Shown here: one piece after another, positions 1 through 64,000 of the stretch | How positions within the stretch are numbered: position 1 is the stretch's first letter | How the letters are laid out: each line of letters begins with the position of its first letter | IMG/VR virus record: IMGVR_UViG_3300000095_000002 | Location: 1,258 to 65,257 of that record | Source of the DNA: a virus | Direction: 5' to 3' (one strand) | Length of the DNA: 64,000 nt | Notes under the pieces: model-generated | What the model was told of the DNA's origin: nothing | The model's database searches: none | The model's input: the letters and a program-made list of their open reading frames with translations, nothing else | Translations under genes and position numbers: made by a program

Positions 1-2
1 AA

Positions 3-362
3 ATCCCTGGTTTTATTGCATTAGAACCTAGAGAATATGGGACAGATAAAGAAAGTCGATTAAAAGCTACTATTCCTGCATTTATGTCAGGTAAGATATA
101 TTTTCCTACTAAAGAAACTTGTGAGAAGATAGTTACTCTAAAAGACCAATTAGTAACTTTTCCATTATGTAGGAATGATGATGTAATGGATGCTTTCTGC
201 TATGGAGTTTTATGGTTAGAGAGAAATAGTAGAGTAGTAAGTAGCTCAGAAATACTTCAAGTTCCATCTGAATATATAAAACAAAGAAGGAACATCTTTA
301 TTGATACTCCTTCTCCTAATATATTTGGTTCTACTAATACTTCTACTAGATTTAGATTTTGA
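3..362 (+). CDS. terL: Terminase large subunit, C-terminal nuclease end (partial, runs off the window start)
   Basis: Frame is open from position 3. DKESRL...F.SGKIYFP...QLVTFP..RNDDVMDA matches the Terminase_6C C-terminal motif. Confidence 0.85.
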   Translation: MPGFIALEPREYGTDKESRLKATIPAFMSGKIYFPTKETCEKIVTLKDQLVTFPLCRNDDVMDAFCYGVLWLERNSRVVSSSEILQVPSEYIKQRRNIFIDTPSPNIFGSTNTSTRFRF

Positions 363-367
363 TTAAT

Positions 368-706
368 CTACTTCTTCTCAGGTTCTAAGAATGTATGACC
401 TCTTTTAGCAAATCTCTTTCTAATAGTATCGTTTAATGCAAGCTTAGGTCGAAAATAACCTTTTACATTTAAGAAACTATTATTACCAATATCTCTACGT
501 CTTGTATCAGGTAAAGTCTTAAGCTTAATAACTCCTAGAGGAGTCGTTACTTCATTACCTTCTTCTAGATATTGAATGATAGATTCAAAAATAGAATCAA
601 ATACTTTAGATAATAGAACTTGTGATAGAACAGCTTCAGAGCTTTGTTTTACTTTAGATTGAATGCGAAGTATAAGATCTTTCTTCGCTACTTTAGGAAA
701 TGTCAT
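368..706 (-). CDS. HU/IHF-family DNA-binding protein
   Basis: KKDLI...VFDSIFESIIQYLEEGNEV..PLG...RRRDIGNNSFLNVKGYFRPKL fits the HU fold. Likely start is MTFPK at 706 (ORF track starts at 748). Confidence 0.8.
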   Translation of the reverse strand: MTFPKVAKKDLILRIQSKVKQSSEAVLSQVLLSKVFDSIFESIIQYLEEGNEVTTPLGVIKLKTLPDTRRRDIGNNSFLNVKGYFRPKLALNDTIRKRFAKRGHTFLEPEKK

Positions 707-756
707 GTATGTTATATTGAAACAGTATTGCTTCATTATAATGTACACTTCTATTT

Positions 757-3700
757 ATGGCAACAGTATTGAAAAAGAAAAAATCTAAGAGTTCTCTAGA
801 TATTAATTATGTAGATAAATTCGTTAATAGCGTAGAGAATAAATTATATAACTTTAATCTAATGTTTTTAACTCCTTATAAGAAAGAGTTAGATAATGGA
901 GATTCTAGTGTACTAAACAAAATCTCTAAGAACTTTAATTTACCAACTTTAATAATTAAAAATGCTCTAGATGAATTATGGAATCATCATTGGATATTAG
1001 GTCAGCAAGACATATTGAGTAACGAGAAAAATAAGAGAAGTAATTATTCTATATCATCTAATGAGCTAATCACATTTGCTATCGACCCAAATCAAAAGAT
1101 TGTAGATTCTACAGTAGAAAAGCGAATATTGAAAGAACAATCTATAAGAGTTGCTGCATTACAAAAAGAATTAAATAGAAAGAATCTTAGTCAACCTGAT
1201 AAAAATACTATAAAAGCTAACTTAGACTTAATTAGTAATGAACTTCAACAATTCTTAGGTAGTTTAGGTAGTAGGAATATCACTCAAGATAAAAAGAATA
1301 AACAATTCGCTTCTATAGATGTTAGAGTTCGTGATTTACAAGAAACTATAAGAACTATGGAGCTTAAGTTAAATGAATCTAATGCTCCTAATCCAAATGC
1401 TAATGGAATTGATATATTAAACTCTACTGAATTTGGTACTATCTATCAGAATAAGCGAACTCTACTGTTAGCCCAGAACTACTCTGAAGATTATAAGAAA
1501 AATGTAATTAAAAAGATTCGAGATTATTTCTCTAACAATGAAGGAGTAAAACCAAATAATAGAGAGCAGAAATTATTTAATGCTTTAACTACTAGACAGG
1601 AGAAGGAGAATCAAGAGTATTATCAGAAGTTATTGAAAGACCCTGATTTAAAAGGAGAGGATAGAACTGCTTTAACTGCTATTGAAGATTTTATAGATGT
1701 AATTAGAGATACTAAGATAGTTGATGGTAAAAAAATACAAAGACCTCTCAATGATAAACAAATTCAAACATTTGCTACGGGAATAAGCGGTTATGGAAAT
1801 GATGCTAAAGTTACTCCTCTTATAACTAGATTAAGAAAACAAACTGAGAATAGTGATTTATACAAAGATTTAGCTGACCAATTAATAAAATCAGTTGAGC
1901 CGTATCAAGCAAATAAAAAAGTAGCGAGATATCAAGAAAATGTACCTAAAGTAAAAAATGTAGAAGATATTAGAAATCTACTAAAAACTATAAAAGAAAG
2001 AGAAGTTAAGAATACTTTGATAGATGGGCAATATAAAGAAGGTGCATGGGATAGTAAAGCATTTAATGAACAAACTAAAAAATATGGAAAGTATAAACCA
2101 ATTGAGTCTATAGAAAACGCTGCTAGTAATATCTTTGGTATTAGAAGAATCAAAAGAATAGCTGAAACAGAAATATCTCTAGCATATAACTTAGGTCGAT
2201 TAAAAAAACTAGAAGAACTTGGATATAAAAAAGTTAGAGTAACTAATGAAGCTGAGAATAGAGAAAATAGAGACAGTGTGTTATCTCTAGGAGAACTTCA
2301 AAAGGTAAAAGAATCTTATAGGATAAATAAAGCATATAGACTACCTAATAGTAAGAGTTATATGCCAATTCTTTGTGACTATTGTTTAGGTAAGAATAAC
2401 ACTACTTTCGATATTAAATTAGATAAAGTATATGAAAATCCTGTAAACACTTCATTTAATAGATATTCTCCATTTCCACCTTTTCATGTATCGTGTTGGT
2501 GTTATTTTGTAGGGGTAGATGAAGGTAAGAAAGAACCTAGCTTATTAAGTGAAGTAGCAGAAACTATAAAGAATACTGTAGTTGCCGATAGTTTATCTAA
2601 AGAAAATACTAGCAAAACTACTTTCTATGATGACCCGTTTATTAAGAAGTTAGTTATAGCAGGAGTAGGTTTATTAGGTGTAGGTACAGCATATTACGCA
2701 TATCACAAATTAATTAAGAATAAAGTTCAGCTACCATTATCGTTACCTAAGACAAATACTAAGAAGATTAATTTACTATCTACTACTAAAGTCGCAAATG
2801 AATTAGCAGAAGAGAATCAACAAGCTGCACTTAAAAGTTTTGTAGATAATTTAGATGATACAGCAATGATAGAAGTTGCTCAAAATGCTTCTAAGCTACC
2901 ATTATCTCCTGTAGTAAAAACTGCTTCTACAGATTTAATTAGTAGTGTAGATCTCTTACTATCTACTAAAGCATTTATATTATCTAATACTACTGAAGCT
3001 ACTTTAAACAATCTTATATCAGATAATCCTGAATATTTATCTGTTCTCAATAATCTATTAAATTCTAAAAGATCTTATGAAGATATTAGAAATCAGATAT
3101 TAAGTGGTAAAGCTAAAACTAATCTAGATGACATTTATATAGAATATTTAGAATCTAAACAAAATTATGAATCTCAGCTTAGACAATATTTACAAGTAAC
3201 TAAAGATAAAAAATCTAGTATTGCTGATTTAAATGCACAACTAAATCTTAGTGCTAAAGAAACTCTATTAGCTAATCGTCAAAATCTTCCTGAAGGTACA
3301 AGTTTAGAAGCTGCATTAGAAAATTTAAAAAGTCGTCAAGCTATAGAAAGTAGCAAAACTCAATTAAAAAATATAGAAAGAAATCTAAATAAAGAACTTA
3401 GTAGCTTAGAAAATCTTCAGTCTAAAGAAAGTAAGTTAGTTGATTCTCGTTTAGAAGGAAGAGATACTAGAACTAGAGCTGAACAACTTAAGAACTTCGA
3501 TAGTAAAATACCTTCTGTAAATAAGAGTAGTAAGAACTTAGATTCTGTAGTTAGCAATATCAACAAGATTAAGCAAGACTTAAATGATACTCGTCTCAAT
3601 ATTGATACTATAAGGAGTATTAGTAAGAGACGTTTAGATAGTTCATCTATTACTGATAGAGCTTTATTACTCGATACTCAAAAAACTTATATGAGACAAA

Positions 3701-4095
3701 TACTATCAGAAAAAGAGAAAGTAGTAAGTCAACTTAAATTACTTAACAGCACTGAAAATCTAGAAAACTTCTCTAAACTATATAGATCTGAAATAGCAAA
3801 TAAAGTTAAGACTAATTATAAATATAGTCAAAATGTATGGAGTAATGCTGATATAACTAGATTAGACTCTACTTATAAAGATGTTAGCAATGTTCTTACT
3901 ATTAAAAAGTCCTATGAATCATATCTTTTAGAGCTAGATGAGATGTTAGATAAAATGAATAACTTTGAAAGAACTATAGACTCTAACATTCAATTTTCTT
4001 TTAGTGATATAGAGAAAAAGAAATACTCAAGATCTATAGAATTAAATAAGCTGAATTCAATATCTAATAGAAGTAAGTGCTTACTTAAGAGATAA
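757..4095 (+). CDS. Mu gpF/SPP1 gp7-like minor head morphogenesis protein, greatly extended (1112 aa)
   Basis: RIAETEISLAYNLGR...CDYC...PPFHVSCWCY is the Phage_Mu_F signature, followed by a hydrophobic helix and a long coiled coil. Confidence 0.8.
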   Translation: MATVLKKKKSKSSLDINYVDKFVNSVENKLYNFNLMFLTPYKKELDNGDSSVLNKISKNFNLPTLIIKNALDELWNHHWILGQQDILSNEKNKRSNYSISSNELITFAIDPNQKIVDSTVEKRILKEQSIRVAALQKELNRKNLSQPDKNTIKANLDLISNELQQFLGSLGSRNITQDKKNKQFASIDVRVRDLQETIRTMELKLNESNAPNPNANGIDILNSTEFGTIYQNKRTLLLAQNYSEDYKKNVIKKIRDYFSNNEGVKPNNREQKLFNALTTRQEKENQEYYQKLLKDPDLKGEDRTALTAIEDFIDVIRDTKIVDGKKIQRPLNDKQIQTFATGISGYGNDAKVTPLITRLRKQTENSDLYKDLADQLIKSVEPYQANKKVARYQENVPKVKNVEDIRNLLKTIKEREVKNTLIDGQYKEGAWDSKAFNEQTKKYGKYKPIESIENAASNIFGIRRIKRIAETEISLAYNLGRLKKLEELGYKKVRVTNEAENRENRDSVLSLGELQKVKESYRINKAYRLPNSKSYMPILCDYCLGKNNTTFDIKLDKVYENPVNTSFNRYSPFPPFHVSCWCYFVGVDEGKKEPSLLSEVAETIKNTVVADSLSKENTSKTTFYDDPFIKKLVIAGVGLLGVGTAYYAYHKLIKNKVQLPLSLPKTNTKKINLLSTTKVANELAEENQQAALKSFVDNLDDTAMIEVAQNASKLPLSPVVKTASTDLISSVDLLLSTKAFILSNTTEATLNNLISDNPEYLSVLNNLLNSKRSYEDIRNQILSGKAKTNLDDIYIEYLESKQNYESQLRQYLQVTKDKKSSIADLNAQLNLSAKETLLANRQNLPEGTSLEAALENLKSRQAIESSKTQLKNIERNLNKELSSLENLQSKESKLVDSRLEGRDTRTRAEQLKNFDSKIPSVNKSSKNLDSVVSNINKIKQDLNDTRLNIDTIRSISKRRLDSSSITDRALLLDTQKTYMRQILSEKEKVVSQLKLLNSTENLENFSKLYRSEIANKVKTNYKYSQNVWSNADITRLDSTYKDVSNVLTIKKSYESYLLELDEMLDKMNNFERTIDSNIQFSFSDIEKKKYSRSIELNKLNSISNRSKCLLKR

Positions 4096-4344
4096 CCGAT
4101 ATTTAATAATTAAATCTACTATTAATTTTGTTTGTAATTTAAGATAATTGAGATAAGTATTAGTTTCTAAAGCTTTTACTATATGAAAATATTGATTCAT
4201 TGTTATATCTATCTTTCCATTTTCTATCTTAGACATTTCTGCTTGAGAATAAGAAAGTATCTTACCAAAATCTATTTGACTTAGCTTTCTATCTTCTCTA
4301 TATTTCCTTAATTGCTTACCAAATCTTATATTAACTGACGACAT
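4081..4344 (-). CDS. XRE-family HTH transcriptional regulator
   Basis: FGKQLRKYREDRKLSQIDFGKILSYSQAEMSKIENGK. Confidence 0.9.
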   Translation of the reverse strand: MSSVNIRFGKQLRKYREDRKLSQIDFGKILSYSQAEMSKIENGKIDITMNQYFHIVKALETNTYLNYLKLQTKLIVDLIIKYRLSLK

Positions 4345-4380
4345 TATTCTTTGAACGAATTAGTATGATAATAAGAATGG

Positions 4381-4400
4381 TAGCATATAAATAAATGCTA
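4381..4400. promoter_or_regulatory. Inverted repeat TAGCAT-N8-ATGCTA overlapping a TATAAATA box; candidate operator/late promoter
   Basis: Seen directly between the divergent HTH gene and the head genes. Function is inferred. Confidence 0.4.
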
Positions 4401-4427
4401 TAACAAAAACATATAAGAAAAGAAGAA

Positions 4428-4664
4428 ATGAAAATTACTCCTAGTCAATATAAGAAAATTAAAAATACAGTATTATTAGCTGGAGCAGGCGGTCAAGTTG
4501 GTGGTATTGCAGGATACGGTCTTGGAGGTAATGAAGGGAAAGTACCTTTATTAGTCAAAGGCAAACTTAAGAGAGGTAGTAAGAAGGCTCCTACTGTACA
4601 AAGAGCGGCTGCTGTTGGAGGATTAGTTACTGGTGCAGGAATAGGACTGTTACGTAAGAAGTAA
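4428..4664 (+). CDS. Small basic Gly/Ala-rich protein (candidate internal virion protein)
   Basis: LLAGAGGQVGGIAGYGLGG and AAAVGGLVTGAGIGLLRKK, K/R-rich, directly upstream of the protease. Confidence 0.7.
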   Translation: MKITPSQYKKIKNTVLLAGAGGQVGGIAGYGLGGNEGKVPLLVKGKLKRGSKKAPTVQRAAAVGGLVTGAGIGLLRKK

Positions 4665-4667
4665 AAA

Positions 4668-5642
4668 ATGACAATTATACATTTTAATACTATTCCTACT
4701 CCATTAAAAGAAGTAGAGAATGATGACCCGAATTCACTAACTAAAGAAGGTTTAATATTTTACTCTACTGAAGAAGGTAAACCTCATGTAGATAGTAGAA
4801 AAAAAGCTCATGACTTCTCACCTGAAAAGATTTATAAGTTAGTAAATAATACTAATAAGCATTTTGAGATGTCTGAGGTCGGTATTCCAGTTCTTACTGA
4901 ACATCAAAAGAATATTAATAATGTAGTGGGGTTTATTGAATCTCCTGTAGAAGCTAAAGTAATAGACGAATCTTATACTAAAGGAAATCCTAAGTTAAAA
5001 CATTTACTAGGAAGAGTAGGAGTATTCGTTAAAGATGTAGTTATAAAAACTCCTGAAATTATTGATAGGATGAAGAGAGGTTTAGCTAAGACTGTATCGG
5101 CAGGAATTGATTTAGACTCTTTTTCTATTAAAGAACTTTCTCTTGTTGCTCTACCTGCTATACCTAATGCTACACTTTATAGTTATCATGGAAATAAATC
5201 ATCTCCTAATATGAAAAAAATAAAGAATAAGAATCTTTTGGTTGCTAAAGGTATTACTAATGAAAGTAATTACGCTTTATCTCTAGAAGAAGCTCTTAAT
5301 GAATCACAAAGTATAGAAGAACAAAGAGAGGAAGCTATGAAAATATTTACAGCTTTTCTCAAAGTAGTGGAAGATGCAAATGAGATAGGTGAAGAAGAAA
5401 TGGCTTCTATGGGAATCCAAGACCCTTCAGAACTTATTCAATCTGCTGTTGATGATTTAGGAATGCGATTAACAGAAATGTTCTTATCTGCTCCTGAACC
5501 GGAAGCTCCAACTACTCCGATACAAAAACCTGTAACTACTAGACCTCCAATAGGTAAAGCTAGAACTTATGGTTTTTCACCCGAGTTAATTGCTTTTAGC
5601 AACGCTTCTAAGCAAGTTCAATTTAGTAAATATAAAAAATGA
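4668..5642 (+). CDS. Prohead maturation protease (Mu gpI/HK97-like fold)
   Basis: PVLTEH...GFIE...TVSAGID...ELSLVALPAIP motifs, and position ahead of the scaffold and capsid genes. Confidence 0.75.
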   Translation: MTIIHFNTIPTPLKEVENDDPNSLTKEGLIFYSTEEGKPHVDSRKKAHDFSPEKIYKLVNNTNKHFEMSEVGIPVLTEHQKNINNVVGFIESPVEAKVIDESYTKGNPKLKHLLGRVGVFVKDVVIKTPEIIDRMKRGLAKTVSAGIDLDSFSIKELSLVALPAIPNATLYSYHGNKSSPNMKKIKNKNLLVAKGITNESNYALSLEEALNESQSIEEQREEAMKIFTAFLKVVEDANEIGEEEMASMGIQDPSELIQSAVDDLGMRLTEMFLSAPEPEAPTTPIQKPVTTRPPIGKARTYGFSPELIAFSNASKQVQFSKYKK

Positions 5643-5914
5643 GAAACGTAACAAACTCAGCTCAAGTTAGTAGTCCGGGAGGTGCATTAGCAGTTCAAAA
5701 ATCTTCTGCGTTACGAGCTACTAGAATTCCTAAGAAACTTCCTAAAGGTAAAGCTGGATTGGCTCTTGCTGGTTTAGCTGCTGCTGGTGGTATTGGAATG
5801 GGGATTGCACGAAATCGCAAACCTAAAACTTTAGAAGCCCGTATTAAGAGAGCAGTTAATAAAAATCCTCAATTAAGACGAGCTACTTCTATGGCAACAT
5901 CAATGTTTAAATAA
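5639..5914 (+). CDS. Small basic Gly/Ala-rich protein, paralog A
   Basis: RIPKKLPKGKAGLALAGLAAAGGIG, nearly identical to the next gene. Confidence 0.75.
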   Translation: MRNVTNSAQVSSPGGALAVQKSSALRATRIPKKLPKGKAGLALAGLAAAGGIGMGIARNRKPKTLEARIKRAVNKNPQLRRATSMATSMFK

Positions 5915-5932
5915 TAAACAAAATATAAAAAT

Positions 5933-6238
5933 ATGAAACGAAATAATTTTTCTGATTACGCGACAAATGCTGTATTACAAAAAGGTGGAGGTTTAGCTCT
6001 TAGAGGTACTTCTGCTCTTAAACGTATTCCTAAGAAAGGTGGTAAAGCAGGTTTAGCATTGGCGGGATTAGCTGCTGCTGGTGGTCTAGGTGTTGCAGGT
6101 GTTAAAGCATTAAAAGATCGTAAAGCCTCTAAAACTGTTGGAGGTAGAGTTAAGAAAGCTCAAAATCAAGTAGCAAGTAAGATTAATAGTAGTGCAGTTG
6201 CTAAGAAGATGGGTGTCAAAGTTCCTAGGATGAAGTAA
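5933..6238 (+). CDS. Small basic Gly/Ala-rich protein, paralog B
   Basis: RIPKKGGKAGLALAGLAAAGGLG. Confidence 0.75.
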   Translation: MKRNNFSDYATNAVLQKGGGLALRGTSALKRIPKKGGKAGLALAGLAAAGGLGVAGVKALKDRKASKTVGGRVKKAQNQVASKINSSAVAKKMGVKVPRMK

Positions 6239-7278
6239 TGACTACAGCAAAACAAAGACAAGAATGTTTCCAGCTTTATAACGAAATCACTGAAGGACTA
6301 GAACTTGCTTATGAAAATCAAGAGATAAATGAAGCAGAGTTTAGTAAATATAAAATTAAAACGTTAGCTGAACTAGAAGAGTCCTTGGCAGATTTAACTC
6401 AACTAAAAGATACAGAATTAATAGAATATAGCAATATGAATACAAATTACGCAAACTTTAATATGCAGTGCTATTTTGTACCTGCATTACTAGAACAAAT
6501 TGAAAATGACTATGAAACATTGGAAGATGGTCTAATTGATATCCAAAATGTCACTGGTTTTGATGATGAAGATATTGAAGGTTTACTTACTGGTGAACTT
6601 GTCCCGACTCCGCAATGTGTAGACATCTTGAATGAACTCTTTTATGAGACTTCTACTGATAATAACAATGCTTTAGGTTTACAAGTTTTAGCAGCTATTG
6701 ATCGTGGAGATTTAGAAGAATCTGATTTAGAAGAAGGTCTTCAAGCTTATTATGACTCTCAAGAAGATGAAGAAGAGTTAGACGACGAAGATGAAGAAGA
6801 TGATGAAGTAGAAGATAGTGATTCTGACGAAGATGAAAACGAAGAAGTCACTCAGGACGATGCTGTCTATTCCTATATTGATCCTCGATTACAAGAGTTA
6901 GAATCTAAGATTGCTAATTTTGAACTTAACTCAGAACTTAAAAATCGTCTTAATGATGTAGCCGAATTCGCTCGTCAAGGGTTAGAAGACCGTTGGTTAT
7001 CTCGTGCTAAATATGACTTTCTGTTAGGTTCATTTGATAGAGAAGAAGATAGAGTTGCAGCGTTTTCTCAAGCAGCCGAAGAAGATAACGTAGATCTTGC
7101 TACTCGTTTATATGCAGTTCTCTTTGCTCTTGAAGCTGATGAAGCTTGTGGCGAACGAGTCACTTTCTCTTCTTATATTAGTGAACCTCAAACTGCTGCT
7201 AAAAGAGATGATGATGAATTAGCCCTTCTACAAATTAAGAAGATGGTAGAAAATCGTCAGTTGTTTAATAAAAATTAA
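6238..7278 (+). CDS. Acidic capsid scaffolding-like protein
   Basis: Very D/E-rich helical protein located between the protease and the capsid genes. Confidence 0.6.
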   Translation: MTTAKQRQECFQLYNEITEGLELAYENQEINEAEFSKYKIKTLAELEESLADLTQLKDTELIEYSNMNTNYANFNMQCYFVPALLEQIENDYETLEDGLIDIQNVTGFDDEDIEGLLTGELVPTPQCVDILNELFYETSTDNNNALGLQVLAAIDRGDLEESDLEEGLQAYYDSQEDEEELDDEDEEDDEVEDSDSDEDENEEVTQDDAVYSYIDPRLQELESKIANFELNSELKNRLNDVAEFARQGLEDRWLSRAKYDFLLGSFDREEDRVAAFSQAAEEDNVDLATRLYAVLFALEADEACGERVTFSSYISEPQTAAKRDDDELALLQIKKMVENRQLFNKN

Positions 7279-7292
7279 TAGGTAAATAAATA

Positions 7293-8129
7293 ATGTTTGT
7301 AAGATACGGATCAACAGATTCAGAAAAAGCTATTATTGCCTATCCTCGTAATATTAGGGTTCCTTACCACGTTTATATGACTGGTAAACATATCTCACCT
7401 AATAAAGAAGGTAGACGTGCATTAGTAGAAGGTCATTTTGTTTCTAAGAAAGATGGTGTTCATAGATTCCTTCCTCGTTCTAGGGTAACTACTACTCCCA
7501 GCGGTAATCGATTTAAAGTTAAAAACCCTTATGTATTTGTACCTGGAGACACTCTTTATATCATTCAGCCAGTAGCAGTATTACCTGTGTCTGGTGTAGG
7601 TGAAGCTGGTATTACCATCAATAAAAATAGAACGTTTAAGTATACTCCGGTTGGTGCAGCTAATACTACTGAAGCAGCTAGTATGATTGCTTCTTATTTT
7701 AATAGTCAACCTGATATTGCAGAATTGTTAGAACTAATTCCTTCTGGAGCTAATATCTCTTTCTATTCTCCAATTAGTCAACCTCTTGTAACTTTTACTC
7801 CTAGCGGTACTCTTGGCACTACTGAAACTACTACTGCTGTAAATACTACTCCTATCGGTACTATCCAAGCTATTGATATTGAGACTGAAGAATTTATCTT
7901 TGCTTCTAATGTCACTGCTACTTTACCTATAAATGCTGTAGTAGGTGTTCCTCAAGATGAAGTGTTAGGTATTTTTACTCACTCAGTTGATTATACTGCT
8001 GGTGGTATTACTTCTCAGCATATTGGAGTAATTGATGAAGCTAAAGTTTATAAGTTAGCATTGCCTCACTATGATAATTCACTTACTTATGAATGTCCTC
8101 GTCTTCATGTTAGAGAAGTTTGGTCTTAG
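7293..8129 (+). CDS. Head decoration/capsid stabilising protein (putative)
   Basis: Beta-rich protein immediately upstream of a gpE-type capsid gene, i.e. the lambda gpD position. Confidence 0.55.
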   Translation: MFVRYGSTDSEKAIIAYPRNIRVPYHVYMTGKHISPNKEGRRALVEGHFVSKKDGVHRFLPRSRVTTTPSGNRFKVKNPYVFVPGDTLYIIQPVAVLPVSGVGEAGITINKNRTFKYTPVGAANTTEAASMIASYFNSQPDIAELLELIPSGANISFYSPISQPLVTFTPSGTLGTTETTTAVNTTPIGTIQAIDIETEEFIFASNVTATLPINAVVGVPQDEVLGIFTHSVDYTAGGITSQHIGVIDEAKVYKLALPHYDNSLTYECPRLHVREVWS

Positions 8130-8167
8130 TAATAGAAAGAATAGATAATATATAAAAATTAATAAAT

Positions 8168-9334
8168 ATGTCACACGTTGCTACATTTTTCAATGAGCGG
8201 TTTATCTCCAAGCAAGTAATGGCTATGGTAGATGAAACTGAACAGAATTTAATTAAAAGAAGTAAGTTAATTGACCCGTATTTCCCTACTCAAATGTTTG
8301 ATAGTAGAGATTTTGTAGGTCTATTGACTAAACGAGTTGCTCCTGCTGCTTCGATTGTTGCGTATGGCGCTGAAATTCCATTAGTAAACTTTGGTGGAAT
8401 TGAACGTATGGCAGCTACATTATTCAAGTTGGGTACTTCACGTCTCTATGATGAAGAAACTCAATGGAAAATGATTGAAGCTCAAAATATGGCAATTGCT
8501 AAAGGTATTAGAGTTCAACGAGTTTATAACCCTGACGGAACAGTTACTCCTGGGGCAGATGCAGACTTGGCACGAGCTTTATTTGGAGTAGTTGAAGATT
8601 TACTTAAAGGTATTACTGACCGAATGGATCACATGAAATGGCAAGTAGCTTCTACTGGTGCTATTGATATGAAAGATCCTAAGACTGGTGCATTAGTACA
8701 ACTTGATTTCAAAAAAGAAGGTGTTAATTATAATCACTTCCCAGCTCCTTTGACTCAGACTGGTAATACTGTTACTCCTACTCTAAATAAATGGACTGAT
8801 CATGAAAATGCTCGTGGTCTTGAAAATCTTAGTGATGCAGTAGAAACTTATTATGATACTAATGGTTATGCCCCAGATAAAATTGTAATGAGTCGTAAGT
8901 GTTGGAGAGACTTCTTACATCAGAAGAGTACAAGAGATGCTGCTCGTCAACTAACTACTACTGAATTAGGTTTAGTATCTGCTGATATGGGTAAGAAACT
9001 ATTAGAAGCTCGTGATATTCCTGAAGTAGTTACATTTGAAGAAAAATATCAAGAACAATTACCAGATGGCTCTATTGTAGATGTTAACTTCTTGAATAAC
9101 AATCGAATTGTGTTCTTGAAGAATAACATGGGAATCAGTGCTATCGGCCCAACTATTGAGTCTGTTAAAGAGGTAGTTGGTGGTGGAGATACTAAGATTG
9201 AACCTAAATCTGGTATTTATGTCAGTACTTATGAAGAAAATAAACATCCTGTACATGACGTATCAATGGCAACTGCTACATTTGTACCTATTGTAATGAA
9301 TCCTAAACAACTATTCTCTTGGCAGGTACGATAA
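8168..9334 (+). CDS. Major capsid protein (Phage_cap_E, lambda gpE-like)
   Basis: YFP...APAASIVAYGAEIP...ITDRMDHMKWQVASTGAI...LDF...W...APDKIVMS...FLNNNRIVF, followed by a terminator after the next gene. Confidence 0.9.
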   Translation: MSHVATFFNERFISKQVMAMVDETEQNLIKRSKLIDPYFPTQMFDSRDFVGLLTKRVAPAASIVAYGAEIPLVNFGGIERMAATLFKLGTSRLYDEETQWKMIEAQNMAIAKGIRVQRVYNPDGTVTPGADADLARALFGVVEDLLKGITDRMDHMKWQVASTGAIDMKDPKTGALVQLDFKKEGVNYNHFPAPLTQTGNTVTPTLNKWTDHENARGLENLSDAVETYYDTNGYAPDKIVMSRKCWRDFLHQKSTRDAARQLTTTELGLVSADMGKKLLEARDIPEVVTFEEKYQEQLPDGSIVDVNFLNNNRIVFLKNNMGISAIGPTIESVKEVVGGGDTKIEPKSGIYVSTYEENKHPVHDVSMATATFVPIVMNPKQLFSWQVR

Positions 9335-9795
9335 TGAAGAAGTACACTTTACTAAATAATATTATTACTAAAGATGGAAATATACTTTTTGCTAGGACTA
9401 CTCCTTATATGGAAGGTGAGATTCCTAAAGAGTTTATCAATCCACTAAATGTAATAGTTATAGAAGATAATAGTCAAGCGGTTGTATATAAGCAAACCTC
9501 TATAGATAATACTGTTAATCATTTAAATCCTCCAGATAATACAACTAATTTAGCTCCTAAGTTTTATGATCCAACTAAATTGACTGTTGTTCAAAAAGTA
9601 GATATTAATACCTTAACTTTAGATCAACTTAAAGAGCTTAAAGGTATTGGAGAGAAAACAGCAGTGCAATTAGTATCTAGCAGACCTTATAAAGATTTAG
9701 CTGAATTAACTACTAAAGTTAAACCTCCTACTGGAAAAACTTGGGAAGACTTTAATTTTATGTTTGGTGAGCCTTCTACTATTTCTGTAGTTTAA
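9334..9795 (+). CDS. Helix-hairpin-helix (ComEA/PsbU-like) DNA-binding protein
   Basis: VDINTLTLDQLKELKGIGEKTAVQLVSSRPYKDLAEL. The start overlaps the capsid gene stop (TAATG). Confidence 0.75.
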   Translation: MKKYTLLNNIITKDGNILFARTTPYMEGEIPKEFINPLNVIVIEDNSQAVVYKQTSIDNTVNHLNPPDNTTNLAPKFYDPTKLTVVQKVDINTLTLDQLKELKGIGEKTAVQLVSSRPYKDLAELTTKVKPPTGKTWEDFNFMFGEPSTISVV

Positions 9796-9821
9796 TAATC
9801 TCTAGTACATCTAATTAATCC

Positions 9822-9859
9822 TAAGTATAGTTTGCTAGAGAGCTATACTTATTTTTTTT
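9822..9859 (+). terminator. Rho-independent terminator
   Basis: TAAGTATAGTT-loop-AGCTATACTTA stem followed by T8. Confidence 0.75.
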
Positions 9860-9866
9860 ATCTTAT

Positions 9867-10292
9867 ATGCTCATTCAATCAAAGATTACAACTCTTCAAG
9901 TAGTAAGAGATTGTACTAAAGAAAAACCTCAGATATATTTGAGAAATTCTAAACATTCTATAAGAGATACTATTCCTGTCCTATTAGATATAACGTCTAA
10001 GGAACCTATCAAATTAAACAATATAGGATTAACATTTAAGTTATATCATCAATTGAGTGGATTACTACTTAAACAATATGATACTACTAGCTTTGTGTTT
10101 CCTATAGTAGAAATGAGTTCTATAAGAGCTATTCTCTATATAAATGGAGTAGATATTAAGACCTTCTATCAAAATAAGACTTTAGAGTTTCCTAATAAAC
10201 TTCAGAGTATTAGCTACGCTTTAGATATATCCGTTAAGACTACTCAAAATATTTCAAATTATACAGACTCAGGAGAATTTTATGTCTATTAA
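9867..10292 (+). CDS. Hypothetical virion-associated protein (BppU/Ig-like beta fold possible)
   Basis: Clean ORF ending YALDI...DSGEFYVY, a C-terminus resembling those of 10282 and 17357. Confidence 0.5.
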   Translation: MLIQSKITTLQVVRDCTKEKPQIYLRNSKHSIRDTIPVLLDITSKEPIKLNNIGLTFKLYHQLSGLLLKQYDTTSFVFPIVEMSSIRAILYINGVDIKTFYQNKTLEFPNKLQSISYALDISVKTTQNISNYTDSGEFYVY

Positions 10293-10683
10293 AACTACTA
10301 CTTATAGAGAATGGAGAGATAATCGTTTAGCAGGTTCAATAGTTCCAAGATCAGATGATTTACCTTTAGGAGTTAGTTTAGAATCTATGGATAATCCTTC
10401 TATCTTAGGAGCTGGAGTATCTATTAATTTCACAGTATTTACTAATACTTCTACTACTAACTTTGGTGTTGGCAATTATGGTACTTATAGTGGGTTATCT
10501 CCAATAGTTATAGAACCTAACAAAATCATCTTTAAAGGTTTAGTAGAAAAAGAAGTTATTCAATCGAAGTTAGACCCAAAGCTAGATTCTTCTATTTATT
10601 TCGTTACTAAAGCAGTGTTTCCAGATACAGCAGAAGTAACTATAGATGAAGGATATTTCACGTCCAAAGTTACATTGATATAA
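10282..10683 (+). CDS. Hypothetical virion-associated protein
   Basis: Overlaps the previous gene, is beta-rich and ends TIDEGYF. Confidence 0.5.
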   Translation: MSIKTTTYREWRDNRLAGSIVPRSDDLPLGVSLESMDNPSILGAGVSINFTVFTNTSTTNFGVGNYGTYSGLSPIVIEPNKIIFKGLVEKEVIQSKLDPKLDSSIYFVTKAVFPDTAEVTIDEGYFTSKVTLI

Positions 10684-10693
10684 GAAAAAAAAT

Positions 10694-11449
10694 ATGAAAC
10701 TTAAGATTATTAATAGAACTCCATTAAAAAGTAGAGCTATACCATTTATTGAGTTACAACCACGTTATCTCTATTGGTTAGACACTAATACTGAGATTGA
10801 TGTAGAAATTATACGAGAGAAAGATGCTCATTACGAAGTTAAATTATCTACTAACTTTCCTGATTCTCCTGTAGGTATTAGAACTTGGTTTATCTATAAG
10901 GAACACGTAGAAGTAATAGAGGATAAAAAGAAATCTACTAAGAATATACTTAAAACTGATTATTACTATCAACTAGATAATAACTATCAACCTTACACAT
11001 CTTGTTTCTTAACTTGTGTAGCAATGCTCTTATCTTTCTATAAGGTGAAGGTAACGCCAGATGAACTATATAATAAATGTCTAGATTTAGGATACGATAG
11101 ATTTTCTCATCAGGATATTGAAGCGATTATCAAAAGTTATGGTGTTAACTATTATGCTACTACTTCTGGTACTTTTGAAGAATTAAAAAACACTCTAAAA
11201 ACTGCTCCTGTAATTATTGGTACTTATCTTACTGAAGCTAGTCACATTGTTTTAGCAGTAGGTTATGATAATTCTGCGTATGACGATAGAGGAGCTTTTG
11301 TAATTAACGATCCTAATGGAGAGTTTACTCATAACGGCTATATCCATACTCCTACAGCAGGAAAAGAGACTTTATACTCCTACGCTCTTATGGCTCAGGT
11401 AGCTGCACCAGAAGGAGATGGAAATTATTGGTTACATTTACCGGAATAA
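10694..11449 (+). CDS. Endolysin, peptidase C39-like
   Basis: YYYQLDN...SCFLTCVAMLL...HIVLAVGYD...INDPNG. The N-terminal HYEVKL...TWFIYKEHVE domain is typical of cyanobacterial cell-wall proteins. Confidence 0.8.
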   Translation: MKLKIINRTPLKSRAIPFIELQPRYLYWLDTNTEIDVEIIREKDAHYEVKLSTNFPDSPVGIRTWFIYKEHVEVIEDKKKSTKNILKTDYYYQLDNNYQPYTSCFLTCVAMLLSFYKVKVTPDELYNKCLDLGYDRFSHQDIEAIIKSYGVNYYATTSGTFEELKNTLKTAPVIIGTYLTEASHIVLAVGYDNSAYDDRGAFVINDPNGEFTHNGYIHTPTAGKETLYSYALMAQVAAPEGDGNYWLHLPE

Positions 11450-11453
11450 AACA

Positions 11454-11738
11454 ATGAAACATAAAATGAAACGTTCTCTATATTTCACTAAAACATTTCT
11501 ATTTTCTCTTTTACTTTATCTTTCAGTTATTTATACTCCATTAATTAACTTTGCTTATGAACATAAATTAAGTAGAGGAGATTTAGAAGCAATAGTTATT
11601 GGTACTTTTAGTTTCTTTGGAGTTAGCAATGGAAGATTAAGAGTTAACGAAGATATTAGAAGAAGTGCTGAAACTGGAGAACCTATAGGATTACTTACAA
11701 CTAAAGTAGTTCCTAGTAAGAGAAAAGAAGAGGTGTAA
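11454..11738 (+). CDS. Holin (2 TM, putative)
   Basis: Two hydrophobic segments, a basic C-terminus, and a position right after the endolysin. Likely starts are 11454 and 11466. Confidence 0.6.
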   Translation: MKHKMKRSLYFTKTFLFSLLLYLSVIYTPLINFAYEHKLSRGDLEAIVIGTFSFFGVSNGRLRVNEDIRRSAETGEPIGLLTTKVVPSKRKEEV

Positions 11739-11742
11739 GTTA

Positions 11743-13287
11743 ATGGTTATATTTAGTCTATTACTTGAAAAAGTTGAAGATGATTATTACTACCGATATA
11801 TTAGCGACAACGTTACTTATTATATACCTTCATACAAAACTGATAGACTAAATAAACCTATTAGCGAATTTGAGTCTTTTGAAGATTATACTAATATTCA
11901 TGAGTTTTTAGATAAAGTCTATATTGATGGTGAAAATAGAGAAGATTATATAGTTAGTGAAGCTAAAGATACTAAAGAAATATCTATAACTATTATTGGA
12001 TATAAATATGAAAACTTTATTGTTCTTATAGGAAGTCATAAATCTGATGTTCTATTAGAAGAGACTTTATTTAAAGAAGATTATATATTTCTAATTAGAT
12101 GGAGAGATAGTAAAGAAGATTTAATAGATGATATATCAGATAATGTAGTTAATCTTTTAGGATATAGCAAACGAGAAATACTATCTAAACCTTATATAGA
12201 ACTTATACATCCTGACGATATTGATTTATTTAAACAGGAATTAGCAGAACATCTTAGAGAAAGTAGTCCTTCTTTTTATCAAAGATATAGATTACTAGCT
12301 AAATCTGGAAAAGCTATTACTATTCTCGACCATTCATGTCAGATCTTTAAAGGAGATAGTAAAAAGACGATTGGTTATCTGAGAGATATTACTGTAGAAA
12401 CTCAAATGTCTACTAGATTAACTGAGTTAGTACACTTAGATGAAGAAGATTTTAATAGTAGTCTCTTAATTAAGATTGAATGGGATTCTGAATATAGAAT
12501 AGTACGTTGGAATACTGAAGCTCAAGATTTAATTGGTTGGGGTCACGAAATCCTTGGTAAAAGTATTAGAGAACTCAATTTATTTTCTGATGCAGATTCT
12601 ATTAAAATGCAAGGTCAATTCAAACGATTATTTGCAAAAGAAGTAGATAACGTAATTAGTAGTTTTAGAATTCAAAAGAAAGAAGGTGGATTTATAGATA
12701 CTAAATGGTCTAATCGTTTAATTACTAGAGAAGGTAAATTAAGAATTGTATCTTCCGTCATTGATAAAAGTCAAGAAACTCTATTAACTACTCGCTTAGA
12801 TGAAATGGAAGGTCGTTCTGATTTACTTCTAAAAACTTTAGAAAATACACATCTATCTAATGATGTCTTTACTAAATTAATGCACAACCCCCTTACTGGA
12901 AATCCGGAAGGACTTATTAAAGCTGAGATTATCATCAGAAAGTTAGAAGAAGAAATTACTAGATTGAATAATACCATCTTCTACAATAACGATAATAATC
13001 TAATGAGTGATATTGCTTTCCTAAAAAATGAAGAACGTGTATTAAAAGATAAAATTAATAAAGTAGAAGAAAGTAATAAGAAGTTGTCTGAACAGTTAGA
13101 TGATTTATTAAACGTAAATATATTAACTCTATTTAAGAATTTAGATTTTAAGAAAGTTGTAGCAATAATTATATCTGGTTATTTAATATTTGGTCAGTTT
13201 GTACCAGCTCTATATCCAAGATTAGTTAAACCTCTATTTCAAGAATATAACAGAGAAATGAAAGAGTTAGAAAGTGGTAAAAAATAA
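11743..13287 (+). CDS. PAS-PAS / coiled-coil / C-terminal TM protein in the lysis cassette
   Basis: PAS1 is LLGYS...IHPDD...YRLLAKSGK...GYLRDIT. PAS2 is IEWDSEYRIVRWNTEAQDLIGW...KKEGGFIDTKW. TM is VVAIIISGYLIFGQFVPAL. No kinase or cyclase domain is present. Confidence 0.8.
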   Translation: MVIFSLLLEKVEDDYYYRYISDNVTYYIPSYKTDRLNKPISEFESFEDYTNIHEFLDKVYIDGENREDYIVSEAKDTKEISITIIGYKYENFIVLIGSHKSDVLLEETLFKEDYIFLIRWRDSKEDLIDDISDNVVNLLGYSKREILSKPYIELIHPDDIDLFKQELAEHLRESSPSFYQRYRLLAKSGKAITILDHSCQIFKGDSKKTIGYLRDITVETQMSTRLTELVHLDEEDFNSSLLIKIEWDSEYRIVRWNTEAQDLIGWGHEILGKSIRELNLFSDADSIKMQGQFKRLFAKEVDNVISSFRIQKKEGGFIDTKWSNRLITREGKLRIVSSVIDKSQETLLTTRLDEMEGRSDLLLKTLENTHLSNDVFTKLMHNPLTGNPEGLIKAEIIIRKLEEEITRLNNTIFYNNDNNLMSDIAFLKNEERVLKDKINKVEESNKKLSEQLDDLLNVNILTLFKNLDFKKVVAIIISGYLIFGQFVPALYPRLVKPLFQEYNREMKELESGKK

Positions 13288-13700
13288 TGTGGCGACCATT
13301 TGATAGTCCAAAGAAAAGACGTGAAAGATTTATAAAAAAGAATAGTCCGTATCTAGTTCCTTTAGCTGTAGGAGCATTAGCAGCCGGAGCAGATGAGAAC
13401 GCTACTGGTAGACAAAGACTTAAAAGAGGATTGGTCACTGGTGGTCAAACTTTTGCTGCAATGAAAACTGCTGGAGTATTCGCTAATAGAAAAAGTAAAG
13501 AAAACTATTATAAAGGTACTATTCTACCAACTATTCAACAAGCTAAAGGAATAGCTAATAGTGGAGTAAACGTCAGTAGAGAACTGAGAGGTAGAGAAGT
13601 GTGGAATCTCAAAAAATCAGGTTTATTAAAAAAAGCTAAAAATATTAAAAAAGAAGCGCAATTACTTCTCCCTTCTTCTAGTAGACCTAAGATATTTTAA
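13287..13700 (+). CDS. Basic Gly/Ala-rich protein (same family)
   Basis: YLVPLAVGALAAGA flanked by K/R-rich segments. Confidence 0.65.
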   Translation: MWRPFDSPKKRRERFIKKNSPYLVPLAVGALAAGADENATGRQRLKRGLVTGGQTFAAMKTAGVFANRKSKENYYKGTILPTIQQAKGIANSGVNVSRELRGREVWNLKKSGLLKKAKNIKKEAQLLLPSSSRPKIF

Positions 13701-13702
13701 TT

Positions 13703-14296
13703 ATGTACAAATATATAACGATTGAAAAAATTCAAAGAAGTTTAGGTAGGAGAGCTAATGTATTTAATAGTGATTTGATTCCTAGTGACAATGTATCTGT
13801 TATATCTAGCAATATAGATGTCGAATTAATACATGATTTGATAGTTAGAAATGAAACTCTTATAGATACGTATTTCGGAATGATTTATGTTCTTCCTATA
13901 GATAGTAGAGATATTCCACTTATCGAACCTATATTAGAAGGTTTTGTTATTAATGATTTAATGATGAGAGTTTATGACCAAGGAATGATTGCTTCTCTAG
14001 GAGGAGATGGAGGCTTTGGTTCTACTATATATCAAAAAGCTAAGGAATTACTTAAAGGATATTTTATTGGTACGGGCATTTATATACCAGGAATATCAGC
14101 TCCAGAAGATAGTGGATATGGAAAAGAAGCCTATCCTTTACTTCTACCTTATACACCTCAATTAACTAATAGAAGAGATAATATTACTAGGAACTATACA
14201 GTAATAGGAACGTATCAAAATAATAGAAGAAATATGGAATTTGACTTTAGAGAAAATAAGTCTAGAGTATTTGGTATAGAAGAAAGATATTGGTAG
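13703..14296 (+). CDS. Head-tail adaptor, Mu gp36/DUF1320-like
   Basis: YITIEKI...LIDTYFGMIYVLPI...YQKAKELLK. Confidence 0.65.
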   Translation: MYKYITIEKIQRSLGRRANVFNSDLIPSDNVSVISSNIDVELIHDLIVRNETLIDTYFGMIYVLPIDSRDIPLIEPILEGFVINDLMMRVYDQGMIASLGGDGGFGSTIYQKAKELLKGYFIGTGIYIPGISAPEDSGYGKEAYPLLLPYTPQLTNRRDNITRNYTVIGTYQNNRRNMEFDFRENKSRVFGIEERYW

Positions 14297-14308
14297 TAAA
14301 TAAAAATA

Positions 14309-14803
14309 ATGAGAAAGAGAACTACTTTTATAAACACTACTAACTCGTCTTACTTATTCGGTAGACCTAAGAAACCTTCTAGACTTAAAAGTGCTGCTAT
14401 AGGAGCTGGAGTTGGGGCTGCTGCTGGTTATAATGCTGGAGGAATAGCTGGTGGGGTAATGGGTGGTTTACGTGGAGCTACTGATAGTTTTGTACGTAAA
14501 AATGGATATAACTCTCTCCTTACTAGAGCTAAACGATATGCTTCTACCTCTTTCGCTGGTAAAGTCTCTAATGATGCTAAGACTATTGGTACTCTCTCAG
14601 GCGCTACAGGTGGATTGACTGGAGCTGTCAGGGGAGGTATTCGTGGACTTAAAGGTGGTTGGAAAGGTGCTTTAGGTGGAGCAATAAATCAAGGAGCTAA
14701 AAGTGCATGGAAAGCTGGTAAGAGAGGAGCTGCTATTGGCGCAGGTATTGGTGGACTTAGAGGATTAAAGAGAAAGAAAAACTATTTACTTCCTATCTCT
14801 TAA
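14309..14803 (+). CDS. Basic glycine-zipper protein (same family)
   Basis: SSYLFGRPKK followed by repeated GxxxG segments (AAIGAGVGAAAG, GAAIGAGIGG). Confidence 0.7.
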   Translation: MRKRTTFINTTNSSYLFGRPKKPSRLKSAAIGAGVGAAAGYNAGGIAGGVMGGLRGATDSFVRKNGYNSLLTRAKRYASTSFAGKVSNDAKTIGTLSGATGGLTGAVRGGIRGLKGGWKGALGGAINQGAKSAWKAGKRGAAIGAGIGGLRGLKRKKNYLLPIS

Positions 14804-14839
14804 AATTAGCAATATAGTTTAATTCTCTTCACTCTTAAA

Positions 14840-15166
14840 ATGACTAAACCTAAATGTAGATATCGACAAAGATTTAATACTTGGAAAAGAAGTAGAGAAG
14901 CTTCTGAAGTTAGTAGAAGTCTTATAAGAAAAGCTCTTTATCTATGTCCAATCTGTAGAAATCCATTATCTCTAGGAGAAGGTCACTTATTCCACATCAT
15001 ACCTATTAAACTACTATCTCAATATAATTGTATGAGTTTAGTATCTAGCGAATATAATCTTCTATATTCTTGTAAGAAGTGTAATTTAAAGCAGAGAAGT
15101 GAGATATATACTGAATGTCTAGAAGATAATCTCTTAACTCTATGGAATAAACTAAAAAATAAATGA
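14840..15166 (+). CDS. HNH endonuclease
   Basis: CPIC...HLFHIIP...NLLYSCKKCN. Confidence 0.8.
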   Translation: MTKPKCRYRQRFNTWKRSREASEVSRSLIRKALYLCPICRNPLSLGEGHLFHIIPIKLLSQYNCMSLVSSEYNLLYSCKKCNLKQRSEIYTECLEDNLLTLWNKLKNK

Positions 15167-15169
15167 ACA

Positions 15170-15679
15170 ATGAATAACGCACTAAAAGTAGACAAAATAT
15201 TTAATTGGCAATCTAATTATCAAAACTCTATAAGAAATAATAATTGTCACATACAAATATATTCTCCTCTATATGATTTTGATATAACTACAAAACGTAT
15301 AAAAGAAAATCGTAGATATCTAAATCCTAAAGAATATGAATTAGTCATAGCTAGTGATTTTGATGATCATAGTAATGGCTCTATTACTACTGAGATTTAT
15401 TCTCTAGCATCTAAGGTTATATTAGAAAACACTTTATTAGTTCCACATACTATCTGGATTAATAAATATGAACAACATCATGAAGGTCTATTCAATTTCG
15501 ACTATAAGATTTCTTTAGTAGAGATAAACGTTAATTATATAGGAAATGAGAGTTTTACTTATTATCCTATATGGCAAGATGAATTAGACTACTTAATCAC
15601 TGGAGATCCTATATATTTTAGAGAAGTTTGCTCTAGTGGATGGAATCAATTATATGAAAGATGGAAGAGTAAATTGTGA
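15170..15679 (+). CDS. Hypothetical protein
   Basis: Clean ORF with the pattern CHIQIY...VIASDFDDHSNGSIT. Confidence 0.55.
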   Translation: MNNALKVDKIFNWQSNYQNSIRNNNCHIQIYSPLYDFDITTKRIKENRRYLNPKEYELVIASDFDDHSNGSITTEIYSLASKVILENTLLVPHTIWINKYEQHHEGLFNFDYKISLVEINVNYIGNESFTYYPIWQDELDYLITGDPIYFREVCSSGWNQLYERWKSKL

Positions 15680-16440
15680 GTGATATAAAGTTTGTAGGAC
15701 AAGTTTCTTCTACTTATCTATTTGGTAGAGGTAGAGGAAAAGATAAGCAAAAAAGAAAACGAAGAATTATTAACGCTCTTAAAGGTGCCGGACTTGGAGC
15801 ATTAGGCGGTGCAGTAGGAATAAGTCTAGCTATGAAAGGTGATAGTAGACTATTACGTCATAAGATTATTGATGGTGCAGCGGGTCTAGGAGCATCTGCA
15901 TTAGGTGGAGCAGTATTAGGTAATGCAGTTTTCGATAAAAAATCTGAAAGTAAAAGTCCACTAGGTAGATATAAAGCTTATCAAGAGAAACAAAATAAAA
16001 AAAAGTATAAATCTAGTATTGGTACTCAAAGTTTAGCAGGAGTTGGTGCGGTAATAGGTGCTAAAGCAGGAAGAATAGGTATGCTTACAGAAGCTGCTAA
16101 TCATATACCTATAGGATTAAAAATAGATAAAAACATATCTCAAGAAAAACAACGATTTAATAAAGAAGGAGCCAGAAGTAGATTTGGTAAGATAGTGCAT
16201 GACGCAAAAGTAGGTGCTGCTAGTACGTCTGGAACTTTAGCTTTAAACAATGCAGTTCAACAAGTTCTAAAAGTTAAAAAAACTGGAAATATTAAAAGAG
16301 ATGCTCTAAGTGCAGTTGGTAGAGGTGTCGCAGGTGCTATCTATGGTGGAGCTAAAGGTGTGGTTATAGGTGGTAGTCTTGGCTCTGGTGTAGGTTTAGC
16401 CAGAGGATTCGTTCAACCAAATAAAAAGAAAAGTAAATAA
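15676..16440 (+). CDS. Basic glycine-zipper protein (same family)
   Basis: SSTYLFGRGRGKDKQKRKRR followed by several GxxxG helices. GTG start. Confidence 0.7.
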   Translation: MSDIKFVGQVSSTYLFGRGRGKDKQKRKRRIINALKGAGLGALGGAVGISLAMKGDSRLLRHKIIDGAAGLGASALGGAVLGNAVFDKKSESKSPLGRYKAYQEKQNKKKYKSSIGTQSLAGVGAVIGAKAGRIGMLTEAANHIPIGLKIDKNISQEKQRFNKEGARSRFGKIVHDAKVGAASTSGTLALNNAVQQVLKVKKTGNIKRDALSAVGRGVAGAIYGGAKGVVIGGSLGSGVGLARGFVQPNKKKSK

Positions 16441-16518
16441 CAATTCTTAAATCGAATAATAGAAATTAGTTCTCATTAGATAATTTAGTATAAAAGTAAA
16501 GTTAAAAATTAAAATAAT

Positions 16519-17346
16519 ATGGCAGATAATAAAAGTCCCGCTCAAGCTACAAATTTACTGAACTTCTTAAAAGGTTTAGTCGTTACATCTCCGGTTAATA
16601 ATAATGTTTTCATTGGTCTATCTACTACTCTTCCAACTGCGGAAGGTGGTAATTTCACTGAACCTGCTGGATCTACGGGTTATGCAAAAGTTCAATATGC
16701 AACTGGTGTATCTAACTTCTCAGAACCTAATAAACGTTCATGTTTCAATCAGCAAGAAGTGAAGTTCAATGTTGCTCTTACTCAATATCCTACTGTAGTT
16801 GCTGTAGGTATATTCGATGAAACTAGCGATACCGTTCCCCTCTACTTTGGTTCTATTGATTTAGGTCGAAGTATTGAAACTGGTGATAGAGTATATTTTC
16901 CACCTCAAGGAATCATTATTCATGAAGTTCAACCTACGTTTACTAAATCTGATTATTTAGCAAATGCACAATTGAAACTCTTACGTAATGAAACTTTTGA
17001 AACTCCATCTGAGATTTATTTAGCTCTTGGTACAATGACTCCTACTATGACTGGAGATATTGGTGAACTTACTAATACCAACTCACCTGGTTATGTCCGA
17101 ATTCCTATTCCTTGTAATGCAGCTAATTGGCAAGTTACTGGACGAACTGCGACTAATCTTATGGAATTAGTATTTCCTATGGCAACCGCACCTTGGGAAA
17201 ATATTAAATCGTTTGCTTTACATAGAAGTGCTACTGGCAATACCGATATGCTCTACTGTGGAAGTTTTGGAGAGAACAACACTAAAGTTATTTACCTCAA
17301 AGATAAATTACGAATTCCAGTAGGCGCAATTACAGTTTCAGAATAA
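16519..17346 (+). CDS. Virion structural protein made of two tandem copies of a minor-tail-type domain
   Basis: Both halves read [FY][IL][GA]L.T..PT..G...E......GY......N...+.F..A......[AS][VF][GA]+.....LY.G. Confidence 0.7.
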   Translation: MADNKSPAQATNLLNFLKGLVVTSPVNNNVFIGLSTTLPTAEGGNFTEPAGSTGYAKVQYATGVSNFSEPNKRSCFNQQEVKFNVALTQYPTVVAVGIFDETSDTVPLYFGSIDLGRSIETGDRVYFPPQGIIIHEVQPTFTKSDYLANAQLKLLRNETFETPSEIYLALGTMTPTMTGDIGELTNTNSPGYVRIPIPCNAANWQVTGRTATNLMELVFPMATAPWENIKSFALHRSATGNTDMLYCGSFGENNTKVIYLKDKLRIPVGAITVSE

Positions 17347-17356
17347 GAGGTATATT

Positions 17357-18259
17357 ATGACGGATTACGCACTCCAAGCGAATATATATACTGATTCTTC
17401 TAGTTTAGAGATATCTGATGTCAATTACGATAGAGCATTTAAGGCAACTATAAAGCCAGATAACAGTTCTATGAAGATAGATAAAGTTGAGTATGACAGA
17501 GCATTGATAGCTAATATCTATACTGATAAAAGTAAAATTGCAGCATTGATGTTTAAATATACAGCTTATCTAGCTAATATCTATACTGATAAATCTAAAG
17601 TAAAGGTAGATGCAAAACGTGATTTAGCTATCTCATCTAATATCAAAGTTCAACCTGCTAAGACTAATATTTTTTTAGGTGCAGATAGGTCTTTTACAGC
17701 AAAATTAAATAAAGATAATAGCTCAATTAATATTGTCCCTAAAGTAGATAGAGCATTACAAGCAACTATCGAAACGGATTCTTCTAAATTTAATATTAGT
17801 AAGATTGAACGAGATATATTAACTGAGGCACCAACCGGACAAACCTACGTAATTATTAAAGGGGTAGATGTAAGTCTTAATGGTTATTCGCTAGCTAGAA
17901 ACTCAGTTCATGCTATCAATATCTTGATTTATGGGGATAGATTATCTGAGAAAGGTACAGATATAGAATTTATAGTAAAACGTAATATTTCTGACCCTGA
18001 TGATTCTGCTGTAATCTATAACTCTACTAATGGTAAAGGTATTAAATTTATCCAGGTAAAAGATATTCCTGAAACTGAACTTAAAGAATATAAAGCACAA
18101 ATCCAATTGAAAGAGTCAGATTTCTATTTAATTACTAATCAACGACCTACTAAACTTTATTATGAAGTGAGAGTAATAGATTCATTAGACGGTAGATATC
18201 CCCCAGTAGAAGCTGGATATTTTAATTTAAGTACAACATTAATAGATACGAGATTTTAA
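17357..18259 (+). CDS. Fibre-like structural protein with ~21-22-aa repeats and a C-terminal beta domain
   Basis: About seven copies of D[RY]AL.A.I.TD.S. Confidence 0.65.
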   Translation: MTDYALQANIYTDSSSLEISDVNYDRAFKATIKPDNSSMKIDKVEYDRALIANIYTDKSKIAALMFKYTAYLANIYTDKSKVKVDAKRDLAISSNIKVQPAKTNIFLGADRSFTAKLNKDNSSINIVPKVDRALQATIETDSSKFNISKIERDILTEAPTGQTYVIIKGVDVSLNGYSLARNSVHAINILIYGDRLSEKGTDIEFIVKRNISDPDDSAVIYNSTNGKGIKFIQVKDIPETELKEYKAQIQLKESDFYLITNQRPTKLYYEVRVIDSLDGRYPPVEAGYFNLSTTLIDTRF

Positions 18260-18260
18260 A

Positions 18261-18845
18261 ATGGTAACTCTTTCAGCAGATTTTAGTGGATTAGAAGGAT
18301 TGAGTAAGAAATTTGAAAATGCTTTGAAGCGTAAGAAAGATTTAACTCAGTTAGAAGCAGGTATTAAAGAAGTATTGGTGGAAGATGTAAAGTTACGTTT
18401 TGCTACTGCTCCACTCACTAATAAAGGTGGAATGGCTCATGGTAACGTATTCTGGTCTGCTATGACTCCTAATTGGTTAGCTACTCACCCAGATAGAATG
18501 GGTAAACCACTACTTAAAGATACTGGTAAATTACTTAACTCTTTACTTGTTGGTAATGATGAGTCAGTATTTAGTATGACTAGAGAAGGTTTTCAATTTG
18601 GTACTAAAGTTGCTTATGCCAAAGACCATCAACCAGATTCTATTGGTACAACTATCCCATTAAATCTACTTCAAGATGAAAGAATTACTGATATGTTTAG
18701 GAGTCAGGGTAAACTTGCTCCTAGACCATTTCTCTTTATACATGAAGCACTTAATAATGAGATAGTAGACGTAATATCTGAGTTTATTCTTACTGGAGAA
18801 ACGAGAATTAGAACCAAAGATAATGTAAAGGAATTAAAAGAATGA
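18261..18845 (+). CDS. Virion morphogenesis protein, Mu gpG/P2 gpS-like
   Basis: RF...W...LKDTGKLLNSL...GTKVAYAKDHQ...PRPFL. Confidence 0.85.
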   Translation: MVTLSADFSGLEGLSKKFENALKRKKDLTQLEAGIKEVLVEDVKLRFATAPLTNKGGMAHGNVFWSAMTPNWLATHPDRMGKPLLKDTGKLLNSLLVGNDESVFSMTREGFQFGTKVAYAKDHQPDSIGTTIPLNLLQDERITDMFRSQGKLAPRPFLFIHEALNNEIVDVISEFILTGETRIRTKDNVKELKE

Positions 18846-19375
18846 ATCCTCATACCTTAAATAAACTAATATCTAAACAAAATCTAGGTTCTACTCAGAA
18901 GTTCTCTAGTAATATCGTTATCAATCCTTTAGTAGATGAGACGGTTGATTATATAGCTAAATATCTCTACGAATATATCAATAAAGATTACTCAAATTAT
19001 ATAGAAGCTAATCCGGGAGTACAAAGAATCTTGGGAGACGTAGCAATTAGAACTTATAGAACTTGTGATACTTATAATGTGTCTACTCCTGAGTTTCCAT
19101 TATTAAAGGTTTATAGAACTAATGATGACTGGAGAAATGATAGTTTACTTAGAGCTTCTAATATCTCGATTACTTACTCACTATTAGTTCCACAACAAGA
19201 AAGATTAATGCCTCTCTTAAATTGGGTTAGCTATGAACTTAGAAAACTTTTATTAACTCCAAGTTGTAAAGTCAAGATTGATGGAGGAGTAAGAACTCAA
19301 TATAGAACAATGATTAGTGAGATAGGTCAAAATATGTTTTCCTTTTTACGAGCAGATATATCAATAACTGACTAA
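18842..19375 (+). CDS. Tail completion/terminator protein (putative)
   Basis: Lies between the gpG-like gene and the tail tube; contains FPLLKVYR. Confidence 0.55.
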   Translation: MNPHTLNKLISKQNLGSTQKFSSNIVINPLVDETVDYIAKYLYEYINKDYSNYIEANPGVQRILGDVAIRTYRTCDTYNVSTPEFPLLKVYRTNDDWRNDSLLRASNISITYSLLVPQQERLMPLLNWVSYELRKLLLTPSCKVKIDGGVRTQYRTMISEIGQNMFSFLRADISITD

Positions 19376-19392
19376 AAATAAATAATAAAAAT

Positions 19393-19752
19393 ATGGCAAT
19401 TAGTATAAATTTCAATAGACCAAAATTACAACCTACATTAGAAGAAGTAGTACCAATTACTGCAACTCTAATAGAAAACACTACTGATAAACTTTATGTA
19501 GTAGATATAAAATATACAGTTACTAAGGATGATGCGAGTACAGCAGTTAAAGTTATTAAACGCTTTAAGATTATTCCTGTAATTGTCGGTACTACTATCC
19601 GATTTGATATCACAGAAATTACTTTTCCTCCTACTGCTTCTGATAATCCAACCGATGACCAAGGAACAATTAGCACTCCTATTCGTGGAGCTAGCATTGT
19701 AGATTTAGATAAATTCCTAACTGATATTGGTGATATTAGAAAAAACGCTTAA
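19393..19752 (+). CDS. Hypothetical structural protein
   Basis: Clean ORF in the neck/tail block. Confidence 0.55.
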   Translation: MAISINFNRPKLQPTLEEVVPITATLIENTTDKLYVVDIKYTVTKDDASTAVKVIKRFKIIPVIVGTTIRFDITEITFPPTASDNPTDDQGTISTPIRGASIVDLDKFLTDIGDIRKNA

Positions 19753-19796
19753 TAGATAAAAACAATATATAAATAATATAAAAAATATAAAAATAT

Positions 19797-20558
19797 ATGA
19801 TAACTGAAAGATTATACTCAACCTTCGTAGGTGTTCAAGAACTTAAAATGCGAAGGTATAGAGATGGTTTAATTTATCACTTACCTACTCCAATGAATAT
19901 GGTTGTAGAACCGGGTAAAAATGAACGAGTATTGATGGGTCGAAACAGATTAGGTCGCAGAGTTGAAGTAGCAAGCTTTATTGATGGTGAAAATCCTGTA
20001 CTCAATCTATCTTATGGGGTTGTTCAACCAGAATTACTTCAATTTAGATTAGGAAATTATTTTGAAAGTAAAACTCAAGAATTAAAACTTCCTGTTACTT
20101 TTGATTTAGGTGAAGGTGGTACATTTCCAGCAGTTACAGCTCCTTCTTTAGGTCACTCTATTATTGCAGGGGCAGATGCTGAAGCTTCTATTAAACGTCC
20201 AGACGGAAGCTCTATGTCTCTTGTTGAAGGTACTGATTTTACTATTGGTGCTAGTGGAATGGTAACTTTTAGTGCAGCTCTTGTTGCAGCGAAAGAGACT
20301 GTATCAATGTTAATTCCATATACTGTCACTGGTTTAGGTATTGGGAGTGAATTAATTGGTAGACATGAAGTGGTAGCGACCATTCTAGATAGTGAAGGAT
20401 GGGTTTGGTTCTTCCATGCTCCTAACGCTAAACCTTCTGCTGCTGGCGGTTCTATTGATTTCTCTGCTGAATCATTTGACTTACAATTAAAACTACAAAA
20501 TGCTGGGGGATGTCAACCTTTCACTTTAATTAAGAGTTCAGATAGAGTTTCTTGTTAA
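19797..20558 (+). CDS. Major tail tube protein
   Basis: Beta-rich, 253 aa, upstream of the chaperone and tape measure genes, followed by a terminator. No sheath gene is recognisable. Confidence 0.7.
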   Translation: MITERLYSTFVGVQELKMRRYRDGLIYHLPTPMNMVVEPGKNERVLMGRNRLGRRVEVASFIDGENPVLNLSYGVVQPELLQFRLGNYFESKTQELKLPVTFDLGEGGTFPAVTAPSLGHSIIAGADAEASIKRPDGSSMSLVEGTDFTIGASGMVTFSAALVAAKETVSMLIPYTVTGLGIGSELIGRHEVVATILDSEGWVWFFHAPNAKPSAAGGSIDFSAESFDLQLKLQNAGGCQPFTLIKSSDRVSC

Positions 20559-20583
20559 TTAAGTATCTAATACTATAGAATTT

Positions 20584-20619
20584 AAGAGGTCTACTTATTC
20601 ACTAGGTAAACCTCTTTTT
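20584..20619 (+). terminator. Rho-independent terminator
   Basis: AAGAGGT...ACCTCTT stem followed by a T-run. Confidence 0.65.
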
Positions 20620-20620
20620 A

Positions 20621-20794
20621 CTATTTATCTTCTTTATTTAAGTGTTCTCTCGCTTTGTCTAGAGATTTTTGTATTTTTTCTTTTACTATATTAGTTTTAT
20701 TTTCTCTATCACTTCTTATATTGTCTTTCATTTCTTCTATAGCTTCTTTATCTTCTTTACTTAAAAAACCATCAGGATTAGTGGGATGCACCAT
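20621..20794 (-). CDS. Small hypothetical protein, 57 aa (not in the ORF track)
   Basis: Translated by hand as MVHPTNPDGFLSKEDKEAIEEMKDNIRSDRENKTNIVKEKIQKSLDKAREHLNKEDK. It fills the gap after 20804. Confidence 0.55.
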   Translation of the reverse strand: MVHPTNPDGFLSKEDKEAIEEMKDNIRSDRENKTNIVKEKIQKSLDKAREHLNKEDK

Positions 20795-20803
20795 GTTATA
20801 TAA

Positions 20804-21253
20804 TTAAATACCTAACTTAAGACTTGCTATAAGAGAAACTACTCCACAAGACCAAGAAAATATAGCAAAATCAACTACTTGCATTAAGTCTAGATGAAGA
20901 GTATTGAAATCTAAGATAAATAAAAGATAAACAATATAACCTCCCCAACATCCTTTACAAAATGAACAAGAATTTAATTGATAGACAACATTATATAATC
21001 TCTCCCATATAGAACAGAAATTGTTATCTTCTGTATCTTCTTTGTTATTAGGTAAGTAAATATATAAGTTATCTTTCTTTATAGTTTTTTTATTAGAGAT
21101 TTTATTTAGTTCTATAGCTAAATCTTTCTTTTCTTTTAGTTTATCTAAGATAAGATTCCAAAAATATCTTGGAACTTTATAATCAAATAATACTATTCTT
21201 AAAGTCACAGCATATATATAAAGTAATGCTATATTAGTTACATAATCATTCAT
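20804..21253 (-). CDS. Membrane protein with CxxC motif (DUF1360-like)
   Basis: Three hydrophobic segments and LNSCSFCKGCWGG. Confidence 0.55.
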   Translation of the reverse strand: MNDYVTNIALLYIYAVTLRIVLFDYKVPRYFWNLILDKLKEKKDLAIELNKISNKKTIKKDNLYIYLPNNKEDTEDNNFCSIWERLYNVVYQLNSCSFCKGCWGGYIVYLLFILDFNTLHLDLMQVVDFAIFSWSCGVVSLIASLKLGI

Positions 21254-21267
21254 ATAAATTAAACTCC

Positions 21268-21744
21268 ATGAAGAATTTCAAAGTCAAAGTACACTCCTAT
21301 AATAGCGAAAAAGATACGTATGAGGTAGAGAAAATATATATCATACAAAGAGTCGTTAGATCTGAATTAGATACATTAGTAGAACTCCAGAAAGAACTCT
21401 TACTTAAATTCGTAGAAGTCGATACTAATATTGGTGAGTTAGTAAGAAATAACGAAACTTGGGAGTTAATGAAAACTCTAGCTAAAAATCTAAATGTTCT
21501 AGGACAAAAAGACAAAGGTTTTGATTTAGAAGAGATTTCTGATGACTTAGAACAAATTTGTCAAATGTTCTTCACTCAAAGTATGAATCAAGATGGAGAA
21601 TATGAAGATGTACTAGATGGTGGATGGAAACCTTCTCTTATAGCTGAATTACATCAATTAGATTTTCCTTTTTATTTGAGGGAAGGAGTAAAAAAGAATC
21701 AAGAGAACAAGGAACGTCTAGTGAAAGAAATAGAAAAAAGTTAG
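21268..21744 (+). CDS. Tail assembly chaperone (gpG-type)
   Basis: Acidic protein between the tail tube and tape measure genes, containing a slippery site. Confidence 0.7.
   Translation: MKNFKVKVHSYNSEKDTYEVEKIYIIQRVVRSELDTLVELQKELLLKFVEVDTNIGELVRNNETWELMKTLAKNLNVLGQKDKGFDLEEISDDLEQICQMFFTQSMNQDGEYEDVLDGGWKPSLIAELHQLDFPFYLREGVKKNQENKERLVKEIEKS
21690..21696 (+). other. -1 programmed frameshift heptamer A_AAA_AAG
   Basis: In-frame GTA AAA AAG; the -1 frame is open from 21648 to 22055; SD-like GAGGGAAGGAG lies just upstream. Confidence 0.65.
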
Positions 21745-21803
21745 CAGCTCCAATTCCTAGTAGTGGAAACGGAGATATTGATCAATTAGCTTTCTTACTA
21801 GAG

Positions 21804-22055
21804 ATGTATAAAGACTATCCTATAAATCCAGTAACAGACTTATGGGAAAAGTTAGATAACATATCTCTAGATTTACTTATTAACCAAACATTAGAACATC
21901 ATAAACCTCAAGAAGAACGAGATAAAGAATTAGCACAAGAACTTTATAACAAGCTTAAAGAAGAGAAAGACTTAACTTCTAACTTACCTATTAATGGAAA
22001 AGTTATATCTGCTAAAGACTTTATGATGTTTAAACACGACTCAATACCGGAATAA
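21804..22055 (+). CDS. C-terminal (gpT-type) part of the tail assembly chaperone, probably made as a frameshift fusion
   Basis: It is in the -1 frame relative to 21268 and open upstream to 21648. Confidence 0.65.
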   Translation: MYKDYPINPVTDLWEKLDNISLDLLINQTLEHHKPQEERDKELAQELYNKLKEEKDLTSNLPINGKVISAKDFMMFKHDSIPE

Positions 22056-22056
22056 G

Positions 22057-22596
22057 ATGAAAAACAGAATAGAATTTGCTAGTAGATGGAAGAGAGAACT
22101 TTATCCTGATAGTATTGCTGAAGGAAAAGAGGCTGCCTATGATATAAGTCGAAGATTAAAAAGAGGGAGGTCTTTAGAAAGTGCAAAACAAAGCAGTTGG
22201 CTTGAAATAGATAGCGGAAAAAATAGTTCTAAAAACGCTAAAAAATCACTAGAAGATCGAGTAAAAAACTCTAAAAATAAAAGTAGTTTTACTAAAAAAC
22301 CACTGAAAGAATCATTGGCAGATAAGAAAAGAAAACTATTAAATGACATAAATAAAGGACTAGATGAAGCTAAAGAAGATATAAAAAATAAACCTCCTAG
22401 ACCAAAACCAAATGTTAAATATAAACCTTTACCAAAAAAACCTAGTAGAGTTAGTCAATTAGGTAAGTCACTACTTAAGAATAAGGGTAAGTTAGCATTA
22501 TTAGCAGGAGCAGGAACTCTTGGAGCTATAGGGTATAAACTCTATAGAAAAGCTAGGTCGGACAAAGGTAAGAAACGAAGATTTTATAATAAATAA
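22057..22596 (+). CDS. Basic protein with a Gly/Ala hydrophobic helix (same family)
   Basis: KNKGKLALLAGAGTLGAIGYKLYRKARSDKGKKR. Confidence 0.7.
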   Translation: MKNRIEFASRWKRELYPDSIAEGKEAAYDISRRLKRGRSLESAKQSSWLEIDSGKNSSKNAKKSLEDRVKNSKNKSSFTKKPLKESLADKKRKLLNDINKGLDEAKEDIKNKPPRPKPNVKYKPLPKKPSRVSQLGKSLLKNKGKLALLAGAGTLGAIGYKLYRKARSDKGKKRRFYNK

Positions 22597-22598
22597 TT

Positions 22599-25500
22599 AT
22601 GGATACTGCGAGTAATATTAAATTTAATGTAGAAGGAGATGATAAGTTTTCTCAATTTCTAGAGAAGACTCAAACTTCCCTCAAAAATCTAAATGAAAAA
22701 TCTCTTAAATTCTTTAATGAAAATCTTAAAGATGTAACTAAAAATCTACGTGGAAAACAATCTGCGGTAGAGAAATTAGTAGGAGAATATAGCAATATGA
22801 CTAAAAGTAGTGAAGGTCTTGCTACTTCTACTGCTAAATTAGGTAAGTCAGTTACTCTTTTAGGAGCAGCTTTTGGTGCATTAAATAATATAAGTATTGC
22901 TCAAAGTGTCTTTAAAACAATAGGTAAAGGATTCTCAGGCATTCTCGACTCTATTGCTATGACCAACACTGGTATAAATGCTATGGCAGCTAGTGGATTT
23001 GATGGTACACCTCTAATGAACTCTTTTAATGAGATAGGAGCTGTCTTATCAGGTAATCAAGAAGCGATAGATAATTTTACTGCCAGAGCTACTGGAGCGT
23101 TTAACCAATTTGAACAAAAATTAAATGAAGTTAATATTATCTTCGGTTTATCTCAAGAAAGATTGAGTGAATATGGACAAGCATTACAAGATGGATTAGA
23201 GAAGAATCTTAAAAATAGTGTTTCATCTTTAACTGCATTAGAAGCTGCGTATCAAGCTGCGTCTGCCGGATTTACTGAATTTCAAGAGAACCAGAAAGTA
23301 GTTGAGTTAGCAGTTAAAACTAATAAAGCTGCTCCTGGTAGTAATCTTTATTCGGTAGGTGGAGCTATTGGTAAAACTTCAGGTATTTTAGGTACAAAAG
23401 ATATCGCAGAGTTAGAGTTAGTAGCAGCTAAAGCCGTTAAAGCAGAAGCAGATGGTATGGCGACTCTAGCAGAAATGAACGATTACTTGCCTGATATGTA
23501 CTCTTCATTAAAAAATGCGGGTATTGGAGTAAGCGATTTAGTAGACCAGACACAAGGTTTAGTAGTTGCGTTTACCAAGTTAGGTGCTAAAGTTCCAGAA
23601 ATTACTACTCAAATGGAAGCTTTTAGTAGAAATACTATTAGTAAAACTCCTGAAGCTCAGAAAGCATTAGAAGGTTTAGTAGATGCACAAGGTAAAGCTA
23701 TAACTCTCAATCAACAATATTTTAAAGAAAAAGGTATTGTTCAAGGGATTCAAGATTTTGCGGAAGCAGTAGGTTATAACACTGAGAAGATTAAAGCTGT
23801 GTATAACGAAACTAACTCTTTTGCTTTTGCAATGAAAGTCTTAGCTCAAAACGGTAAATTAGCTAGAGACTCAATTCAAGGCATTAGTGAAGTTACTTCA
23901 GATAGTCTTACCAATGCTTTTGATACTGCAACTTCTTCTTCTCAAGCTAAAATGGCCCAAATTACTCAATCTTATGATGAGATAATGATTTCTTTTGGTA
24001 GAGCATTCCAAGAGAGAAGTAAGGAAGGTGTCAATTCTATTGAGTGGTATAAAGAAGTATTAGTTACTTTTAAAGAACCTTTAATTAATTTAGCGAAAAG
24101 TTCAGTTACATTCTTTGATAATCTAAATAAAGTGACAGGCGTATTAGGCTCTGTCGCTAAGATGGTAGCAGGAATAGCTGGGACAATACTTAGCTTTAGA
24201 GCTTTTAATTTAGTTTTAGGTGGGATTACTAACGGATTTAAAGATTTAAGGAAAGAGTCAGGAATTATCCAAGACTTATATAAATCTAAAACTGGATTAT
24301 TATCTATTGGTAAACAAGTCTTAGGTATAGATCAACAGCATTTACTAAATCAAGACCGTATTAATAAAGCGATTAAAAATTCTACTTCATTAGAAACTGC
24401 TTTAAAAGAAAATATAGATAAAACTTCTAGTAGTAGGCTTTCTTCATTAGTCGGAGTTAGACAAGAGATAGACTCTATAGTTCAAAGAGATAAAGCTGTT
24501 GTTGCTAGCCAGAAAAATATTGAAAAACTCCAAGAGAAAGTAAATCAAAAGAAAGAAGTTAGCACTAAAGGTCAGCAAGATATTACTGCTACTGAAAATA
24601 GAATATCTACTTTAAGTAATATTCAAGAGAAAGCTAGAGCGGCATTAATAGACGATAAAGAAAATGTTGCTAGATTTAAACGTCTTAACGAGTTAGAAGT
24701 TAAAGAAGCAGCAATTAGACAAAGAAATTTAGGAAATCTTGAATTAGGTTCTTTAGCTCAAATTAATCGTGAGAAGTTGAAGCTACAAAATTCTTATACT
24801 ACAACTACTTTACGTAAAGTACAAGAATTAGAAAATCAGAAGACTGCTCTAATCAATAAAGCAGAACTAACTAGAGACGACAAACAAAAAGTCAGAAGCT
24901 TAGTCAGAGAACAAAATGCTCTTAAACGTGAAGATAGAGATAAAGATAGAACTCCTCTTACTTCTGATGCAAAAACTAAATTACAAGAAACTCAAGCTAA
25001 TGTTACTCAAAAGTTAAGAGAAGAAGAGTTAATTTTAGACTCACAAAGAGAAAAACAAGCAGTAACAAATAATAAATTAGTTCAAGAATCTACTAAATTA
25101 GAAGCTGCTAAAGCTCAACAATTAGAAAGGACTAATAGATTAACTCGTACTACAACTGAATTACTAACGTTACAACAAGATTTAAACCAAAAGAAAAATA
25201 GTTTAGATCGTGTAAATTCTGCTGTAGCTACCCAACAAGAGCGTTTCTATCAGACTCAAAATGCTTTACGTAGAGAAGAAGCAAATTTAAATAAGATTAG
25301 AAATAAAGATTCTGCTGAATATCAAAAGCAATTAGCAGTAGTACAACAATTACAGACTAAAGAAGCTACTTTACAAGAAAGTTTAAATAGAGCAAAAAAT
25401 ATCCAAGCTGAATCTCAACGTAAATTCAATCAAACTGACTTTGATACTAGAAGGAAACTAATTCAACTTACTAGAGATCAAGGTTTGGCAGATGGTTCAC

Positions 25501-28500
25501 TAATAGAAATGAGAACTAGGTCTGGTACTGTAGCTTTAAAGAATAACGTAATTAATAGAGCATTAGTAGCCACTACCGAAGGTTATGGTAAAGCTATCAA
25601 TTCTCTTAAAAATCCTACTCAATCTTTAACTAATATTCAAGATGTTTTAAGAAATAAGTTTATAGACTTAAGAACTGGTATTAGCCAAGTATCTACCGAT
25701 GGAGCTAGAAGTCTAACTGCTTTTTCTACTGTTGCTAAAGCTAAATTCGCTGAAATTGCTATTGGCGCTCAATTATTTGGTGAGGCTATTAAAGGTGCGT
25801 TAATCTCTAGTGGTATTGGATTGATAGTAGCTGCAATAGTAGGTCTTGGAGCTAAGATGATTCAGTTAGTTGGAGATTCTAAGAAACTAGACAATACTTA
25901 TAAAGACTTTAATACTACTCTAGAAGCTTCTGCTACTAAATTTGATAGAGCTAATATCTCATTTGAAAAAGGTTCTCAAGGTATTAGTAAATTCAATGAT
26001 AAGATAGAAAATTCTAAAAAATTATTTGGAGAATTAGAACCTAGCGCATGGGAACAAATTGGAAATACTATTGGTGGAGCAGTTAAAACAATATTTAACT
26101 TTGATAAAGCTGTAGTAAAAACACTTACTAACATTGTCACTTTTGGTCAAGCTTCTAAAGTATTTAAATTCTTTGGAGATGGATTAAAAGCGGTTTGGAA
26201 TAGTTTTTCTGACGCAGACTTTATTAAACGAGCTGAAAAGATGACTCGTATATCAGATTTTATACAAGATTATGAAGTAGCTCTTAGAGGTCAAAATAAA
26301 GAATTAGCAAACGGTAATCTATTAACTGAAACTTCTAACCAAAAGATCAAAGCTAAAATGATCCTTACTGGAGAAGATTTAGAGAGAGAGAAAGGTGCTA
26401 ATAAAGCTCGAATTAATTCTTTCACTGAAATGGTAGATATCCAAAAGAAAGAGTTAGAGGAACTTAAAGGTAAAGGAGATAAATTAACTGATAGAGATAA
26501 AGCTCAGATTAGCATTCTAGAAGCTGAAATCTCAAGAAGAGAGAAAGTAATAGAAGTTAGTAAAAAGCAATTTGATGATCAACTAAAGTATTATGAAGCT
26601 CGTAATCTTCTATTAGATAGAGAGAATAAGTTTAGTAATACACAAGTTTCGTTAGAAGAGATCAAAGGATTACAAGATGAAGTAAATAAATCTCAATCTA
26701 CTTTAAACGCAAATATTAGTTCAGGATTAGATATTTACTCTAGTTCTATTAAAGATTCTCAAGCTAAATCTAAACAATTTTTATCTGATTTGAAAGATGG
26801 AAGTTTAAGTGTTAAAGCTACTCTTAAAGATCTTGGTGGTGAAATTTATAAGGTTGGTGAAGATGGTAAAGTCATTAGTCAACTTCCTGAAGATGTTCTT
26901 AAATCTATTGAAACTACTTTAAAAGGTAAAGAGATAGATGGCAAGAAATATTCTTTAGAACAGGTACTTAACCTTAAAGAAACTAGAGATGCGTTAACCA
27001 AAGCTGGAGTAGAAATTCCTAAAGACTTAAGTGTATTAGCCGATAAAATGAAAGCTAGTTATAAAGCTTCTGAAGGAGAACTTCAATTAATTAATCTAAA
27101 AGAACTAGAAAAAGATTTATCCAACTTCTCTACTTTATCTGATAAATACCAAGAAAAGAAAAGGCAGTTCTTATCGACTACTAAAGATGATATTGGAGCT
27201 ACAACTTTCTCTACCTCAATTAAAAAGTCTTTAAGGTTAGCAGAAACAGATCTACAAGGCTTTCTAAACGCTCTAGATGCGTCTTCTAAAGGTGCAAATA
27301 AGTTCATTACTGCGTCTACCCAAAAGTTTACTAGACAAGCTTTAGAAGGAACGTTAAACCTTACTGAAGGGTTAAAAGAGCTAGGTAAAGTAGAAAGTGA
27401 AATTGAATCAAAACAATTAGAAAAACTTAAAACATCTATCACTGGTAAAAATAAAGATGAGATTTTAGCTGCTCTTAAAGAGATTGGAGTAGAAACTGAG
27501 AAGACGTTAACAGCAGAATCAATTGACTTTAATAAATTTGAAGAAAATATCGGAACTTTTGTTGAAGGGCTAAATGCTGTAGCTGAATCAGGAGAACAAA
27601 GTAATGAAGAAATAGCTAAGAAGTTCGAGTCTTTCTATAATCAAATGAAAGGCAAGGTAACTCCTGCTGCTTACAAAACTTTAACTGAAACTCTTATTGG
27701 TTATGAAAAAGCTGCTAGCGAACAAAGAATAAGTAATATAACTTTGGAAACTAACGCTTTAGAACAACAGAAGAAATATGGTTTAGTGTTAGAAGCTGAT
27801 TATATCAAAGAGATTAACGCTCTTAACATTCAAACTACTGAAGAAAATATAAAAAACAAGCAAGTAGAACTTAAAAGATTACTTTCACTATATAAAGAAT
27901 CAGCTCCTCAAGTAGCAAAAGCTAAAGCTGAATTAGAATCTTTAGAGTTAGACCTTAAAGGTAAGAAATCTAATAATCCTGTAGAAATTGCTCAAGCTGA
28001 GAGTAAAGCTAAATTCGATATTCTTAAGAAAGATTTAGAGTTAGGTAAAGTAACTAGGAGACAATATATAGAAGAAGAACTTAAAGATTCTCAACTTCTA
28101 TATCAAACTCAATTAAGTGAAAAACAAAAGACTTTATCTGAATTAATGAAAGATGAGGTTAAAAATGCTAAAGCTATAAAAGCTCTTAGAAAATCGATGG
28201 AGTCTGATGAAAAAGATTTCAATCTAAATATCTTAGAGATTAATAGGAGAAGAATAGAAGAACAATTTAAAATTCAGACTAATGCTTTAAGCAGAAGAGA
28301 ATTAGAAGCTAGAGAAAACTCTCTCAATGGAAATACTAAAGAAGAATTAGAATCTATTAGAAAACTAGAAACTGATAAGATTAATCTCAATATCAAAACT
28401 TTAGAGTCTAGATTAGCAGTAGAAAAGCAAGGAAGTGAAAAGTTCTTAGAAATAGAGAAACAATTATTAGAAGCTCAATTATCTCTTAGAGAAACTCAAG

Positions 28501-31500
28501 TTAAACAATCTAAAGATAGAACTAATGAGGAAATCGAGAGAAAGAAAAATGAGTTATCTACTATTGCAGCTCTAGAAGAAAGAAATAATCTAAATGGTAC
28601 TACTAACAAAAACTTAGAAAATACTAGACAACTAAGAGAGAAAGAAATTCAATTATCTATTGATTCTATCAACTCTCAAATTGCTTTGACTGAAAAAGGA
28701 AGTAAGGAACGATTAGCTTTAGAGCAACAATTAATCTTAGAAGTTAATAAGTTACAGAAAACTCAGTTAGATAACCAAAAAGAAAGATTAGAACAATCTC
28801 TAGAAGATAGAAGAAAAAAATTAGAAGCTAGACAAATTGATTTAGAAAAGGCTTCTATTAGAGGAACTACTGAACAAGACATTGAAGCTACTAGAAAACT
28901 AAAAGAAGAAGAAATTACTTCTACTATTGAATCTCTCAAACAGAGGTCTTCTCTGTATAAAGAAGGTAGTAAAGAAAGAATTGCTCTTGAACAAGAAATA
29001 GCTAAAGAAACTCTTAAGTTAGATAAACAAGTCTATGAAAATCAAAAGTCTAGATTACAAACTCAAATAGATAATAAGAAGAAAGCTTTTAGAGATACAC
29101 AACTTCAATTAGAGAAGTTAATGGTACTTGGGACTTCTACTGAAGATTCTAAGAAAGTTCGTGCTGCTAAAGAAGAAGAAATTCAAATCACTATTGAAGG
29201 TATCAAGAAAGAAATTAATCTAACTAAAGAAGGAAGCACTCAAAGAAAAGATTTAGAACGTTCATTAAGAGAAGAACTCTTAAAGTTAGACAAACAAAGA
29301 ATAGCTAATAAGAGAGAATTTATAGATGAAGAGATATCTCTAGAAAAAACTAAGATTACTAAAATTCAGTCTTTATTGGAACGTTCAACTATCGGAGGAA
29401 CTTTTGAAAAAGATTTAGAGAAGATTCGTGAGCTAAAAGAAAAAGAAACTCAGATTACTATTAACTCTATTCAAAAACAGTTAGCTACTTATAAGGGAAA
29501 TGCTAAAGAACGTCTTGCTCTAGAAGCTCAATTAACTCAGGAAATTACTAAACTACAAAAGATTCAATTTGGTAATAAAGAAGAGAAACTAAAATCTCAG
29601 TTGGAAGACGCAAAGAACAAGTTAGATAAGCAAATTGCATTAAAAGAGTCTAGCTTAATTAATGGTGCAACAGAACAAGAACTCAAAATAGTAGAAGAAG
29701 CAAAGATAAAAGAAACTCAATTTACTATTGATTCTATCAGGAAGCAGATAAATCTCTATAAAGTTGGTAGTAAAGAACGTCTTGCTCTAGAAGCTAATTT
29801 ACAGAGAGAAATCAATAATCTTAGAAAACAAACATTAGATAAAGAGAAGAACTTAATTCAAAATACTCTAGAGTTTAAGAAAACTAAGATTGATATTACA
29901 AATATCGAGTTAGAAAAGAAACTTCTTAGAGGAGATATTGATAGAGAAAGTTTTGAAGATAAGTTAACTGCTTCATCTCAGAAAGTTAATCTCTTACAAC
30001 AAGACGCATTTACCAAGCAACTTAAACTATATCAAAAAGGTAGTAAAGAATATTTAGAGATACTCAAAAATTTATCTCAATTACAAGTTGATTATCAAAA
30101 ATCTGTAGTAGATAAAGCTATTAGAAATATTGATAGAATTACTAAATCTCAGAATAATTCGATAGAAGCACAAAAAATCTCTATTACTAATCAACTAAGT
30201 TCTAGTGATTCACTTACTAAAGAAATTCAAGAGCAAATTAAACTTGAAGATTCTAGAAGTTCTGTAATTAAAGCTACCTCAGATTATCAAGTAGGACTAT
30301 TAGAGTTAACTAAAAGATCTACAGGAGATATTGAGAAGAGAGCTGAGATTGATGTACAAATTGCTGAACTAAAACAAAAAGCTCTATTAGAAAGTCAAGA
30401 GATTGAGATTAATAGTATAGAGAACAATGCGTTAATTAATGAAGCTGCTTTAGAAAGAGAGAAAATTCAAATATCTCTCAATAGATTGGAGTTAGACAGA
30501 AATAAAATTCAGACTGAAGCAGAACTAAGAAAAGCTAGATTGAATAAGTTAGATTCTGAGTCTATTAATGCACTTCAATTACAGTTAGACTCTATTAACA
30601 ATCAATATGACGCTCTTGGTAGAAGTGAGAACTTAATCTCTACTCAAATAGCTAATCAAGCTGAGATTAGTAGAAATCAGTTAAAAGTAATTAAACAGCA
30701 ACAAGATTTAGCTCAAAAGAATTCTGCGTTAGACGTAGAGCAAGCTAAGCAAAACGTTATTATCGCAGGTTACGAAAAGCAGTTATCTCAACTAAAAGCT
30801 AAAGGTGATTTAATACAAGCTAACGTAAATAAAGAGAAAGTTATAGGAGATTTATTAACTAAAGCTTATGACGCTCAAATTGCGTTACTAAATAGTAGAA
30901 AAGAATTGATGGACTCAACTTTAAGTTCTATTGATTCTCTATATAGTATTGAACAATCAATGGCGAAATCCGACTTAACTAAAGATAAATTAGCTAAAGA
31001 ACAAGCTAAAGATAAACTGACTTATCTAGAATTTCAACAAAAAGTTGAGAATGAAAGCTTCAATCTAGAAAAAGCTAAAAATAAGATAGTTAGAGAAAGA
31101 CAAAAAGTTGAATTAACAATCGCAGAGTTAAATGCTAAACAAGCTCTTGCAATGTCTAAAGCTGAAGAAGCTAGAACTAATGCTCGTAAAGATGCTACTA
31201 ATGAAGAGAAGTTAGCAGCTAAATTAGCAGTAGAAGCAGCAGAACAAGGTATTATTGCAGCTAAAGCTAATAGGGACATTAATCTAGAACTTATAAAAGT
31301 AGAAGAACAATCAGAAAAGAACAAAGAAGTAATTAATGCTCGTAATCAAAGAAATCAAAGACTACAAGCTGAACAATCTCTTGCATCTTTAACTTCTAAT
31401 ACTACTGATGATAGAGAAGTAAAAGGAAAAGCACAAGAGTATAGAGAACTTGATGAGAGAAGTATTAGTAATACATTAAAATCTACTTCTAACTTAAATA

Positions 31501-32255
31501 TAGAGAATATTCTTAAAGAGTTCACTAATAATATGAATAACAGAAAACCTATAGAAGATATTAAAGTCTCTAATATAAGTGATGTACCTAAAACTTCTCC
31601 TATATCTTCTGCTCCTGGCTTTAGTAATAGTAGAGGAAATATTAACTCTAGAGATACTAAAAACAATGATAAAAGTAAGAAAGATAATAAAGATAATGTA
31701 TTTACCTCTATCACTAATCTAAGTAAATCTATAGATAAAGCAGAAAAGTCTATTACTAAAAAATTAGGACTAGATACTCAATCACTTATTAAAACATCTA
31801 ACACAAATAGTAAAACTCTTAATAAACTCATAGAAGTTAGTGTAAAGAGTATAAGTAAGAGTATAACTACTGCTACTAACACTATTACTGGTACAACTCT
31901 TAAAGGTGGTAAAGTAATAGAACCTCCTAAGCCAAAGAAAGGAGAAATTGTACCTGACTCACTTAGAACTATTAGAGAAGCTGTTACTAACTTCAAGTTA
32001 TCTGTAGATAAATCTAATGTAGAGAAGAAAAAAGAAGCTGATATTAGATATAAAGAAGAACAAAAAGATAATGATAAATTACAGAAATCTATTGAACTTC
32101 TAATAGATAAGATTGAAGAACATATAGAAAAAGGTGGAAATACTACTATTAACTCTCCAATTAATGTAACTGGTGGAGGAGATAAAAATGTAGGTTTAGA
32201 TATTAATACTCACCTATATAACTTAGCTACTAAAGTACAAAGGAGACAAAAATAG
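22599..32255 (+). CDS. Tail tape measure protein (3218 aa)
   Basis: TP901-like N-terminal core (FEQKLNEV...AAYQAASAG), hydrophobic segments, long coiled coil, canonical position. Confidence 0.92.
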   Translation: MDTASNIKFNVEGDDKFSQFLEKTQTSLKNLNEKSLKFFNENLKDVTKNLRGKQSAVEKLVGEYSNMTKSSEGLATSTAKLGKSVTLLGAAFGALNNISIAQSVFKTIGKGFSGILDSIAMTNTGINAMAASGFDGTPLMNSFNEIGAVLSGNQEAIDNFTARATGAFNQFEQKLNEVNIIFGLSQERLSEYGQALQDGLEKNLKNSVSSLTALEAAYQAASAGFTEFQENQKVVELAVKTNKAAPGSNLYSVGGAIGKTSGILGTKDIAELELVAAKAVKAEADGMATLAEMNDYLPDMYSSLKNAGIGVSDLVDQTQGLVVAFTKLGAKVPEITTQMEAFSRNTISKTPEAQKALEGLVDAQGKAITLNQQYFKEKGIVQGIQDFAEAVGYNTEKIKAVYNETNSFAFAMKVLAQNGKLARDSIQGISEVTSDSLTNAFDTATSSSQAKMAQITQSYDEIMISFGRAFQERSKEGVNSIEWYKEVLVTFKEPLINLAKSSVTFFDNLNKVTGVLGSVAKMVAGIAGTILSFRAFNLVLGGITNGFKDLRKESGIIQDLYKSKTGLLSIGKQVLGIDQQHLLNQDRINKAIKNSTSLETALKENIDKTSSSRLSSLVGVRQEIDSIVQRDKAVVASQKNIEKLQEKVNQKKEVSTKGQQDITATENRISTLSNIQEKARAALIDDKENVARFKRLNELEVKEAAIRQRNLGNLELGSLAQINREKLKLQNSYTTTTLRKVQELENQKTALINKAELTRDDKQKVRSLVREQNALKREDRDKDRTPLTSDAKTKLQETQANVTQKLREEELILDSQREKQAVTNNKLVQESTKLEAAKAQQLERTNRLTRTTTELLTLQQDLNQKKNSLDRVNSAVATQQERFYQTQNALRREEANLNKIRNKDSAEYQKQLAVVQQLQTKEATLQESLNRAKNIQAESQRKFNQTDFDTRRKLIQLTRDQGLADGSLIEMRTRSGTVALKNNVINRALVATTEGYGKAINSLKNPTQSLTNIQDVLRNKFIDLRTGISQVSTDGARSLTAFSTVAKAKFAEIAIGAQLFGEAIKGALISSGIGLIVAAIVGLGAKMIQLVGDSKKLDNTYKDFNTTLEASATKFDRANISFEKGSQGISKFNDKIENSKKLFGELEPSAWEQIGNTIGGAVKTIFNFDKAVVKTLTNIVTFGQASKVFKFFGDGLKAVWNSFSDADFIKRAEKMTRISDFIQDYEVALRGQNKELANGNLLTETSNQKIKAKMILTGEDLEREKGANKARINSFTEMVDIQKKELEELKGKGDKLTDRDKAQISILEAEISRREKVIEVSKKQFDDQLKYYEARNLLLDRENKFSNTQVSLEEIKGLQDEVNKSQSTLNANISSGLDIYSSSIKDSQAKSKQFLSDLKDGSLSVKATLKDLGGEIYKVGEDGKVISQLPEDVLKSIETTLKGKEIDGKKYSLEQVLNLKETRDALTKAGVEIPKDLSVLADKMKASYKASEGELQLINLKELEKDLSNFSTLSDKYQEKKRQFLSTTKDDIGATTFSTSIKKSLRLAETDLQGFLNALDASSKGANKFITASTQKFTRQALEGTLNLTEGLKELGKVESEIESKQLEKLKTSITGKNKDEILAALKEIGVETEKTLTAESIDFNKFEENIGTFVEGLNAVAESGEQSNEEIAKKFESFYNQMKGKVTPAAYKTLTETLIGYEKAASEQRISNITLETNALEQQKKYGLVLEADYIKEINALNIQTTEENIKNKQVELKRLLSLYKESAPQVAKAKAELESLELDLKGKKSNNPVEIAQAESKAKFDILKKDLELGKVTRRQYIEEELKDSQLLYQTQLSEKQKTLSELMKDEVKNAKAIKALRKSMESDEKDFNLNILEINRRRIEEQFKIQTNALSRRELEARENSLNGNTKEELESIRKLETDKINLNIKTLESRLAVEKQGSEKFLEIEKQLLEAQLSLRETQVKQSKDRTNEEIERKKNELSTIAALEERNNLNGTTNKNLENTRQLREKEIQLSIDSINSQIALTEKGSKERLALEQQLILEVNKLQKTQLDNQKERLEQSLEDRRKKLEARQIDLEKASIRGTTEQDIEATRKLKEEEITSTIESLKQRSSLYKEGSKERIALEQEIAKETLKLDKQVYENQKSRLQTQIDNKKKAFRDTQLQLEKLMVLGTSTEDSKKVRAAKEEEIQITIEGIKKEINLTKEGSTQRKDLERSLREELLKLDKQRIANKREFIDEEISLEKTKITKIQSLLERSTIGGTFEKDLEKIRELKEKETQITINSIQKQLATYKGNAKERLALEAQLTQEITKLQKIQFGNKEEKLKSQLEDAKNKLDKQIALKESSLINGATEQELKIVEEAKIKETQFTIDSIRKQINLYKVGSKERLALEANLQREINNLRKQTLDKEKNLIQNTLEFKKTKIDITNIELEKKLLRGDIDRESFEDKLTASSQKVNLLQQDAFTKQLKLYQKGSKEYLEILKNLSQLQVDYQKSVVDKAIRNIDRITKSQNNSIEAQKISITNQLSSSDSLTKEIQEQIKLEDSRSSVIKATSDYQVGLLELTKRSTGDIEKRAEIDVQIAELKQKALLESQEIEINSIENNALINEAALEREKIQISLNRLELDRNKIQTEAELRKARLNKLDSESINALQLQLDSINNQYDALGRSENLISTQIANQAEISRNQLKVIKQQQDLAQKNSALDVEQAKQNVIIAGYEKQLSQLKAKGDLIQANVNKEKVIGDLLTKAYDAQIALLNSRKELMDSTLSSIDSLYSIEQSMAKSDLTKDKLAKEQAKDKLTYLEFQQKVENESFNLEKAKNKIVRERQKVELTIAELNAKQALAMSKAEEARTNARKDATNEEKLAAKLAVEAAEQGIIAAKANRDINLELIKVEEQSEKNKEVINARNQRNQRLQAEQSLASLTSNTTDDREVKGKAQEYRELDERSISNTLKSTSNLNIENILKEFTNNMNNRKPIEDIKVSNISDVPKTSPISSAPGFSNSRGNINSRDTKNNDKSKKDNKDNVFTSITNLSKSIDKAEKSITKKLGLDTQSLIKTSNTNSKTLNKLIEVSVKSISKSITTATNTITGTTLKGGKVIEPPKPKKGEIVPDSLRTIREAVTNFKLSVDKSNVEKKKEADIRYKEEQKDNDKLQKSIELLIDKIEEHIEKGGNTTINSPINVTGGGDKNVGLDINTHLYNLATKVQRRQK
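28230..30110 (+). repeat. 89-aa (267-bp) tandem repeat, about 7 copies, within the tape measure gene
   Basis: A GSKERLALE-type motif starts at 28431, 28698, 28965, 29232, 29499, 29766 and 30039. Outer boundaries are approximate. Confidence 0.85.
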
Positions 32256-32281
32256 ATGAGAAAGAGGAAATACACTAAATA

Positions 32282-32875
32282 ATGACTAATCAATTTCAAG
32301 ATATAGATGACCCAGTAATTCTAGGACAACATGGTAGAGAAGACGATTTAACTAAATGTTTTCCTTTTCACCGTAAACTCTGCTTTTTAAACGAAAAGAA
32401 CCTTTTAGCTAATACCGAAATAGGTAATGAAGTTTTATATCAGATAAATGGAAAATCTTATATTTGTCTATTTGTAGAATCTAACGCTTATCAAGTAACT
32501 ATTGAAGGGGAAGCTACTAGAATGGCGTCTACTGGTTCTGGCACTTATGTTAAATATTCTCTAATACGAAAAGGTTTCACTGCTCAGTTCGATTATACAG
32601 TAACAGATATTTTAGTATCTCTAGATAAGATTGCTAAAGATGCTATACGAGAAAAGAAGTTTGTAGAAGTAATAGATTATGTAAGACCTGAGACAGAAGA
32701 TTATGATAAGGGATACACAATTAGAAAAGGACTAATTTATCTTCCACTTACTTACTCAGGACTTATGAGTGGTCATAAAACAATAGATAATATTACTAAG
32801 CCAACTACTCGACCTATTATTGCTCCAGAAGGTTTTTCTTTAACGTTTACTGAAAATTCATATCGAATAGGATAA
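32282..32875 (+). CDS. Distal tail protein-like (putative)
   Basis: First gene after the tape measure gene; beta-rich. Confidence 0.5.
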   Translation: MTNQFQDIDDPVILGQHGREDDLTKCFPFHRKLCFLNEKNLLANTEIGNEVLYQINGKSYICLFVESNAYQVTIEGEATRMASTGSGTYVKYSLIRKGFTAQFDYTVTDILVSLDKIAKDAIREKKFVEVIDYVRPETEDYDKGYTIRKGLIYLPLTYSGLMSGHKTIDNITKPTTRPIIAPEGFSLTFTENSYRIG

Positions 32876-32876
32876 A

Positions 32877-33086
32877 TTAATCTTTCTTTTTCTTACTTCT
32901 TTTTATTCTAGAGTTTTCACAAGCATCTCTAAATATTTTTAATCCTTTTAGTAATTTAGGAAATGCGTCTTCTGCTATCCCTTGATTCTCAAATATAATC
33001 TCGCTAAATACTCCATCACAATCTTCTACTAATTTATCTATTTCATCTCTAGTTAGTTTTTTTGGGATGTCTTCGTTTTCTGTCAT
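32877..33086 (-). CDS. Hypothetical protein
   Basis: ORF in an antisense three-gene insert. Confidence 0.55.
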   Translation of the reverse strand: MTENEDIPKKLTRDEIDKLVEDCDGVFSEIIFENQGIAEDAFPKLLKGLKIFRDACENSRIKRSKKKKD

Positions 33087-33444
33087 TGTTAATTACTTCT
33101 ATCTCTTTTTGAATCTTATCTACTTCTTCTAATCTTTGTAAACTTCTTTCTATAGAAAGTGGATAAGATATATTAATTGAATCTAATACTTCATGATAAA
33201 CTTCTTTTCCATATAAAGTCTGAGATATTTCGTCTGGATTAGTATCTTCTCTCATACTTCGACTCTCCGTCATATATACTACATACTCCTTATCTATACT
33301 TCTTTTTGTCTTATAGTAATTTAAGAGCTTTTGTAGTTCTTCTATAGTTTTATCCATTGCTTCAGGATATTCTATATAGCTAAATAACCCACTACATAAA
33401 GTCCAAGCTCTATATAATTTCTCACTTCTTTGATTATTCTTCAT
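33049..33444 (-). CDS. Hypothetical protein
   Basis: ORF overlapping both neighbours. Confidence 0.6.
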   Translation of the reverse strand: MKNNQRSEKLYRAWTLCSGLFSYIEYPEAMDKTIEELQKLLNYYKTKRSIDKEYVVYMTESRSMREDTNPDEISQTLYGKEVYHEVLDSINISYPLSIERSLQRLEEVDKIQKEIEVINNDRKRRHPKKTN

Positions 33445-33634
33445 ATTTACTTATCTCTTCTACTTTCGGTAATAAATGGTTTACTCCAAATAATTTAGCT
33501 AGTCCCGAAGTTTTAAGAAATTTTTGTCTTTCACTATGATTCATTACTACTTTTGTTCCTGCTAAACACTCATTAATTTCTTTTTTCATATCATTTAATC
33601 TTTCTTCTATACTATAAATATCTACATTCATCAT
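33434..33634 (-). CDS. Hypothetical protein
   Basis: ORF overlapping its neighbour. Confidence 0.55.
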   Translation of the reverse strand: MMNVDIYSIEERLNDMKKEINECLAGTKVVMNHSERQKFLKTSGLAKLFGVNHLLPKVEEISKYEE

Positions 33635-33643
33635 ATCTTATAT

Positions 33644-34000
33644 ATGTTTCAAATCGTAACCTCGAATACTATATCGAATAGTGCTTTAGAAATAGAACCT
33701 ATAAAAATAACGGTTCCTTGCTTCTATCTTACTAATGGTACAGTATCTAACAGCTTTACACCAATGTTTACTCTTAATTCTGTAAATGAGGAGATATTAG
33801 ATATAGACACTCTTAGCTTCAATACTTCTTCTATACCTTCACTATATACTATGGTTGAAATAGATATAGATAGTCTTGAATCTCTAGAAGAGATCTCTAC
33901 TCTATATTTAAACGGTAGTAAATATCAAAATCTCTTAGAGATAGATGAACTAATACTATACAATGAGCCAGAAATTATAGAAGAAAGAGAATCTACTTAA
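33644..34000 (+). CDS. Hypothetical tail-region protein
   Basis: Acidic ORF in the tail tip block. Confidence 0.5.
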   Translation: MFQIVTSNTISNSALEIEPIKITVPCFYLTNGTVSNSFTPMFTLNSVNEEILDIDTLSFNTSSIPSLYTMVEIDIDSLESLEEISTLYLNGSKYQNLLEIDELILYNEPEIIEEREST

Positions 34001-34049
34001 ACTCTTAATATCTAATATAGAATAAGCATAATAACTTCTTTTCTTCCAT

Positions 34050-36764
34050 ATGAAATCTAAACTTCCTCTTAATAATATAGTTAATTCAAATAATGAGTTA
34101 TCTCTAGAACAAATTAATAAACTTAGTAATAGTCCCGGTACATTTCTTTTTAATCCTATAACTAAGAAAGTCCTTTTATGTTGTAAAGTAAACACTAAAA
34201 TTACTAACGATCCTCTACCACTAAAGATATTAGGAGATAAAGAAATATTTATTAGTAATAAAGTAGAAACTTCTCCTTTTATCCTAGAACATAATCTATT
34301 ACCTGAGTTTATCTTAGAGCATAATTTAGTTGGAGGGTTTACTCTTACTAGAAGTTTTGAGAATCATCCTTCTATTGGATTTAATCTTGTATGTGATAGA
34401 GAAGAAATTGATGATGTAAGAGCAAAGTTTAGAGATACCGAGAAGAAATATATCTTCTATAACATTCCCTTTCGTTTAGTTAATTATTCGGAAGTTTCTG
34501 CTCATAGGTCTATTAATCCATTAGGTAAATACGATGTCACTTTATCTTTTGAAGGTTGGTACTCAAAGCTAATTAATACTCCACTATTCGTTAAAAAGAG
34601 AGGAGATAATTTATCTAATAGTAAAAACTTTGAAGCTCCTGAATGTAGAATAGATAGAAATAAAAATACTAATACTGAATTAACTAACTCTCTTACTAAA
34701 CCAAATGAATTAGTTATTCCTTTAACTTCTTTTGCTAGTAGATTAGGATTTAATTATTTAGGATACAACTTTTTATGTAATTATCAGAAACCAGTTAGTC
34801 CTGATTTAACTACAACATTTGCTAGTGAGTTAGATAGTAGAAAAAGAACTAAAGGTCTTTATACACTATTTTCTTCAGATGAAGGTGTTAAAACTATTAA
34901 ATGGGCTAGACCTGCAACTTACAAAATAAAAGAAAACAAAACAATTAGTGACCTTAGCTATTCTGATAATTTAAGTGAGTTAGGTTATAAGCCTAGTGAA
35001 TTAACTTGGAATAAGGCAGATGAAGAACCTTTAGATAATACGCAAGAAGATACATTTCAAAATACTATTCCTTCTTGGTTACAACTCAATATAAGAATTA
35101 CTGAAACTATTAGTGACCCGGATAACGCAACTTCTCCACCAAATGATGAAGGTCTTATTCGTACAATGGATCTTAATTATGATGCTTCCGGTAAAGTAAA
35201 AATTAAAACTTTTACTAAAAGGGAAGGTACAACAGTCATCTGGGAGAAAGTAGAAACTTGGGGATTTATGTATGTCTCCAAAGATATTGTAATAGATAGG
35301 AATGGAGAAAAAGTAATTGAAGCATCTCCTAGCAATTATTGGGGATTAACTGAATCTCAAGAAACTACCCATTTATATGATTCTTCTACTGGTTATTATT
35401 TAGGAAATAAGATTAATGGGTGGAAAATGTGTAGATTTAAACAAGAATCTTCAACTGAAACAGCTAAATTAGAAATAGAAAAACAAGGACTTAGTGACCC
35501 ACTATCTAAGCTTTATGAATCTGATGAAGTAGTTAGAGGAGAGAAAACATATGAACTGAATCAAATAATAGATTGTTATAGATTTAGAGCTGTTCCTATT
35601 ATTGGTGGTACTCAATATATACTTAGACAATTTAGAGATTATTATCAAGATGCTAATACTTCTACTCCTAACATTCCTTATCAAGTCTGTACTTCTAATG
35701 GTCAATTGGTAACTCAATACATAAGAGACCCAACTTGGGTAGAACCGATGTTTATTGGAGAAGAATATACTTATTACTCTTGCTATACTCGCACTGAAGA
35801 CCCTGCTAATTTAGCTTTAAGAAGAGAGTTTAGAGATTCTCCACCTGAGACACCTACTGATAATCCTGTATATAACCCACCATTATCTACTGGTAGAGAA
35901 ACTGAAATATACAAGAAAGTATTGATACATAGAAGTAAATCTACTATTCAAGAAGAAGGATTAGGTTTCACGTCTCCCGGAAGTTCAGTTAAAGATAATT
36001 TTATTGGAAATGACAAGGAAGGCTTAGAAGATAGATATGAGACACATATTACTGAAAGATCAGCTCAAGATAGTAATTTCAGAAATGCTTCTACAATTAT
36101 CCGAATAGAGGAAAGCTCGGGTAGACCAGGAGAACCAGGAAGAAAACAATTACCTTTTGTACCTAAAACTGAAGAAAGTATAAAAGAAAACTCCGACTTC
36201 TACTATCAAATGATTGAGACTAAAAGAGAAGATAAGATTAAACAACCAAAAGATAATTATAAATATCTCTTAGTTACTCAAGGCTATAACGTTAACGACC
36301 CAATTCAAGGATCAGTTTCTTACAATACAAAGCACAAATCTGAAGCGTTTTTAAGTGCTTGTACTGATTTAGAAATTGATGATATGAATAGTAATTGTTC
36401 TATCTCTTTCACTACTTTATTTAGACCAGAGATTATAGAAGGAAGTAAACTCAATTTTAGTTATTCTTGGGATTCTTGGAAGACTAGAGTGATTAGTAAT
36501 AGTTCAACTATAAATATCGTGGGAAACGTAGAGTTTGATGATGGTTCGATAGGAATAGAAGTTACAGGTTCTACTACTCTTAGCTTAGGCATAGATAGTA
36601 ATTTAGGTAGCTTAACATCTTTACAGAAAATCAAACTACCTAAAGAAACTGTACCTTCTGCTAATACTCAAAATCCTAGTGAGTCTAGCGTATTTAATAT
36701 GTACACTAGAGGAAAGGAACTTGGAAAGATTGCCTATGGTTTTGGAAGTAGATATAGTGGGTAA
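34050..36764 (+). CDS. Tail tip/baseplate hub protein (putative)
   Basis: 904 aa. The C-terminal FRPEIIEGSKL...RVIS.......TTLSL resembles hub/Tal C-termini, and the position fits. Confidence 0.55.
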   Translation: MKSKLPLNNIVNSNNELSLEQINKLSNSPGTFLFNPITKKVLLCCKVNTKITNDPLPLKILGDKEIFISNKVETSPFILEHNLLPEFILEHNLVGGFTLTRSFENHPSIGFNLVCDREEIDDVRAKFRDTEKKYIFYNIPFRLVNYSEVSAHRSINPLGKYDVTLSFEGWYSKLINTPLFVKKRGDNLSNSKNFEAPECRIDRNKNTNTELTNSLTKPNELVIPLTSFASRLGFNYLGYNFLCNYQKPVSPDLTTTFASELDSRKRTKGLYTLFSSDEGVKTIKWARPATYKIKENKTISDLSYSDNLSELGYKPSELTWNKADEEPLDNTQEDTFQNTIPSWLQLNIRITETISDPDNATSPPNDEGLIRTMDLNYDASGKVKIKTFTKREGTTVIWEKVETWGFMYVSKDIVIDRNGEKVIEASPSNYWGLTESQETTHLYDSSTGYYLGNKINGWKMCRFKQESSTETAKLEIEKQGLSDPLSKLYESDEVVRGEKTYELNQIIDCYRFRAVPIIGGTQYILRQFRDYYQDANTSTPNIPYQVCTSNGQLVTQYIRDPTWVEPMFIGEEYTYYSCYTRTEDPANLALRREFRDSPPETPTDNPVYNPPLSTGRETEIYKKVLIHRSKSTIQEEGLGFTSPGSSVKDNFIGNDKEGLEDRYETHITERSAQDSNFRNASTIIRIEESSGRPGEPGRKQLPFVPKTEESIKENSDFYYQMIETKREDKIKQPKDNYKYLLVTQGYNVNDPIQGSVSYNTKHKSEAFLSACTDLEIDDMNSNCSISFTTLFRPEIIEGSKLNFSYSWDSWKTRVISNSSTINIVGNVEFDDGSIGIEVTGSTTLSLGIDSNLGSLTSLQKIKLPKETVPSANTQNPSESSVFNMYTRGKELGKIAYGFGSRYSG

Positions 36765-36769
36765 CTAAA

Positions 36770-37174
36770 TTAGCACTCATTAAACCGTATGAGAACTGAA
36801 TTACATTTCCAACATTTAGGTATATCAACTAAACTATCTAGCGGACTATCTTTTGTACTAAAATCTGTACCATCTCCTATATTTCCACAATTAAAACATC
36901 TATATTCTAAACTGTAGTAGTAGTTAACTATAGGATTTATGCCACATAATGTCTTACTTCCTACATTATTCAATATAAATTCTAAATGTTCTAGAGGTAC
37001 TTCAATCTTTTGGAAATCTTCTAACTTAAACTTATATTCTATATCTGCTTCTACCAGTTGAATCCATTTACCTAATATAAGATTAATTTCTTCTTCTGTA
37101 GCAGCAAATAAACCTTCTACTAAATTATTGTACCTACCATCAATAGAATATTTCCACAAATATAACTTGCTCAT
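36770..37174 (-). CDS. Hypothetical protein with C-terminal zinc ribbon
   Basis: CFNC...CWKC. Confidence 0.6.
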   Translation of the reverse strand: MSKLYLWKYSIDGRYNNLVEGLFAATEEEINLILGKWIQLVEADIEYKFKLEDFQKIEVPLEHLEFILNNVGSKTLCGINPIVNYYYSLEYRCFNCGNIGDGTDFSTKDSPLDSLVDIPKCWKCNSVLIRFNEC

Positions 37175-37191
37175 TTAATCTCTCTTTTTAT

Positions 37192-37698
37192 TTAATAGCA
37201 AAACATAGCTGAATATTCTTCATTCCATTCATTTTTTAATATTCGTCGTTCTCCTCTCATATATAGAATAAATTCAGTAGCTAAGTGAAAATTATCTACT
37301 ATTTCATCAAAATTACTTAATACACTTATTCCATACGTAGGATTTGAGTAGAGTTCTATATACTGGTGAGAAAGATAAGTAGCATCTGGATTGCTCATCT
37401 TAGTAGGTATCTTTTTGGGTATTTTAAACTCTAATCTAAATACTCTTGTTTCATCTCTATGATAATTATCATTAGCCCAAGTAGTATCTCTATCTTTGTG
37501 ATCAATTAAAGTAATCTTCTTATCTTTAAGTTCATTACGAATTCTATCTGCTTCTACATAATTCTTAGCTTTTTTAGCATCATTTCTTTGTTTAACTAAC
37601 GCTTCTACATCTTCCTTAGTTAAGAAAGAGTTTAATACATTACTAAATTTAGGTAGATAAAGACGAACTTTCTTAAACTCTAGTAATTCAACTTCCAT
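37192..37698 (-). CDS. Protein containing a cysteinyl-tRNA synthetase C-terminal (anticodon-binding) helical domain
   Basis: VEALVKQRNDAKKAKNYVEADRIRNELKDKKITLIDHKDRDTTW. Confidence 0.75.
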   Translation of the reverse strand: MEVELLEFKKVRLYLPKFSNVLNSFLTKEDVEALVKQRNDAKKAKNYVEADRIRNELKDKKITLIDHKDRDTTWANDNYHRDETRVFRLEFKIPKKIPTKMSNPDATYLSHQYIELYSNPTYGISVLSNFDEIVDNFHLATEFILYMRGERRILKNEWNEEYSAMFCY

Positions 37699-37701
37699 GA
37701 T

Positions 37702-38265
37702 TTAAAGCAATCCATTAGCTTTCATCAATAATCTCATGAGATATTGAGCTTTTCTATCAGTAATACCAGCTCGATTAAGTCCTGCTGTTACTTCTGTAGG
37801 TGCGCCAAGAAATGTATCATAGATATCTTTTCCATCAGTAGCAAAATCCTTCGCTTTCTTAGTAATGTCTTGGATTTCAGGTTCCATTACTTTACTAACT
37901 CGTTTAGCTAACTCTCTTCTAGATAAAGTTCTATAATCTACTCCTTCTCCTTTAGTCATTAGCTCATCGAAGTTATCATGAACTCTTTTAAGTCTCTCAC
38001 TATAACTCTTAGGATTATTAGGTTTAAAATTACCAGATCTAACTTCATCTAGTAATCTCTTTATAATTTTAGGTTTAACTACACGAGCATAAATAGCAGA
38101 TTCCGTACCTTTAGCTAATCCTCTACCAGTAGCTTTAATCGCTCCCCTTCTACCTGATATAGCTTGAAGTGCTTTTTCCCACTCTTCTTGTCTAACCTGG
38201 ATACCTAATTTCTCTGCTTCAGGATCTCTAGCTAATTTATTTATTTGTGCAATAGCTAATCCCAT
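37702..38265 (-). CDS. Basic helical protein, probably the C-terminal part of a frameshift fusion with 38391..39095
   Basis: The frame is open upstream to 38409, through the A9 run. Confidence 0.65.
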   Translation of the reverse strand: MGLAIAQINKLARDPEAEKLGIQVRQEEWEKALQAISGRRGAIKATGRGLAKGTESAIYARVVKPKIIKRLLDEVRSGNFKPNNPKSYSERLKRVHDNFDELMTKGEGVDYRTLSRRELAKRVSKVMEPEIQDITKKAKDFATDGKDIYDTFLGAPTEVTAGLNRAGITDRKAQYLMRLLMKANGLL

Positions 38266-38390
38266 AGGACTTTTACGTTCAGCAATTGGAGATATAGCTA
38301 AGTCTTTTAATTTATCTTTTTCACTTACTACTGCTTTAACTTTGTCTATTCCTAATATTCCTCTTCTAGATGCGTTAGGTACAATATCAT

Positions 38391-39095
38391 CTACTTTTTT
38401 TTTACGTTTTCATCATTAATAAGCTTCTCTCTAATTAATCTATCTCTAACTTTACGTTTAGCTTTAGTAATTACTTTATCGATAGGAGCTTTATTTGATG
38501 TGTCTAATATAGTTTTGAGAGATGTTCTTTCTGGAGGTCTTCCTAATCCTGTACCTTTCTTAGGTCGAGCAAGAGCTTTCTCCATTTGAACAATAGCTTT
38601 CATCTCTATAGGAAGAGAGTTATAAGCTTCTTGAGTTCTCTCCATATTCTTAGCAGAAACTACCATAGAACTTGCTAACTTTCTACCCCGAGCTTTTGTC
38701 TTTGATAATTTCGTACCTCGAATACCTGACCTACTAGCAATTGGAGTAGTCCAAGGATCTGGTAACTGATCGTATTTCTGGATAATAGTAGATTTTGAAG
38801 GCACTGAACCATTTGTAATTTTTATTGTTACTCCTTTAGGATATTTAGGTGTGGAAGATTTAGCAGAATTTAATATATTCTTGTTAAGAGAAGGTTTACT
38901 AATTCCTTTTTTCTTCAGTATTATTGCTGCTCCAATACCTAATGCTCCTATAGTTCCTACCCCTAAAGCTATATTTCTTTTAGTATTATCTTTCTTTCTT
39001 TCTTTTCTGAAGAAATCTTTTACAATAGATACTTTAAAGCCTTTCTTAGTCTTATTTAATCTGTTGTGTCCTTTTACTTTATCTTTATTAAACAT
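38391..39095 (-). CDS. Basic protein with a Gly/Ala hydrophobic helix (same family)
   Basis: VKGHNR...VKDFFRK basic motif followed by IALGVGTIGALGIGAAIILKKK. Confidence 0.7.
   Translation of the reverse strand: MFNKDKVKGHNRLNKTKKGFKVSIVKDFFRKERKKDNTKRNIALGVGTIGALGIGAAIILKKKGISKPSLNKNILNSAKSSTPKYPKGVTIKITNGSVPSKSTIIQKYDQLPDPWTTPIASRSGIRGTKLSKTKARGRKLASSMVVSAKNMERTQEAYNSLPIEMKAIVQMEKALARPKKGTGLGRPPERTSLKTILDTSNKAPIDKVITKAKRKVRDRLIREKLINDENVKKK
38394..38403 (-). other. A9G run containing the -1 slippery heptamer A_AAA_AAG directly before a TAG stop
   Basis: GTA AAA AAA AAG TAG; the -1 frame continues to 37702. Confidence 0.6.
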
Positions 39096-39135
39096 ATTGA
39101 GATATTATAGATATACATACCTATAATAGCAATAA

Positions 39136-39291
39136 ATGAAAGAAGAAGATTTAATTAAGAAACTCTTAGAGATATTAAAAAAAGAACCAATAACTATAAA
39201 AGGTAACGTTCTCTCTATAGGTAATCAAAAAATAAAAATATCTAATAGAGGAAACACTATTACTAACATAAGACCTATACAAATACGATAA
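39136..39291 (+). CDS. Small protein, 51 aa (not in the ORF track)
   Basis: MKEEDLIKKLLEILKKEPITIKGNVLSIGNQKIKISNRGNTITNIRPIQIR; it ends 1 nt before the next start. Confidence 0.55.
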   Translation: MKEEDLIKKLLEILKKEPITIKGNVLSIGNQKIKISNRGNTITNIRPIQIR

Positions 39292-39292
39292 A

Positions 39293-41782
39293 ATGTCAGT
39301 TACTTACGCAAATAGCAGAGTTATTTTACCTAGTAGTTGTTGGAATATTACTTCTTCTACTGGAGGTCAATTATCATCTCAAAATCTATACTTCTCATTA
39401 CAAGCAGAAAATAGAATAGGTAGAAATTTATTGCTTATCTCTTCTTTAATTTCTATACCTGCCTTAGGAAAAGTTACTTTCACTATTAATTCACAAGCTA
39501 AACTAGCTACTGAAGAAATATTTAATTATGTAATTGGTGCTTCTACCACTTCTAACCCAACTACTTTTAATCAGTTACTTAAAATTCCGATTAATTCATC
39601 TACTACGTTCCCCATCACTCTAACTATTAGTAGAGATATCTTTCTTAGAAGAGGTTATATAACTTCCGATGATATTTCTAATATTCCTTCTAGTGATTTA
39701 CTTCATGGAATGCTTATTGGATATAACGGAACAGGACTAATTTATGAGTATGACTCTTTAGATTCTACTACTCCAATAGATAATGAACTTACTCTCTTAG
39801 GAGGCTCTAATAAACGATTTAAAGCTAGAGGAACCTTTTCGACTTATATATCCTCGGTTTATGATGTTGATGGCTCTAGAATTGATTTAAGAGAAGAAAA
39901 TGAAATTCAACCTATTCTAAGAGATTATAATCCTAATGGTAGTGATTCTTCTTCTATTCGATTGTGGATAGATAATCCTAGTGGTTCTGTAGCGGTCGGT
40001 ACTAGAATTACTTTAGTAATAAAATTAAATGAAAATATAAAGACTAACTTATTTGATAGGAAGATCCGTTACGTATTTGAAGGAATAGTAGATTTAAATA
40101 CTTGTGTTCTTAGAACTACTAAAAGAGATGGAATTACACCTTTCGAGAAGTTGGGAATTCCTTTAGTTTTTAATACTAACTCTCCTAACTTTGCATTAGA
40201 AGAAGATTTACTAATAGGAGAAGCTTTATCTTTTAGTTTCTACTTAAACTTCTTAGGAGCTGAGATAAACGATTTTATACCAGAGAAATCTATATTATCT
40301 GTTTATCCTTCTTTCGTTTCTAATGTAGGTAATTATGTTGCAGGTTCAGAAGTTATAGGAGACTGTATATTTGCAGAAGAAGGAAGAAGAAGAATATTAC
40401 CTTCTACTACTATTAGCGGGTTAGAAGTTCTTTCTGGTAGTGGATTGATTAAGAACTATACATTCCCTTTATTACCTAAAACTATTATCTTAGGATTAAT
40501 ACCTAATCTAGATAGTCAAAAAGTCTTCATTAGTAACTTAGGGAACTGTTATATTGCTCCTACTGATACACCTAACAATTCAGCTATAAGAGCTTTTGTA
40601 TCTACCTTAAGTGGACAGACAAGTTCTAGTGCTTGGAGTAGTTATATCCCCATTACTCAAAATAGTAACTTTACTCTTAAACTCACTTTACCTACTTCTA
40701 TTAGATCTACTTATCCAGATGTAATTGCGAATACTACTTCTACTTTCTCTATAGCTAAGTTTGTCATTTATGTACAGAGACAATCTAACTCTGAAATACG
40801 TAAATTTGAAGTTAACTATACTGCTAGTTTATCTACTCTTACTTTACCTGATTGGAATTCCGGCACCATTGTATCTTCTATACCTACTAATACTAATAAT
40901 AGTTTTAATCTATATAATCTACCTTACTTCATAGTAGAGAATGGATTAGGTAGTGGATTTAGCATAGGAAATTATAAATTTTGTATCTCATATCTTTATG
41001 ATGGAAACCAAGTAACATCAATAAGTCATGACATAGCCAAAGGATGTATAGTAGAATTAGATATGCCACTTTCACAAGCTCTAAACAATATGAAGTATTT
41101 AGGAGAACCTTTGTTTAAGGAACAGTTAGTTTCACTAGATACTACTTATATCCCAGATGGACAAAGAAGATCTCTTAAAGGAACTGATAGTAGCTATTTA
41201 GATTTAGTGTTTTATAAATATCAGACAGGAGCAGGTAACAATGTAACTAGCTTTAAACCAGGAACATTACCTTCTAGCTCTCCTGGTATTTGGAAAGAGA
41301 AAGAAAGTGGACTTAACTTAGACCAAGTAAGTGCTTATGTCTACTCAACTATTTACCCTAACCTTAGTACCTTGAATGATTTGATTAAGTCAGTAGATGA
41401 TAGTATGATTCCTTTGATACTAGCTTTAGGTGGAGGAGGAGGAAGTAACAATATAGGAACATCACCTTCAGGTACTTCTAGTAGTTATATAGAACCTGCA
41501 CAAATAGTTCTTTATGCTTCTACTATTACTCCTGATTTAGCTGTAACTGATAAATATTGTCTAATTAATAACTCTGGTACAATAAGTAATATTAATAATC
41601 CGCTTAATATGACTAACGGAGATACTTATTACTTACAGATTAGAAATCCAGGAACATATAACTTTGGAAGTGTCTATGTTATTCCAGAGAACTATACATC
41701 TGTTACACTAGACAGTAAAGCTTATGTTGAAGCTAACAAAAGAGGAACAATAGTAGATTTAATGATTTATTCAATGTGGTAA
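39293..41782 (+). CDS. Large tail/baseplate structural protein
   Basis: 829 aa, S/T/beta-rich, in the tail module. Confidence 0.6.
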   Translation: MSVTYANSRVILPSSCWNITSSTGGQLSSQNLYFSLQAENRIGRNLLLISSLISIPALGKVTFTINSQAKLATEEIFNYVIGASTTSNPTTFNQLLKIPINSSTTFPITLTISRDIFLRRGYITSDDISNIPSSDLLHGMLIGYNGTGLIYEYDSLDSTTPIDNELTLLGGSNKRFKARGTFSTYISSVYDVDGSRIDLREENEIQPILRDYNPNGSDSSSIRLWIDNPSGSVAVGTRITLVIKLNENIKTNLFDRKIRYVFEGIVDLNTCVLRTTKRDGITPFEKLGIPLVFNTNSPNFALEEDLLIGEALSFSFYLNFLGAEINDFIPEKSILSVYPSFVSNVGNYVAGSEVIGDCIFAEEGRRRILPSTTISGLEVLSGSGLIKNYTFPLLPKTIILGLIPNLDSQKVFISNLGNCYIAPTDTPNNSAIRAFVSTLSGQTSSSAWSSYIPITQNSNFTLKLTLPTSIRSTYPDVIANTTSTFSIAKFVIYVQRQSNSEIRKFEVNYTASLSTLTLPDWNSGTIVSSIPTNTNNSFNLYNLPYFIVENGLGSGFSIGNYKFCISYLYDGNQVTSISHDIAKGCIVELDMPLSQALNNMKYLGEPLFKEQLVSLDTTYIPDGQRRSLKGTDSSYLDLVFYKYQTGAGNNVTSFKPGTLPSSSPGIWKEKESGLNLDQVSAYVYSTIYPNLSTLNDLIKSVDDSMIPLILALGGGGGSNNIGTSPSGTSSSYIEPAQIVLYASTITPDLAVTDKYCLINNSGTISNINNPLNMTNGDTYYLQIRNPGTYNFGSVYVIPENYTSVTLDSKAYVEANKRGTIVDLMIYSMW

Positions 41783-41788
41783 ATAATT

Positions 41789-41992
41789 ATGCAAATACAA
41801 CGAGAAGAATACTTACAGAAATTAAAAGATATAAGTTTTACTCAATGTCATCAATATTTAGAACAAATATTAGAACTTCAGACTCAGTTACATTTTTCAC
41901 TAGAAAGAGTAGAAGAGTTAGAAAATAGACTTGCTGAACTAAGCCCAGAAATAATTGAGGAGTTAAATGTCAACCAGAATACTAATACTTAA
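41789..41992 (+). CDS. Small coiled-coil protein
   Basis: Heptad pattern; overlaps the start of the fibre gene. Confidence 0.5.
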   Translation: MQIQREEYLQKLKDISFTQCHQYLEQILELQTQLHFSLERVEELENRLAELSPEIIEELNVNQNTNT

Positions 41993-43709
41993 AGATGGTG
42001 TAATAACTCCTAGTAAAACGTCTAATGATAGACAGTTAGCTCTTAATTCTTTAGTATCTACTATGACTACTAATAGAGTTCTCAGAAGTAATGGAACTAA
42101 TATTGTCCTGTCTCAAGTAGATTTAACTACTGATGTTATTGGTGTACTCCCTCCTGCTAATGGCGGTTCTGGTAACTCAGCTTCTTATGTAGATTTAACT
42201 ACTGCTCAGACTATTGGAGGACTTAAAGCTTTTAGTGAGGGATTAATTTTACCTGCTACTCCCCATACTACTGTAGGAACTATTTGGAGAAATGGAAATA
42301 ACTTAGAATTTAGAAATACTGCTAACACAATTCAAATTATTCTCAACAGCGCAGGTAATCTAAGTAACTTATCAGATAAACAAACTTCTCTAAATAATCT
42401 AGTAGGAGCAGTTACAGCTAATAGAGTTCTGAAGGGTAACGGAACTAATATTGTCCTTTCTCAAATTGACTTAAACAGTAATGATGTAATTAATATTCTT
42501 CCTATTAATTTAGGGGGTACAGGTAGCTCTACTCAAAATTTTGTTGACGTGTCTACTGCTCAAACTATAGGAGGGAATAAAACTTTCACAGGGACTATTA
42601 GTGGAATAACTTCTACAATGGTAGGACTAGGAAATGTAAATAATACTTCTGATATTAATAAACCTATATCTACTTCTACTCAAAATGCTTTAAACCTAAA
42701 AGCAGATTTAATAGGTGGACTAATACCTACTTCACAACTACCTAGTTATGTAGACGATGTATTGGAGTTTAGTCTACTAACTAATTTCCCAGTAACAGGA
42801 GAAATAGGTAAGATATATGTAGCGACTACTACTAATATTACTTATAGGTGGTCGGGAACTGCTTATGTAGAAATATCTGCATCCTTAGCATTAGGGACTA
42901 CTTCTTCTACCGCTTATAGAGGTGACTTTGGAAATACTGCTTATTTACACTCTCAAAGTACAGGAAATCCTCATAATACAACAAAATCAGATGTTGGTTT
43001 ATCTAATGTAGTTAATTCTTTACAGCTAATAGCTGCTAATAACTTATCCGATTTAGCTAGTAGGCAAATAGCTTTAAATACTTTAGCAGGAGGAGCTACC
43101 ACTAATAACTATCTAAGAGCAGATGGGACTAATATTGTTTTATCTACTATTCAAGCTAGTGATGTTCCTACTTTAAATCAAAATACTACTGGTACTGCTA
43201 GTAATGTCACAGGTATTGTCGCTATTGCAAACGGCGGTACAGGAAATAATACTAAAGTTTGGGTAGACTTAACTACCGATCAAACAATAGTAGGAGTAAA
43301 GACTTTTTCTAATAGAATTAGAGTTTTTGATTTAATGATTGGCAACGACCCTTACGTGGCTACTTCTACTAATATAGGTAAAGGATATATTTCAGCAGCT
43401 CCTGATTTTTATGAAGATTATAAATTAGGAGTAAACGGGTTTCTAAGAATGAGAATTGGTGCTGGAGCAGAATTTGGATATGCTAGACAATTTTTAGCTG
43501 TTAGAGGTAGTAACGGAGATATAGTTTTTAACTCTGCTACTCAAGCTACTTCTACTACTGACGCTGCTGTAACAGGAACTTCTCTTGGACTTACCGGAAA
43601 TTTATTTGCAGCAGGTACACGTATCAACTTTGCTAGTTTACCTACTTCTTCATCGGGACTTCCTGCTGGTACTTTATGGAGAAACGGAAATGTTGTCAAT
43701 ATAGTTTAA
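41967..43709 (+). CDS. Tail fibre protein
   Basis: VDLTTAQTIGG.K.F, VGLGNVNNTSDINKPIS, QLPSYVDDVLE and NPHNTTKSDVGL fibre motifs, with three internal repeats. Confidence 0.85.
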   Translation: MSTRILILKDGVITPSKTSNDRQLALNSLVSTMTTNRVLRSNGTNIVLSQVDLTTDVIGVLPPANGGSGNSASYVDLTTAQTIGGLKAFSEGLILPATPHTTVGTIWRNGNNLEFRNTANTIQIILNSAGNLSNLSDKQTSLNNLVGAVTANRVLKGNGTNIVLSQIDLNSNDVINILPINLGGTGSSTQNFVDVSTAQTIGGNKTFTGTISGITSTMVGLGNVNNTSDINKPISTSTQNALNLKADLIGGLIPTSQLPSYVDDVLEFSLLTNFPVTGEIGKIYVATTTNITYRWSGTAYVEISASLALGTTSSTAYRGDFGNTAYLHSQSTGNPHNTTKSDVGLSNVVNSLQLIAANNLSDLASRQIALNTLAGGATTNNYLRADGTNIVLSTIQASDVPTLNQNTTGTASNVTGIVAIANGGTGNNTKVWVDLTTDQTIVGVKTFSNRIRVFDLMIGNDPYVATSTNIGKGYISAAPDFYEDYKLGVNGFLRMRIGAGAEFGYARQFLAVRGSNGDIVFNSATQATSTTDAAVTGTSLGLTGNLFAAGTRINFASLPTSSSGLPAGTLWRNGNVVNIV

Positions 43710-43716
43710 TAAATAT

Positions 43717-44013
43717 ATGCCACTTAAAATTACAGATTCAGATAATATATCTACTTTACATACTACAGAACGGTTACAAGTTAATCTAGCGGCTGCCAAA
43801 GAAATAATAGAAGATATAATAATAGAAGTCTACTTTACTGTAGAGACTAGACTTCCTAGCGGTAAATTAGTAGGACAGCCTTATTGGGATTCTGAACCTA
43901 TAAAAATTAACTGTAGAGGAAACGTCAAACTAACTGAAGCAATGAGAACTATTCAAGAAGCTATCGGGATAGAAAGAAATAAACAGCAATTAGCTAAAAA
44001 ACCTGTTACTTAG
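43717..44013 (+). CDS. Tail fibre-associated/chaperone protein (putative)
   Basis: Small gene directly after the fibre gene. Confidence 0.45.
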   Translation: MPLKITDSDNISTLHTTERLQVNLAAAKEIIEDIIIEVYFTVETRLPSGKLVGQPYWDSEPIKINCRGNVKLTEAMRTIQEAIGIERNKQQLAKKPVT

Positions 44014-44020
44014 GAGAACA

Positions 44021-44404
44021 ATGGCTACAACTCTTATAACCGAATATTCAACAGTAAATGTTACTCCTACCACCCTTTTTCAAGCTTCTACTAACACCTC
44101 TTATATTATTGCCAAAGTTCTATTAAAAAATGAAAAATCTGAAGCTGCTAAAGTTACTGTTAAATTAAATAACTTAGAAATAGTAAAAGACTTAGTTTTA
44201 CCTATTTTTAATCAAGAACCGATAGAACTTAACTCTATCTCCAAGTTAAGGTTGAGCGGAACTGATAAATTAGAAATTACAGTTATTCCCAATAGTTTAT
44301 CTGGAGGGACTTCTTTCGGATTAGTAGGTGGATTTCCTTGGTATACAACAGCAGAACCAAATGCAGCTACAATAATAATGACTTATGTTAAACAAACTAC
44401 TTAA
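44021..44404 (+). CDS. Virion structural protein (beta-sandwich, putative)
   Basis: Beta-rich ORF in the fibre block. Confidence 0.5.
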   Translation: MATTLITEYSTVNVTPTTLFQASTNTSYIIAKVLLKNEKSEAAKVTVKLNNLEIVKDLVLPIFNQEPIELNSISKLRLSGTDKLEITVIPNSLSGGTSFGLVGGFPWYTTAEPNAATIIMTYVKQTT

Positions 44405-44413
44405 AAACTAATT

Positions 44414-44983
44414 ATGCCTTATACAGTCACTCAAGGTTCAGGATTGACAATTGATAGTATTACCTATACTCCACCAGGAGGAGTTTTAACTCATATTCCA
44501 GTTATTACCAATCAAACTGTTTCATCCGTAGGAACTAATACAGGTGGAATTGGTACAACAGCTTATGCCGCCAATCAAGTAATGGGAGCATCTCAATTCA
44601 CTTTTCCAGGAGTAGCTTTAAAAGCAGGTTTAGGAGGGGTAATTCAAAATGCTAGTTTATATTGTGCGGTTGTATCTACAGGTCAATACTTAATTAAACT
44701 CTTTGATAAACCTATAACTAACACTTTTACTAACGGTCAACTCTACTCCGCTTTTCCACTAAGCGATGCAGAAGCTCAATCTTTTGTAGGAGATATAGAA
44801 TTCTCTTTTCCCGCTGCCTCTGCTAATAACACACTTTATTCTGTTACAAGTGTAGGTATGTGTTTTACTACGGATTCTGCTGGTCAACCTAATTTATACG
44901 GAGTTTTATTAGCTAGAAACGCTCATTCTTTAACGGGAGCAACAGGACAAGATATCCGAATAACTTTAGAGATTCTACTGTAA
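44414..44983 (+). CDS. Virion structural protein (putative)
   Basis: G/T/A-rich beta protein in the fibre block. Confidence 0.55.
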   Translation: MPYTVTQGSGLTIDSITYTPPGGVLTHIPVITNQTVSSVGTNTGGIGTTAYAANQVMGASQFTFPGVALKAGLGGVIQNASLYCAVVSTGQYLIKLFDKPITNTFTNGQLYSAFPLSDAEAQSFVGDIEFSFPAASANNTLYSVTSVGMCFTTDSAGQPNLYGVLLARNAHSLTGATGQDIRITLEILL

Positions 44984-44985
44984 CT

Positions 44986-45459
44986 ATGAAAATAACTACT
45001 ATAACTAAAATTAGTCCTTTAGTAGAAATGACTTCTCCTATACTACTTCAATGTAAATTCGGTGCTTGTGGAAGTTGTCCTAATAAAACAGGTAAAATGC
45101 TGTGGATTCCTTCTACTCATAGCGGGACTTTTAAATTTCAATATAATTTTTGGGATACGGTTTCCGAAGGTACAGGTACAGTTAAATATAATTTAGTAAG
45201 TACAAGTGTAACTATTAATGGTGCAGCGGTTAGCTATTCTAACCCTCCAGATAAAAACTACTCCAACACTACTCCTATAAATGAGAATCCTACTTTATTA
45301 CCTGCTTCTATGAAAGGAACTAACTTTCTCACTCTAAGTTTTACTCCTAGTGCATGGATATATTTTAAACAACCCAATCCAGCAATTAGTAACGTTCATG
45401 ATGCTCTATGCTTTGAATATAACAATGAAAAGAGTTTAATCACTTTTCGTTCTTTTTAG
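44986..45459 (+). CDS. Hypothetical protein
   Basis: Clean ORF containing CKFGACGSC. Confidence 0.5.
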   Translation: MKITTITKISPLVEMTSPILLQCKFGACGSCPNKTGKMLWIPSTHSGTFKFQYNFWDTVSEGTGTVKYNLVSTSVTINGAAVSYSNPPDKNYSNTTPINENPTLLPASMKGTNFLTLSFTPSAWIYFKQPNPAISNVHDALCFEYNNEKSLITFRSF

Positions 45460-45719
45460 TTTGTACCAGATAGGCTATCCCAAATATCTACTTTTCTTTG
45501 TAGATTTAATAGGAGCTGAGTAGAAATACCTAGCTCTTTTTCTATCTGTTTAGCCCAAAAATAAGTTATAGATCTTTCTCCTTTTAATATCTCATCAAGC
45601 TCAAGATTGTACAAATAGATATCACCAATACTAATATCTCTTTCGTCTAAAATGTCCCTTATAATTTCTCCCGGAGGAACAGGTCTAATTTTTCTAGACA
45701 TTACAGATTTAACTAACAT
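45456..45719 (-). CDS. HigA-family antitoxin-like HTH protein (orphan)
   Basis: PVPPGEIIRDILDERDIS...EILKGERSIT...LGISTQLLLNLQRKVD. Confidence 0.8.
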   Translation of the reverse strand: MLVKSVMSRKIRPVPPGEIIRDILDERDISIGDIYLYNLELDEILKGERSITYFWAKQIEKELGISTQLLLNLQRKVDIWDSLSGTN

Positions 45720-45761
45720 AACTAATCTCCTATAATGTATTAAGTAAATAAATAGAAAAAC

Positions 45762-48716
45762 ATGAATGACGATTTAGTAGTACAGAAAATTCTGAAGCTC
45801 TTAGAAAATAACACAGCTTTTATTGGTTATGCTTTGAACGGTGGAATTGGAACTAAGATAAATGTCCGAAACACTGAGACAGGAAAAACTATTCAAGCTT
45901 TATCTATCAATGTGGATTCTAGTGGTGAAGTCTTAGTAGTTAAAGATTCGGATGACGGACAATACAAAGCCGTTACATTCAAAGCAGCAGAACAAATAAC
46001 AGAAAGTATTATTCAAATAAGGAAAACTAAACCAGTAGATGATAAAAAAACTATCGAATATACTGACTCAGATATTGAGATATTTTATCTATTCGTTAAG
46101 TTAGTAGATACAGGTAGTCCCGTTCCTACTCAATTACAGTCTACTTGGATTAGAAAAGGAAGTTCTTGTACTCAATTTGTAGGCGCTTATGAAAGATGTA
46201 ACTACGCAGCTAAAGAAACAATTGGAGGCACTTCTTATAATGGATTGCCTTATAAACCTTATTCAACTTTGAACGATTGTCTTAATGATGATTTAGGTAG
46301 AGATGCTAAAACTCCTCACGGTACAGGAGATGAAAATGGAAATGCGGGTAGAGCTGGTTGGAAGTATTTTTCTACTAAAGTAACTGCTGGAAATGAAGAA
46401 GCTATGCAAGCTGCTTTAAGTTCTCACGATACTGAATATGGAACTAATTATAGAAAATTATTTGGTTATGCTTCAATATTAGAATGTTCTGGAGCTATGA
46501 ATTTAGCAGGATGGGAAGCTATTAATGTAAGAGACCCAGAAACCAATGCAATTACTAGGTCTTTTTTTAGATGCGAGTTTAGTCTTCTTCCAGGGTTTAC
46601 TACTGACTGTACTCCTGCAATGCAAGATGCGGGATATTGCGATACTAGAGGGTTTATTAACAGTAGATGTCCTTTACCTGGTCAAGAAGCTCCTGGTCAA
46701 CCTAGCGTAGGAAATATACAGAATGATTGGGGATATACTTACGGCTGGAAAGATTTACCTTACTCTTTCATGTATAAAAGACATTTTAGTCAGCAGTATT
46801 TAAACGGACAAACCGCTCCTGGTAGTTTCTATATATTAGAGGTTAACGATGACCAAGTACCCGGAAATTTACCTCCTAATTACTTTCCTTGGGTTCCCGG
46901 TTGTCCTAGCAATTTAGGTGAAGGAGGCCCTTACAATGGAAGTGGAGGCAATAGATCTCCAGACGGCCCACCTAAAATAAAAAAGAGAGATATGAAACTT
47001 TCTACTCATAAAGCCGAGATTTGGCTGGGGAGTAGTAAAAAAGAAGAAGCTATTAAGTTATACGAGTTAGGAGCTAGCGATTTATTCTCTGGAATGTATA
47101 ACGCATTTATTATCAAGGCTAATGAGACTCAGGTAGATGCAAAAGCAAGAACACAAAGTAACGCTTCTATATCAGAAGAAGATTTAGCAAGGCATTCTAA
47201 ATTTTATGAAAATTGGAATAAAAATATTATTGACTTAAAAATTGACCCTCGTGTTTGGGTTTATATATTAAACAATGTTCCCCAAGCAGAATCTCAAGCA
47301 AGCTATCACGATCCAATAAATCCTCTTAACTCTTCACTTCTAAGATTTATAGAACATTTATATAATAGAACACTAAATTTATCAGTTATAGATAAAGATA
47401 CTCAAATAATTCACTTAAAATTAGGTTTAACTGCTAAAAATACATTATCTAATCTTGATTGTAAAGGAATTATTGGAAGTTCAGGGTCTACAAAAGCTAA
47501 TGATAATTTCTGCGGACAAAGTTGGGAATACCAAAAATACATAACAATAAAAGTTAAAAAATGGACAATAGAATCAACTACTAATACTTTAGATACTACA
47601 GATTTAACAGCAGAAAATTCTTGGAATAAAACTCATATAGAACGTAAATTCTTAACCTCTTTTGGAACTTTTGAAAAGACATTTAAACGAGATTTTCCAA
47701 CTAACCTCTTGTCTAGACCCGACTCTAGTATAGCTTTGACAGAGATTGTAACTGGCAATCACTACGAACAGTTCAACTATAGTAATGTTAAGCTTTGGCA
47801 ATCATACGTGTTAAATAGTTTTCTTTATATATCTTATTCTCTAATTTTTAAACCAATTAGTTTTGCAGATAGCAGCAGGAAAGTAGGGTTAATATCTACT
47901 TCTTGGTGGGAGTTATGGGATAAAACTCTATATAACAAAAAAGCTAAAAGACTGAGTTCTATAGTTGGTTTTGAAAAAAACTACTATCAGATTTTAGCTA
48001 GTTCAGGTTTAAATCCAAATTTAAATTATAATAGTCAGTCAAATTCTACTTTTAATAATGCGGTATCTCCTATAGCATATTATGAATATTTAACAAGTAG
48101 ACCAAAAGAGTATCTACCGTCTGCCATTAAAAAAGTACGCAATAAAACTGAGATAATGTCAACAATAAGTAGTAGAGAACAAACTAAAAACTTATTAGGA
48201 TTGCAGTTTTTTTTCTCTGATTGGTCTAGCAGATGGACTACAAATAATACCCTACCTTTAGTTATTTCTGTACCTAGTAATTACTATCAATTTCTAAATG
48301 CTACTGATTTAAGAACTAATAACAATTATTTAAACAGTACATTTGAAGGAACAACTTATAATCCTAGATTTAATACTAATATGTGGATTAATTATCTATG
48401 GGCGCAATTTATATACGATGGCTTTGTAAATGTAGACGTAGACTCATATAAAGAAGTAGAGTTTAATTTAGCCACTAATCCAAGTCAATATATTAAATTT
48501 AGTGATAACTCTTTATATACAAACTCGGAATACAATTTTACAACTAAACCTACTGTAGTCAGTAATTTAGAGACTGTTCTTTCTCCGGGAGTTTTAGATG
48601 TTACTAAACAAGTTCCTATTAAAAAACCTACTAATGTAGAGTTAGACCCTAATCTTAGCTTTCTCATGTATTTATTTCCCTATGTCACCGTGACAAAGAA
48701 GAAGAAAGAAATCTAA
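45762..48716 (+). CDS. Large putative virion/receptor-binding protein (984 aa)
   Basis: Last + strand gene of the tail block, with a Cys/Gly/Pro-rich middle. Confidence 0.5.
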   Translation: MNDDLVVQKILKLLENNTAFIGYALNGGIGTKINVRNTETGKTIQALSINVDSSGEVLVVKDSDDGQYKAVTFKAAEQITESIIQIRKTKPVDDKKTIEYTDSDIEIFYLFVKLVDTGSPVPTQLQSTWIRKGSSCTQFVGAYERCNYAAKETIGGTSYNGLPYKPYSTLNDCLNDDLGRDAKTPHGTGDENGNAGRAGWKYFSTKVTAGNEEAMQAALSSHDTEYGTNYRKLFGYASILECSGAMNLAGWEAINVRDPETNAITRSFFRCEFSLLPGFTTDCTPAMQDAGYCDTRGFINSRCPLPGQEAPGQPSVGNIQNDWGYTYGWKDLPYSFMYKRHFSQQYLNGQTAPGSFYILEVNDDQVPGNLPPNYFPWVPGCPSNLGEGGPYNGSGGNRSPDGPPKIKKRDMKLSTHKAEIWLGSSKKEEAIKLYELGASDLFSGMYNAFIIKANETQVDAKARTQSNASISEEDLARHSKFYENWNKNIIDLKIDPRVWVYILNNVPQAESQASYHDPINPLNSSLLRFIEHLYNRTLNLSVIDKDTQIIHLKLGLTAKNTLSNLDCKGIIGSSGSTKANDNFCGQSWEYQKYITIKVKKWTIESTTNTLDTTDLTAENSWNKTHIERKFLTSFGTFEKTFKRDFPTNLLSRPDSSIALTEIVTGNHYEQFNYSNVKLWQSYVLNSFLYISYSLIFKPISFADSSRKVGLISTSWWELWDKTLYNKKAKRLSSIVGFEKNYYQILASSGLNPNLNYNSQSNSTFNNAVSPIAYYEYLTSRPKEYLPSAIKKVRNKTEIMSTISSREQTKNLLGLQFFFSDWSSRWTTNNTLPLVISVPSNYYQFLNATDLRTNNNYLNSTFEGTTYNPRFNTNMWINYLWAQFIYDGFVNVDVDSYKEVEFNLATNPSQYIKFSDNSLYTNSEYNFTTKPTVVSNLETVLSPGVLDVTKQVPIKKPTNVELDPNLSFLMYLFPYVTVTKKKKEI

Positions 48717-48723
48717 TTAATAA

Positions 48724-48794
48724 CACAAGAACTAGGATTTGCACCTAGGATTCTAGTTTTGGAGACTAGCGTGTTCCTACTACACTATTCAAGT
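48724..48794 (-). tRNA. trnW: tRNA-Trp(CCA)
   Basis: ACTTGAA TA GTGT AGTAGGA ACAC G CTAGT CTCCAAA ACTAG AATC CTAGG TGCAAAT CCTAG TTCTTGT G, with two U-U mismatches in the acceptor stem. Confidence 0.8.
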
Positions 48795-48798
48795 TTGA

Positions 48799-48877
48799 TA
48801 TCTGGTTGTGGAATTGAACCATGTTAGTGTCTCCTTATTTATGGTTGGAGATGAGTAACCGTTTCTCTATTCCAGAC
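48799..48877 (-). pseudogene. Degenerate tRNA-like element (possibly Met/CAT-derived)
   Basis: Acceptor GTCTGG/CCAGAT, D-arm GAG..CTC, anticodon stem TCTCC/GGAGA with a 12-nt loop AACCATAAATAA, weak T arm TGG-TTCAATT-CCA. Confidence 0.55.
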
Positions 48878-48910
48878 TAAAAACTAACTTAACACAGATT
48901 CTTCATATTA

Positions 48911-49765
48911 TCAACTATTCTCTTCAATATACATTTGTCTAGCTAACTCATTAATAGCAGGAACTACTTTATCCATGTTCATAGAGTAGAGATTAGCACA
49001 GGAGAAAGAGTTAAGTTCTATTACTCCTAATTCTCTTGTATTTAAGTTTTCTCCTATATCAACGGTAAATGCTCTATCTGGTATAAATAAATTTTTATCT
49101 TCTAAAACTGTCTTTAAATACTCTTTCGCTTCTTCTTCTTCTTTATATATGCTAAATCCATCAAAACTGTATTTACAACCATCTATTACTTTTCTATCTA
49201 CTACTAAGAATCTATATTCTCTACCTATGTTCTTTTTATCTGCTTTGATAACAATCTCGTTATCTCTTATTTGTTCAAGAATTTGACGTCTAGTAGCTAC
49301 AACACCAGTAAATCTCTTATCTCCTTCATTAGGTCTAAAGAAAAACTCTCGATTACCTGATATTTCCTCACAATTTTTTAGATAATTAATTTCTCTTTCT
49401 ATCAAGGATTTCATAGTTAACGACCAATCACTATTTAGGAGATATTTATCCCATGATGGATAGTAATTAGTACAATCAAAGTTTTTTAATGTACAAATAG
49501 AACCAGGATAAGCATCTAAATATCGGTCTATATATTTACTAGCTCTTAGACTTCCTACAAATATAGTCGGTACAGTAATTTCAGATTTCTCATACTTCCA
49601 ATTAAAGTCCCCATAATCAAAATAACTAAAAGGAATATTGTGTAGAGTTAAATATTCTACTAATCTATCTGTATAATCTAGAACATCTGACTCAATAATC
49701 CACTCGACATTACTACTTTCCATATAAAATCTCCTAATGAATTGATTGACTATGAATTTTCTCAT
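48911..49765 (-). CDS. ATP-grasp protein (R2K/DUF4343-like)
   Basis: FFRPNEGDKRFTGVV...REYRFLVVD...FTVDIGE...VIELNSFSCANLY. The true start may be 49723. Confidence 0.75.
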   Translation of the reverse strand: MRKFIVNQFIRRFYMESSNVEWIIESDVLDYTDRLVEYLTLHNIPFSYFDYGDFNWKYEKSEITVPTIFVGSLRASKYIDRYLDAYPGSICTLKNFDCTNYYPSWDKYLLNSDWSLTMKSLIEREINYLKNCEEISGNREFFFRPNEGDKRFTGVVATRRQILEQIRDNEIVIKADKKNIGREYRFLVVDRKVIDGCKYSFDGFSIYKEEEEAKEYLKTVLEDKNLFIPDRAFTVDIGENLNTRELGVIELNSFSCANLYSMNMDKVVPAINELARQMYIEENS

Positions 49766-50219
49766 CTTCTCTTATAGTAGATAATATTTTAATATCTAAC
49801 TTATATAGAGAATTATTAGTGATATACCTTAGACACTTCACCATATACAAAAGAAGTGAGTAATATAAATAAGCTATCTTCTCCCCATTTTGTACAAACT
49901 TTAATAAATCTCTTGTAGAATAGCTAGACGCAGGTTTTCCTCTAAAGATTATATAAAATAATGGATTTCTTATAGATAACTTATTATTTACTTTCTTTTT
50001 CTCATTTTTATATTGTATAGACTCTACTAGATATTTAGATGGTATAGTCTCCTCTCGTTTATCTAATAGAGAATACAACATCTTAGAATGTTTCTTTTCT
50101 TCTATAGCTAATTGATTAAAGAAGCTAGAATACTCATCATTTCTACTAGATATCTTTTTATAGAAGTTAGATAGTGCATATTCATAATTAGCTAGTTTTC
50201 GATATATAAGACTTAACAA
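49734..50219 (-). CDS. Ferritin-like/rubrerythrin-fold protein
   Basis: E...FY...LAIEEKKH...GEKIAY..Y...IREDEKIH, giving two ExxH motifs. Confidence 0.7.
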   Translation of the reverse strand: MLSLIYRKLANYEYALSNFYKKISSRNDEYSSFFNQLAIEEKKHSKMLYSLLDKREETIPSKYLVESIQYKNEKKKVNNKLSIRNPLFYIIFRGKPASSYSTRDLLKFVQNGEKIAYLYYSLLLYMVKCLRYITNNSLYKLDIKILSTIREDEKIHSQSIH

Positions 50220-51972
50220 AACTTTTAAACTTATTAAAGATTACTCTTATTATAAATTTAAAGTCTAAATCTTGTATATTGTTTAAAGTGAAATTCTTAA
50301 AAGAAAGATAGTAACAAAATAATCTAGTAAAACTTCTCTTAAACTCTACTTTATCTACTACATATGTCTGAAGTATGTTTTTACCTATAGACACTAAATC
50401 TCTTTTATTACTAGAGAGTGAATCGTTTAGTCTTCTATAAGTTACTAAATACTCTTTTGTAGATTTGAAAGTTGCTACTTGAGATAATTGAATAAAAAAA
50501 TCCCAATCTTCACATACATTATAAGCTGTACAAAACTTTATATCATTTTCTCTTATTACTTCTGATTTAATAAAAAGATTAGAACCACATCCTAAAAAGT
50601 TATATTGAATAGCATCTTTAAAGACATCTCCATTACAAATTTTAGTTTTATTTTTAGTTACTACGTCTCCTCTCTTATCTAAAACTCTACTATAAACACA
50701 ATCTATATAAGGATATCTTTTGAATGTTTCAACTGATTTTTCTATTAATTGAGAGTCCCATATATCATCTGCATCACAAAAAGAAATAATATCTGATTTA
50801 CTTTCTTCTAGATTATTAGTAAGATACTGATCTATATCTATCCCTAAATTTCTAGTAGAAGAAACTCCTTTATGTTTAGCACCGTAATGTCCGTTAATCT
50901 CTTCTAACTTTTCTCTATTCTTAACAGATAACGACTTTCTAAACTCTTTTGCTATCATTTTACTTTTATCTGTACTAGCATCATCTACTACAATAATTCT
51001 TATATTTTGATATGTTTGATTAAGTATAGAAGTTAATGTCTGCTCTATATATTTCTCTTTGTTATATAAGGGAACTATTATTGTTACTAGAGGATCTTCT
51101 ACTTTGTTTAATTTCTTCTTACTAACTACTAAATCATATATAGTTTCTTTATTTATTGGATGTTCAAAGTAACTTCTTATATAATCAAATCTTTCTCTAT
51201 ATCTTTTACTAATACCTTCTTCTATTTGTTTAGATATATTTCTATCTCTAAGAGATTCAACTTCTTCTATAGTTTTTAATACATTTTCATGATGTTCTTC
51301 GTTATTTATACTAGGTATTACTTTTAATGTATTTTCTACTCTGTTATCTATGAGAGATTGAATATCTGCTTCAATATATAGTGAGTTTAATAAAAATTCT
51401 AGAGTTTTATATGGATTCTCAGTTAGTTCTCTATAAATAATACAAAAACTATAAGGAATAATAGCCGTATCCTTATACCAACTTATTTTTACTGAGTTCT
51501 CTAGTATATCTTTGCCATATACATACTTCTTAACTATAGAAGTGTTAGGTTCATTTCTCTTAGAGATTAGATTATTATATATTTCTACTAAAGCTTTTTC
51601 ATATTTTTCACAAGCTCCTAGTAAATCCATTTCTCCCCATATCTCTGAGTTATTTTTAGCAGCTTTTAATATAGAAAGAACAGTAGGAATAGGAGGTCGT
51701 ACAATATATAGAACATAAATATCTCTCTTACATATCTTTCTTAACTTCTCAATATCATCTAGATGAAAGACGTGTTCTGGAGTTTTCTCTATCACTATCT
51801 CTTGATTAAAAGAATCGAAATAATTAGCTACTTCTACTAGATTTCTTTCTTCTATGAGTTTTCTAGTTTCATATAAAATTTTAGTATTAGGTAATCCACA
51901 TAAGTAAGATAGTAATAAGGTACTACCAGACCTAGGTGAGTTGATTATAAAGATTAGTTTTTTATTATTCAT
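50188..51972 (-). CDS. Sulfotransferase + family 2 glycosyltransferase fusion
   Basis: The N-terminus has the PAPS-binding motifs SPRSGSTLL, EKTPEH and IVRPP. The C-terminus has the GT2 motifs IVPLYN, VDDASTD, FCDADD and EDWDF. Confidence 0.85.
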   Translation of the reverse strand: MNNKKLIFIINSPRSGSTLLLSYLCGLPNTKILYETRKLIEERNLVEVANYFDSFNQEIVIEKTPEHVFHLDDIEKLRKICKRDIYVLYIVRPPIPTVLSILKAAKNNSEIWGEMDLLGACEKYEKALVEIYNNLISKRNEPNTSIVKKYVYGKDILENSVKISWYKDTAIIPYSFCIIYRELTENPYKTLEFLLNSLYIEADIQSLIDNRVENTLKVIPSINNEEHHENVLKTIEEVESLRDRNISKQIEEGISKRYRERFDYIRSYFEHPINKETIYDLVVSKKKLNKVEDPLVTIIVPLYNKEKYIEQTLTSILNQTYQNIRIIVVDDASTDKSKMIAKEFRKSLSVKNREKLEEINGHYGAKHKGVSSTRNLGIDIDQYLTNNLEESKSDIISFCDADDIWDSQLIEKSVETFKRYPYIDCVYSRVLDKRGDVVTKNKTKICNGDVFKDAIQYNFLGCGSNLFIKSEVIRENDIKFCTAYNVCEDWDFFIQLSQVATFKSTKEYLVTYRRLNDSLSSNKRDLVSIGKNILQTYVVDKVEFKRSFTRLFCYYLSFKNFTLNNIQDLDFKFIIRVIFNKFKSFVKSYISKTS

Positions 51973-51973
51973 C

Positions 51974-52369
51974 TTATTTCTTCCTAATAATTTCTGGATC
52001 TTCTGACTCTTCGTATCTACTAAATCCTAAGAAGTCACCTGAATCATGACTAAGGTATGGGTCTATCCAATCTACGAAGTTCTCTATCTCATTAGAATAA
52101 TTTTTTAAATTACAACGGATACATAGAAAATATTGTTCTGCTATATCATCAAATCTTAGAGTAGAAACAGTATCAGCAGCAAAATAGTAACTATCACAAG
52201 TTAACATTCCATACCACCTCTGACTATTAGTAAATAAAGGATGAAGAGGTATATTAATTTCTTCATACTCTCTATCGTGATAAATCATATCTTTTAGCAG
52301 ATTAATGATTTTCTGTGGGATATCTTTGCGTAATATAGCATTGAAATGAAATTCAGTGTACATTCCCAT
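51974..52369 (-). CDS. Hypothetical phage protein
   Basis: MGMYTE...NLKNYSNEIENFVDWIDPY. Confidence 0.65.
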   Translation of the reverse strand: MGMYTEFHFNAILRKDIPQKIINLLKDMIYHDREYEEINIPLHPLFTNSQRWYGMLTCDSYYFAADTVSTLRFDDIAEQYFLCIRCNLKNYSNEIENFVDWIDPYLSHDSGDFLGFSRYEESEDPEIIRKK

Positions 52370-52373
52370 AGTT

Positions 52374-52607
52374 CTAATTCTCCAATATGTAGATAGTTAA
52401 GTCTTCTAATACGTCTGTAAAATTACCAGAAAATAACACTTTATCTTTTTTCTTAATTTCATAAGTAGTTTCTAATAATTTATCTGATCTTACTACTTTT
52501 GCATTTATTTTATTTGCTAGTGTTTCTAATGTTTGTTCTGGATATTCAGCACTATAAGCAACGTAATCTACTAGAAATCGAATTACTTCACGTTTAGATT
52601 TTTTCAT
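52374..52607 (-). CDS. Hypothetical protein
   Basis: Clean ORF in the - strand operon. Confidence 0.55.
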   Translation of the reverse strand: MKKSKREVIRFLVDYVAYSAEYPEQTLETLANKINAKVVRSDKLLETTYEIKKKDKVLFSGNFTDVLEDLTIYILEN

Positions 52608-52673
52608 AGTAAGTAGTAGTCTCCTCTAGTTAATGTTAAACTTTTGAATAGATATAAATAATTATTAATACTA

Positions 52674-53969
52674 ATGAACCCAAACTTTCAAGAAGCTTTA
52701 TATACAACAAATCATTCCTCTAAAATTTCTAGACTTTCTCAAAATGTAGTACAAGAAATTAGTAGAGATGACCCTAATTCTCTTACTGAATATCTTAAAA
52801 TGTTACATTCCGATCCTGTAGTAAAAGCTTGTGTAGACATCAAATGTCTAAGAGCTTCTAATACTTTCGGGATTTATCAGCATACTAAACCTGAAATTAC
52901 AGATTTTATGCAAGGAATGTTCGCTAATATGCGAGATACATTGAAAAAAAATGTAGGTGAACTAGCAATATGTACTGCATTGGGTTTCTCTGTAGCTGAA
53001 ATCAACTTTAAGATTGATAAGTCATATCTTGTGTTAGATAGTATTTATGCACTTAACTTAGAAAGAGTAAAGTTTAAAGGTAGTCGAGGATTTATTGAAT
53101 ACGTCATTTACTCAGATAATAAGAATACCAATATAGAAATCCCATATAAAAAAATCATTCATATTACTAACTCATCTTCTACTACTTTTAATGACCCGTT
53201 TGGAAGTGCAGAATGTAAAAGAGCTTATAAATATTCTCAAGCTAAAATGGCAATTCTCTCTGATATGGTACTTTCAGGTAGAAACTTAGCAACTGGAATT
53301 TTAGTAGGCAAGGTAGATAGTAATATTAGCACTGTAATGATAGATATGTACGGTAATCCATTAATCGGAGCTAACGGTCAACCTGTTAAGAAGGGCGCTC
53401 ATCAAGCTCTATATGAAAAGTTAATTGCTTTAGAAAATCATTCAGTGTTAGTGACAGATAAAGCTAATGATATTATGCCAATCTCAGTACCAGATGGAAG
53501 TCAGTTCTGGATTAATGCACTTCGACAATTAGACCAATATATAATGAGAAGTTTCGGTGTACCTTCCTTAATATTTGAAGAAGGTTCTGGAGCTTTAGGT
53601 GTCGCTACATTATCTGTTAAACAATCAACTCTTCTAGACGCAACAGTAGAAGTCATTGTAAATCAAATCCAAGACCAGATTATAGAGAAAGTCTGCAAAC
53701 CTATTATCTTATGGAACTTCGGTAAACAGAAAGATTATGGTAAGTTCGCTATTGATTCTAGTTCTGATCCAGGAGTTGAAATGCAACAACTTCAAAATAT
53801 ATTTACTGCTATATCGATGGGAATCTTTAGTGCAGATGACCCAGTAGTGAGCAATAGAATTAGAGGTGTACTTAATCTTCCAATTCAAACAGAGAAAGAG
53901 ATTGAAGAAGCTAAAGCTCTAAAACAAATAGAACAACAAAGCCAAATGCAACAATCTCCTCCAATCTAA
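52674..53969 (+). CDS. Portal protein (Mu gp29/DUF935-like)
   Basis: MLHSDPVVKACV...ALGFSVAEI...KIIH...DPFGSAECKRAY...LDQYIMRS...QIIEKVCKPIILWNFG, 431 aa. Confidence 0.85.
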   Translation: MNPNFQEALYTTNHSSKISRLSQNVVQEISRDDPNSLTEYLKMLHSDPVVKACVDIKCLRASNTFGIYQHTKPEITDFMQGMFANMRDTLKKNVGELAICTALGFSVAEINFKIDKSYLVLDSIYALNLERVKFKGSRGFIEYVIYSDNKNTNIEIPYKKIIHITNSSSTTFNDPFGSAECKRAYKYSQAKMAILSDMVLSGRNLATGILVGKVDSNISTVMIDMYGNPLIGANGQPVKKGAHQALYEKLIALENHSVLVTDKANDIMPISVPDGSQFWINALRQLDQYIMRSFGVPSLIFEEGSGALGVATLSVKQSTLLDATVEVIVNQIQDQIIEKVCKPIILWNFGKQKDYGKFAIDSSSDPGVEMQQLQNIFTAISMGIFSADDPVVSNRIRGVLNLPIQTEKEIEEAKALKQIEQQSQMQQSPPI

Positions 53970-54224
53970 TTAATAGATAGCAGGTAAAAGTTCAACTATT
54001 GTACCTTTATAATAGAGATTAAAATCTTCTTGATAACCTCCATCCTCTCGATAATGTTCTTCTACATAAACTCCCCAATTACCATAAAATTTAATAAAAG
54101 AGTCATTATCTAATCTAATATCTTTCTTAAAATTCTCTATGACAGTTTCTAAATATGCTATAGAAATATCTGTCTTTATCTCAAGAATTCTTTGGAAATC
54201 AGAACTAATAAATATTACTCTCAT
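53970..54224 (-). CDS. Hypothetical protein
   Basis: Clean ORF with a GGAGG RBS upstream. Confidence 0.6.
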   Translation of the reverse strand: MRVIFISSDFQRILEIKTDISIAYLETVIENFKKDIRLDNDSFIKFYGNWGVYVEEHYREDGGYQEDFNLYYKGTIVELLPAIY

Positions 54225-54356
54225 TTTCTTCCTCCAATAGTTCTTCTAACCAAGACTTAACTTCTTCTTTACTAAGTTCATCTAGAAACTCTCTAGCACT
54301 AGAAAATTTAGAGAGTTTAGATTCAGGGGGTATTATGATAATTTCTCTTCTTCTAT

Positions 54357-54887
54357 CTATTCTTTATAGAGTTTAGCTTTTAATATTCTAAGAGCCATTG
54401 CCTCGTTATCCTGCTTAGTTTGTTCTTCTTTACATTGAACTTTGATATTAGTAGGCTTATGTATTACTTCTACTACTTCTTCACCCATTCCTATATCTGG
54501 AAAAGAAAGTCTAAAACATTTCCTAGATACTTCTCTAGGCTTAAACTCAAAATCATCAGGAGCTTCTGGATAAATCTTTATATCTAGCATTACACTTTGA
54601 TAAGCTACTACTTTAGTTAAATCTTTCTTATCAAATACTGGAATTCTAGTTTTTCGTTGTCTACCTTCTTGTTCTTTAAATTTACTAGAAGCATCTTCTT
54701 CTATAATCTCCAACATTAAATATTCAAAACCATTACCATAGGTATTCCATCTTTCACTTACTATCTTTATTTTTCCTTCTCTATCTTTAACTTCTTGAGA
54801 ATACTGAATATATAAATCATTAATCCAAGCATAAGTTTCTTCGCAATGATTAATTGGATTGAATTCTACAAATATAATTTCCATCAT
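54357..54887 (-). CDS. Class I peptide release factor-like protein lacking GGQ
   Basis: GRQRKTRIPVF...IYPE..DDFEF.P...VIHKPTNIKVQC...N...ALRILKAKLY is colinear with RF2 domains 2-3. Confidence 0.7.
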   Translation of the reverse strand: MMEIIFVEFNPINHCEETYAWINDLYIQYSQEVKDREGKIKIVSERWNTYGNGFEYLMLEIIEEDASSKFKEQEGRQRKTRIPVFDKKDLTKVVAYQSVMLDIKIYPEAPDDFEFKPREVSRKCFRLSFPDIGMGEEVVEVIHKPTNIKVQCKEEQTKQDNEAMALRILKAKLYKE

Positions 54888-54895
54888 TTCTTCTA

Positions 54896-55123
54896 CTAGA
54901 TATATTTAGCCCAACTGTTCATTTCATCATCCAAGAACCAATCAAGTTCCTCTAATAAAGTAGTATCTTCTTCAGATATACTCATTATTTCTGAGTAAGT
55001 ATACCCGAAATATAGTTTATCTTCTACTATATCAATAAAGCATCTAGGTTCATAGCTTAAAAGAATTCTCATACCTTCTAATACTTGAAAGGTAGAATTC
55101 ATTTTTACATCTTCTATAATCAC
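54896..55123 (-). CDS. Small acidic hypothetical protein
   Basis: ISEEDTTLLEELDWF resembles segments of 55133 and 57800. Confidence 0.6.
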   Translation of the reverse strand: MIIEDVKMNSTFQVLEGMRILLSYEPRCFIDIVEDKLYFGYTYSEIMSISEEDTTLLEELDWFLDDEMNSWAKYI

Positions 55124-55132
55124 TTATGTCAT

Positions 55133-55402
55133 TTAATAGTCTCTATTAGATAAATACCAACCATACTGATACTTCCAAAAGAAAGTAGTAATAGAATCCC
55201 CTACCTTACTAAACTCCCATCCCCATTCTTTTAAATCTTTCTTATCTTGTTCACCTATCTCTTTATCATCAGTATATAAGAGATAATACTCCCCTACACC
55301 TTCACAATGTAAATGAAGATTTGGATAATATCTTAGTAGAATTGAGAATCCTCTTAATAAACATTCAGTATCAAAATTTTGAGGTTGAGATATTTGTATC
55401 AT
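55133..55402 (-). CDS. Small hypothetical protein
   Basis: GFSILLRY...DKKDLKEWGW, with a GGAG RBS. Confidence 0.6.
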   Translation of the reverse strand: MIQISQPQNFDTECLLRGFSILLRYYPNLHLHCEGVGEYYLLYTDDKEIGEQDKKDLKEWGWEFSKVGDSITTFFWKYQYGWYLSNRDY

Positions 55403-55419
55403 ATTAACTCCTATAAAAA

Positions 55420-55519
55420 TGTCCTACTCACGAATCGAACGTGAATACTACCTCACATAAGAGGCTGCTCTGATCCAAAGGACTGTGTTTATCAGATCTT
55501 CCCATTGAGCTAGTAGGAC
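55420..55519 (-). ncRNA. tRNA-like RNA with a D-loop insertion and a 6-nt anticodon loop
   Basis: GTCCTAC/GTAGGAC acceptor, GCTC/GAGC D-stem with a 36-nt loop, GCCTC-TTATGT-GAGGT, and TCACG-TTCGATT-CGTGA T arm. Confidence 0.75.
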
Positions 55520-55530
55520 TTACAAGCTAA

Positions 55531-55713
55531 TTAATCTTTTGTATCCTCACTATTTTTATTCTTTTTCTCTTCCTCTTTACGTTTTTCGTAATCACTTATG
55601 TGTTCTCCAGTCCACGACTCATATAGTTCTTCTCTAATTAAAAGACCTCCAGCTACACAAGCAGCATTATAAGCAATAAAAAATCCAGTACCAATTATAC
55701 TCATAGGTTCCAT
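55531..55713 (-). CDS. Small membrane protein
   Basis: N-terminal hydrophobic helix, charged tail, GAGG RBS. Confidence 0.55.
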   Translation of the reverse strand: MEPMSIIGTGFFIAYNAACVAGGLLIREELYESWTGEHISDYEKRKEEEKKNKNSEDTKD

Positions 55714-55744
55714 AATCTTTTTACCTCTAGTTTTAAGTTAGTTC

Positions 55745-56452
55745 CTATTCTACCCATCCCAAAGCTTTAGAAATTACTGGAAACTGTTCTTTAAAAATAT
55801 CTTGTATAGCTAATGCAATTTCTCTATGTTCTTTTTGTACACCTTCTCCTAAAGCTCGTACTTGCAAGTAATGAATCCAATTTCTAAGATTATTTTTCAT
55901 ATATAGTCTAGTAGACATTGTGGTTGGTAGAATAAATCGTACACATTCTTTTGCATAACCTAGTTCTAATCCTTCTTGATATAACGCTAACCCTGACTGA
56001 AGATGTTCTTTGACACATTCTAAATAATTTCTATCTTTTTCATTTGCGTCTTCTCCAATTATTAGTTCTTCGGGTGAAACTAATCCTACAAATCCGAAAC
56101 TATTCTGACGATTTTTAGTATCTTGCAATCTAAACTCAATTGGTTCTAAGGATTCTACTTTCGCGTATCTAGCAGAAAACTCTTGAAATGTAGCACTTCT
56201 GTGTCTAAGAATTTGTGCTGAAATAGCTTTAGAAGTTGTAATCTCAACAGTCATATCTACTTGTTCAAAAATAGACCAATGTTGCTTTTTGATGCAGTAA
56301 TTAAGTAACTTATCCGCAGTATCTAAATTGCTTTGATTTTGTGGATTAGATACTCTAGCTACATAAACTACATATTCTTCAGGAGTTAGTCTTTTAGAGT
56401 CAATTTCAACAATAGGTTGAGTAATTGAAGTCAATTTAACTTGAGTAGTCAT
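55745..56452 (-). CDS. thyX: FAD-dependent thymidylate synthase
   Basis: HWSIFEQ, QILRHRSATFQEFSARY, AKECVRFILP, NLRNWIHY. Confidence 0.95.
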   Translation of the reverse strand: MTTQVKLTSITQPIVEIDSKRLTPEEYVVYVARVSNPQNQSNLDTADKLLNYCIKKQHWSIFEQVDMTVEITTSKAISAQILRHRSATFQEFSARYAKVESLEPIEFRLQDTKNRQNSFGFVGLVSPEELIIGEDANEKDRNYLECVKEHLQSGLALYQEGLELGYAKECVRFILPTTMSTRLYMKNNLRNWIHYLQVRALGEGVQKEHREIALAIQDIFKEQFPVISKALGWVE

Positions 56453-56510
56453 ATTTTTATTTCCTGTGAGTTATTTTGAACTAGAAAGTGTAAGTTGTTA
56501 AGAGATTTTA

Positions 56511-57137
56511 TTATTGGTCATACATTAGTTCCTCTACTCTTTCGTAACAATCATCGTAATATTTAGCTTCTCTTTCATCCAACTCTCTTAACTCTTTTTG
56601 TCTATATCTAGGTAATTCATCATTATCAAAATTAACTTCATCACTGTAAAGACCCTCCAAGTGTTCCCATAAGTCAAGAATTACTCTATCTTTCTCATTT
56701 TCTCTATATAAAAGCTCCTTAAATCTAGGAAACTCTTTCTTATACATTTTATAGAGCTTAAGGTTATTATCAATGCTAAACTCTGTATTTACAATTCTAT
56801 CGGCTAATTTAATAGTTAAAGCTGCATAGTTCTCTCTAGTTTTTGGAGCTGTCTTCTCAAGTATCTCTTTTCTATTTTTACCTGATTCATTGGTTAAATC
56901 AAATACTATATCTGCTACTTCACTACCAAATACGGATTTAAGAAGCTCGTAAGTAACAGGAGTATCTTCTAATGAATCATGTAACCAAGCACCGGAAAGT
57001 ACAATACCATCTATAACACCAAACTCTTGTAAAGTTAGAATTACTTCTTCAAGATGTTTTGTATAAGGTAACTCTCCATAAAACTGATTTTTATGTATTA
57101 ATCGTGCAAATAACTCAGCTTGTTCAACTAATAGCAT
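56511..57137 (-). CDS. HD-domain phosphohydrolase, RelA/SpoT (Mesh1/SAH)-like
   Basis: H..Q...PY..HL..V...AWLHDSLEDT...FG.EVA..V..LT...IKLADRI.N. Confidence 0.85.
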   Translation of the reverse strand: MLLVEQAELFARLIHKNQFYGELPYTKHLEEVILTLQEFGVIDGIVLSGAWLHDSLEDTPVTYELLKSVFGSEVADIVFDLTNESGKNRKEILEKTAPKTRENYAALTIKLADRIVNTEFSIDNNLKLYKMYKKEFPRFKELLYRENEKDRVILDLWEHLEGLYSDEVNFDNDELPRYRQKELRELDEREAKYYDDCYERVEELMYDQ

Positions 57138-57151
57138 AATTGTCTTTCACT

Positions 57152-57445
57152 TTAAGGTAAAGAATTTAAATCAAATAAAAGAGAATCTAACTTTACTTTT
57201 GTGTCTTCAATTTGCCATCGTAAATATTCTCTAAATTTCTTCAGAAAGTTATCTACCTCTTGCCTCATTCGACTCATTGTAGTCTCTTCACTATATTCAT
57301 AAATTGTTTTATTGTAATAATGATGATTAGTCCACCAAATATATTTATCGAACTTTTTATGATAAATAGTACCAACATATACGGGTTCATCTTTCTCTGT
57401 ATAACAAGCGGTTAAGTAGAATCCTTTATAATTCTCTCTTATCAT
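57152..57445 (-). CDS. Hypothetical protein
   Basis: Clean ORF with an ATGA overlap. Confidence 0.6.
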   Translation of the reverse strand: MIRENYKGFYLTACYTEKDEPVYVGTIYHKKFDKYIWWTNHHYYNKTIYEYSEETTMSRMRQEVDNFLKKFREYLRWQIEDTKVKLDSLLFDLNSLP

Positions 57446-57807
57446 ATACTTTCTTTACTCATCCAATTGAGACAATTAATAATTATATCTCCATGACATT
57501 TCTCATCTTCTTTACACCAACAAACTAATTTTAATGGTTCATGTCCTAATTCTTCCCTAAATCTAATATCCGCTAATAACCAATCAAGTGTTTCTTTAGC
57601 TTCAGTATTAGCTTTAATTTGTTCCCACAACCATCTTCTATATTTCTGTACTACTTCTTCTCTTGTACCGTCCTTACCAATTTTATAAGGATTAGCTAAT
57701 GTAGATTGAGGTAAACCAGTATATTTACTACCACGACCAATATAAAAACAATCTTTGTCAAACTCTATATTTTTTATGCAAACTCTTTTTACATTTAACT
57801 TATTCAT
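57442..57807 (-). CDS. DUF4326-family protein
   Basis: YIGRGS...LANPYKIGKDGTREEVVQKY...LVCWC....CHGDII. Confidence 0.85.
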   Translation of the reverse strand: MNKLNVKRVCIKNIEFDKDCFYIGRGSKYTGLPQSTLANPYKIGKDGTREEVVQKYRRWLWEQIKANTEAKETLDWLLADIRFREELGHEPLKLVCWCKEDEKCHGDIIINCLNWMSKESI

Positions 57808-57997
57808 TAATTTTATATATCCATTGATACTCTAGTTCTTCCCAACCTAAAGATTCTAAATACTCTATATCTTCTGGTGTCTCACTATTTATAGGAAACT
57901 TTACATAAAAAGTGTCTTGATAATAACTTAGTTTAATTTCAGAACGTTTTTCTAATAGTTTCAATAAACCATTTACTATATTTTCATATCTAGTCAT
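57800..57997 (-). CDS. Small hypothetical protein
   Basis: EDIEYLESLGW resembles segments of 54896 and 55133. Confidence 0.55.
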   Translation of the reverse strand: MTRYENIVNGLLKLLEKRSEIKLSYYQDTFYVKFPINSETPEDIEYLESLGWEELEYQWIYKINE

Positions 57998-58611
57998 TAC
58001 TCAATAATTCCTAAACTTCTTAAATCTTCTACATTACATCTCATAGCTAACTTAAAAAATAATCTTTGACCAATATGAACTTTACCTAATTTACTCATTA
58101 CTTGATTCCATTTGTAAAAATCTTGACCTAAATAGAACATTACTACTGGAAAAGGAGAAGAATCTTTATTACTTGTATTCTCAAACTTAACTCTTTTATC
58201 TAACTCACAGAATGGATAGGGATATAATAGTTTATATTTTTGAGTAGAAACATCAGATTTAACTAATAATACAGCTTGAGTGACGTTACCTTTTTCATAA
58301 GACTCAATTAATTTAGGAATTGCTAGTTTAGCCAGCGAAAAAGGTGGATTTAACCATACTCTTCCATACCAATCCTTAGTTAACCCATCATCTTCTTTAG
58401 TGTAGATATTAGACGCTTTTATTGTTTCATTAGCTACTAGATTAGTCATTGGGTCTAAATCAATTCCACCCATAACCTCTCTAGCAGCATCAATTAAATA
58501 GCTAGGAGTATTATGCTCATCTGAGTTACTAGATGTAAGAGTTTTTAATGTCTTCTTAGAGCTAGTAAAATCAATTATTAACTCATTCATCATTAGGTCT
58601 TTCATCTTCAC
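57997..58611 (-). CDS. DNA N6-adenine methyltransferase (phage Dam-like family)
   Basis: DEHNTP...IDLDP...DDGL..DW.GRVWLNPPFS. Confidence 0.88.
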   Translation of the reverse strand: MKMKDLMMNELIIDFTSSKKTLKTLTSSNSDEHNTPSYLIDAAREVMGGIDLDPMTNLVANETIKASNIYTKEDDGLTKDWYGRVWLNPPFSLAKLAIPKLIESYEKGNVTQAVLLVKSDVSTQKYKLLYPYPFCELDKRVKFENTSNKDSSPFPVVMFYLGQDFYKWNQVMSKLGKVHIGQRLFFKLAMRCNVEDLRSLGIIE

Positions 58612-58795
58612 AATAAGTAGATAAAGCTTGAAGTATTAAATCCGCATTATCTAGTAACCAAATTACTGCATCTTTATTTTTACTTATATACAAGTCATTA
58701 TTATCTTCTGTGGTTTGTCCAAACTCATATACTCTTTCTTCTACATTAGGGAATTCAGCAAGTAGTCTATCTAAATCTTTCCAACTTATACTCAT
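58583..58795 (-). CDS. Hypothetical protein
   Basis: Clean ORF overlapping its neighbours. Confidence 0.55.
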   Translation of the reverse strand: MSISWKDLDRLLAEFPNVEERVYEFGQTTEDNNDLYISKNKDAVIWLLDNADLILQALSTYCEDERPNDE

Positions 58796-59241
58796 AAATT
58801 AATTACCTTCAATCCTAATTTATATTTATTAGCCAAACTAATCATGTGACCTGTACCTTTAGTTCCTAAGTCAAAGCAGATACAATGAGTAGCATACTTT
58901 GCCATCTCCTCGTTTCTTATATATCCTGCACTCTTTTTATGTTTCTCCCAATCAGGTATAAATTTCTTTACTTTATAATCTCTACTTTTAGCATAAGCTT
59001 CTCCTAATCTATCTGCACCTTTAGCACCACCAGATACAATCTCCACTGGTAAATCTTCCGACTCAACACCTTCTTGTAATTCCCAATTTGCCCAAAACCA
59101 ATTCCCTTCTCCGTCAGAAACTAAATCTATACCACATTCTTTTTTTAGAATTTCTTCTAGATATGTATCAACTTCTCTATCTAATAATTCTGGATTACTA
59201 AAATCTCTAGAACCTGCGATAATCAATTTTATATTGCTCAT
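58792..59241 (-). CDS. SLOG-superfamily protein (DUF2493/YspA-like)
   Basis: IIAGSRDF...IVSGGAKGADRLGE...DW..HKKSAGYIRNEEM. Confidence 0.85.
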   Translation of the reverse strand: MSNIKLIIAGSRDFSNPELLDREVDTYLEEILKKECGIDLVSDGEGNWFWANWELQEGVESEDLPVEIVSGGAKGADRLGEAYAKSRDYKVKKFIPDWEKHKKSAGYIRNEEMAKYATHCICFDLGTKGTGHMISLANKYKLGLKVINL

Positions 59242-59447
59242 CTCTTATTAATGTGAATTTTACCATTCTTAGCAACAATCTTTCTTTTGTATACTAAATC
59301 ATAGAATACAGTAGGCAAATAATTATGTTCTTTACAATAAACTTTTACTATGTTTATATCAATTCTTAAATATCTAGCTGCTAAATTAAAATACCAGTTA
59401 CTTCTATTTGTCATATAAGAAATAAGGGAGCTTTTAAACTCCCTCAT
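59238..59447 (-). CDS. Hypothetical protein
   Basis: ORF with an ATGA overlap. Confidence 0.5.
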   Translation of the reverse strand: MREFKSSLISYMTNRSNWYFNLAARYLRIDINIVKVYCKEHNYLPTVFYDLVYKRKIVAKNGKIHINKR

Positions 59448-59454
59448 AAACTAC

Positions 59455-60282
59455 TTATTTACTATAGTATCTATCGAAATAATCTTTCTTCACATCTAAT
59501 CTACTTAGATATAGTAAATCTCCAAATAATTGGTGAATATCTTCTAGCTTTTCACTTAATGTATTAGCACTAAAATTAAAACTCACATCTTTCTCATATA
59601 ACATATCTAAATGTCTCTGATACTGTTGTAATTCTGGCTCATATATCTCTTTCTGCTTCACTTCCTCTACTACATCTCCAGTGATTCCTGTTTCTTCGGG
59701 AGATTCTATATTAATCAATCTTAATCTACTAGAATGACTACTATCATGTATAAATATAGGAGATAAGTTTATATCTATATAACTAGCATTTTTATACTGA
59801 TTACTGTTAGTGATAAGTCTTAAATAACAAGTAATACCGTCACTATGCTTAGTAATATATAAGAGAACTTTCTTCGGTGTTTTATTAGATACATTAAGAT
59901 AATTTAGAAAAGATCTAAAATATTCATCTTTAATCAGTGTATATCTATACTCAAAGGAATTATCTTCATATTCATTATACTCGGGAGATCTGTAGTAAAG
60001 ATTATATTTAATTTGAGTTATGTTCTCGTCCTTAAATCCTAGAGTAATAATCTCACTCGTTGGATATGATGCTTTCTTATTTTCTTCTTTCTTGAATTCA
60101 ATGTTCATGATATATCCTAACTTACTAAATATTTCGATTAATGTTTCTATTGTAGGTACATTCTTGCCAGATTCAATTTTAGAGAGATAAGATTGTTTAA
60201 TCCCAATAATCTTAGAAAATTGAACTTGAGTTAAACCTAAGTTTTTCCTTATCTTAGTGATTTCTTTTGCAATGTTGAACAT
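59455..60282 (-). CDS. XRE-family HTH protein with a large C-terminal domain
   Basis: IRKNLGLTQVQFSKIIGIKQSYLSKIESGKNVPTIETL. Confidence 0.85.
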   Translation of the reverse strand: MFNIAKEITKIRKNLGLTQVQFSKIIGIKQSYLSKIESGKNVPTIETLIEIFSKLGYIMNIEFKKEENKKASYPTSEIITLGFKDENITQIKYNLYYRSPEYNEYEDNSFEYRYTLIKDEYFRSFLNYLNVSNKTPKKVLLYITKHSDGITCYLRLITNSNQYKNASYIDINLSPIFIHDSSHSSRLRLINIESPEETGITGDVVEEVKQKEIYEPELQQYQRHLDMLYEKDVSFNFSANTLSEKLEDIHQLFGDLLYLSRLDVKKDYFDRYYSK

Positions 60283-60287
60283 AAAGT

Positions 60288-60316
60288 TAAAGACTCCCTA
60301 GTATTAGTAGAGAGTC
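60288..60316 (-). terminator. Possible intrinsic terminator
   Basis: GACTCTCTA-loop-TAGGGAGTC followed by TTT. Confidence 0.45.
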
Positions 60317-60337
60317 ATAGCTTTTACATCTTATATA

Positions 60338-60544
60338 TTATTTAGTCTTATCACTAAAACCAAAAATATCCTCGTAGTTTTTAGCAGCTTTATTTGGCTC
60401 AGGTGGGTTTTCTATATCTGTCCACAATTGTTCTGCACTTTCTCTAGTCAATCTAATAGACTTACTAGACTTTTCTATTTTTGGAGTTCGAGCAATTAGA
60501 TTAAATTTAAGAGCAGTACGAGCTAACCATTGTCTAAGTCCCAT
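60338..60544 (-). CDS. Small protein with a DUF1778/TacA antitoxin-like C-terminal motif
   Basis: IRLTRESAEQLWTDIENPPEPNKA. Confidence 0.6.
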   Translation of the reverse strand: MGLRQWLARTALKFNLIARTPKIEKSSKSIRLTRESAEQLWTDIENPPEPNKAAKNYEDIFGFSDKTK

Positions 60545-60564
60545 AATAAGCGTCTCCTGTTGGT

Positions 60565-61137
60565 TTACTTTTCTTTACTAGGAAAGGAATAAACATCTAC
60601 TCCAGTAATATCTGCTTCACCTAATTTTTTAGAAATATTAGCAATGTTTGTGTCTGATTCTGGATAAAGCCTATCTAGTAGAGAGGATACACCAGAGCTT
60701 CCCCATCCAAGTTCTCCTCTATCTTTATTTGGTAGTTCTTCTACAATTTTAAATAACATATCCTCACTACTAACACATTTAATCTGAGCAATTCTATCTC
60801 CTACATCGTAAGGTCGAAGAAAAGGAAGTAAATGATAAAAGACTACACTATACTCACCTGTGTAACCCTCGTCCCCAGTTCCAATCCCATTACTTAAAAT
60901 CATTCCAGTCTTAAATATTGAACTCCTCGAACGAAGTTGAAGCTCTGTATTTGAAGGAAGATTAAGAGCAAAACCTAAATGATATTTATATCCATAAGTA
61001 ACAGTGAAAAGATTAAACAATTTCCAAGTTAATGATTCCCTTCTAACCGCTACCACATCAGCACAAGAGTCTTTAGGGTTAGCTTTTTTAGGAACTTGAG
61101 CATTTGGATGAAGTAATTGAATTTCAATATTAAACAT
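60565..61137 (-). CDS. dut: dUTPase (trimeric)
   Basis: RSRSS, NGIGTGDEGYTGE, GDRIAQ, RGELGWGSSG. Confidence 0.93.
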   Translation of the reverse strand: MFNIEIQLLHPNAQVPKKANPKDSCADVVAVRRESLTWKLFNLFTVTYGYKYHLGFALNLPSNTELQLRSRSSIFKTGMILSNGIGTGDEGYTGEYSVVFYHLLPFLRPYDVGDRIAQIKCVSSEDMLFKIVEELPNKDRGELGWGSSGVSSLLDRLYPESDTNIANISKKLGEADITGVDVYSFPSKEK

Positions 61138-61140
61138 AAT

Positions 61141-61166
61141 AAAAAGGGCAGCTATTACACTACCCT
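61141..61166 (-). terminator. Rho-independent terminator
   Basis: AGGGTAG-loop-CTGCCCT followed by a T-run on the - strand. Confidence 0.65.
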
Positions 61167-61185
61167 ATAACTAAACGACTATCGA

Positions 61186-61629
61186 CTACAGATCTTTAAG
61201 TTCAGCAGTTAGAGTTGCAAGTTCAGCTTTAAGTTCCTCAGTTGCCTTACTAGCTGTTTCTTGGTACTCTTTCTCATACACAATCCTTTCTAGATTTTGA
61301 GCGCGTTGTAATTTCTCTGCTCTAACCTTAGCTTTCTCCTTAGCTTTTTCTTCTTCCTCTAAGCGAGTCTCTAAGATGTACTTAGCAATATCAAACTTGA
61401 GTTGAGTAAGATAATTAGTAAGATTAGGCTTCTTAAGGAAAGTAATTTGAGTAGAACTTTGTAATTCAGTGTACAAGTCTACTGTTACTTTATCTAAACT
61501 ATCTAAATCTACATCCCACAAATCCTCAATATTCCAAAATCCAGAAGGCTTAGTCTTTTCTACTTTATAACGTACTTTCTTACGTGTACCTTCAGCAATT
61601 CGATTAGTGTCAGTCATATTCTTATCCAC
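61186..61629 (-). CDS. Phage coiled-coil protein, partner of the upstream gene
   Basis: G...IEDLWD+.L..LD motif, then LKFDIAKYILETR and a coiled coil. Confidence 0.65.
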   Translation of the reverse strand: MDKNMTDTNRIAEGTRKKVRYKVEKTKPSGFWNIEDLWDVDLDSLDKVTVDLYTELQSSTQITFLKKPNLTNYLTQLKFDIAKYILETRLEEEEKAKEKAKVRAEKLQRAQNLERIVYEKEYQETASKATEELKAELATLTAELKDL

Positions 61630-61630
61630 T

Positions 61631-63733
61631 TTATTTTGTTACTACTTTAAAAATTCTAGTGCTTCCATTACTCTCTACTTTAGCATAGAAAGTCGGATTA
61701 CTAGAGAGTGAGAAACCCAATCCACTTAGCTGTTCTTGTCCATCATCTTCTACCTCTAGTTTATGAGTTAACATTTCAAACACTCTCTTATGGTTTCTAT
61801 ACAAATCATCTTTTAGAAACTCATTGAAGAATCCATTCGCTTTGGGATTTCTACATTTATCTAAGATAAAGAATAAATGCTTATTACCAATCTCTAAACC
61901 ATCCCAATGATTAGGAGAGTAGAGAATCATATTTACTTTCTGGAATTTATTAGTATCAATCTCCCATATCTTAGTAGACTGTACTTGAGAAGTCTTAGGT
62001 TCTGTGGGAAATACTACTCCAAACTTTTTAGTATAGGTGAAATTAGCAATGTAGACATATTCACCTTGTCGTATAATTCCTTGAGAATCGAACGTATAAA
62101 CTTCATCATTGAATTCTACTTCTACTGTGTAATTCTGGGTAATAGCACGATTAGTATAGTTATGTACTCTAATCATATACTTACCCTCTATGAGATTAGA
62201 ATCGTGAGAGTAAATAATATTTTCTACAGGTTCTAAAGTAGTAGGATGGATATTCATGTCAATGTCTAAATGACCCCCTGTTTTCCTAGAACGTTTATTG
62301 CCGTAATAAATTGTTTCTCCCCCTGTTATTTTTGGTTCAATTACATGAAGGTCAAGGTCTGTATAATTGTCCCAAGCTAGTGAAATACGTAACTTACCGT
62401 CTATCTTTCCACCTGCTTTTTTAACTTTCTCTTTAATCGAATCTGCTACTCCATTGTTATAACTCCAGGAAAGATGACACCCTTCTCCTTCCTCCCATTT
62501 AAATAAAGAAGGAGCTTCAGAGTTAACAGCAGTAACAAGACTTACTAAGTTATTCTCCTTACTCTTCTCAAATAAGATAGAGATTGAATCTGCTCTAGGT
62601 ACTTCATCATTTAAGAACTTATCTAAAGTAATCTCCTGTACATTCTTCAAGCTTTTAGGACTAACTGGAATTTCTTCTTTTAACTTATTGAAGAGAACCT
62701 TAGTTTTGTTTTCAGAATTAGCAATAGTTCTAGAATCTCCACGATTGAGATATATTGTATTATTGACCTTAACATCGGTATAATTAGCAAACCTACGAGC
62801 TAAAGAATCTTCATAACCTAACTCGATGACAGTTTGAAGTGCGTCATCCACCATTCTTTGAGTCGGAGCCACCTTAACACGTTTATAGTTATTGGGGTCT
62901 ACTACCGAACCATACTTATTAACCGCTGTCTCTATATCAGTATCATTACTTAAATCGATTAACAATGTGCCAATAGCAGAATTTCTAACTCTTGCTCCTA
63001 ACTTTTGACAATTAACCCAAGCAAAATTATCTTTTCTCTGCTCCAAAACTACACTAATACTATTCTCAGCTACTAATCTTCTATACTCATCTTGAAGTTT
63101 TTGGAATGATTTAACAGCAGCAATAAATTCACTGCCACGATATAAATTACCGTCTTTCTCTAAATCAATTACTGACTGAACTGCATAAGGAGTAATTTCA
63201 TCCAAAGCTCTTTTAAAGACATTCTTAGTATCTCTATAAGTAGCTTGTGTAGGAACAATATCTTTCTCAGCATTTACCTTTTGATATTCTTCTTTATTTA
63301 AGTGATAGTAGAAATGATCCCACCTAATTATCTCAGTAGTTATATTATTGACTTTTAAAGTTTCAAAATTAAAATCAGTTCCTAGCTTAGGTTGATTAGA
63401 TACAAAGACATCTCGAATATTAGAGCGAAATACTAATTCACTCAGATTATCTACTACTCTCTGATACATTTCATCTGGAACTTCAAAATTCCAAAGAGTA
63501 GTCATCATCATATTTTCAGGGTTTATCTTAACTAATCCACCATAAGATTTAATAAACTGACGACAAGAATTACAATTGAAGCTTTGACGTATATCTTCAG
63601 GAAAAGAATTGATATAAGTATCCCACAACTCATCTTTACTTACATCACTAATAAAAATAACTCCTTTATCTACAGAAGACATTAACTTAGTAACATGAGC
63701 TTGGAAGATAGACTTAAATTGATTAAACAACAT
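61631..63733 (-). CDS. Large phage protein with a CxxC motif and a YfaP/DUF2135-like domain
   Basis: NCNSCRQFI and LRISLAWDNYTDLDLHVIEP...LDIDMN...VENI. The start is set at MLFNQ because the GTG at 63790 lies within a terminator. Confidence 0.7.
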   Translation of the reverse strand: MLFNQFKSIFQAHVTKLMSSVDKGVIFISDVSKDELWDTYINSFPEDIRQSFNCNSCRQFIKSYGGLVKINPENMMMTTLWNFEVPDEMYQRVVDNLSELVFRSNIRDVFVSNQPKLGTDFNFETLKVNNITTEIIRWDHFYYHLNKEEYQKVNAEKDIVPTQATYRDTKNVFKRALDEITPYAVQSVIDLEKDGNLYRGSEFIAAVKSFQKLQDEYRRLVAENSISVVLEQRKDNFAWVNCQKLGARVRNSAIGTLLIDLSNDTDIETAVNKYGSVVDPNNYKRVKVAPTQRMVDDALQTVIELGYEDSLARRFANYTDVKVNNTIYLNRGDSRTIANSENKTKVLFNKLKEEIPVSPKSLKNVQEITLDKFLNDEVPRADSISILFEKSKENNLVSLVTAVNSEAPSLFKWEEGEGCHLSWSYNNGVADSIKEKVKKAGGKIDGKLRISLAWDNYTDLDLHVIEPKITGGETIYYGNKRSRKTGGHLDIDMNIHPTTLEPVENIIYSHDSNLIEGKYMIRVHNYTNRAITQNYTVEVEFNDEVYTFDSQGIIRQGEYVYIANFTYTKKFGVVFPTEPKTSQVQSTKIWEIDTNKFQKVNMILYSPNHWDGLEIGNKHLFFILDKCRNPKANGFFNEFLKDDLYRNHKRVFEMLTHKLEVEDDGQEQLSGLGFSLSSNPTFYAKVESNGSTRIFKVVTK

Positions 63734-63767
63734 AAATAATTCCTCAGTGTGAATAAAGATAATATCG

Positions 63768-63795
63768 AAAAAAGGAGCAGTAATACCCACTCCTT
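63768..63795 (-). terminator. Rho-independent terminator
   Basis: AAGGAGTGG-loop-CTGCTCCTT followed by a T-run on the - strand. Confidence 0.6.
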
Positions 63796-63810
63796 ATCTT
63801 AAGACTCTAA

Positions 63811-63999
63811 TCAATGTCTTTTAGCAGAAACTTCAAGTTCTAGTCTCATTAGTTCAGACTTTTCTACTTTACTTTCTTCTAATTCTCTAATAGTTTCTAA
63901 CATATCTTCTACTAGAGAACGATAAGAACATAAAGTATCTTCTAAATAAACATAACCCTCTTTATTTTCAATTTTTCCGAGTTCTTTTTGGTATTCTTC
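63811..63999 (-). CDS. Partial hypothetical protein (runs off the window end)
   Basis: Open frame EEYQKELGKIENKEG...EVSAKRH-stop. Confidence 0.5.
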   Translation of the reverse strand, partial: EEYQKELGKIENKEGYVYLEDTLCSYRSLVEDMLETIRELEESKVEKSELMRLELEVSAKRH

Positions 64000-64000
64000 A

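Follow-up and report, generated by a model that had tools for sequence, protein, structure and literature searches.

A tagged family of basic glycine-zipper proteins beside the head-completion gene of an uncultured siphovirus

Eight genes for strongly basic proteins in the window (the whole 64,000-nucleotide stretch of viral DNA that we analysed) are best explained as at least four unrelated protein types that converged on polybasic tracts and Gly/Ala-rich helices. The novel core of the set is one family comprising 13287, 14309 and 15676 (genes are named by their lowest coordinate), which appears from its sequence to be new, with no Pfam or PHROG match. We tentatively propose that the proteins of this family are virion-associated, docking by an N-terminal tag, with basic hooks lying on the DNA and glycine zippers forming bundles; we put the probability of this reading at about 0.4. 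The window comes from an uncultured, cyanophage-related siphovirus (long-tailed) that measures about 150 kb and has a head module of the Mu type, and we take the eight ORFs to be genuine late genes of this phage. The features discussed are as follows.

2638..2706, plus strand: Gly/Ala helix, then the basic flank FIKKLVIAGVGLLGVGTAYYAYHKLIKNK, inside a 1112-aa minor-head-like protein (757-4095)
4428..4664, plus strand: small basic Gly-zipper protein of a separate type, 78 aa, adjoining the protease gene (a conserved arrangement)
4668..5642, plus strand: homologue of Mu gpI-like prohead protease (tblastn, 30-33% identity)
5639..5914, plus strand: small basic Gly/Ala protein, 91 aa, between the protease and scaffold genes (dN/dS 0.12)
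5933..6238, plus strand: small basic Gly/Ala protein, 101 aa, tandem paralogue of 5639 (dN/dS 0.30)
6238..7278, plus strand: acidic scaffold-like protein with a long Asp/Glu tract
13287..13700, plus strand: diverged member of the tagged family, 137 aa
13703..14296, plus strand: Mu J-like head-completion gene, with the family array always just downstream
14309..14803, plus strand: conserved core member of the tagged family, 164 aa, with the tag variant SSYLFGRPKKPSR and the strongest Gly-zipper periodicity
15676..16440, plus strand: canonical member of the tagged family, 254 aa (A3 HMM, E 1.1e-17; A4 HMM, E 7.6e-64)
22057..22596, plus strand: basic protein, 179 aa, with the tail chaperone genes on one side and the tape measure gene on the other
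38391..39095, minus strand: basic single-pass membrane protein, 234 aa, in an opposite-strand cluster of small genes among the tail genes

All eight ORFs named in a preliminary description of this DNA are present where it placed them, and their strong basicity was borne out (pI 10.4-12.0, K+R 18-29%, net charge +14 to +41). The helix strings that it quoted were found (GKAGLALAGLAAAGG in 5639 and 5933, GKLALLAGAGTLGAIG in 22057, IALGVGTIGALGIGAA in 38391, GAGLGALGGAVG in 15676), as were its short motifs (SSYLFGR in 14309, STYLFGR and RGKDKQKRKRR in 15676, RSDKGKKRR in 22057). The tight coupling to neighboring genes that it reported is also real, with overlaps or gaps of 1-18 nt at 4664/4668, 5642/5639, 6238/6238, 13287/13287, 13700/13703, 15679/15676, 22055/22057 and 22596/22599. 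Apart from 38391, the genes share one orientation and are closely coupled to genes for the particle. The five genes that we tested were all under purifying selection when compared with their orthologues (dN/dS 0.08-0.35; 0.08-0.15 for 14309), which indicates that they are real genes. No signal peptide was visible in the set.

The same description had assigned glycine zippers and hydrophobic helices to the set as a whole, and each held for some members only. The excess of GxxxG was significant in 4428, 14309 and 15676 (2000 shuffles) and not in the other five, nor was it significant in the 1112-aa protein. Pooled G-G spacings peaked at i+4 (43 versus 22.4 expected) and i+8 (41 versus 21.6). A strong transmembrane segment was found in 38391 (dG -0.3, where dG is a position-independent sum of Hessa-scale values), and the remaining helices were weaker: 5639 and 5933 have borderline segments (+2.3 and +2.4), the best segments of 15676 reach +4.7 and +5.2, and 4428, 13287, 14309 and 22057 have no segment under +6. 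Most of the Gly/Ala helices fall short of the hydrophobicity of a classical membrane helix. The weak helices of the tagged family (+4.7 or more), together with the lack of a visible signal peptide, would suit proteins that are kept soluble until release. We rejected a holin identity for the tagged family, as its best segments are at +4.7 or worse, and for 38391, which is strongly hydrophobic yet lies far from the endolysin gene. Judged by its sequence, a small hydrophobic protein at 11418-11738 (dG +2.1) is the better holin candidate.

The claim that the eight form a single dispersed family did not survive profile comparison, which split them into the 4428 type, the tandem paralogues 5639 and 5933, and the rest. 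No profile similarity was found by hhalign among the 4428 type, the 5639 type and the motif family (probabilities 4.4%, 0.1% and 2.9%), and 4428 resembled none of the other types. The only clear paralogues among the eight are 5639 and 5933 (phmmer E 6.5e-12; 46% identity). An HMM of the C-terminal module matched 15676 alone when bias correction was applied and reached the other types only with the correction off. Searched against Pfam and PHROG at E<=0.01, the eight ORFs matched no family, except for one weak glycine-zipper match.

One possibility for these observations is that there is no common system, and that eight unrelated small proteins with separate jobs are alike in composition only, as low-complexity Gly/Ala/Lys sequence in an AT-rich genome. 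The hhalign probabilities between types (0.1-4.4%), the dependence of the module HMM on uncorrected bias, the significance of the GxxxG excess in only three of the eight, and the position of 38391 on the other strand in a separate cluster all agree with this. However, modules swap positions. The C-terminus of 22057, a Gly/Ala helix followed by the RSDKGKKRR tail, matches over its last 41 residues the C-terminus of a post-protease gene in a relative (L006:7260-7868; E 1.5e-7, 55% identity), and L005:7638 combines a helix of the 5639 type with an RSDKGRKRK tail. The slots are also interchangeable: in most relatives the 4428 type precedes the protease gene, and in L006 and L008 it follows it. All but 38391 share orientation and tight coupling to particle genes. 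We consider it unlikely that composition is all that these genes have in common.

The tagged family combines an N-terminal tag (M..I.F.G...S.Y.RGKDK.KRK.R), weakly hydrophobic glycine-zipper helices and a poly-Lys tail. In order, the tag has a short, strand-like element I-x-F-x-G, the motif S-x-Y, and a basic hook that reads GRGKDKxKRKxR, or GRPKKP in the 14309 type. It is followed by at least one weakly hydrophobic glycine-zipper helix, the central block KEGARxRLGKIxNDAK, and a C-terminal glycine zipper closing in RGFxQPNKKKK. In 15676, which has no Pfam or PHROG match, the tag occupies residues 1-30 and precedes Gly-zipper helices, the central block KEGARSRFGKIVHDAK, and the C-terminal Gly zipper that runs into RGFVQPNKKKSK. 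The N-terminal motif is common to 14309 and 15676, and both are matched by the A3 tag profile, which at E<=1e-3 matched 29 of 1,835,955,588 cluster representatives; in 29 of 29 the match starts at residues 1-4. Although 13287 is without the I.F.G part of the tag, it keeps the basic cluster and a SPYLVP/Gly-Ala segment, and by BLASTP it is similar to two tag-bearing proteins (E 6e-5 to L009:7584-7883 and 1e-4 to P0035). The tag is not carried by 4428, 5639, 5933, 22057 or 38391. A minimal N-terminal tag of the form aliphatic-x-Phe was not enriched in structural-side genes (8/41 versus 6/37 in other genes; Fisher p 0.77).

Units of the family occur as separate genes or as fused tandem units, the fused multi-unit forms being L003:12361 (308 aa), L005:16155 (414 aa) and P0030. 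In such fusions, tag-like segments come to lie inside the protein; unless the fused proteins are cut, the signal need not be strictly N-terminal. Among 17 family members, weak matches to Pfam glycine-zipper families were obtained for PF13441 (YMGG; 7/17), PF13488 (Omp; 5/17) and PF13436 (OmpA-like; 2/17), with a best E of 2.1e-5, and 14309 scored 18.3 bits against Gly-zipper_YMGG, under the curated cut-off of 28.9. The likeness consists of an i+4 periodicity of glycine within short helices. These Pfam families include the SlyB/Pcp outer-membrane lipoproteins, whereas the proteins described here are without a lipoprotein signal peptide and are phage-encoded, polybasic, tagged and multi-unit. 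One relative of the tagged family had been named ‘SlyB’ automatically by a source.

In every relative examined, the family copies form a variable array adjoining the Mu J-like head-completion gene. They are confined to the head-completion/neck block in six related phage records, with two to seven profile matches per record; in the 151-kb record G001, six of six matches fall at 57995-63939. The order PAS protein, 13287 type, Mu J-like gene, array, HNH, 15170 type, Gp80-like gene is retained down to 55% capsid-protein identity, and the 13287 type lies upstream of the Mu J-like gene in L003, L005, L010, L020, L021 and L024. The Mu J-like assignment of 13703 comes from its similarity to ORF23 of the cyanophage Pam2, annotated ‘Gene product J’ (27.7% identity over 137 aa, E 2.6e-8); ORF23 is listed in Table S2 of PMC9382816 as MS-positive, with an HHpred value of 0.89 to Mu J. 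Neither Pfam nor PHROG gave a match for the gene itself, and predictions of structures and complexes were uninformative (pLDDT 33 for its AF2 model). Few genes of the block are as conserved as the 14309 type, which equals the neck protein in this respect. No tagged-family matches were found in the cultured relatives PA-SR01 and Nodularia phage kac65v151.

If the tagged proteins are virion-associated, the tag would attach them to a component of the head or neck during assembly, and might be trimmed there. Their basic hooks and tails would run along the AT-rich DNA, and their glycine-zipper helices would draw the proteins together into tight bundles that could enter the host envelope after ejection. 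The 5639/5933, 4428 and 22057 types would play an analogous part in the protease-scaffold slot and the chaperone-tape-measure slot. Genes that are real, conserved, basic and embedded in a head/neck/tail block fit such a role, and give partial support to the first interpretation of the set as virion-associated, DNA-binding and possibly membrane-active.

Packaging into the virion is plausible by analogy with the internal proteins of T4 and with gp6.7 and gp7.3 of T7. The T4 internal proteins have only a capsid-targeting sequence in common (PMC3012670), and IPI, IPII, IPIII and Alt are, like the present proteins, diverse and basic with a short conserved N-terminal sequence. A locus of variable gene content, a particle gene set and a prohead protease gene are further likenesses. 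In contrast to T4, the present family has a longer tag of another sequence and bodies that are akin to one another, and its array adjoins the head-completion gene of a siphovirus; there is no sequence similarity to the T4 proteins (no PHROG or Pfam match). T7 differs in being a podovirus with a single copy per gene, and we found no homology between its proteins and the tagged family. Presumably gp7.3 is basic and Gly/Ala-rich, and we know of no tag on gp6.7 or gp7.3. These T7 proteins, small and encoded among portal, adaptor and tail genes, are described in PMC11784390 as a core protein (gp6.7) and a scaffold between adaptor and nozzle (gp7.3); they are incorporated into the particle close to the adaptor or core and contribute to ejection.

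Some observations count against packaged cargo. The bodies of T4 internal proteins are hypervariable; here there is variation in copy number and in fusions, yet the 14309 type shows 83-85% identity to its orthologues in phages with 55% capsid-protein identity, which would be unusual for cargo that evolves fast. In addition, 13287 follows an endolysin gene, the candidate holin and a PAS/TM protein, an arrangement that would fit a lysis or envelope role as well.

The tagged proteins might be late envelope or lysis accessories that are not packaged, cationic helical proteins acting on host membranes at the end of infection by disrupting the outer membrane or by modulating the holin. Directly upstream of 13287 are a C39-like peptidase that matches ‘endolysin’ in PHROG (E 1e-18), the small hydrophobic protein at 11418-11738, and the PAS protein with its C-terminal hydrophobic helix; no spanin was recognised among the ORFs scanned. 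There is precedent as well: phiKT gp28, according to bioRxiv 10.1101/515445, is a cationic outer-membrane-disrupting lysis protein that acts without a transmembrane anchor. However, gp28 is a single short peptide in a lysis cassette, while the present proteins are multi-block, 78-414 aa, and encoded in a head/neck/tail block. The array follows the Mu J-like gene and not the endolysin gene, and three conserved blocks with an exact N-terminal tag over 100-414 aa exceed what a membrane-disrupting peptide needs. Poor membrane segments, neck-like conservation of the 14309 type, and two to seven copies per genome, unusual for lysis genes, also make this role improbable.

Another possibility is that the proteins are cytoplasmic DNA-binding helpers left outside the particle, coating or condensing AT-rich DNA or neutralising charge during packaging or head completion. 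The high net charge in a genome of 69% A+T and the location among packaging and head-completion genes are in line with this. An AT-hook has a GRP core flanked by Lys/Arg, and the GRGKDK and GRPKKP hooks resemble it. Nevertheless, the glycine-zipper periodicity, the strict N-terminal tag and the variable tandem array would go unexplained, and another small ORF (368-748), adjoining the terminase fragment, may from its sequence be a DNA-binding protein. We regard a purely cytoplasmic role as quite unlikely.

It could be speculated that virion association goes further and that this siphovirus has a particle-loading code of its own, although we are doubtful of it. The tag of about 30 residues would then dock a tandemly amplified DNA-hook/glycine-zipper array in the head or neck, fused multi-unit precursors would be cut into units, and the proteins would neutralise AT-rich DNA inside the particle. 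Ejected ahead of the DNA, they might assemble through their glycine zippers into part of a trans-envelope conduit, with the highly conserved 14309 type as an invariant structural piece.

The protease-scaffold slot has a counterpart in Pam2, a Pseudanabaena cyanophage. The protease homologue 4668, which has no Pfam match, is similar by tblastn to PA-SR01 QIW88456 (‘Mu-like prophage I protein’) and Pam2 ORF14 (E 9e-24 and 8e-23), and the acidic protein 6238, possibly an electrostatic partner of the basic proteins, is weakly similar to the acidic Pam2 ORF18 (E 1.1e-5). Between the Mu gpI-like protease and acidic scaffold-like genes of Pam2 lie ORF15 and ORF17, both basic (K+R 0.17 and 0.16) and the second also rich in Gly/Ala (G 0.11 and A 0.12). 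Table S2 of PMC9382816 lists both as detected in virions by MS, which favors packaging, and does not list ORF16, the Gly-richest small protein of the slot, as MS-positive. However, ORF15 and ORF17 are much larger (442 and 640 aa), and tblastn at E<=1e-2 found no similarity between Pam2 and the small proteins of the window. Since the tagged family is also absent from PA-SR01 and kac65v151, the Pam2 evidence is positional and not homologous.

Upstream of the tape measure gene, 22057 was not found in G001, G002 or G003. The membrane protein 38391 is conserved in G001 and G003, has no Pfam or PHROG match, and probably is an ordinary single-pass membrane protein outside the set. The 1112-aa protein, called gpF-like in the preliminary description, has no Pfam match; over its residues 380-640 there are weak matches to PHROG 115 ‘minor head protein’ (E 7e-4) and to PHROG 4728 ‘head morphogenesis’ (E 1.1e-3).

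All eight of the basic, glycine-rich ORFs singled out in the preliminary description (named by their start positions 4428, 5639, 5933, 13287, 14309, 15676, 22057 and 38391) are present as claimed, strongly basic and with the quoted sequence strings, and they overlap neighboring genes, or are spaced from them, by a few bases. Compared to orthologues on related contigs, dN/dS was 0.11–0.33 for 4428, 0.12 for 5639, 0.30 for 5933, 0.09–0.35 for 13287 and 0.08–0.13 for 14309, and the adjoining capsid, protease and 13703 genes gave values in a similar range. With dN/dS values of 0.08–0.35, these five ORFs are therefore real genes. None of the eight matched a PHROG family, and the one Pfam match among them, of 14309 to a glycine zipper, was weak and below threshold.

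The eight had been proposed to form one family of glycine-zipper proteins that is packaged with the DNA, condensing it and/or inserting into the host membrane at ejection. Profile-profile comparison and bias-corrected HMM searches instead resolved them into several unrelated types. No similarity was detected in profile-profile comparison of the 4428 type, the 5639 type and the family bearing a shared N-terminal motif (probabilities 4.4%, 0.1% and 2.9%). When composition bias was corrected, an HMM of the C-terminal module of this last, “tagged” family matched 15676 alone among the eight ORFs; without the correction it also scored 14309, 4428 and others. ORFs 5639 and 5933 are tandem paralogues (E = 6.5e-12, 46% identity, near-identical 60-base core), 14309 and 15676 have the N-terminal motif in common, and sequence comparison identifies 13287 as a diverged relative of the motif-bearing proteins. 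At its C-terminal end, 22057 resembles the product of a basic post-protease gene in a relative, the match covering the last 41 residues of 22057 and the C-terminus of that product (E = 1.5e-7), and at another related locus (L005:7638) a 5639-type helix is joined to the same tail, RSDKGRKRK. Short modules have therefore been swapped between positions. With unrelated types on one side and exchanged modules on the other, a reading in which the eight ORFs belong to no common system is, in our estimation, unlikely.

At two other loci (L006:5933-7234 and L008:1475-2773) the protease ORF continues for about 110 further residues as a basic, Gly-, Lys- and Arg-rich stretch, the window counterpart of which is a set of separate small basic genes. 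Judging from the sequence, this stretch may represent the post-protease proteins in one more fused arrangement.

The physical features ascribed to the eight ORFs held for some of them. Periodicity of Gly at i+4/i+8 was significant in three (4428, 14309 and 15676) and not in the other five. Hydrophobicity, taken as a position-independent sum of Hessa-scale values, indicated a convincing membrane helix in 38391 and borderline helices in 5639 and 5933, while the remaining ORFs are weakly hydrophobic. The original observation is real but over-unified, and the interpretation attached to it is unproven, though plausible.

What is new and concrete is a rare family of tagged basic glycine-zipper proteins (13287, 14309, 15676 and their relatives), not described before and fixed beside a head-completion gene in one siphovirus lineage. 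A scan of related contigs for basic Gly-rich ORFs yielded many further copies with a common N-terminus, which aligns as M-x(1-3)-I-x-F-[IV]-G-x3-S-x-Y-x-R-G-K-D-K-x-K-R-K-x-R followed by a glycine zipper. Among 1.84 billion proteins, a 43-position profile of this tag matched 29 cluster representatives (E ≤ 1e-3), and in 29 of 29 the match begins at residue 1–4. Full-length alignment of 17 members revealed three conserved blocks: the tag, a central block (D-K-x-I-x-K-E-K-x-R-[YF]-x-K-E-G-A-R-x-R-L-G-K-I-x-N-D-A-K-x-G-A-K) and a C-terminal block (G-x-K-G-A-x-I-G-G-x2-G-x-G-V-G-x2-R-G-F-x-Q-P-N-K-K-K). Some members are tandem fusions of two or three units, and their unit joints hold tag-like segments such as IIDFAFGIPAKPKKK and ITEFAFNLPSSQPKKK.

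A sequence search with 15676 returned nine proteins, the query included, one of them auto-named “SlyB”; the eight family clusters that we looked up have 1–4 members each and no informative names. There was no tblastn match of 15676 to 50,697 cultured phage records, a pattern scan of 185,579 species genomes found no relatives, and the family profile had no match in the whole records of PA-SR01 and Nodularia phage kac65v151. Among sequencing runs, no RNA run was listed and DNA runs gave only small shares, and a literature search on glycine zippers in bacteriophage virions or ejection proteins found nothing relevant.

The window is nearly the whole of a 65,257-base IMG/VR virus record and has a G+C content of about 31%. 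Its principal features other than the eight ORFs are as follows.

Features of the window (strand in parentheses where assigned)
4668-5642: prohead protease, homologue of the Mu gpI-like protease of Pam2 and PA-SR01 (by sequence comparison)
6238-7278: acidic scaffold-like gene
8168-9334: major capsid protein, lambda-E/PHROG 29 type (Pfam and PHROG matches)
10694-11738 (+): C39-like cysteine peptidase (Peptidase_C39_2, E = 5.5e-16; PHROG 10051 “endolysin”, E = 1e-18), then a 106-aa protein with one hydrophobic segment
11743-13287 (+): PAS protein, 514 aa (PAS_3, E = 7.8e-17), with a coiled-coil region and a hydrophobic C-terminal segment
14840-15166 (+): HNH endonuclease-like gene (weak Pfam HNH and DUF6671 matches; PHROG 144)
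16519-18259 (+): Gp80-like fiber protein (PF23140, E = 4.8e-35), then a 300-aa protein with repeated ANIYTD(K/S)SK units
18261-18845: Neck1/tail-completion gene (Pfam/PHROG)
21268-22055 (+): tail chaperone genes
22599-32255 (+): tape measure gene, 3218 aa
48911-51972 (−): cluster of ATP-grasp (R2K) protein, rubrerythrin-like protein and 594-aa family-2 glycosyltransferase
52674-53969 (+): Mu-type portal (Portal_Mu, E = 7.3e-15)
54357-54887 (−): release-factor-like fragment (weak RF-1 and PCRF matches)

The nearest cultured relatives of the capsid protein are those of the Pseudanabaena cyanophages Pam2 and PA-SR01 (30.6% identity), the tail proteins have counterparts in siphoviruses of Nodularia, Planktothrix and Aphanizomenon, and megablast of positions 4000-16500 against cultured phages gave no match. 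The genome is probably about 150 kb, because the record of a close relative, with a 99% identical capsid protein, measures 151 kb and has direct terminal repeats. Some 48 kb of sequence, holding tail genes and opposite-strand metabolic genes, separates the portal gene from those of the protease, scaffold and capsid; in Pam2 the portal (ORF50) is likewise split from these genes.

In the records searched whole, matches to the family profile are confined to a single stretch of a few kb each. The 151-kb record has six, at 57995-63939, which is its head-completion/neck block; other records cluster as tightly, and the loci examined place the array in the same block. The order PAS-domain protein, 13287 type, 13703 type, array of one to four family genes ending in the 14309 type, HNH gene, 15170 type, Gp80-like fiber gene and Neck1 holds from the window to relatives with a capsid protein at 55% identity. 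The product of 13703 (13703-14296) has no Pfam or PHROG match but does have a homologue in Pam2, ORF23 (E = 2.6e-8; 27.7% identity across 137 aa), which is annotated “Gene product J” in its record. Table S2 of PMC9382816 assigns ORF23 by HHpred (0.89) to Mu gene product J and enters it as detected in virions by mass spectrometry.

Compared to these distant relatives, the window's 14309-type protein is 83–85% identical (dS 0.85, dN/dS 0.15) and the Mu J-like protein 69%. The 14309 type is therefore on a par with Neck1 in conservation and far above the capsid and Mu J-like proteins. The HNH-like gene ends the array in all relatives (70–90% identity), and this fixed position indicates that it acts as a stable component rather than a mobile homing gene. 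Between the array and Neck1 stand the Gp80-like and ANIYTD(K/S)SK-repeat proteins, which may be head or neck fibers.

Upstream of 13287, the C39-like peptidase (conserved at 81–92% among relatives) and the 106-aa hydrophobic protein are, on their sequences, a likely lysis pair set between head genes; no spanin was recognized among the ORFs scanned. The PAS protein lies within the structural block, between the small hydrophobic protein and 13287; every relative has it (55–91% identity), and a sensor-type domain at such a position is unusual. We also considered whether the peptidase might cleave the tag, as a leader-peptide protease would, and set this aside, since the peptidase best matches a PHROG endolysin family and the tag does not have the double-glycine leader pattern. 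As 13287 directly follows this likely cassette of peptidase, small hydrophobic protein and PAS protein with its C-terminal hydrophobic helix, a late envelope or lysis role for proteins that are not packaged is a serious rival, albeit one to which we would give rather long odds.

Association with the particle, with contact to the DNA, is the reading we favor, tentatively and at a probability of about 0.4. The tag is specific and strictly N-terminal, the family lies among head-completion genes and adjoins one with a virion-protein homologue, and its members have no signal peptide and helices too weakly hydrophobic for ordinary membrane insertion. Its dosage appears to be raised through tandem genes and fused units. 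On the other hand, the 14309 type is conserved and not plastic, which speaks against particle association. A role in handling DNA in the cytoplasm we regard as less likely still than a lysis role.

Small virion proteins near the adaptor, gp6.7 and gp7.3, are described for T7 in PMC11784390. In Pam2, ORF15 and ORF17 are entered as positive by mass spectrometry of virions and ORF16 is not (PMC9382816, Table S2); both positive proteins are basic, and ORF17 is Gly/Ala-rich. These ORFs lie between ORF14, the protease homologue, and ORF18, which is acidic and scaffold-like; 5639 and 5933 take up this slot in the window, but the link is positional only as there is no sequence similarity.

From 15676 and 17 relatives, AlphaFold2 built a model that is helical throughout (mean pLDDT 52.5, above 60 only at residues ~160–240), with which a Foldseek search of BFVD returned no match at E ≤ 0.001. 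The model of the Mu J-like protein was unusable (pLDDT 33), and complex prediction for this protein and the tag, run on monomers, gave no support for contact (score 0.00). A PDB sequence search with the family profile gave a lone match at E = 0.84, and the top score for 14309 in the ESM Atlas (0.82) was inside the stated noise. With a low-confidence helical model, no fold match and no sequence match to a solved structure, the functional reading of the tagged family rests on its anatomy and context.

Much has been described of internal and ejected proteins in T4, T7, P22 and phiKZ-like phages; to our knowledge, hardly anything has been for long-tailed siphoviruses. A defined, searchable tag would provide a direct handle on what siphoviruses carry besides DNA and on how such cargo is addressed to the particle. 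The tagged family adjoins a head-completion gene and has one member that outranks the capsid protein in conservation. The T4 capsid-targeting sequence has served as a tool for packaging foreign proteins, and the tag, if it is a true particle loader, would be useful in the same way.

A generic N-terminal tag, aliphatic-x-Phe anywhere in residues 1–12, is present in 8 of 41 structural-side genes of the window and 6 of 37 others (Fisher p = 0.77), in both groups above the shuffle expectation of 2.5. Since the two groups are alike, it is not a specific mark in the window. The scaffold protein has conserved NYANF and IANF sites and the protease has I-x-F at both ends, all too short to evaluate; E-F-A occurs at the unit joints of fused family proteins and at the N-termini of Pam2 ORF15 and ORF17. 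As sequence patterns, these sites would offer a lead toward Phe-type tags.

Elsewhere in the window, the family-2 glycosyltransferase has a sulfotransferase-like N-terminus. The tail chaperone genes resemble a G/GT pair: the stop-to-stop frame 21648-22055 is a −1 frame overlapping the end of 21268-21744, and an A-rich run (gaaaaaag, 21733-21740) lies immediately ahead of the stop of the latter, an arrangement that would suit a programmed −1 frameshift. ORF 22057 was rejected as a frameshift extension of the chaperone because its frame is open only from 22027. Scaled on Pam2, for which PMC9382816 gives a tape measure of 1918 aa and a tail of ~300 nm, the 3218-aa tape measure predicts a tail of ~500 nm.

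Follow-up and report, generated by a model that had tools for sequence, protein, structure and literature searches.

What is a sensor without an output doing in the late gene run of a phage? The window analyzed here (a stretch of 64,000 nucleotides, positions 1,258 to 65,257 of IMG/VR record IMGVR_UViG_3300000095_000002) probably derives from an uncultured large phage of cyanobacteria, probably lytic and with a genome of ~150 kb. In it, the genes of a candidate endolysin and a small holin-like membrane protein are followed immediately by a gene for PAS domains, a coiled coil and a membrane helix (Table 1). A first-pass annotation, made from the letters of the DNA, placed this gene inside a lysis cassette and read its product as an antiholin or lysis regulator. 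How far do the structure of the protein, the distribution of its family and the company that its gene keeps bear out that reading?

Table 1. The PAS gene, the segments of its product and the adjoining genes (window coordinates)
Feature	Position	Strand	Basis or remark
C39-like papain-fold cysteine peptidase, N-terminal beta-rich domain, candidate endolysin	10694..11449	+	Pfam, PHROG
Small 2-TM membrane protein, 94 aa, holin-like	11454..11738	+	ORF readable from 11418
PAS-PAS-coiled coil-TM protein	11743..13287	+	514 aa, ATG start
N-terminal domain (residues 1-100), PAS-like strand/helix order	11743..12042	+	AF2, hhalign
PAS1 (residues 115-216)	12085..12390	+	PAS_3 type; DIT motif at 215 ends domain
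PAS2 (residues 242-341), divergent PAS	12466..12765	+	AF2 model, Foldseek, hhalign, NCBIfam
Segment 373-420, PLT motif and helix EGLIKAEIIIRKLEEE	12859..13002	+	Strongest conservation in protein
Variable second heptad segment (residues 421-456)	13003..13110	+	AF2 helix 420-456
C-terminal membrane helix (residues 470-493)	13150..13221	+	Followed by 21-residue charged tail
Basic protein, 137 aa, Gly/Ala hydrophobic stretch, optional neighbor	13287..13700	+	Start overlaps PAS stop

Architecture and conservation of the PAS protein

The open reading frame is real, and the parts that the first-pass annotation saw in its product (two PAS domains, a coiled coil, a single C-terminal membrane helix and no output domain) are all recovered. 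PAS1 is clear in Pfam (PAS_3, E 7.8e-17, 61.8 bits against a cut-off of 25.6, residues 130-208; PAS, PAS_9 and PAS_11 likewise score over the Pfam cut-off) and in NCBIfam, where TIGR00229 (sensory_box) matches two stretches of the protein at E 9.2e-20 and 71.1 bits against a cut-off of 22.9. Judged by these profiles (PF08447 and TIGR00229, both over curated cut-offs), the protein belongs to the PAS domain superfamily. PAS2 (~242-341) receives no more than a sub-threshold match from Pfam (PAS_4, E 0.033) and draws its support from structure and profile comparison: the AF2 model gives it the PAS order of strands and helices, with PAS elements at 115-215 and 243-341, and AF2, Foldseek and hhalign together find the PAS fold, a five-stranded antiparallel sheet with flanking helices, twice in tandem. 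Foldseek superimposes the model on the tandem PAS-A/PAS-B dimer of FixL (8js5/8js6) over 252-256 columns (E 1e-14, TM by target 0.70-0.73), and hhalign places PAS1 and PAS2 in register over 90 columns (E 6e-4). In the model, a DIT-type motif runs into a helix after each PAS.

Residues 1-100 are possibly a degenerate third PAS, on weak support: AF2 secondary structure is two strands, helices and three strands; hhalign against PAS1 yields E 0.023 over 44 columns, with ISDNV common to both; and Foldseek against the triple-PAS protein PpsR (4hh2) aligns 380 columns, but with an rmsd of 27. In this domain 21 of 100 residues are invariant.

What might the PAS domains sense? PAS1 contains an invariant D196-H197-x-C199 (C199, in a beta strand, is the sole Cys of the protein) and four successive invariant residues, 177-180, in strand Gbeta. 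The LOV subfamily of PAS domains (flavin-binding, blue light-sensing) is marked by the motif GXNCRFLQ with its adduct-forming Cys; as the first-pass annotation stated, the motif is absent: there is no NCRFL string, and C199 is the only Cys available. Heme PAS domains of the FixL/DosP type have a conserved proximal His on the F-alpha helix; helix 157-172 has one His, H170, which is unconserved in the family alignment. A string search of the protein for CXXCH, C..CH, GGDEF and GGEEF came up empty, so that no cofactor signature was found among those sought (LOV motif, CXXCH, conserved His in helix 157-172). Other residues, H197 or C199 for example, could still bind heme. Diel or redox sensing by this protein is speculation.

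Beyond the PAS domains, no kinase, GGDEF, EAL or HTH family is found at Pfam E <= 0.1, and NCBIfam contributes no output domain, its one further match being sub-threshold and in the PAS region. Residues 342-456 are helical, and two stretches of them, 380-414 and 415-456, carry a heptad signal. Conservation in this part is very uneven: in segment 373-420, 25 of 48 residues are invariant and mean entropy is 0.42, against ~1.0 in the PAS domains, with a heptad score of 0.68-0.72; residues 421-456 (heptad score 0.55-0.65) retain 4 of 36. Segment 373-420, presumably cytoplasmic, has no known relatives in Pfam or in a search of shorter proteins with residues 345-514, and is a candidate effector surface. 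The first-pass annotation had seen in LMHNPLTGNP, which lies at residue 379, the linker of a GGDEF protein, and suggested capture from a host PAS-GGDEF gene. That suggestion finds no support and has been dropped: the protein has no PF00990 match or other GGDEF similarity, and that domain is absent too from the 22 cellular relatives for which domain lists are available (some have a kinase, HD-type or GerE domain as output, others have none). The invariance of P383-L384-T385 across the family indicates that the motif is functional, whatever its origin. The membrane helix is the one strongly hydrophobic stretch (19-residue Kyte-Doolittle maximum of 2.07, at residues 472-490, within AF2 helix 469-511). 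Only 4 of its 24 residues are invariant, and helix and tail are among the least conserved parts of the protein.

The family is confined to viruses. All 33 full-length relatives (53-91% identity) are metagenomic; the whole protein found no relative among 50,697 deposited phage records or in 185,579 species genomes. The gene is present in each contig of the clade that reaches the corresponding position and is accordingly a clade core gene. Searching with the C39 protein and an upstream 133-aa protein retrieves the same clade again, with one distant contig (L027); these queries brought up no natural variant without the PAS gene. Outside the family, the sole relatives are cellular multi-PAS sensor proteins (23-32% identity; 14,057 matches at E <= 0.001), many of them aligning over residues 131-350, and the best of them are scattered over unrelated taxa (Gaiellaceae and Haliangium, for example). 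Other searches added little: none of 115 shorter-protein candidates passed against the C-terminal residues 345-514, for which the ESM Atlas also held no usable match; the PAS region (105-345) matched one shorter protein, a 172-aa fragment of the same family; relatives outside the PAS domains amounted, in PHROGs, to two weak matches (E 0.033 and 0.083); and PADLOC returned no match. Among deposited phages, the PAS region reached 7 records at E <= 10, all weak or irrelevant, and a cellular multi-PAS probe (P0044) matched 4 of 50,697 records, none of them informative. In the one deposited phage PAS context examined, that of Sinorhizobium phage Phosso, the neighboring genes are all hypothetical and none is annotated for lysis.

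The neighborhood of the PAS gene

The peptidase is assigned by Pfam (Peptidase_C39_2, E 5.5e-16) and by PHROG 10051, 'endolysin' (E 9.9e-19). By tblastn it matches 22 phage records, all cyanophages, some of them annotated as endolysin. Its AF2 model, of low confidence (pLDDT 62), resembles papain-like and C39 domains and also the pseudomurein endoisopeptidase PeiR (E 3e-3); a sequence search of solved structures found nothing. C39_2 occurs once in each of five related records, two of which have terminal repeats; Phage_lysozyme, Amidase_2, SLT and Peptidase_M23 are each found in none of these five.

The 94-aa protein has no match in Pfam, PHROG, NCBIfam or PADLOC. The most likely start of its gene is 11454 rather than 11418: the start MK.KMKRSLY is conserved in 11 of 11 aligned relatives, in an alignment with 30 invariant columns. 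A basic N-terminus, two hydrophobic segments (one of them strong, the other short) and a conserved, charged C-terminal part make up a protein with the features of a holin: small, with at least one membrane helix and a charged C-terminus, and encoded beside a candidate endolysin gene. A Microcoleus phage has a 2-TM gene of the same size after its C39 gene (pairwise E 0.049 against the 94-aa protein).

Coupling to the PAS gene is tight. The first-pass annotation put the PAS gene 4 bp past the putative holin gene, and that spacing holds, 11738 being the last position of the small ORF. Spacings of 4-7 nt recur in 12 of 12 sequences, the window included. A Shine-Dalgarno-like GAGGTG sits within the last codons of the upstream ORF. 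The order C39-like peptidase, small 2-TM gene, PAS gene is kept in 11 of 11 related viral contigs. To the extent that the two upstream products are what they are inferred to be, the PAS gene and its homologs are linked to lysis-type genes; the adjacency itself carries little weight because collinearity extends over the entire region in every relative. At the other end, the PAS stop and the next ATG overlap as TAATG; by tblastn, 6 of 11 loci encode the 137-aa product of that next gene, and there is no match in L001, L004, L006, L008 or L011.

Is this a lysis cassette? The label rests on annotation and position and is plausible. The block is embedded in a run of structural genes, with the major capsid gene (8168-9334) on one side, conserved neck/tail genes on the other and genes for basic Gly-zipper proteins around it. 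A small co-oriented TM gene directly follows the C39 gene in 3 of 7 contexts (the clade itself, the Microcoleus phage and L027; the latter two have no PAS gene, and the L027 pair adjoins an integrase, away from structural genes). In another 3 of the 7 (Arthronema virus TR020, A-HIS1 and Lbo402) there is no adjacent TM gene: the related peptidase of TR020 lies between capsid and tail tubular genes, and that of A-HIS1 adjoins a virion structural protein. The block is missing at the corresponding place in PA-SR01, the nearest cultured phage, and for that reason is regarded as an accessory insertion rather than part of the core head/neck set. (The 3218-aa ORF at 22599-32255 has no similarity to the PA-SR01 tape measure.) No terminator-like site occurs in 9000-17000, and cotranscription with the late genes is therefore likely; a promoter scan was uninformative (31 sites, against 37.5 +/- 5.5 expected).

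What might the membrane-anchored sensor do?

The architecture and its conservation, the virus-only distribution, the gene order and the tight coupling are the observations from which a topology, a signal, a target and an effect on lysis may be proposed. The phage-made sensor would be anchored by its C-terminal helix to the cytoplasmic face of the host membrane, having been translated with the holin-like protein and the candidate endolysin late in infection. Three PAS-type domains in the cytoplasm would read an intracellular cue: a ligand, redox state or a partner protein. Since the DIT-like motif of each PAS leads without a break into a helix, much like that of sensor kinases, the helices would relay a conformational change to the membrane-proximal segment 373-420. 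That segment, and not the membrane helix, may touch the holin-like protein at its conserved cytoplasmic tail, or else bind another target near the membrane. (A technical note: complex prediction for PAS residues 340-514 with the 94-aa protein gave a score of 0.00 in two runs, which counts neither way on binding.)

We propose tentatively, from the neighborhood of the gene, that the PAS protein modulates the opening of the membrane by the holin-like protein, as an antiholin or lysis timer; the proposal falls short of an even chance. The antiholin or lysis-regulator interpretation of the first-pass annotation thus survives in part: the architecture and the tight coupling to the 2-TM and peptidase genes favor it, but the membrane helix and the tail show the poorest conservation in the protein, which argues against specific helix-helix contact with a holin. 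A fuller version can be formulated, in which a clade of large soil/biocrust cyanobacterial phages times lysis by means of its own tail-anchored triple-PAS sensor, holding or releasing the holin according to the redox, energy or light-linked state of the host, with D196-H197-x-C199 as the sensing center and helix 373-420 as the holin-contacting output. We regard that version as doubtful. An i-spanin (Rz-type) was also considered and rejected: i-spanins combine an N-terminal membrane helix with periplasmic coiled coils and are encoded with a lipoprotein partner; here the membrane helix lies at the C-terminus, a signal-like segment is missing from the N-terminus (residues 3-11 belong to the first domain, as a strand), and the product of the next gene lacks Cys and consequently a lipobox.

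If the proximity to lysis genes is incidental, the PAS protein might be a membrane-tethered, output-less decoy that heterodimerizes with a host PAS kinase or other PAS protein and blocks or rewires its signaling. PERIOD, ARNT and HIF, the closest solved PAS domains by sequence (E 1e-5 to 1e-3), work through PAS-PAS pairing; the relatives outside the family are all cellular multi-PAS sensors, at the low identity already mentioned; the output domain is absent; and residues 177-180 of Gbeta are all invariant, which implies that both faces of the sheet are constrained. Phage proteins that interfere with host signaling enzymes have been reported (PMC8085984). A late, structural-type gene run devoid of terminator-like sites is an odd location for a host-takeover factor, however; conservation peaks in the non-PAS segment 373-420, and no donor or target host protein can be singled out, the best matches coming from unrelated taxa. 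We judge a decoy to be distinctly unlikely.

A virion or entry module has also been considered, in which the C39-like peptidase would be a virion-associated wall hydrolase and the small TM, PAS-TM and neighboring Gly-zipper proteins would be membrane-active proteins, packaged or ejected, that act at infection instead of lysis: the block lies between capsid and neck/tail genes and is flanked by basic Gly-zipper proteins, and related peptidase genes adjoin structural genes in TR020 and A-HIS1. Yet the PAS protein matches no PHROG structural family, we know of no PAS sensor domains in virions, and the peptidase and small TM pair of L027 adjoins an integrase, off the structural genes; this is the least probable of the readings considered, and we give it little credence. 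Also unlikely, though better placed, is some other membrane-tethered late function that merely shares the operon (superinfection exclusion, control of the host membrane or thylakoid, counter-defense). It would accommodate a core that is strongly conserved and virus-only, searches that point to no target and a segment 373-420 devoid of known relatives, but nothing positive indicates any such role, PADLOC produced no match, and the tight coupling to the 2-TM gene better fits a shared function. Modulation of the holin-like protein, with the tentativeness already expressed, is the reading compared with known systems below. Even if the link to lysis should dissolve, there is still a membrane PAS protein that lacks an output, is strongly conserved and occurs in viruses only.

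Known systems and what PAS-gated lysis would mean

T4 lysis inhibition provides the obvious comparison. According to two accounts (PMC11413866, PMC8385771), the holin T is governed by two antiholins, periplasmic RI, which works even when membrane-anchored, and RIII, which acts from the cytoplasm. The likeness would be that a separate phage protein binds the holin and delays hole formation on signal, a role that is proposed here from the gene neighborhood. There is no relation in sequence or fold, and the sensors differ in kind: a small periplasmic domain of RI senses superinfection, whereas the PAS protein would have a putative cytoplasmic PAS array of ~350 residues and a C-terminal anchor.

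A phage-encoded PAS receptor that links a lysis-related decision to a chemical cue is already on record: VqmA_Phage of vibriophage VP882 (PMC8284805), a soluble transcription factor with PAS and DNA-binding parts that controls the switch between lysogeny and lysis. The PAS protein differs in having no DNA-binding domain, in its membrane anchor and in its place in a late gene run. Bacterial tandem-PAS sensors (FixL, 8js5; DosP; PpsR, 4hh2) match it in fold and tandem layout (Foldseek E 1e-14 to 1e-13), and share the DIT-type motif leading into a helix after each PAS. They part company beyond that point: the phage protein lacks the kinase, phosphodiesterase or HTH output and a conserved heme His on helix 157-172, and has instead a coiled coil and a C-terminal membrane helix without relatives beyond the phage clade. 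Viruses encode other PAS folds (20 matches in BFVD at E <= 0.001, among them a multi-sensor histidine kinase of Agrobacterium phage Atu_ph07 and, from uncultured Caudovirales, small proteins consisting of PAS only); those that match best bear the name of histidine kinases, and the PAS-PAS-coiled coil-TM layout is seen in none.

A literature search did not find a PAS-domain protein as an antiholin or as a component of a lysis cassette, the nearest case being the transcription factor VqmA_Phage. The timing of lysis determines burst size and phage fitness. Antiholins known to us respond to superinfection or to membrane energization, not to an intracellular cue received through a dedicated sensor domain. 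If the PAS protein does act on the holin-like protein, it would be the first antiholin to carry a bona fide signal-receiver domain. One could think of PAS-gated lysis, if true, as a compact natural part for signal-controlled lysis; for the phages themselves, it would couple the bursting of the host to host physiology, to the cycles of light and dark or of wetting and drying, for example, that prevail in soil crusts.

Architecture, conservation and distribution of the PAS protein

The PAS gene is confirmed on the + strand, encoding 514 aa, and the plan that the first-pass annotation gave its product (two PAS domains, a coiled coil and one C-terminal TM helix) holds. Residues 130-208 match PAS_3 (Pfam, E 7.8e-17), three more PAS models exceed their cut-offs, and NCBIfam TIGR00229 matches in two stretches. 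An output domain is absent, as claimed: kinase, GGDEF, EAL and DNA-binding families are all without a match at E <= 0.1 (Pfam). String searches of the 514-aa protein bear out the reported lack of the LOV motif and find neither GGDEF nor CXXCH; LMHNPLTGNP begins at residue 379. The heptad signal is highest in residues 380-414 and 415-456, with YNNDNN between them, and the hydrophobic maximum lies at residues 472-490.

In the AlphaFold2 model, which was built from a 22-sequence family alignment, both PAS domains continue directly into helix. (A technical note: mean pLDDT is 66.7, with 74-90 across most of the PAS cores; this model and that of the C39-like peptidase are both of modest confidence.) The PAS tandem of the model superposes on the FixL PAS-A/PAS-B dimer (Foldseek: E 1e-14, TM by target 0.70-0.73), with DosP and PpsR as further matches. 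PAS1 and PAS2 match each other in register (hhalign: E 6e-4, 90 columns). The corresponding match of the N-terminal domain to PAS1 is weak (E 0.023, 44 columns, ISDNV in common), so that a third, degenerate PAS at residues 1-100 is possible, short of established.

Conservation among 22 aligned family sequences is greatest at residues 373-420 (25 of 48 invariant), then in the N-terminal 40 residues and residues 101-120; the PAS cores are intermediate, and the second heptad segment, the membrane helix (4 of 24 invariant) and the tail rank lowest. By this ranking the membrane helix looks like an anchor and segment 373-420 like a working surface. Runs of invariant residues occur in PAS1 strands G, H and I. 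D196-H197-x-C199, which includes the sole cysteine of the protein, is invariant in 22/22 family members; we infer a candidate site here for a ligand, a metal or redox chemistry.

A word-indexed search returns 33 full-length relatives (513-520 aa, 53-91% identity), metagenomic without exception, on contigs of up to 325 kb, 11 of them from IMG/VR; its other nine matches are cellular multi-PAS proteins at 23-30% identity. An exhaustive representative search yields one full-length representative and one fragment, the remaining 14,057 matches at E <= 0.001 covering the PAS region only. There is no match among 50,697 deposited phage records and no relative among 185,579 prokaryote species (one genome each), and no shorter protein resembling residues 345-514 was found. 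Collectively, these searches argue that the PAS-PAS-coiled coil-TM architecture is limited to one virus clade. PAS folds are nonetheless encoded by viruses: BFVD yields 20 matches (E <= 0.001), most of them under the name histidine kinase. Capture from a host PAS-GGDEF gene, which had been suggested, finds no support: GGDEF is listed in 0 of 22 cellular relatives with listed domains, and the named top matches come from unrelated taxa.

A three-gene block within the structural operon

In 11/11 related contigs the gene of the C39-like peptidase comes first, that of the small 2-TM protein second and the PAS gene third (a count of the IMG/VR contigs, the remaining 22 relatives lying outside it). 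The small ORF, with a GAGGTG motif within its last codons, does stop 4 nt ahead of the PAS gene, as first described, and the gap is 4-7 nt in 12/12 sequences. The 2-TM ORF is readable from ATG 11418, in which case it shares 32 nt with the peptidase gene; its most likely start is at 11454, 4 nt past the peptidase stop, where the conserved MK.KMKRSLY of relatives falls. At five related loci (L004, L007-L010) the ORF starts at the corresponding Met or at most two residues from it. Downstream, in the sequence TAATG, the PAS stop overlaps the start of a basic, Gly/Ala-rich gene that is found in 6 of the 11 related loci (tblastn). In a biocrust metagenome run, the contig of a deeply covered variant departs from the window just past the PAS stop (loose end 13289).

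Features of the window and of the PAS protein
Feature	Position	Description
Major capsid protein	8168-9334	Phage_cap_E, PHROG 29
C39-like peptidase	10694-11449 (+)	
Small 2-TM protein	11454-11738 (+)	most likely start
PAS gene	11743-13287 (+)	514 aa
N-terminal domain	residues 1-100	beta-rich; AlphaFold2 model
PAS1	residues 115-215	AlphaFold2 model
D196-H197-x-C199	12328-12339	in PAS1
PAS2	residues 243-341	AlphaFold2 model
C-terminal helices	residues 342-456; final helix 469-511	AlphaFold2 model
Basic Gly/Ala-rich gene	13287-13700	137 aa; coupled to PAS stop
Gene with PA-SR01 counterpart	13703-14296	
Second block	14309-16440	
Lys/Arg-rich Gly-zipper paralogues	14309-14803, 15676-16440	S[ST]YLFGR near N-terminus of both
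HNH endonuclease	14840-15166	second block
169-aa gene	within 14309-16440	second block
3218-aa ORF	22599-32255	

The block belongs to a + strand run that extends from capsid to neck/tail genes, with no terminator-like site within 9000-17000. PA-SR01, the nearest cultured phage, has counterparts of the capsid gene and of the gene at 13703-14296 and none of the peptidase, 2-TM and PAS genes, which argues that the block is an accessory insertion in a structural operon. The second block, likewise without a PA-SR01 counterpart, differs between relatives in gene order and copy number. The 3218-aa ORF occupies the place of the PA-SR01 tape measure gene; tblastn finds no similarity between the two at E <= 1e-3.

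The peptidase, the lysis reading and the host

The peptidase matches PHROG 10051 'endolysin' (E 9.9e-19). All 22 deposited phage records matching it are cyanophages, phages of Synechococcus, Prochlorococcus, Acaryochloris, Leptolyngbya, Arthronema and Microcoleus among them, and the annotations of these homologues disagree: endolysin (several), C39 peptidase, carboxypeptidase, cysteine protease. The peptidase model, of low confidence, shows a papain/C39 fold and weakly matches a pseudomurein endoisopeptidase. Each of five related records has C39_2 in single copy, and the four common lysin families sought (Phage_lysozyme, Amidase_2, SLT and Peptidase_M23, only these) are absent from all five.

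In the Microcoleus phage a co-oriented small TM gene lies immediately 3' of the homologous peptidase; this TM gene is also of 106 aa, and its two segments are arranged as in the gene of the window (pairwise E 0.049). At 3746-5684 of L027, a distant viral contig, a distant C39-like peptidase (280 aa) overlaps by 4 nt the 55-aa TM protein that comes next, and an integrase lies beyond; with a sigma-factor-like gene upstream, the pair is carried on a compact, temperate-phage-like end. The term "lysis cassette" is favored by the endolysin match and annotations, the papain/C39 fold, the TM pairing elsewhere and the absence of the four other lysin families, but three of seven peptidase contexts (A-HIS1, Lbo402, TR020) lack a TM gene next to the peptidase. 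The TR020 peptidase is placed between capsid and tail tubular genes; in S-SRP02 the adjacent TM gene is on the opposite strand. Judged from annotations and positions, a lysis cassette is the more likely reading of the block, not a fact.

The major capsid protein is nearest to those of Pseudanabaena phages Pam2 and PA-SR01 (31% identity, 93% of length). The biocrust run contains contigs of a relative ~92% identical over the three genes, as reckoned from listed sequence differences; its reported word depth is high, contig depth being a poor gauge of abundance. A soil run supplies one 3.1-kb contig at ~87% identity. The host is likely a cyanobacterium. The records holding related contigs L001 and L008 (151,199 and 146,537 bases) carry direct terminal repeats according to their classification, yet CheckV rates them only 48-49% complete and the window's own record (65 kb) 21%, so that its completeness values look unreliable for this clade.

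What the PAS protein may do

A PAS protein serving as antiholin or lysis-cassette component was not found described in the literature searched. VqmA_Phage, as outlined in PMC8284805, is a PAS-containing phage receptor governing the switch to lysis. Other roles can be entertained for the protein of this clade. Some other membrane-tethered late function is unlikely; a decoy acting on host sensor proteins is a somewhat poorer prospect, and a module for entry or of the virion would be distinctly improbable.

The reading that we favor, tentatively and with considerable doubt, is that the PAS protein is a tail-anchored cytoplasmic sensor that modulates hole formation. It would be co-translated with the holin-like 2-TM protein, be held to the cytoplasmic side of the membrane by its C-terminal helix, and act on hole formation through segment 373-420. 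Such a role would be analogous in its logic to that of T4 RI/RIII, as these are outlined in PMC11413866 and PMC8385771.

Follow-up and report, generated by a model that had tools for sequence, protein, structure and literature searches.

What use could a phage have for a release factor that appears able neither to read a stop codon nor to free a peptide? Release factors (RFs) are universal and, to our knowledge, nearly all of their paralogs keep the GGQ motif; non-catalytic derivatives are rare (PrfB3, and Dom34 by analogy) and informative on how ribosomes are sensed and regulated. The question is raised by one gene in a stretch of DNA of 64,000 nucleotides from an uncultured phage (hereafter the window; positions 1,258 to 65,257 of IMG/VR record IMGVR_UViG_3300000095_000002), which a first-pass annotation made from the letters had described as a release-factor mimic. 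It is an intact phage gene, an old offshoot of the class-I RFs cut to domain 2 and half of domain 3, and its product is very probably a conserved, non-catalytic and non-decoding derivative of a bacterial class-I RF.

The gene and its homology to class-I release factors

The complete coding sequence of this pseudo release factor (pseudo-RF), delimited from the ORF list and by RF homology, occupies 54357..54887 on the minus strand and encodes 176 amino acids. It starts with two consecutive ATG codons and ends with a TAG stop (54357..54359, minus strand). Residues 1-108 (54564..54887, minus strand) are the equivalent of RF domain 2, that is, five strands and two helices of the PCRF part, as seen from the translation, a PCRF profile match and superposition. 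Residues 109-176 (54360..54563, minus strand) hold the linker between the domains, which is conserved (YPE..DFE), and then the first half of RF domain 3, as judged from RF-1 and prfA profile matches and from the secondary structure of the models, in which the domain 3 part consists of the sheet and the start of helix alpha7.

RFs have a four-domain architecture (domain 1, the domain 2/4 superdomain and domain 3), of which the phage gene encodes no more than domain 2 and half of domain 3. Domain 1 is absent, as the first-pass annotation had stated, the protein beginning at the first strand of domain 2. At the other end the chain stops mid-helix alpha7, with the C-terminal half of alpha7, the switch loop and domain 4 missing; positions of about 290-361 of the prfA model have no match in the phage protein. 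Profile searches reading through the TAG uncovered seven further in-frame codons (IEEEKLS) followed by TAA (54333..54356, minus strand), which probably remain from the helix alpha7 of the ancestor; read-through of the TAG would append just these 7 residues. The possibility that the gene is split and its missing domains lie at another locus was rejected, no second RF-1, PCRF or prfA match being present in the 65-kb record, which is itself partial (CheckV 21%).

Searching PDB sequences with phmmer returned 43 distinct sequences at E<=10, of which 41 are class-I RFs and the remaining two Fab chains (E 0.42 and 0.72). The best matches, to T. maritima RF1 (2fvo/1rq0, E 8e-11), align query residues 6-175 with chain residues 89-256, while RF2 chains score about 3e-7 to 2e-6. 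With the protein as query, Pfam RF-1 (PF00472) aligns residues 138-175 to profile positions 33-71 of 116 (E 2e-7, 31.4 bits versus a gathering threshold of 35), and PCRF (PF03462) aligns residues 8-89 to positions 105-185 of 194 (E 3.8e-4, 20.8 bits versus a threshold of 24). In a six-frame search that reads through the TAG, RF-1 reaches 34.9 bits (35.4 with neighbours; threshold 35), and the precomputed Pfam tags of an identical library protein, P0001, include PF00472. The NCBIfam prfA model (TIGR00019) matches over positions 114-282 of 361 with 62.9 bits (E 2.4e-17), or over positions 114-289, past the TAG, with 63.1 bits in six frames. These scores stay below the full-length prfA cut-off of 423.25 bits, and the 42.6 bits obtained with prfB (TIGR00020) stay below its cut-off of 370, the tripeptide being PVF and not SPF.

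To which of the two factors is the protein closer? The first-pass annotation, whose quoted motifs are indeed present in the translation, had called it colinear with RF2 domains 2-3. The homology to RFs stands; the protein is not specifically RF2-like, and only half of domain 3 is there. The prfA model outscores prfB in 5/5 members of the family described below, and going by profile scores alone the family would seem slightly nearer to RF1 than to RF2. In a tree it nests in neither group and forms a third, long-branch clade, with a stem branch of 2.52 substitutions per column. Bacterial RF1 (1rq0, 1zbt, 2b3t, 6orl), with RF2 (1gqe, 2ihr, 5mdw) close behind, is colinear with the phage protein over domain 2 and half of domain 3; unlike either factor, the phage protein lacks domain 1, the second half of alpha7, the switch loop, domain 4 and GGQ, and carries PVF in place of PxT or SPF.

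Predicted fold and lost functional sites

An AlphaFold2 model built with RF homologs reached a pLDDT of 93.8 and a pTM of 0.86, and one built from five family sequences alone a pLDDT of 84.4 and a pTM of 0.79; the model of the ESM Atlas has a pTM of 0.84 and a TM of 0.81 to an RF1-family cluster. The fold of RF domains 2 and 3 is present in the predicted model, as seen by superposition and by Foldseek. A match to RF structures had been proposed as a check on the mimic, and it was obtained: the whole model superposes on nine compact RF structures with Z of 15.2-17.3 and rmsd of 2.0-2.9 Angstrom over 152-169 residues, and Foldseek gives a match at E 2.5e-12, with the same outcome from the family-only model. 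The compact matches comprise free RF1/RF2, PrmC-bound RF1 and the ribosome-bound, pre-accommodated RF1/RF2 of 6orl, 6ost, 5mdw and 5mdy. On open, accommodated RFs it is mostly residues 1-110 alone that fit (Z 10-14, about 100 residues), and TMq is 0.70-0.84 on compact versus 0.43-0.55 on open RFs. The pseudo-RF is therefore predicted to take the compact ("closed") RF shape, a preference that may be a product of AlphaFold training on compact RF crystal structures. Prediction of a homodimer gave no call either way (score 0.00, mark 0.42).

Both functional sites of a class-I RF are altered. In a 60-row alignment GGQ occurs in 0/5 family members and in 54/55 of the other rows. The canonical SGxGGQxVN is occupied in the window protein by L127-E136, LSFPDIGMGE (54480..54509, minus strand; from the translation, the alignments and the family-only model), and the replacement of the GGQ loop noted in the first pass is thereby borne out. 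This remnant is 3 residues shorter than the canonical loop and is the most variable stretch of the family; in the family-only model, pLDDT falls below 50 at its residues 130-133. Since no family member has GGQ, peptidyl-tRNA hydrolysis by the pseudo-RF should not be possible.

Stop-codon reading fares no better. At the position of the "tripeptide anticodon" (PxT in RF1, SPF in RF2), the translation and the 60-row alignment place P83-V84-F85 (54633..54641, minus strand). The contacts of RF1 with the stop codon, in T. thermophilus numbering, involve Gly116, Glu119, Gln181, Thr186, His193 and Thr194 (PMC3974865). In the five members the Gly116 column reads H/H/H/H/R, the Glu119 column E/G/D/D/S (Glu being kept in the window protein only), the Gln181 column T/I/S/T/gap and the Thr186 column F/F/F/F/G. 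The His193-Thr194 pair maps to a remodelled and lengthened loop: in 4/5 members the loop that follows the tripeptide position exceeds the canonical RF length by 5-6 residues and lacks the His-Thr pair. In place of the RF1 decoding set, PxT plus the other contacts, the window protein thus shows PVF together with H, E, T and F in the four columns, and the earlier reading that no intact stop recognition remains is upheld across the family. One position linked to ribosome binding has kept its character. Of the mutations reported for E. coli RF1, that of Arg186 slowed ribosome association most (PMC3974865), and the equivalent column reads R/R/K/K/K.

A rare phage family and its genomic setting

With the window protein included, the family counts five full-length members, which run to 172-183 aa, share about 41-69% identity and all have the same truncated architecture, starting at the first strand of domain 2 and ending in helix alpha7. 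It is extremely rare: these are 5 full-length clusters among 1.84 billion representatives. The loss of GGQ throughout a family this divergent argues that it is old and conserved and that the gene is not a recent pseudogene, an outcome on which the mimic reading had been made to depend. Across the five sequences 48 columns are invariant. Out of 48 columns conserved to at least 85% in 54 canonical RFs, 13 are retained in all five (E8, L25, Y29, G75, R78, P83, P107, H143, P145, C152, N161, A165 and L169), while those of the GGQ loop and of decoding are missing from every member or almost every one. What the family retains is the hydrophobic and structural core of domains 2 and 3, the linker and a basic face at the start of alpha7, where R167, K170 and K172 are invariant. 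It also has invariant charged residues of its own, with no counterpart in canonical RFs: EVKD 32-35, SE 44-45, FKE.EG.QR 70-78 and YPE...DFE 106-114. Net charge is not conserved, with pI values of 5.3, 6.8, 6.1, 9.2 and 5.6.

Relatives are scarce elsewhere. None was found in the viral contigs scanned; the sole match in the metagenome contig scan was an ordinary bacterial RF2 with SPF and GGQ, and that in the genome contig scan came from a Planctomycetota MAG (29% identity). Against phage records, megablast of positions 52000-58000 gave no match, and tblastn of the protein gave 14 unannotated records at 22-26% identity. A structure search of BFVD returned 0 matches at E<=0.001, and small phage proteins with an RF-1 domain are weak structural matches to domain 3 of the model. 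Our literature searches found no paper describing a GGQ-less phage RF. The word "phage" occurs 0 times in the main text of a survey of RF evolution, whose supplementary family lists might hold the family (PMC6514570).

The closest known case of motif loss is found in plants. PrfB3 is derived from RF2, has lost SPF and GGQ, binds the petB 3' UTR and stabilises petB mRNA (PMC5897788), a precedent that had been quoted correctly in the first pass. Like the phage protein, it has lost both the catalytic and the codon-recognition motifs, but it is a chloroplast protein that land plants encode in the nucleus, whereas the phage protein was derived independently and is cut short at both ends; the two are likened by motif loss alone. 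PrfH (RFH; TIGR03072; 7sa4, 9mor, 9mq4) is a short RF paralog that lacks domain 1 and whose codon-recognition domain is altered (PMC6514570). Its structures fit the phage model with Z of 10.7-11.5, and PrfH clusters rank first (0.82) in an ESM-Atlas feature search, which gives a lead only. PrfH, however, keeps GGQ and works with RtcB, and the phage protein is without GGQ. With the PrfH model the window protein scores 14 bits against a cut-off of 166.65, with no match at E<=0.01, and its four relatives 16-20 bits. No RtcB match was found in the partial 65-kb record, and a repair module of the PrfH type was rejected on these three grounds: low PrfH scores, absence of GGQ, and no RtcB in the partial record. 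Rescue factors of the ArfB / ICT1 type carry a basic C-terminal tail behind a GGQ domain and have no domain 2. Assignment to them was likewise rejected, the phage protein having domain 2, no GGQ and an end within alpha7.

The gene lies inside a minus-strand block of early or accessory genes for ThyX, an HD_4 hydrolase, DUF4326, Dam, YAcAr/SLOG and dUTPase. Its Shine-Dalgarno sequence is weak. It is directly preceded by two small paralogous ORFs and a tRNA-shaped RNA, the latter standing two genes upstream; ARAGORN calls no tRNA, PADLOC has no match for the pseudo-RF or its neighbours, and no RNA datasets with the locus are listed. Two DNA runs, from a biocrust and a soil metagenome, contain sequences related to the flanking genes (about 85-95% identical), and no alignable pseudo-RF gene body was found in the parts covered. 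In one related contig the flanks align at ~88% and the gene body (54389-54863) is replaced by 350 other letters, unalignable at 80%; the slot is therefore variable.

Could the pseudo-RF serve a changed genetic code? In the stop-codon-recoded phages Lak, Agate and Jade, RF1/RF2 genes serve the code change beside suppressor tRNAs (bioRxiv 10.1101/2021.08.26.457843). Their RFs are full-length, whereas the window phage uses the standard code with all three stops and its protein is truncated and motif-less. ORFs are dense under table 11, and under the standard code 57 ORFs end in 39 TAA, 11 TAG and 7 TGA, a count that leaves out 5/62 ORFs (5'-open 3..362, 368..748, antisense 27083..27442, 31355..31714, 61907..62236). 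With all three stops in use and no tRNA called by ARAGORN, there is therefore no evident recoding for the pseudo-RF to serve, and this candidate role was rejected.

Possible roles and significance

Four roles had been suggested in the first pass, namely an A-site blocker, a decoy for RF-targeting toxins or PrmC, a recoding modulator and an RNA-binding factor; all four are guesses, and none is set apart from the rest by what was computed here. The reading that we prefer, tentatively and at clearly less than even confidence, is that the target is the ribosome and the pseudo-RF a non-catalytic A-site binder. In its favour we count the colinearity with RFs, the conserved fold, the compact shape shared with pre-accommodated RF1/RF2, the lost catalytic and decoding residues, and the basic residues kept at the Arg186 column and on alpha7; against it stand the rarity of the family, the variable slot and the lack of evident recoding. 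The protein would act through binding, without catalysis, docking at the A site or decoding-centre side of the host ribosome, in the place taken by a compact RF before accommodation. It could swing no catalytic loop into the peptidyl-transferase centre, and in this proposal it would therefore compete with host RF1/RF2 or rescue factors, termination being tuned or stalled during infection. Catalytically dead Dom34 and baeRF-1 families, which have lost the catalytic Gln and have an unconstrained loop, have a known or proposed action in the A site, which they are thought to occupy without hydrolysis (PMC6514570). This precedent may count for A-site binding by analogy only, as Dom34/Pelota and baeRF-1 belong to the archaeo-eukaryotic RF superfamily, of non-homologous fold. 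The idea of a simple A-site blocker is weakened, since domain 4 and the switch loop, both of which help a canonical RF to settle in the decoding centre, have been lost. With these elements and the codon contacts gone, binding to the A site would have to take a new form, and the variable net charge gives no sign of a strongly selected RNA-binding surface. In a more specific and rather improbable form of the proposal, a "locked-compact" pseudo-RF would dock in the A site in the pre-accommodation pose and never open, blocking host RF1/RF2 or rescue factors and imposing read-through, stalling or translation shut-off; it might partner with the upstream tRNA-shaped RNA.

The same features can be read otherwise. 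The RF fold could have been repurposed off the ribosome as a scaffold binding RNA or another phage or host protein, which we consider somewhat unlikely. PrfB3, an RF without SPF and GGQ turned into an RNA-stabilising factor (PMC5897788), is the precedent, the many family-specific invariant charged residues suggest a new surface, a tRNA-shaped RNA stands two genes upstream, and a stem branch as long as 2.52 substitutions per column is in keeping with a changed function; such a scaffold nevertheless has to be squared with the lack of an RNA-binding signature and with a pI that is variable and often acidic. Another candidate is a decoy or sponge for a binder of free compact RFs, either PrmC or an RF-acting host toxin or defence factor, which would be titrated by a domain 2+3 surface offered without the substrate glutamine. 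The whole model fits PrmC-bound RF1 (2b3t_B) with Z 17.1 over 169 residues and TMq 0.83, and the PrmC contacts in 2b3t presumably involve the compact domains 2 and 3, the very parts retained here. The gene also sits amid accessory genes of counter-defence type (HD_4, DUF4326, YAcAr/SLOG), although PADLOC recognises neither it nor its neighbours. A decoy would be expected to keep the surface that is recognised, whereas the loop modified by PrmC is the least conserved in the family and varies in length; moreover, we know of no RF-targeting toxin. On balance we hold a decoy to be unlikely.

That the gene is a non-functional remnant, a captured host prfA/prfB fragment in decay, is very unlikely. 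Such decay could account for the truncation at both ends, the loss of both functional motifs, the 7-codon in-frame alpha7 relic after the stop, the weak Shine-Dalgarno sequence and the gene body that is unalignable in one related contig, but not for five members that keep a 172-183 aa frame, begin and end at the same points and share 48 invariant columns, nor for confidently folded models, nor for a very long branch from canonical RFs along which core residues have yet been kept. Hardly credible, finally, is an active release or rescue factor with a non-GGQ catalytic loop. One member, P0005, does have Gln at the column of the GGQ glutamine (RDQ), but the other four do not, three of those four have a shortened loop, and the GGQ glycines are missing in 5/5, in the stretch that varies most among the members. 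Nor is any route known by which domain 3 could reach the peptidyl-transferase centre when the switch loop and the remainder of alpha7 are missing.

A phage family with a compact domain 2+3 core and both active sites erased would amount to a "separation-of-function" RF made by nature. Should its partner prove to be PrmC or some other protein, a host process that phages must disarm would come to light. If it binds the ribosome, as we tentatively prefer, it could show what is recognised by a pre-accommodated RF when no codon is read, and would be a new route by which phages manipulate termination or rescue; the "locked-compact" form of that proposal, if true, would suggest that there is a class of viral termination modulators not yet described.

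Homology and predicted fold

The release factor (RF)-like gene (54357-54887, minus strand) is an open reading frame (ORF) 176 codons long that begins with ATG-ATG and ends in TAG. In sequence, its product shows a homology to class-I release factors of bacteria that goes far beyond chance. When it was searched against PDB sequences with phmmer, 41 of the 43 distinct sequences at E<=10 were release factors, the other two being Fab chains (E 0.42-0.72). The top match was Thermotoga RF1 (2fvo/1rq0, E 8e-11), query residues 6-175 being colinear with chain residues 89-256, and RF2 chains were found at E 3e-7 to 2e-6. The Pfam RF-1 (E 2e-7, 31.4 bits) and PCRF (E 3.8e-4, 20.8 bits) profiles both fell slightly below their gathering scores, NCBIfam prfA reached 62.9 bits over model positions 114-282 of 361, and the PHROGs match was phrog_19918, of unknown function (E 3.5e-12). 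The homology and the motifs described in the first-pass annotation were thus correct, but not its specific choice of RF2. The profiles lean to RF1, with prfA scoring above prfB (RF2) in all five full-length members of the protein family to which the gene belongs; together with the PxT tripeptide in 50 of the 55 non-family rows of a 60-row alignment, this brings RF1 nearer than RF2. When a tree was built by maximum likelihood (quick search over 60 rows and 170 columns), the family came out as a separate long branch (stem 2.52 substitutions per column, SH-aLRT 100) that belongs neither to the PxT group (SH-aLRT 93) nor to the SPF group (88). Among the library representatives is also P0037 (362 aa), a full-length RF1-like protein likewise devoid of GGQ, with YRGFPRLN in its place; it has SPFTE at the tripeptide and lies on a long branch inside the PxT clade.

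The AlphaFold2 model built from 60 sequences has a pLDDT of 93.8 and a pTM of 0.86, and the one built from the five family sequences only (pLDDT 84.4, pTM 0.79) has unchanged secondary structure. A separate model in the ESM Atlas (pTM 0.84) has a TM of 0.81 to an RF1-family cluster. A structural match to release factors was found by Foldseek with both AlphaFold2 models: for the 60-sequence model there were 55 PDB matches at E<=0.001, and the best 50 of the 55 are all release-factor chains. The fit is to compact release factors (TMq 0.76-0.84, rmsd 2.4-3.1) rather than to open, ribosome-bound ones (TMq 0.49-0.55, rmsd 10.7-16.7), and this split recurs with the family-only model. VIA-align superposed nine compact structures over 152-169 residues with Z of 15.2-17.3, namely free RF1/RF2 (1rq0, 1zbt, 1gqe, 2ihr), PrmC-bound RF1 (2b3t) and ribosome-bound pre-accommodated RF1/RF2 (6orl, 6ost, 5mdw, 5mdy); with accommodated factors, mostly residues 1-110 alone superpose (Z 10-14). 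Because those compact crystal structures were part of AlphaFold's training data, the compact pose counts as a prediction and not as evidence for a "locked" state. In BFVD, no match reached E<=0.001; there were only weak ones, in which 58-70 columns of domain 3 align with small phage proteins that have an RF-1 domain.

Lost motifs in a conserved family

In the phmmer alignment to RF1, the query 'FRLSFPD---IGMGEEVVEVIHKPT' faces a 25-letter stretch of the chain, which means that GGQ is gone, with a deletion of three residues. Similarly, 'RIPVFDKK' faces 'RVPVTESG', so that the position of the PxT/SPF tripeptide is occupied by PVF. Both losses had been proposed from the sequence and are borne out residue by residue. 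Domain 1 is also absent, as proposed, but the truncation is larger: the protein ends about 18 residues into helix alpha7, and therefore the remainder of this helix, the switch loop and the whole of domain 4 (prfA ~290-361) are missing too. After the TAG come seven in-frame codons (IEEEKLS) and a TAA, and profile searches read through into these codons, which are probably a relic of the ancestral helix alpha7. No second RF-1, PCRF or prfA match was found in the 65,257-bp virus record that contains the window and is rated 21% complete.

Are these the marks of a gene in decay? A word-index search returned 22 candidates, three of them at E<=0.001: the window's protein, P0002 (178 aa, 69% identical) and P0003 (183 aa, 60%). 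An exhaustive search of 1.84 billion representatives gave 204 proteins at E<=0.001, of which three reached E<=1e-10 (P0002; P0004, 183 aa; P0005, 172 aa), along with two fragments (P0013 and P0117); the next match is an ordinary 344-aa release factor (E 2e-9). P0153 (192 aa) differs from P0004, of which it is a variant, in its C-terminal tail. All five full-length members have 48 invariant columns in common, as well as the starting strand and the end point in alpha7, and none contains GGQ. Recent pseudogene decay is thus not seen, the loss of GGQ is conserved in homologs, and these comparisons place the gene in a conserved family rather than among decaying genes. The former GGQ loop is the family's most variable part (SFPD-IGMGE; DGW-CIDAD; PFPDI-EE; ADRNMRVAHED; AGRDQRGAHY): it is shortened in three members and full-length but substituted in two, one of which, P0005, retains a Gln as 'RDQ'. 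Its residues 130-133 are the only segment of at least three residues with pLDDT below 50 in the family-only model.

Canonical conservation was defined by the 48 columns of the query span that are at least 85% conserved in 54 canonical release factors of the 60-row alignment, P0037 being excluded for want of GGQ. The window's protein keeps 19 of them, and 13 are kept in all five members (E8, L25, Y29, G75, R78, P83, P107, H143, P145, C152, N161, A165, L169). The alignment indicates that the columns lost in all or nearly all members are the functional ones: the GG-E tip of helix alpha5, the H-RVQ-P-TE strand, the GR-HTS loop and the entire G-GGQ-VN...SA-R segment. In excerpts of one RF1 study, the stop codon is contacted by Gly116, Glu119, Thr186, His193, Thr194 and Gln181, and mutating the Arg beside the tripeptide lowered the association rate 14-fold (PMC3974865). 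The family has H/H/H/H/R, E/G/D/D/S and F/F/F/F/G at the Gly116, Glu119 and Thr186 columns and T/I/S/T/gap at that of Gln181, while the His193-Thr194 pair maps to a remodelled loop, longer in four of the five members. The column of the tripeptide-adjacent Arg reads R/R/K/K/K, and the basic residues R167, K170 and K172 of alpha7 are invariant. Many of the invariant residues are specific to the family: EVKD 32-35, SE 44-45, FKE.EG.QR 70-78 and, in the linker, YPE...DFE 106-114.

Genome context and a variable slot

The window belongs to an uncultured phage with a GC content of ~30% and ORFs dense under the standard code. The closest matches to its major capsid protein, at 30.6% identity, come from Pseudanabaena phages Pam2 and PA-SR01, whose genomes are 137-143 kb. 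CheckV rates the 65,257-bp record 21% complete, though capsid, portal and early genes are present, and the actual genome may far exceed the record in size. A single ORF of 3218 aa (22599-32255, plus strand) has no PHROG match at E<=1e-5.

The RF-like gene lies in a minus-strand block that abuts a plus-strand Mu-type portal gene. In order, the block encodes a 719-aa phrog_1735 protein, a 147-aa phrog_2018 protein (unknown function), a dUTPase, an HTH protein, a YAcAr/SLOG protein (58792-59241), Dam, a DUF4326 protein (57442-57807), an HD_4-type HD hydrolase (56511-57137; E 4.7e-6, slightly short of the cut-off), ThyX, a 60-aa ORF, a tRNA-shaped RNA (55420-55519), an 89-aa ORF (55133-55402), a 75-aa ORF (54896-55123), the RF-like protein and an 84-aa ORF. 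The HD_4, DUF4326 and YAcAr/SLOG families are associated with nucleotide signalling and counter-defence. The 75-aa ORF, immediately upstream of the RF-like gene, and the 89-aa ORF preceding it are weak paralogs of one another (BLASTP E 2e-4), and neither has a family in Pfam, PHROG or PADLOC. The RF-like start lies 8 nt past the stop of the 75-aa ORF, with a weak Shine-Dalgarno sequence. Two genes upstream of the RF-like gene, the tRNA-shaped RNA combines a 7-bp acceptor stem and a 6-nt anticodon loop with a long D region and a perfect T arm, whose loop is TTCGATT. Its structure in RNAfold is cloverleaf-like (-33.4 kcal/mol, z -3.06); ARAGORN does not call it and Rfam has no match at E<=1.

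Contigs from two public runs (X1 and X2), one labelled biocrust metagenome and the other soil metagenome, carry relatives of the gene's flanks and cover the stretch of this RNA. In X2 record 7 the 75-aa ORF appears to be skipped (joint 54883 to 55129), so that the 89-aa ORF adjoins the RF-like start; the joint is weak, one of its sides spanning 32 letters at 80% likeness. In X1 record 1, a 2085-bp contig with flanks at ~88%, 473 nt of the gene body (54389-54863) are replaced by 350 letters unalignable at 80% likeness, which are either an allele that is shorter and far more divergent or a different insert. The content of the slot thus differs from one close relative to another.

Possible modes of action

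The catalytic loop, the decoding residues and the means to reach the peptidyl-transferase centre are all missing, which excludes a canonical release factor; that the protein is still catalytic is the last-ranked reading and very improbable. It is conserved and predicted to fold; a remnant, ranked fourth, is improbable. We infer that it would work by binding. The option that we tentatively rank first is that it binds the ribosome in a compact, pre-accommodation-like pose and would there compete with release factors or rescue factors, although domain 4 and the switch loop are lost and net charge is unconserved (family pI 5.3-9.2). Ranked second, and somewhat doubtful, is a scaffold co-opted to bind an RNA or a protein, as with plant PrfB3, which in excerpts of its description has lost both motifs, like the phage protein (PMC5897788). 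A decoy for a partner of free release factors, such as PrmC, comes third and is unlikely; the former GGQ loop is unconstrained, which speaks against it. A small share of the probability is assigned to none of these readings.

Tested for the defining features of RF1, RF2, PrfH and ArfB, the protein was found not to have them, and membership was rejected. In logic it resembles the Dom34 and baeRF-1 families as excerpts of PMC6514570 present them. Published phage release factors are described, in excerpts of another source, as RF1/RF2 that go with the recoding of stop codons (10.1101/2021.08.26.457843), a link that does not apply to this phage. A literature search on phage GGQ-less release factors, partly judged by title or abstract, found nothing relevant. 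The comparisons point to a non-catalytic release factor derivative that is real, conserved and cheap to test, but rare, with a putative binding role.
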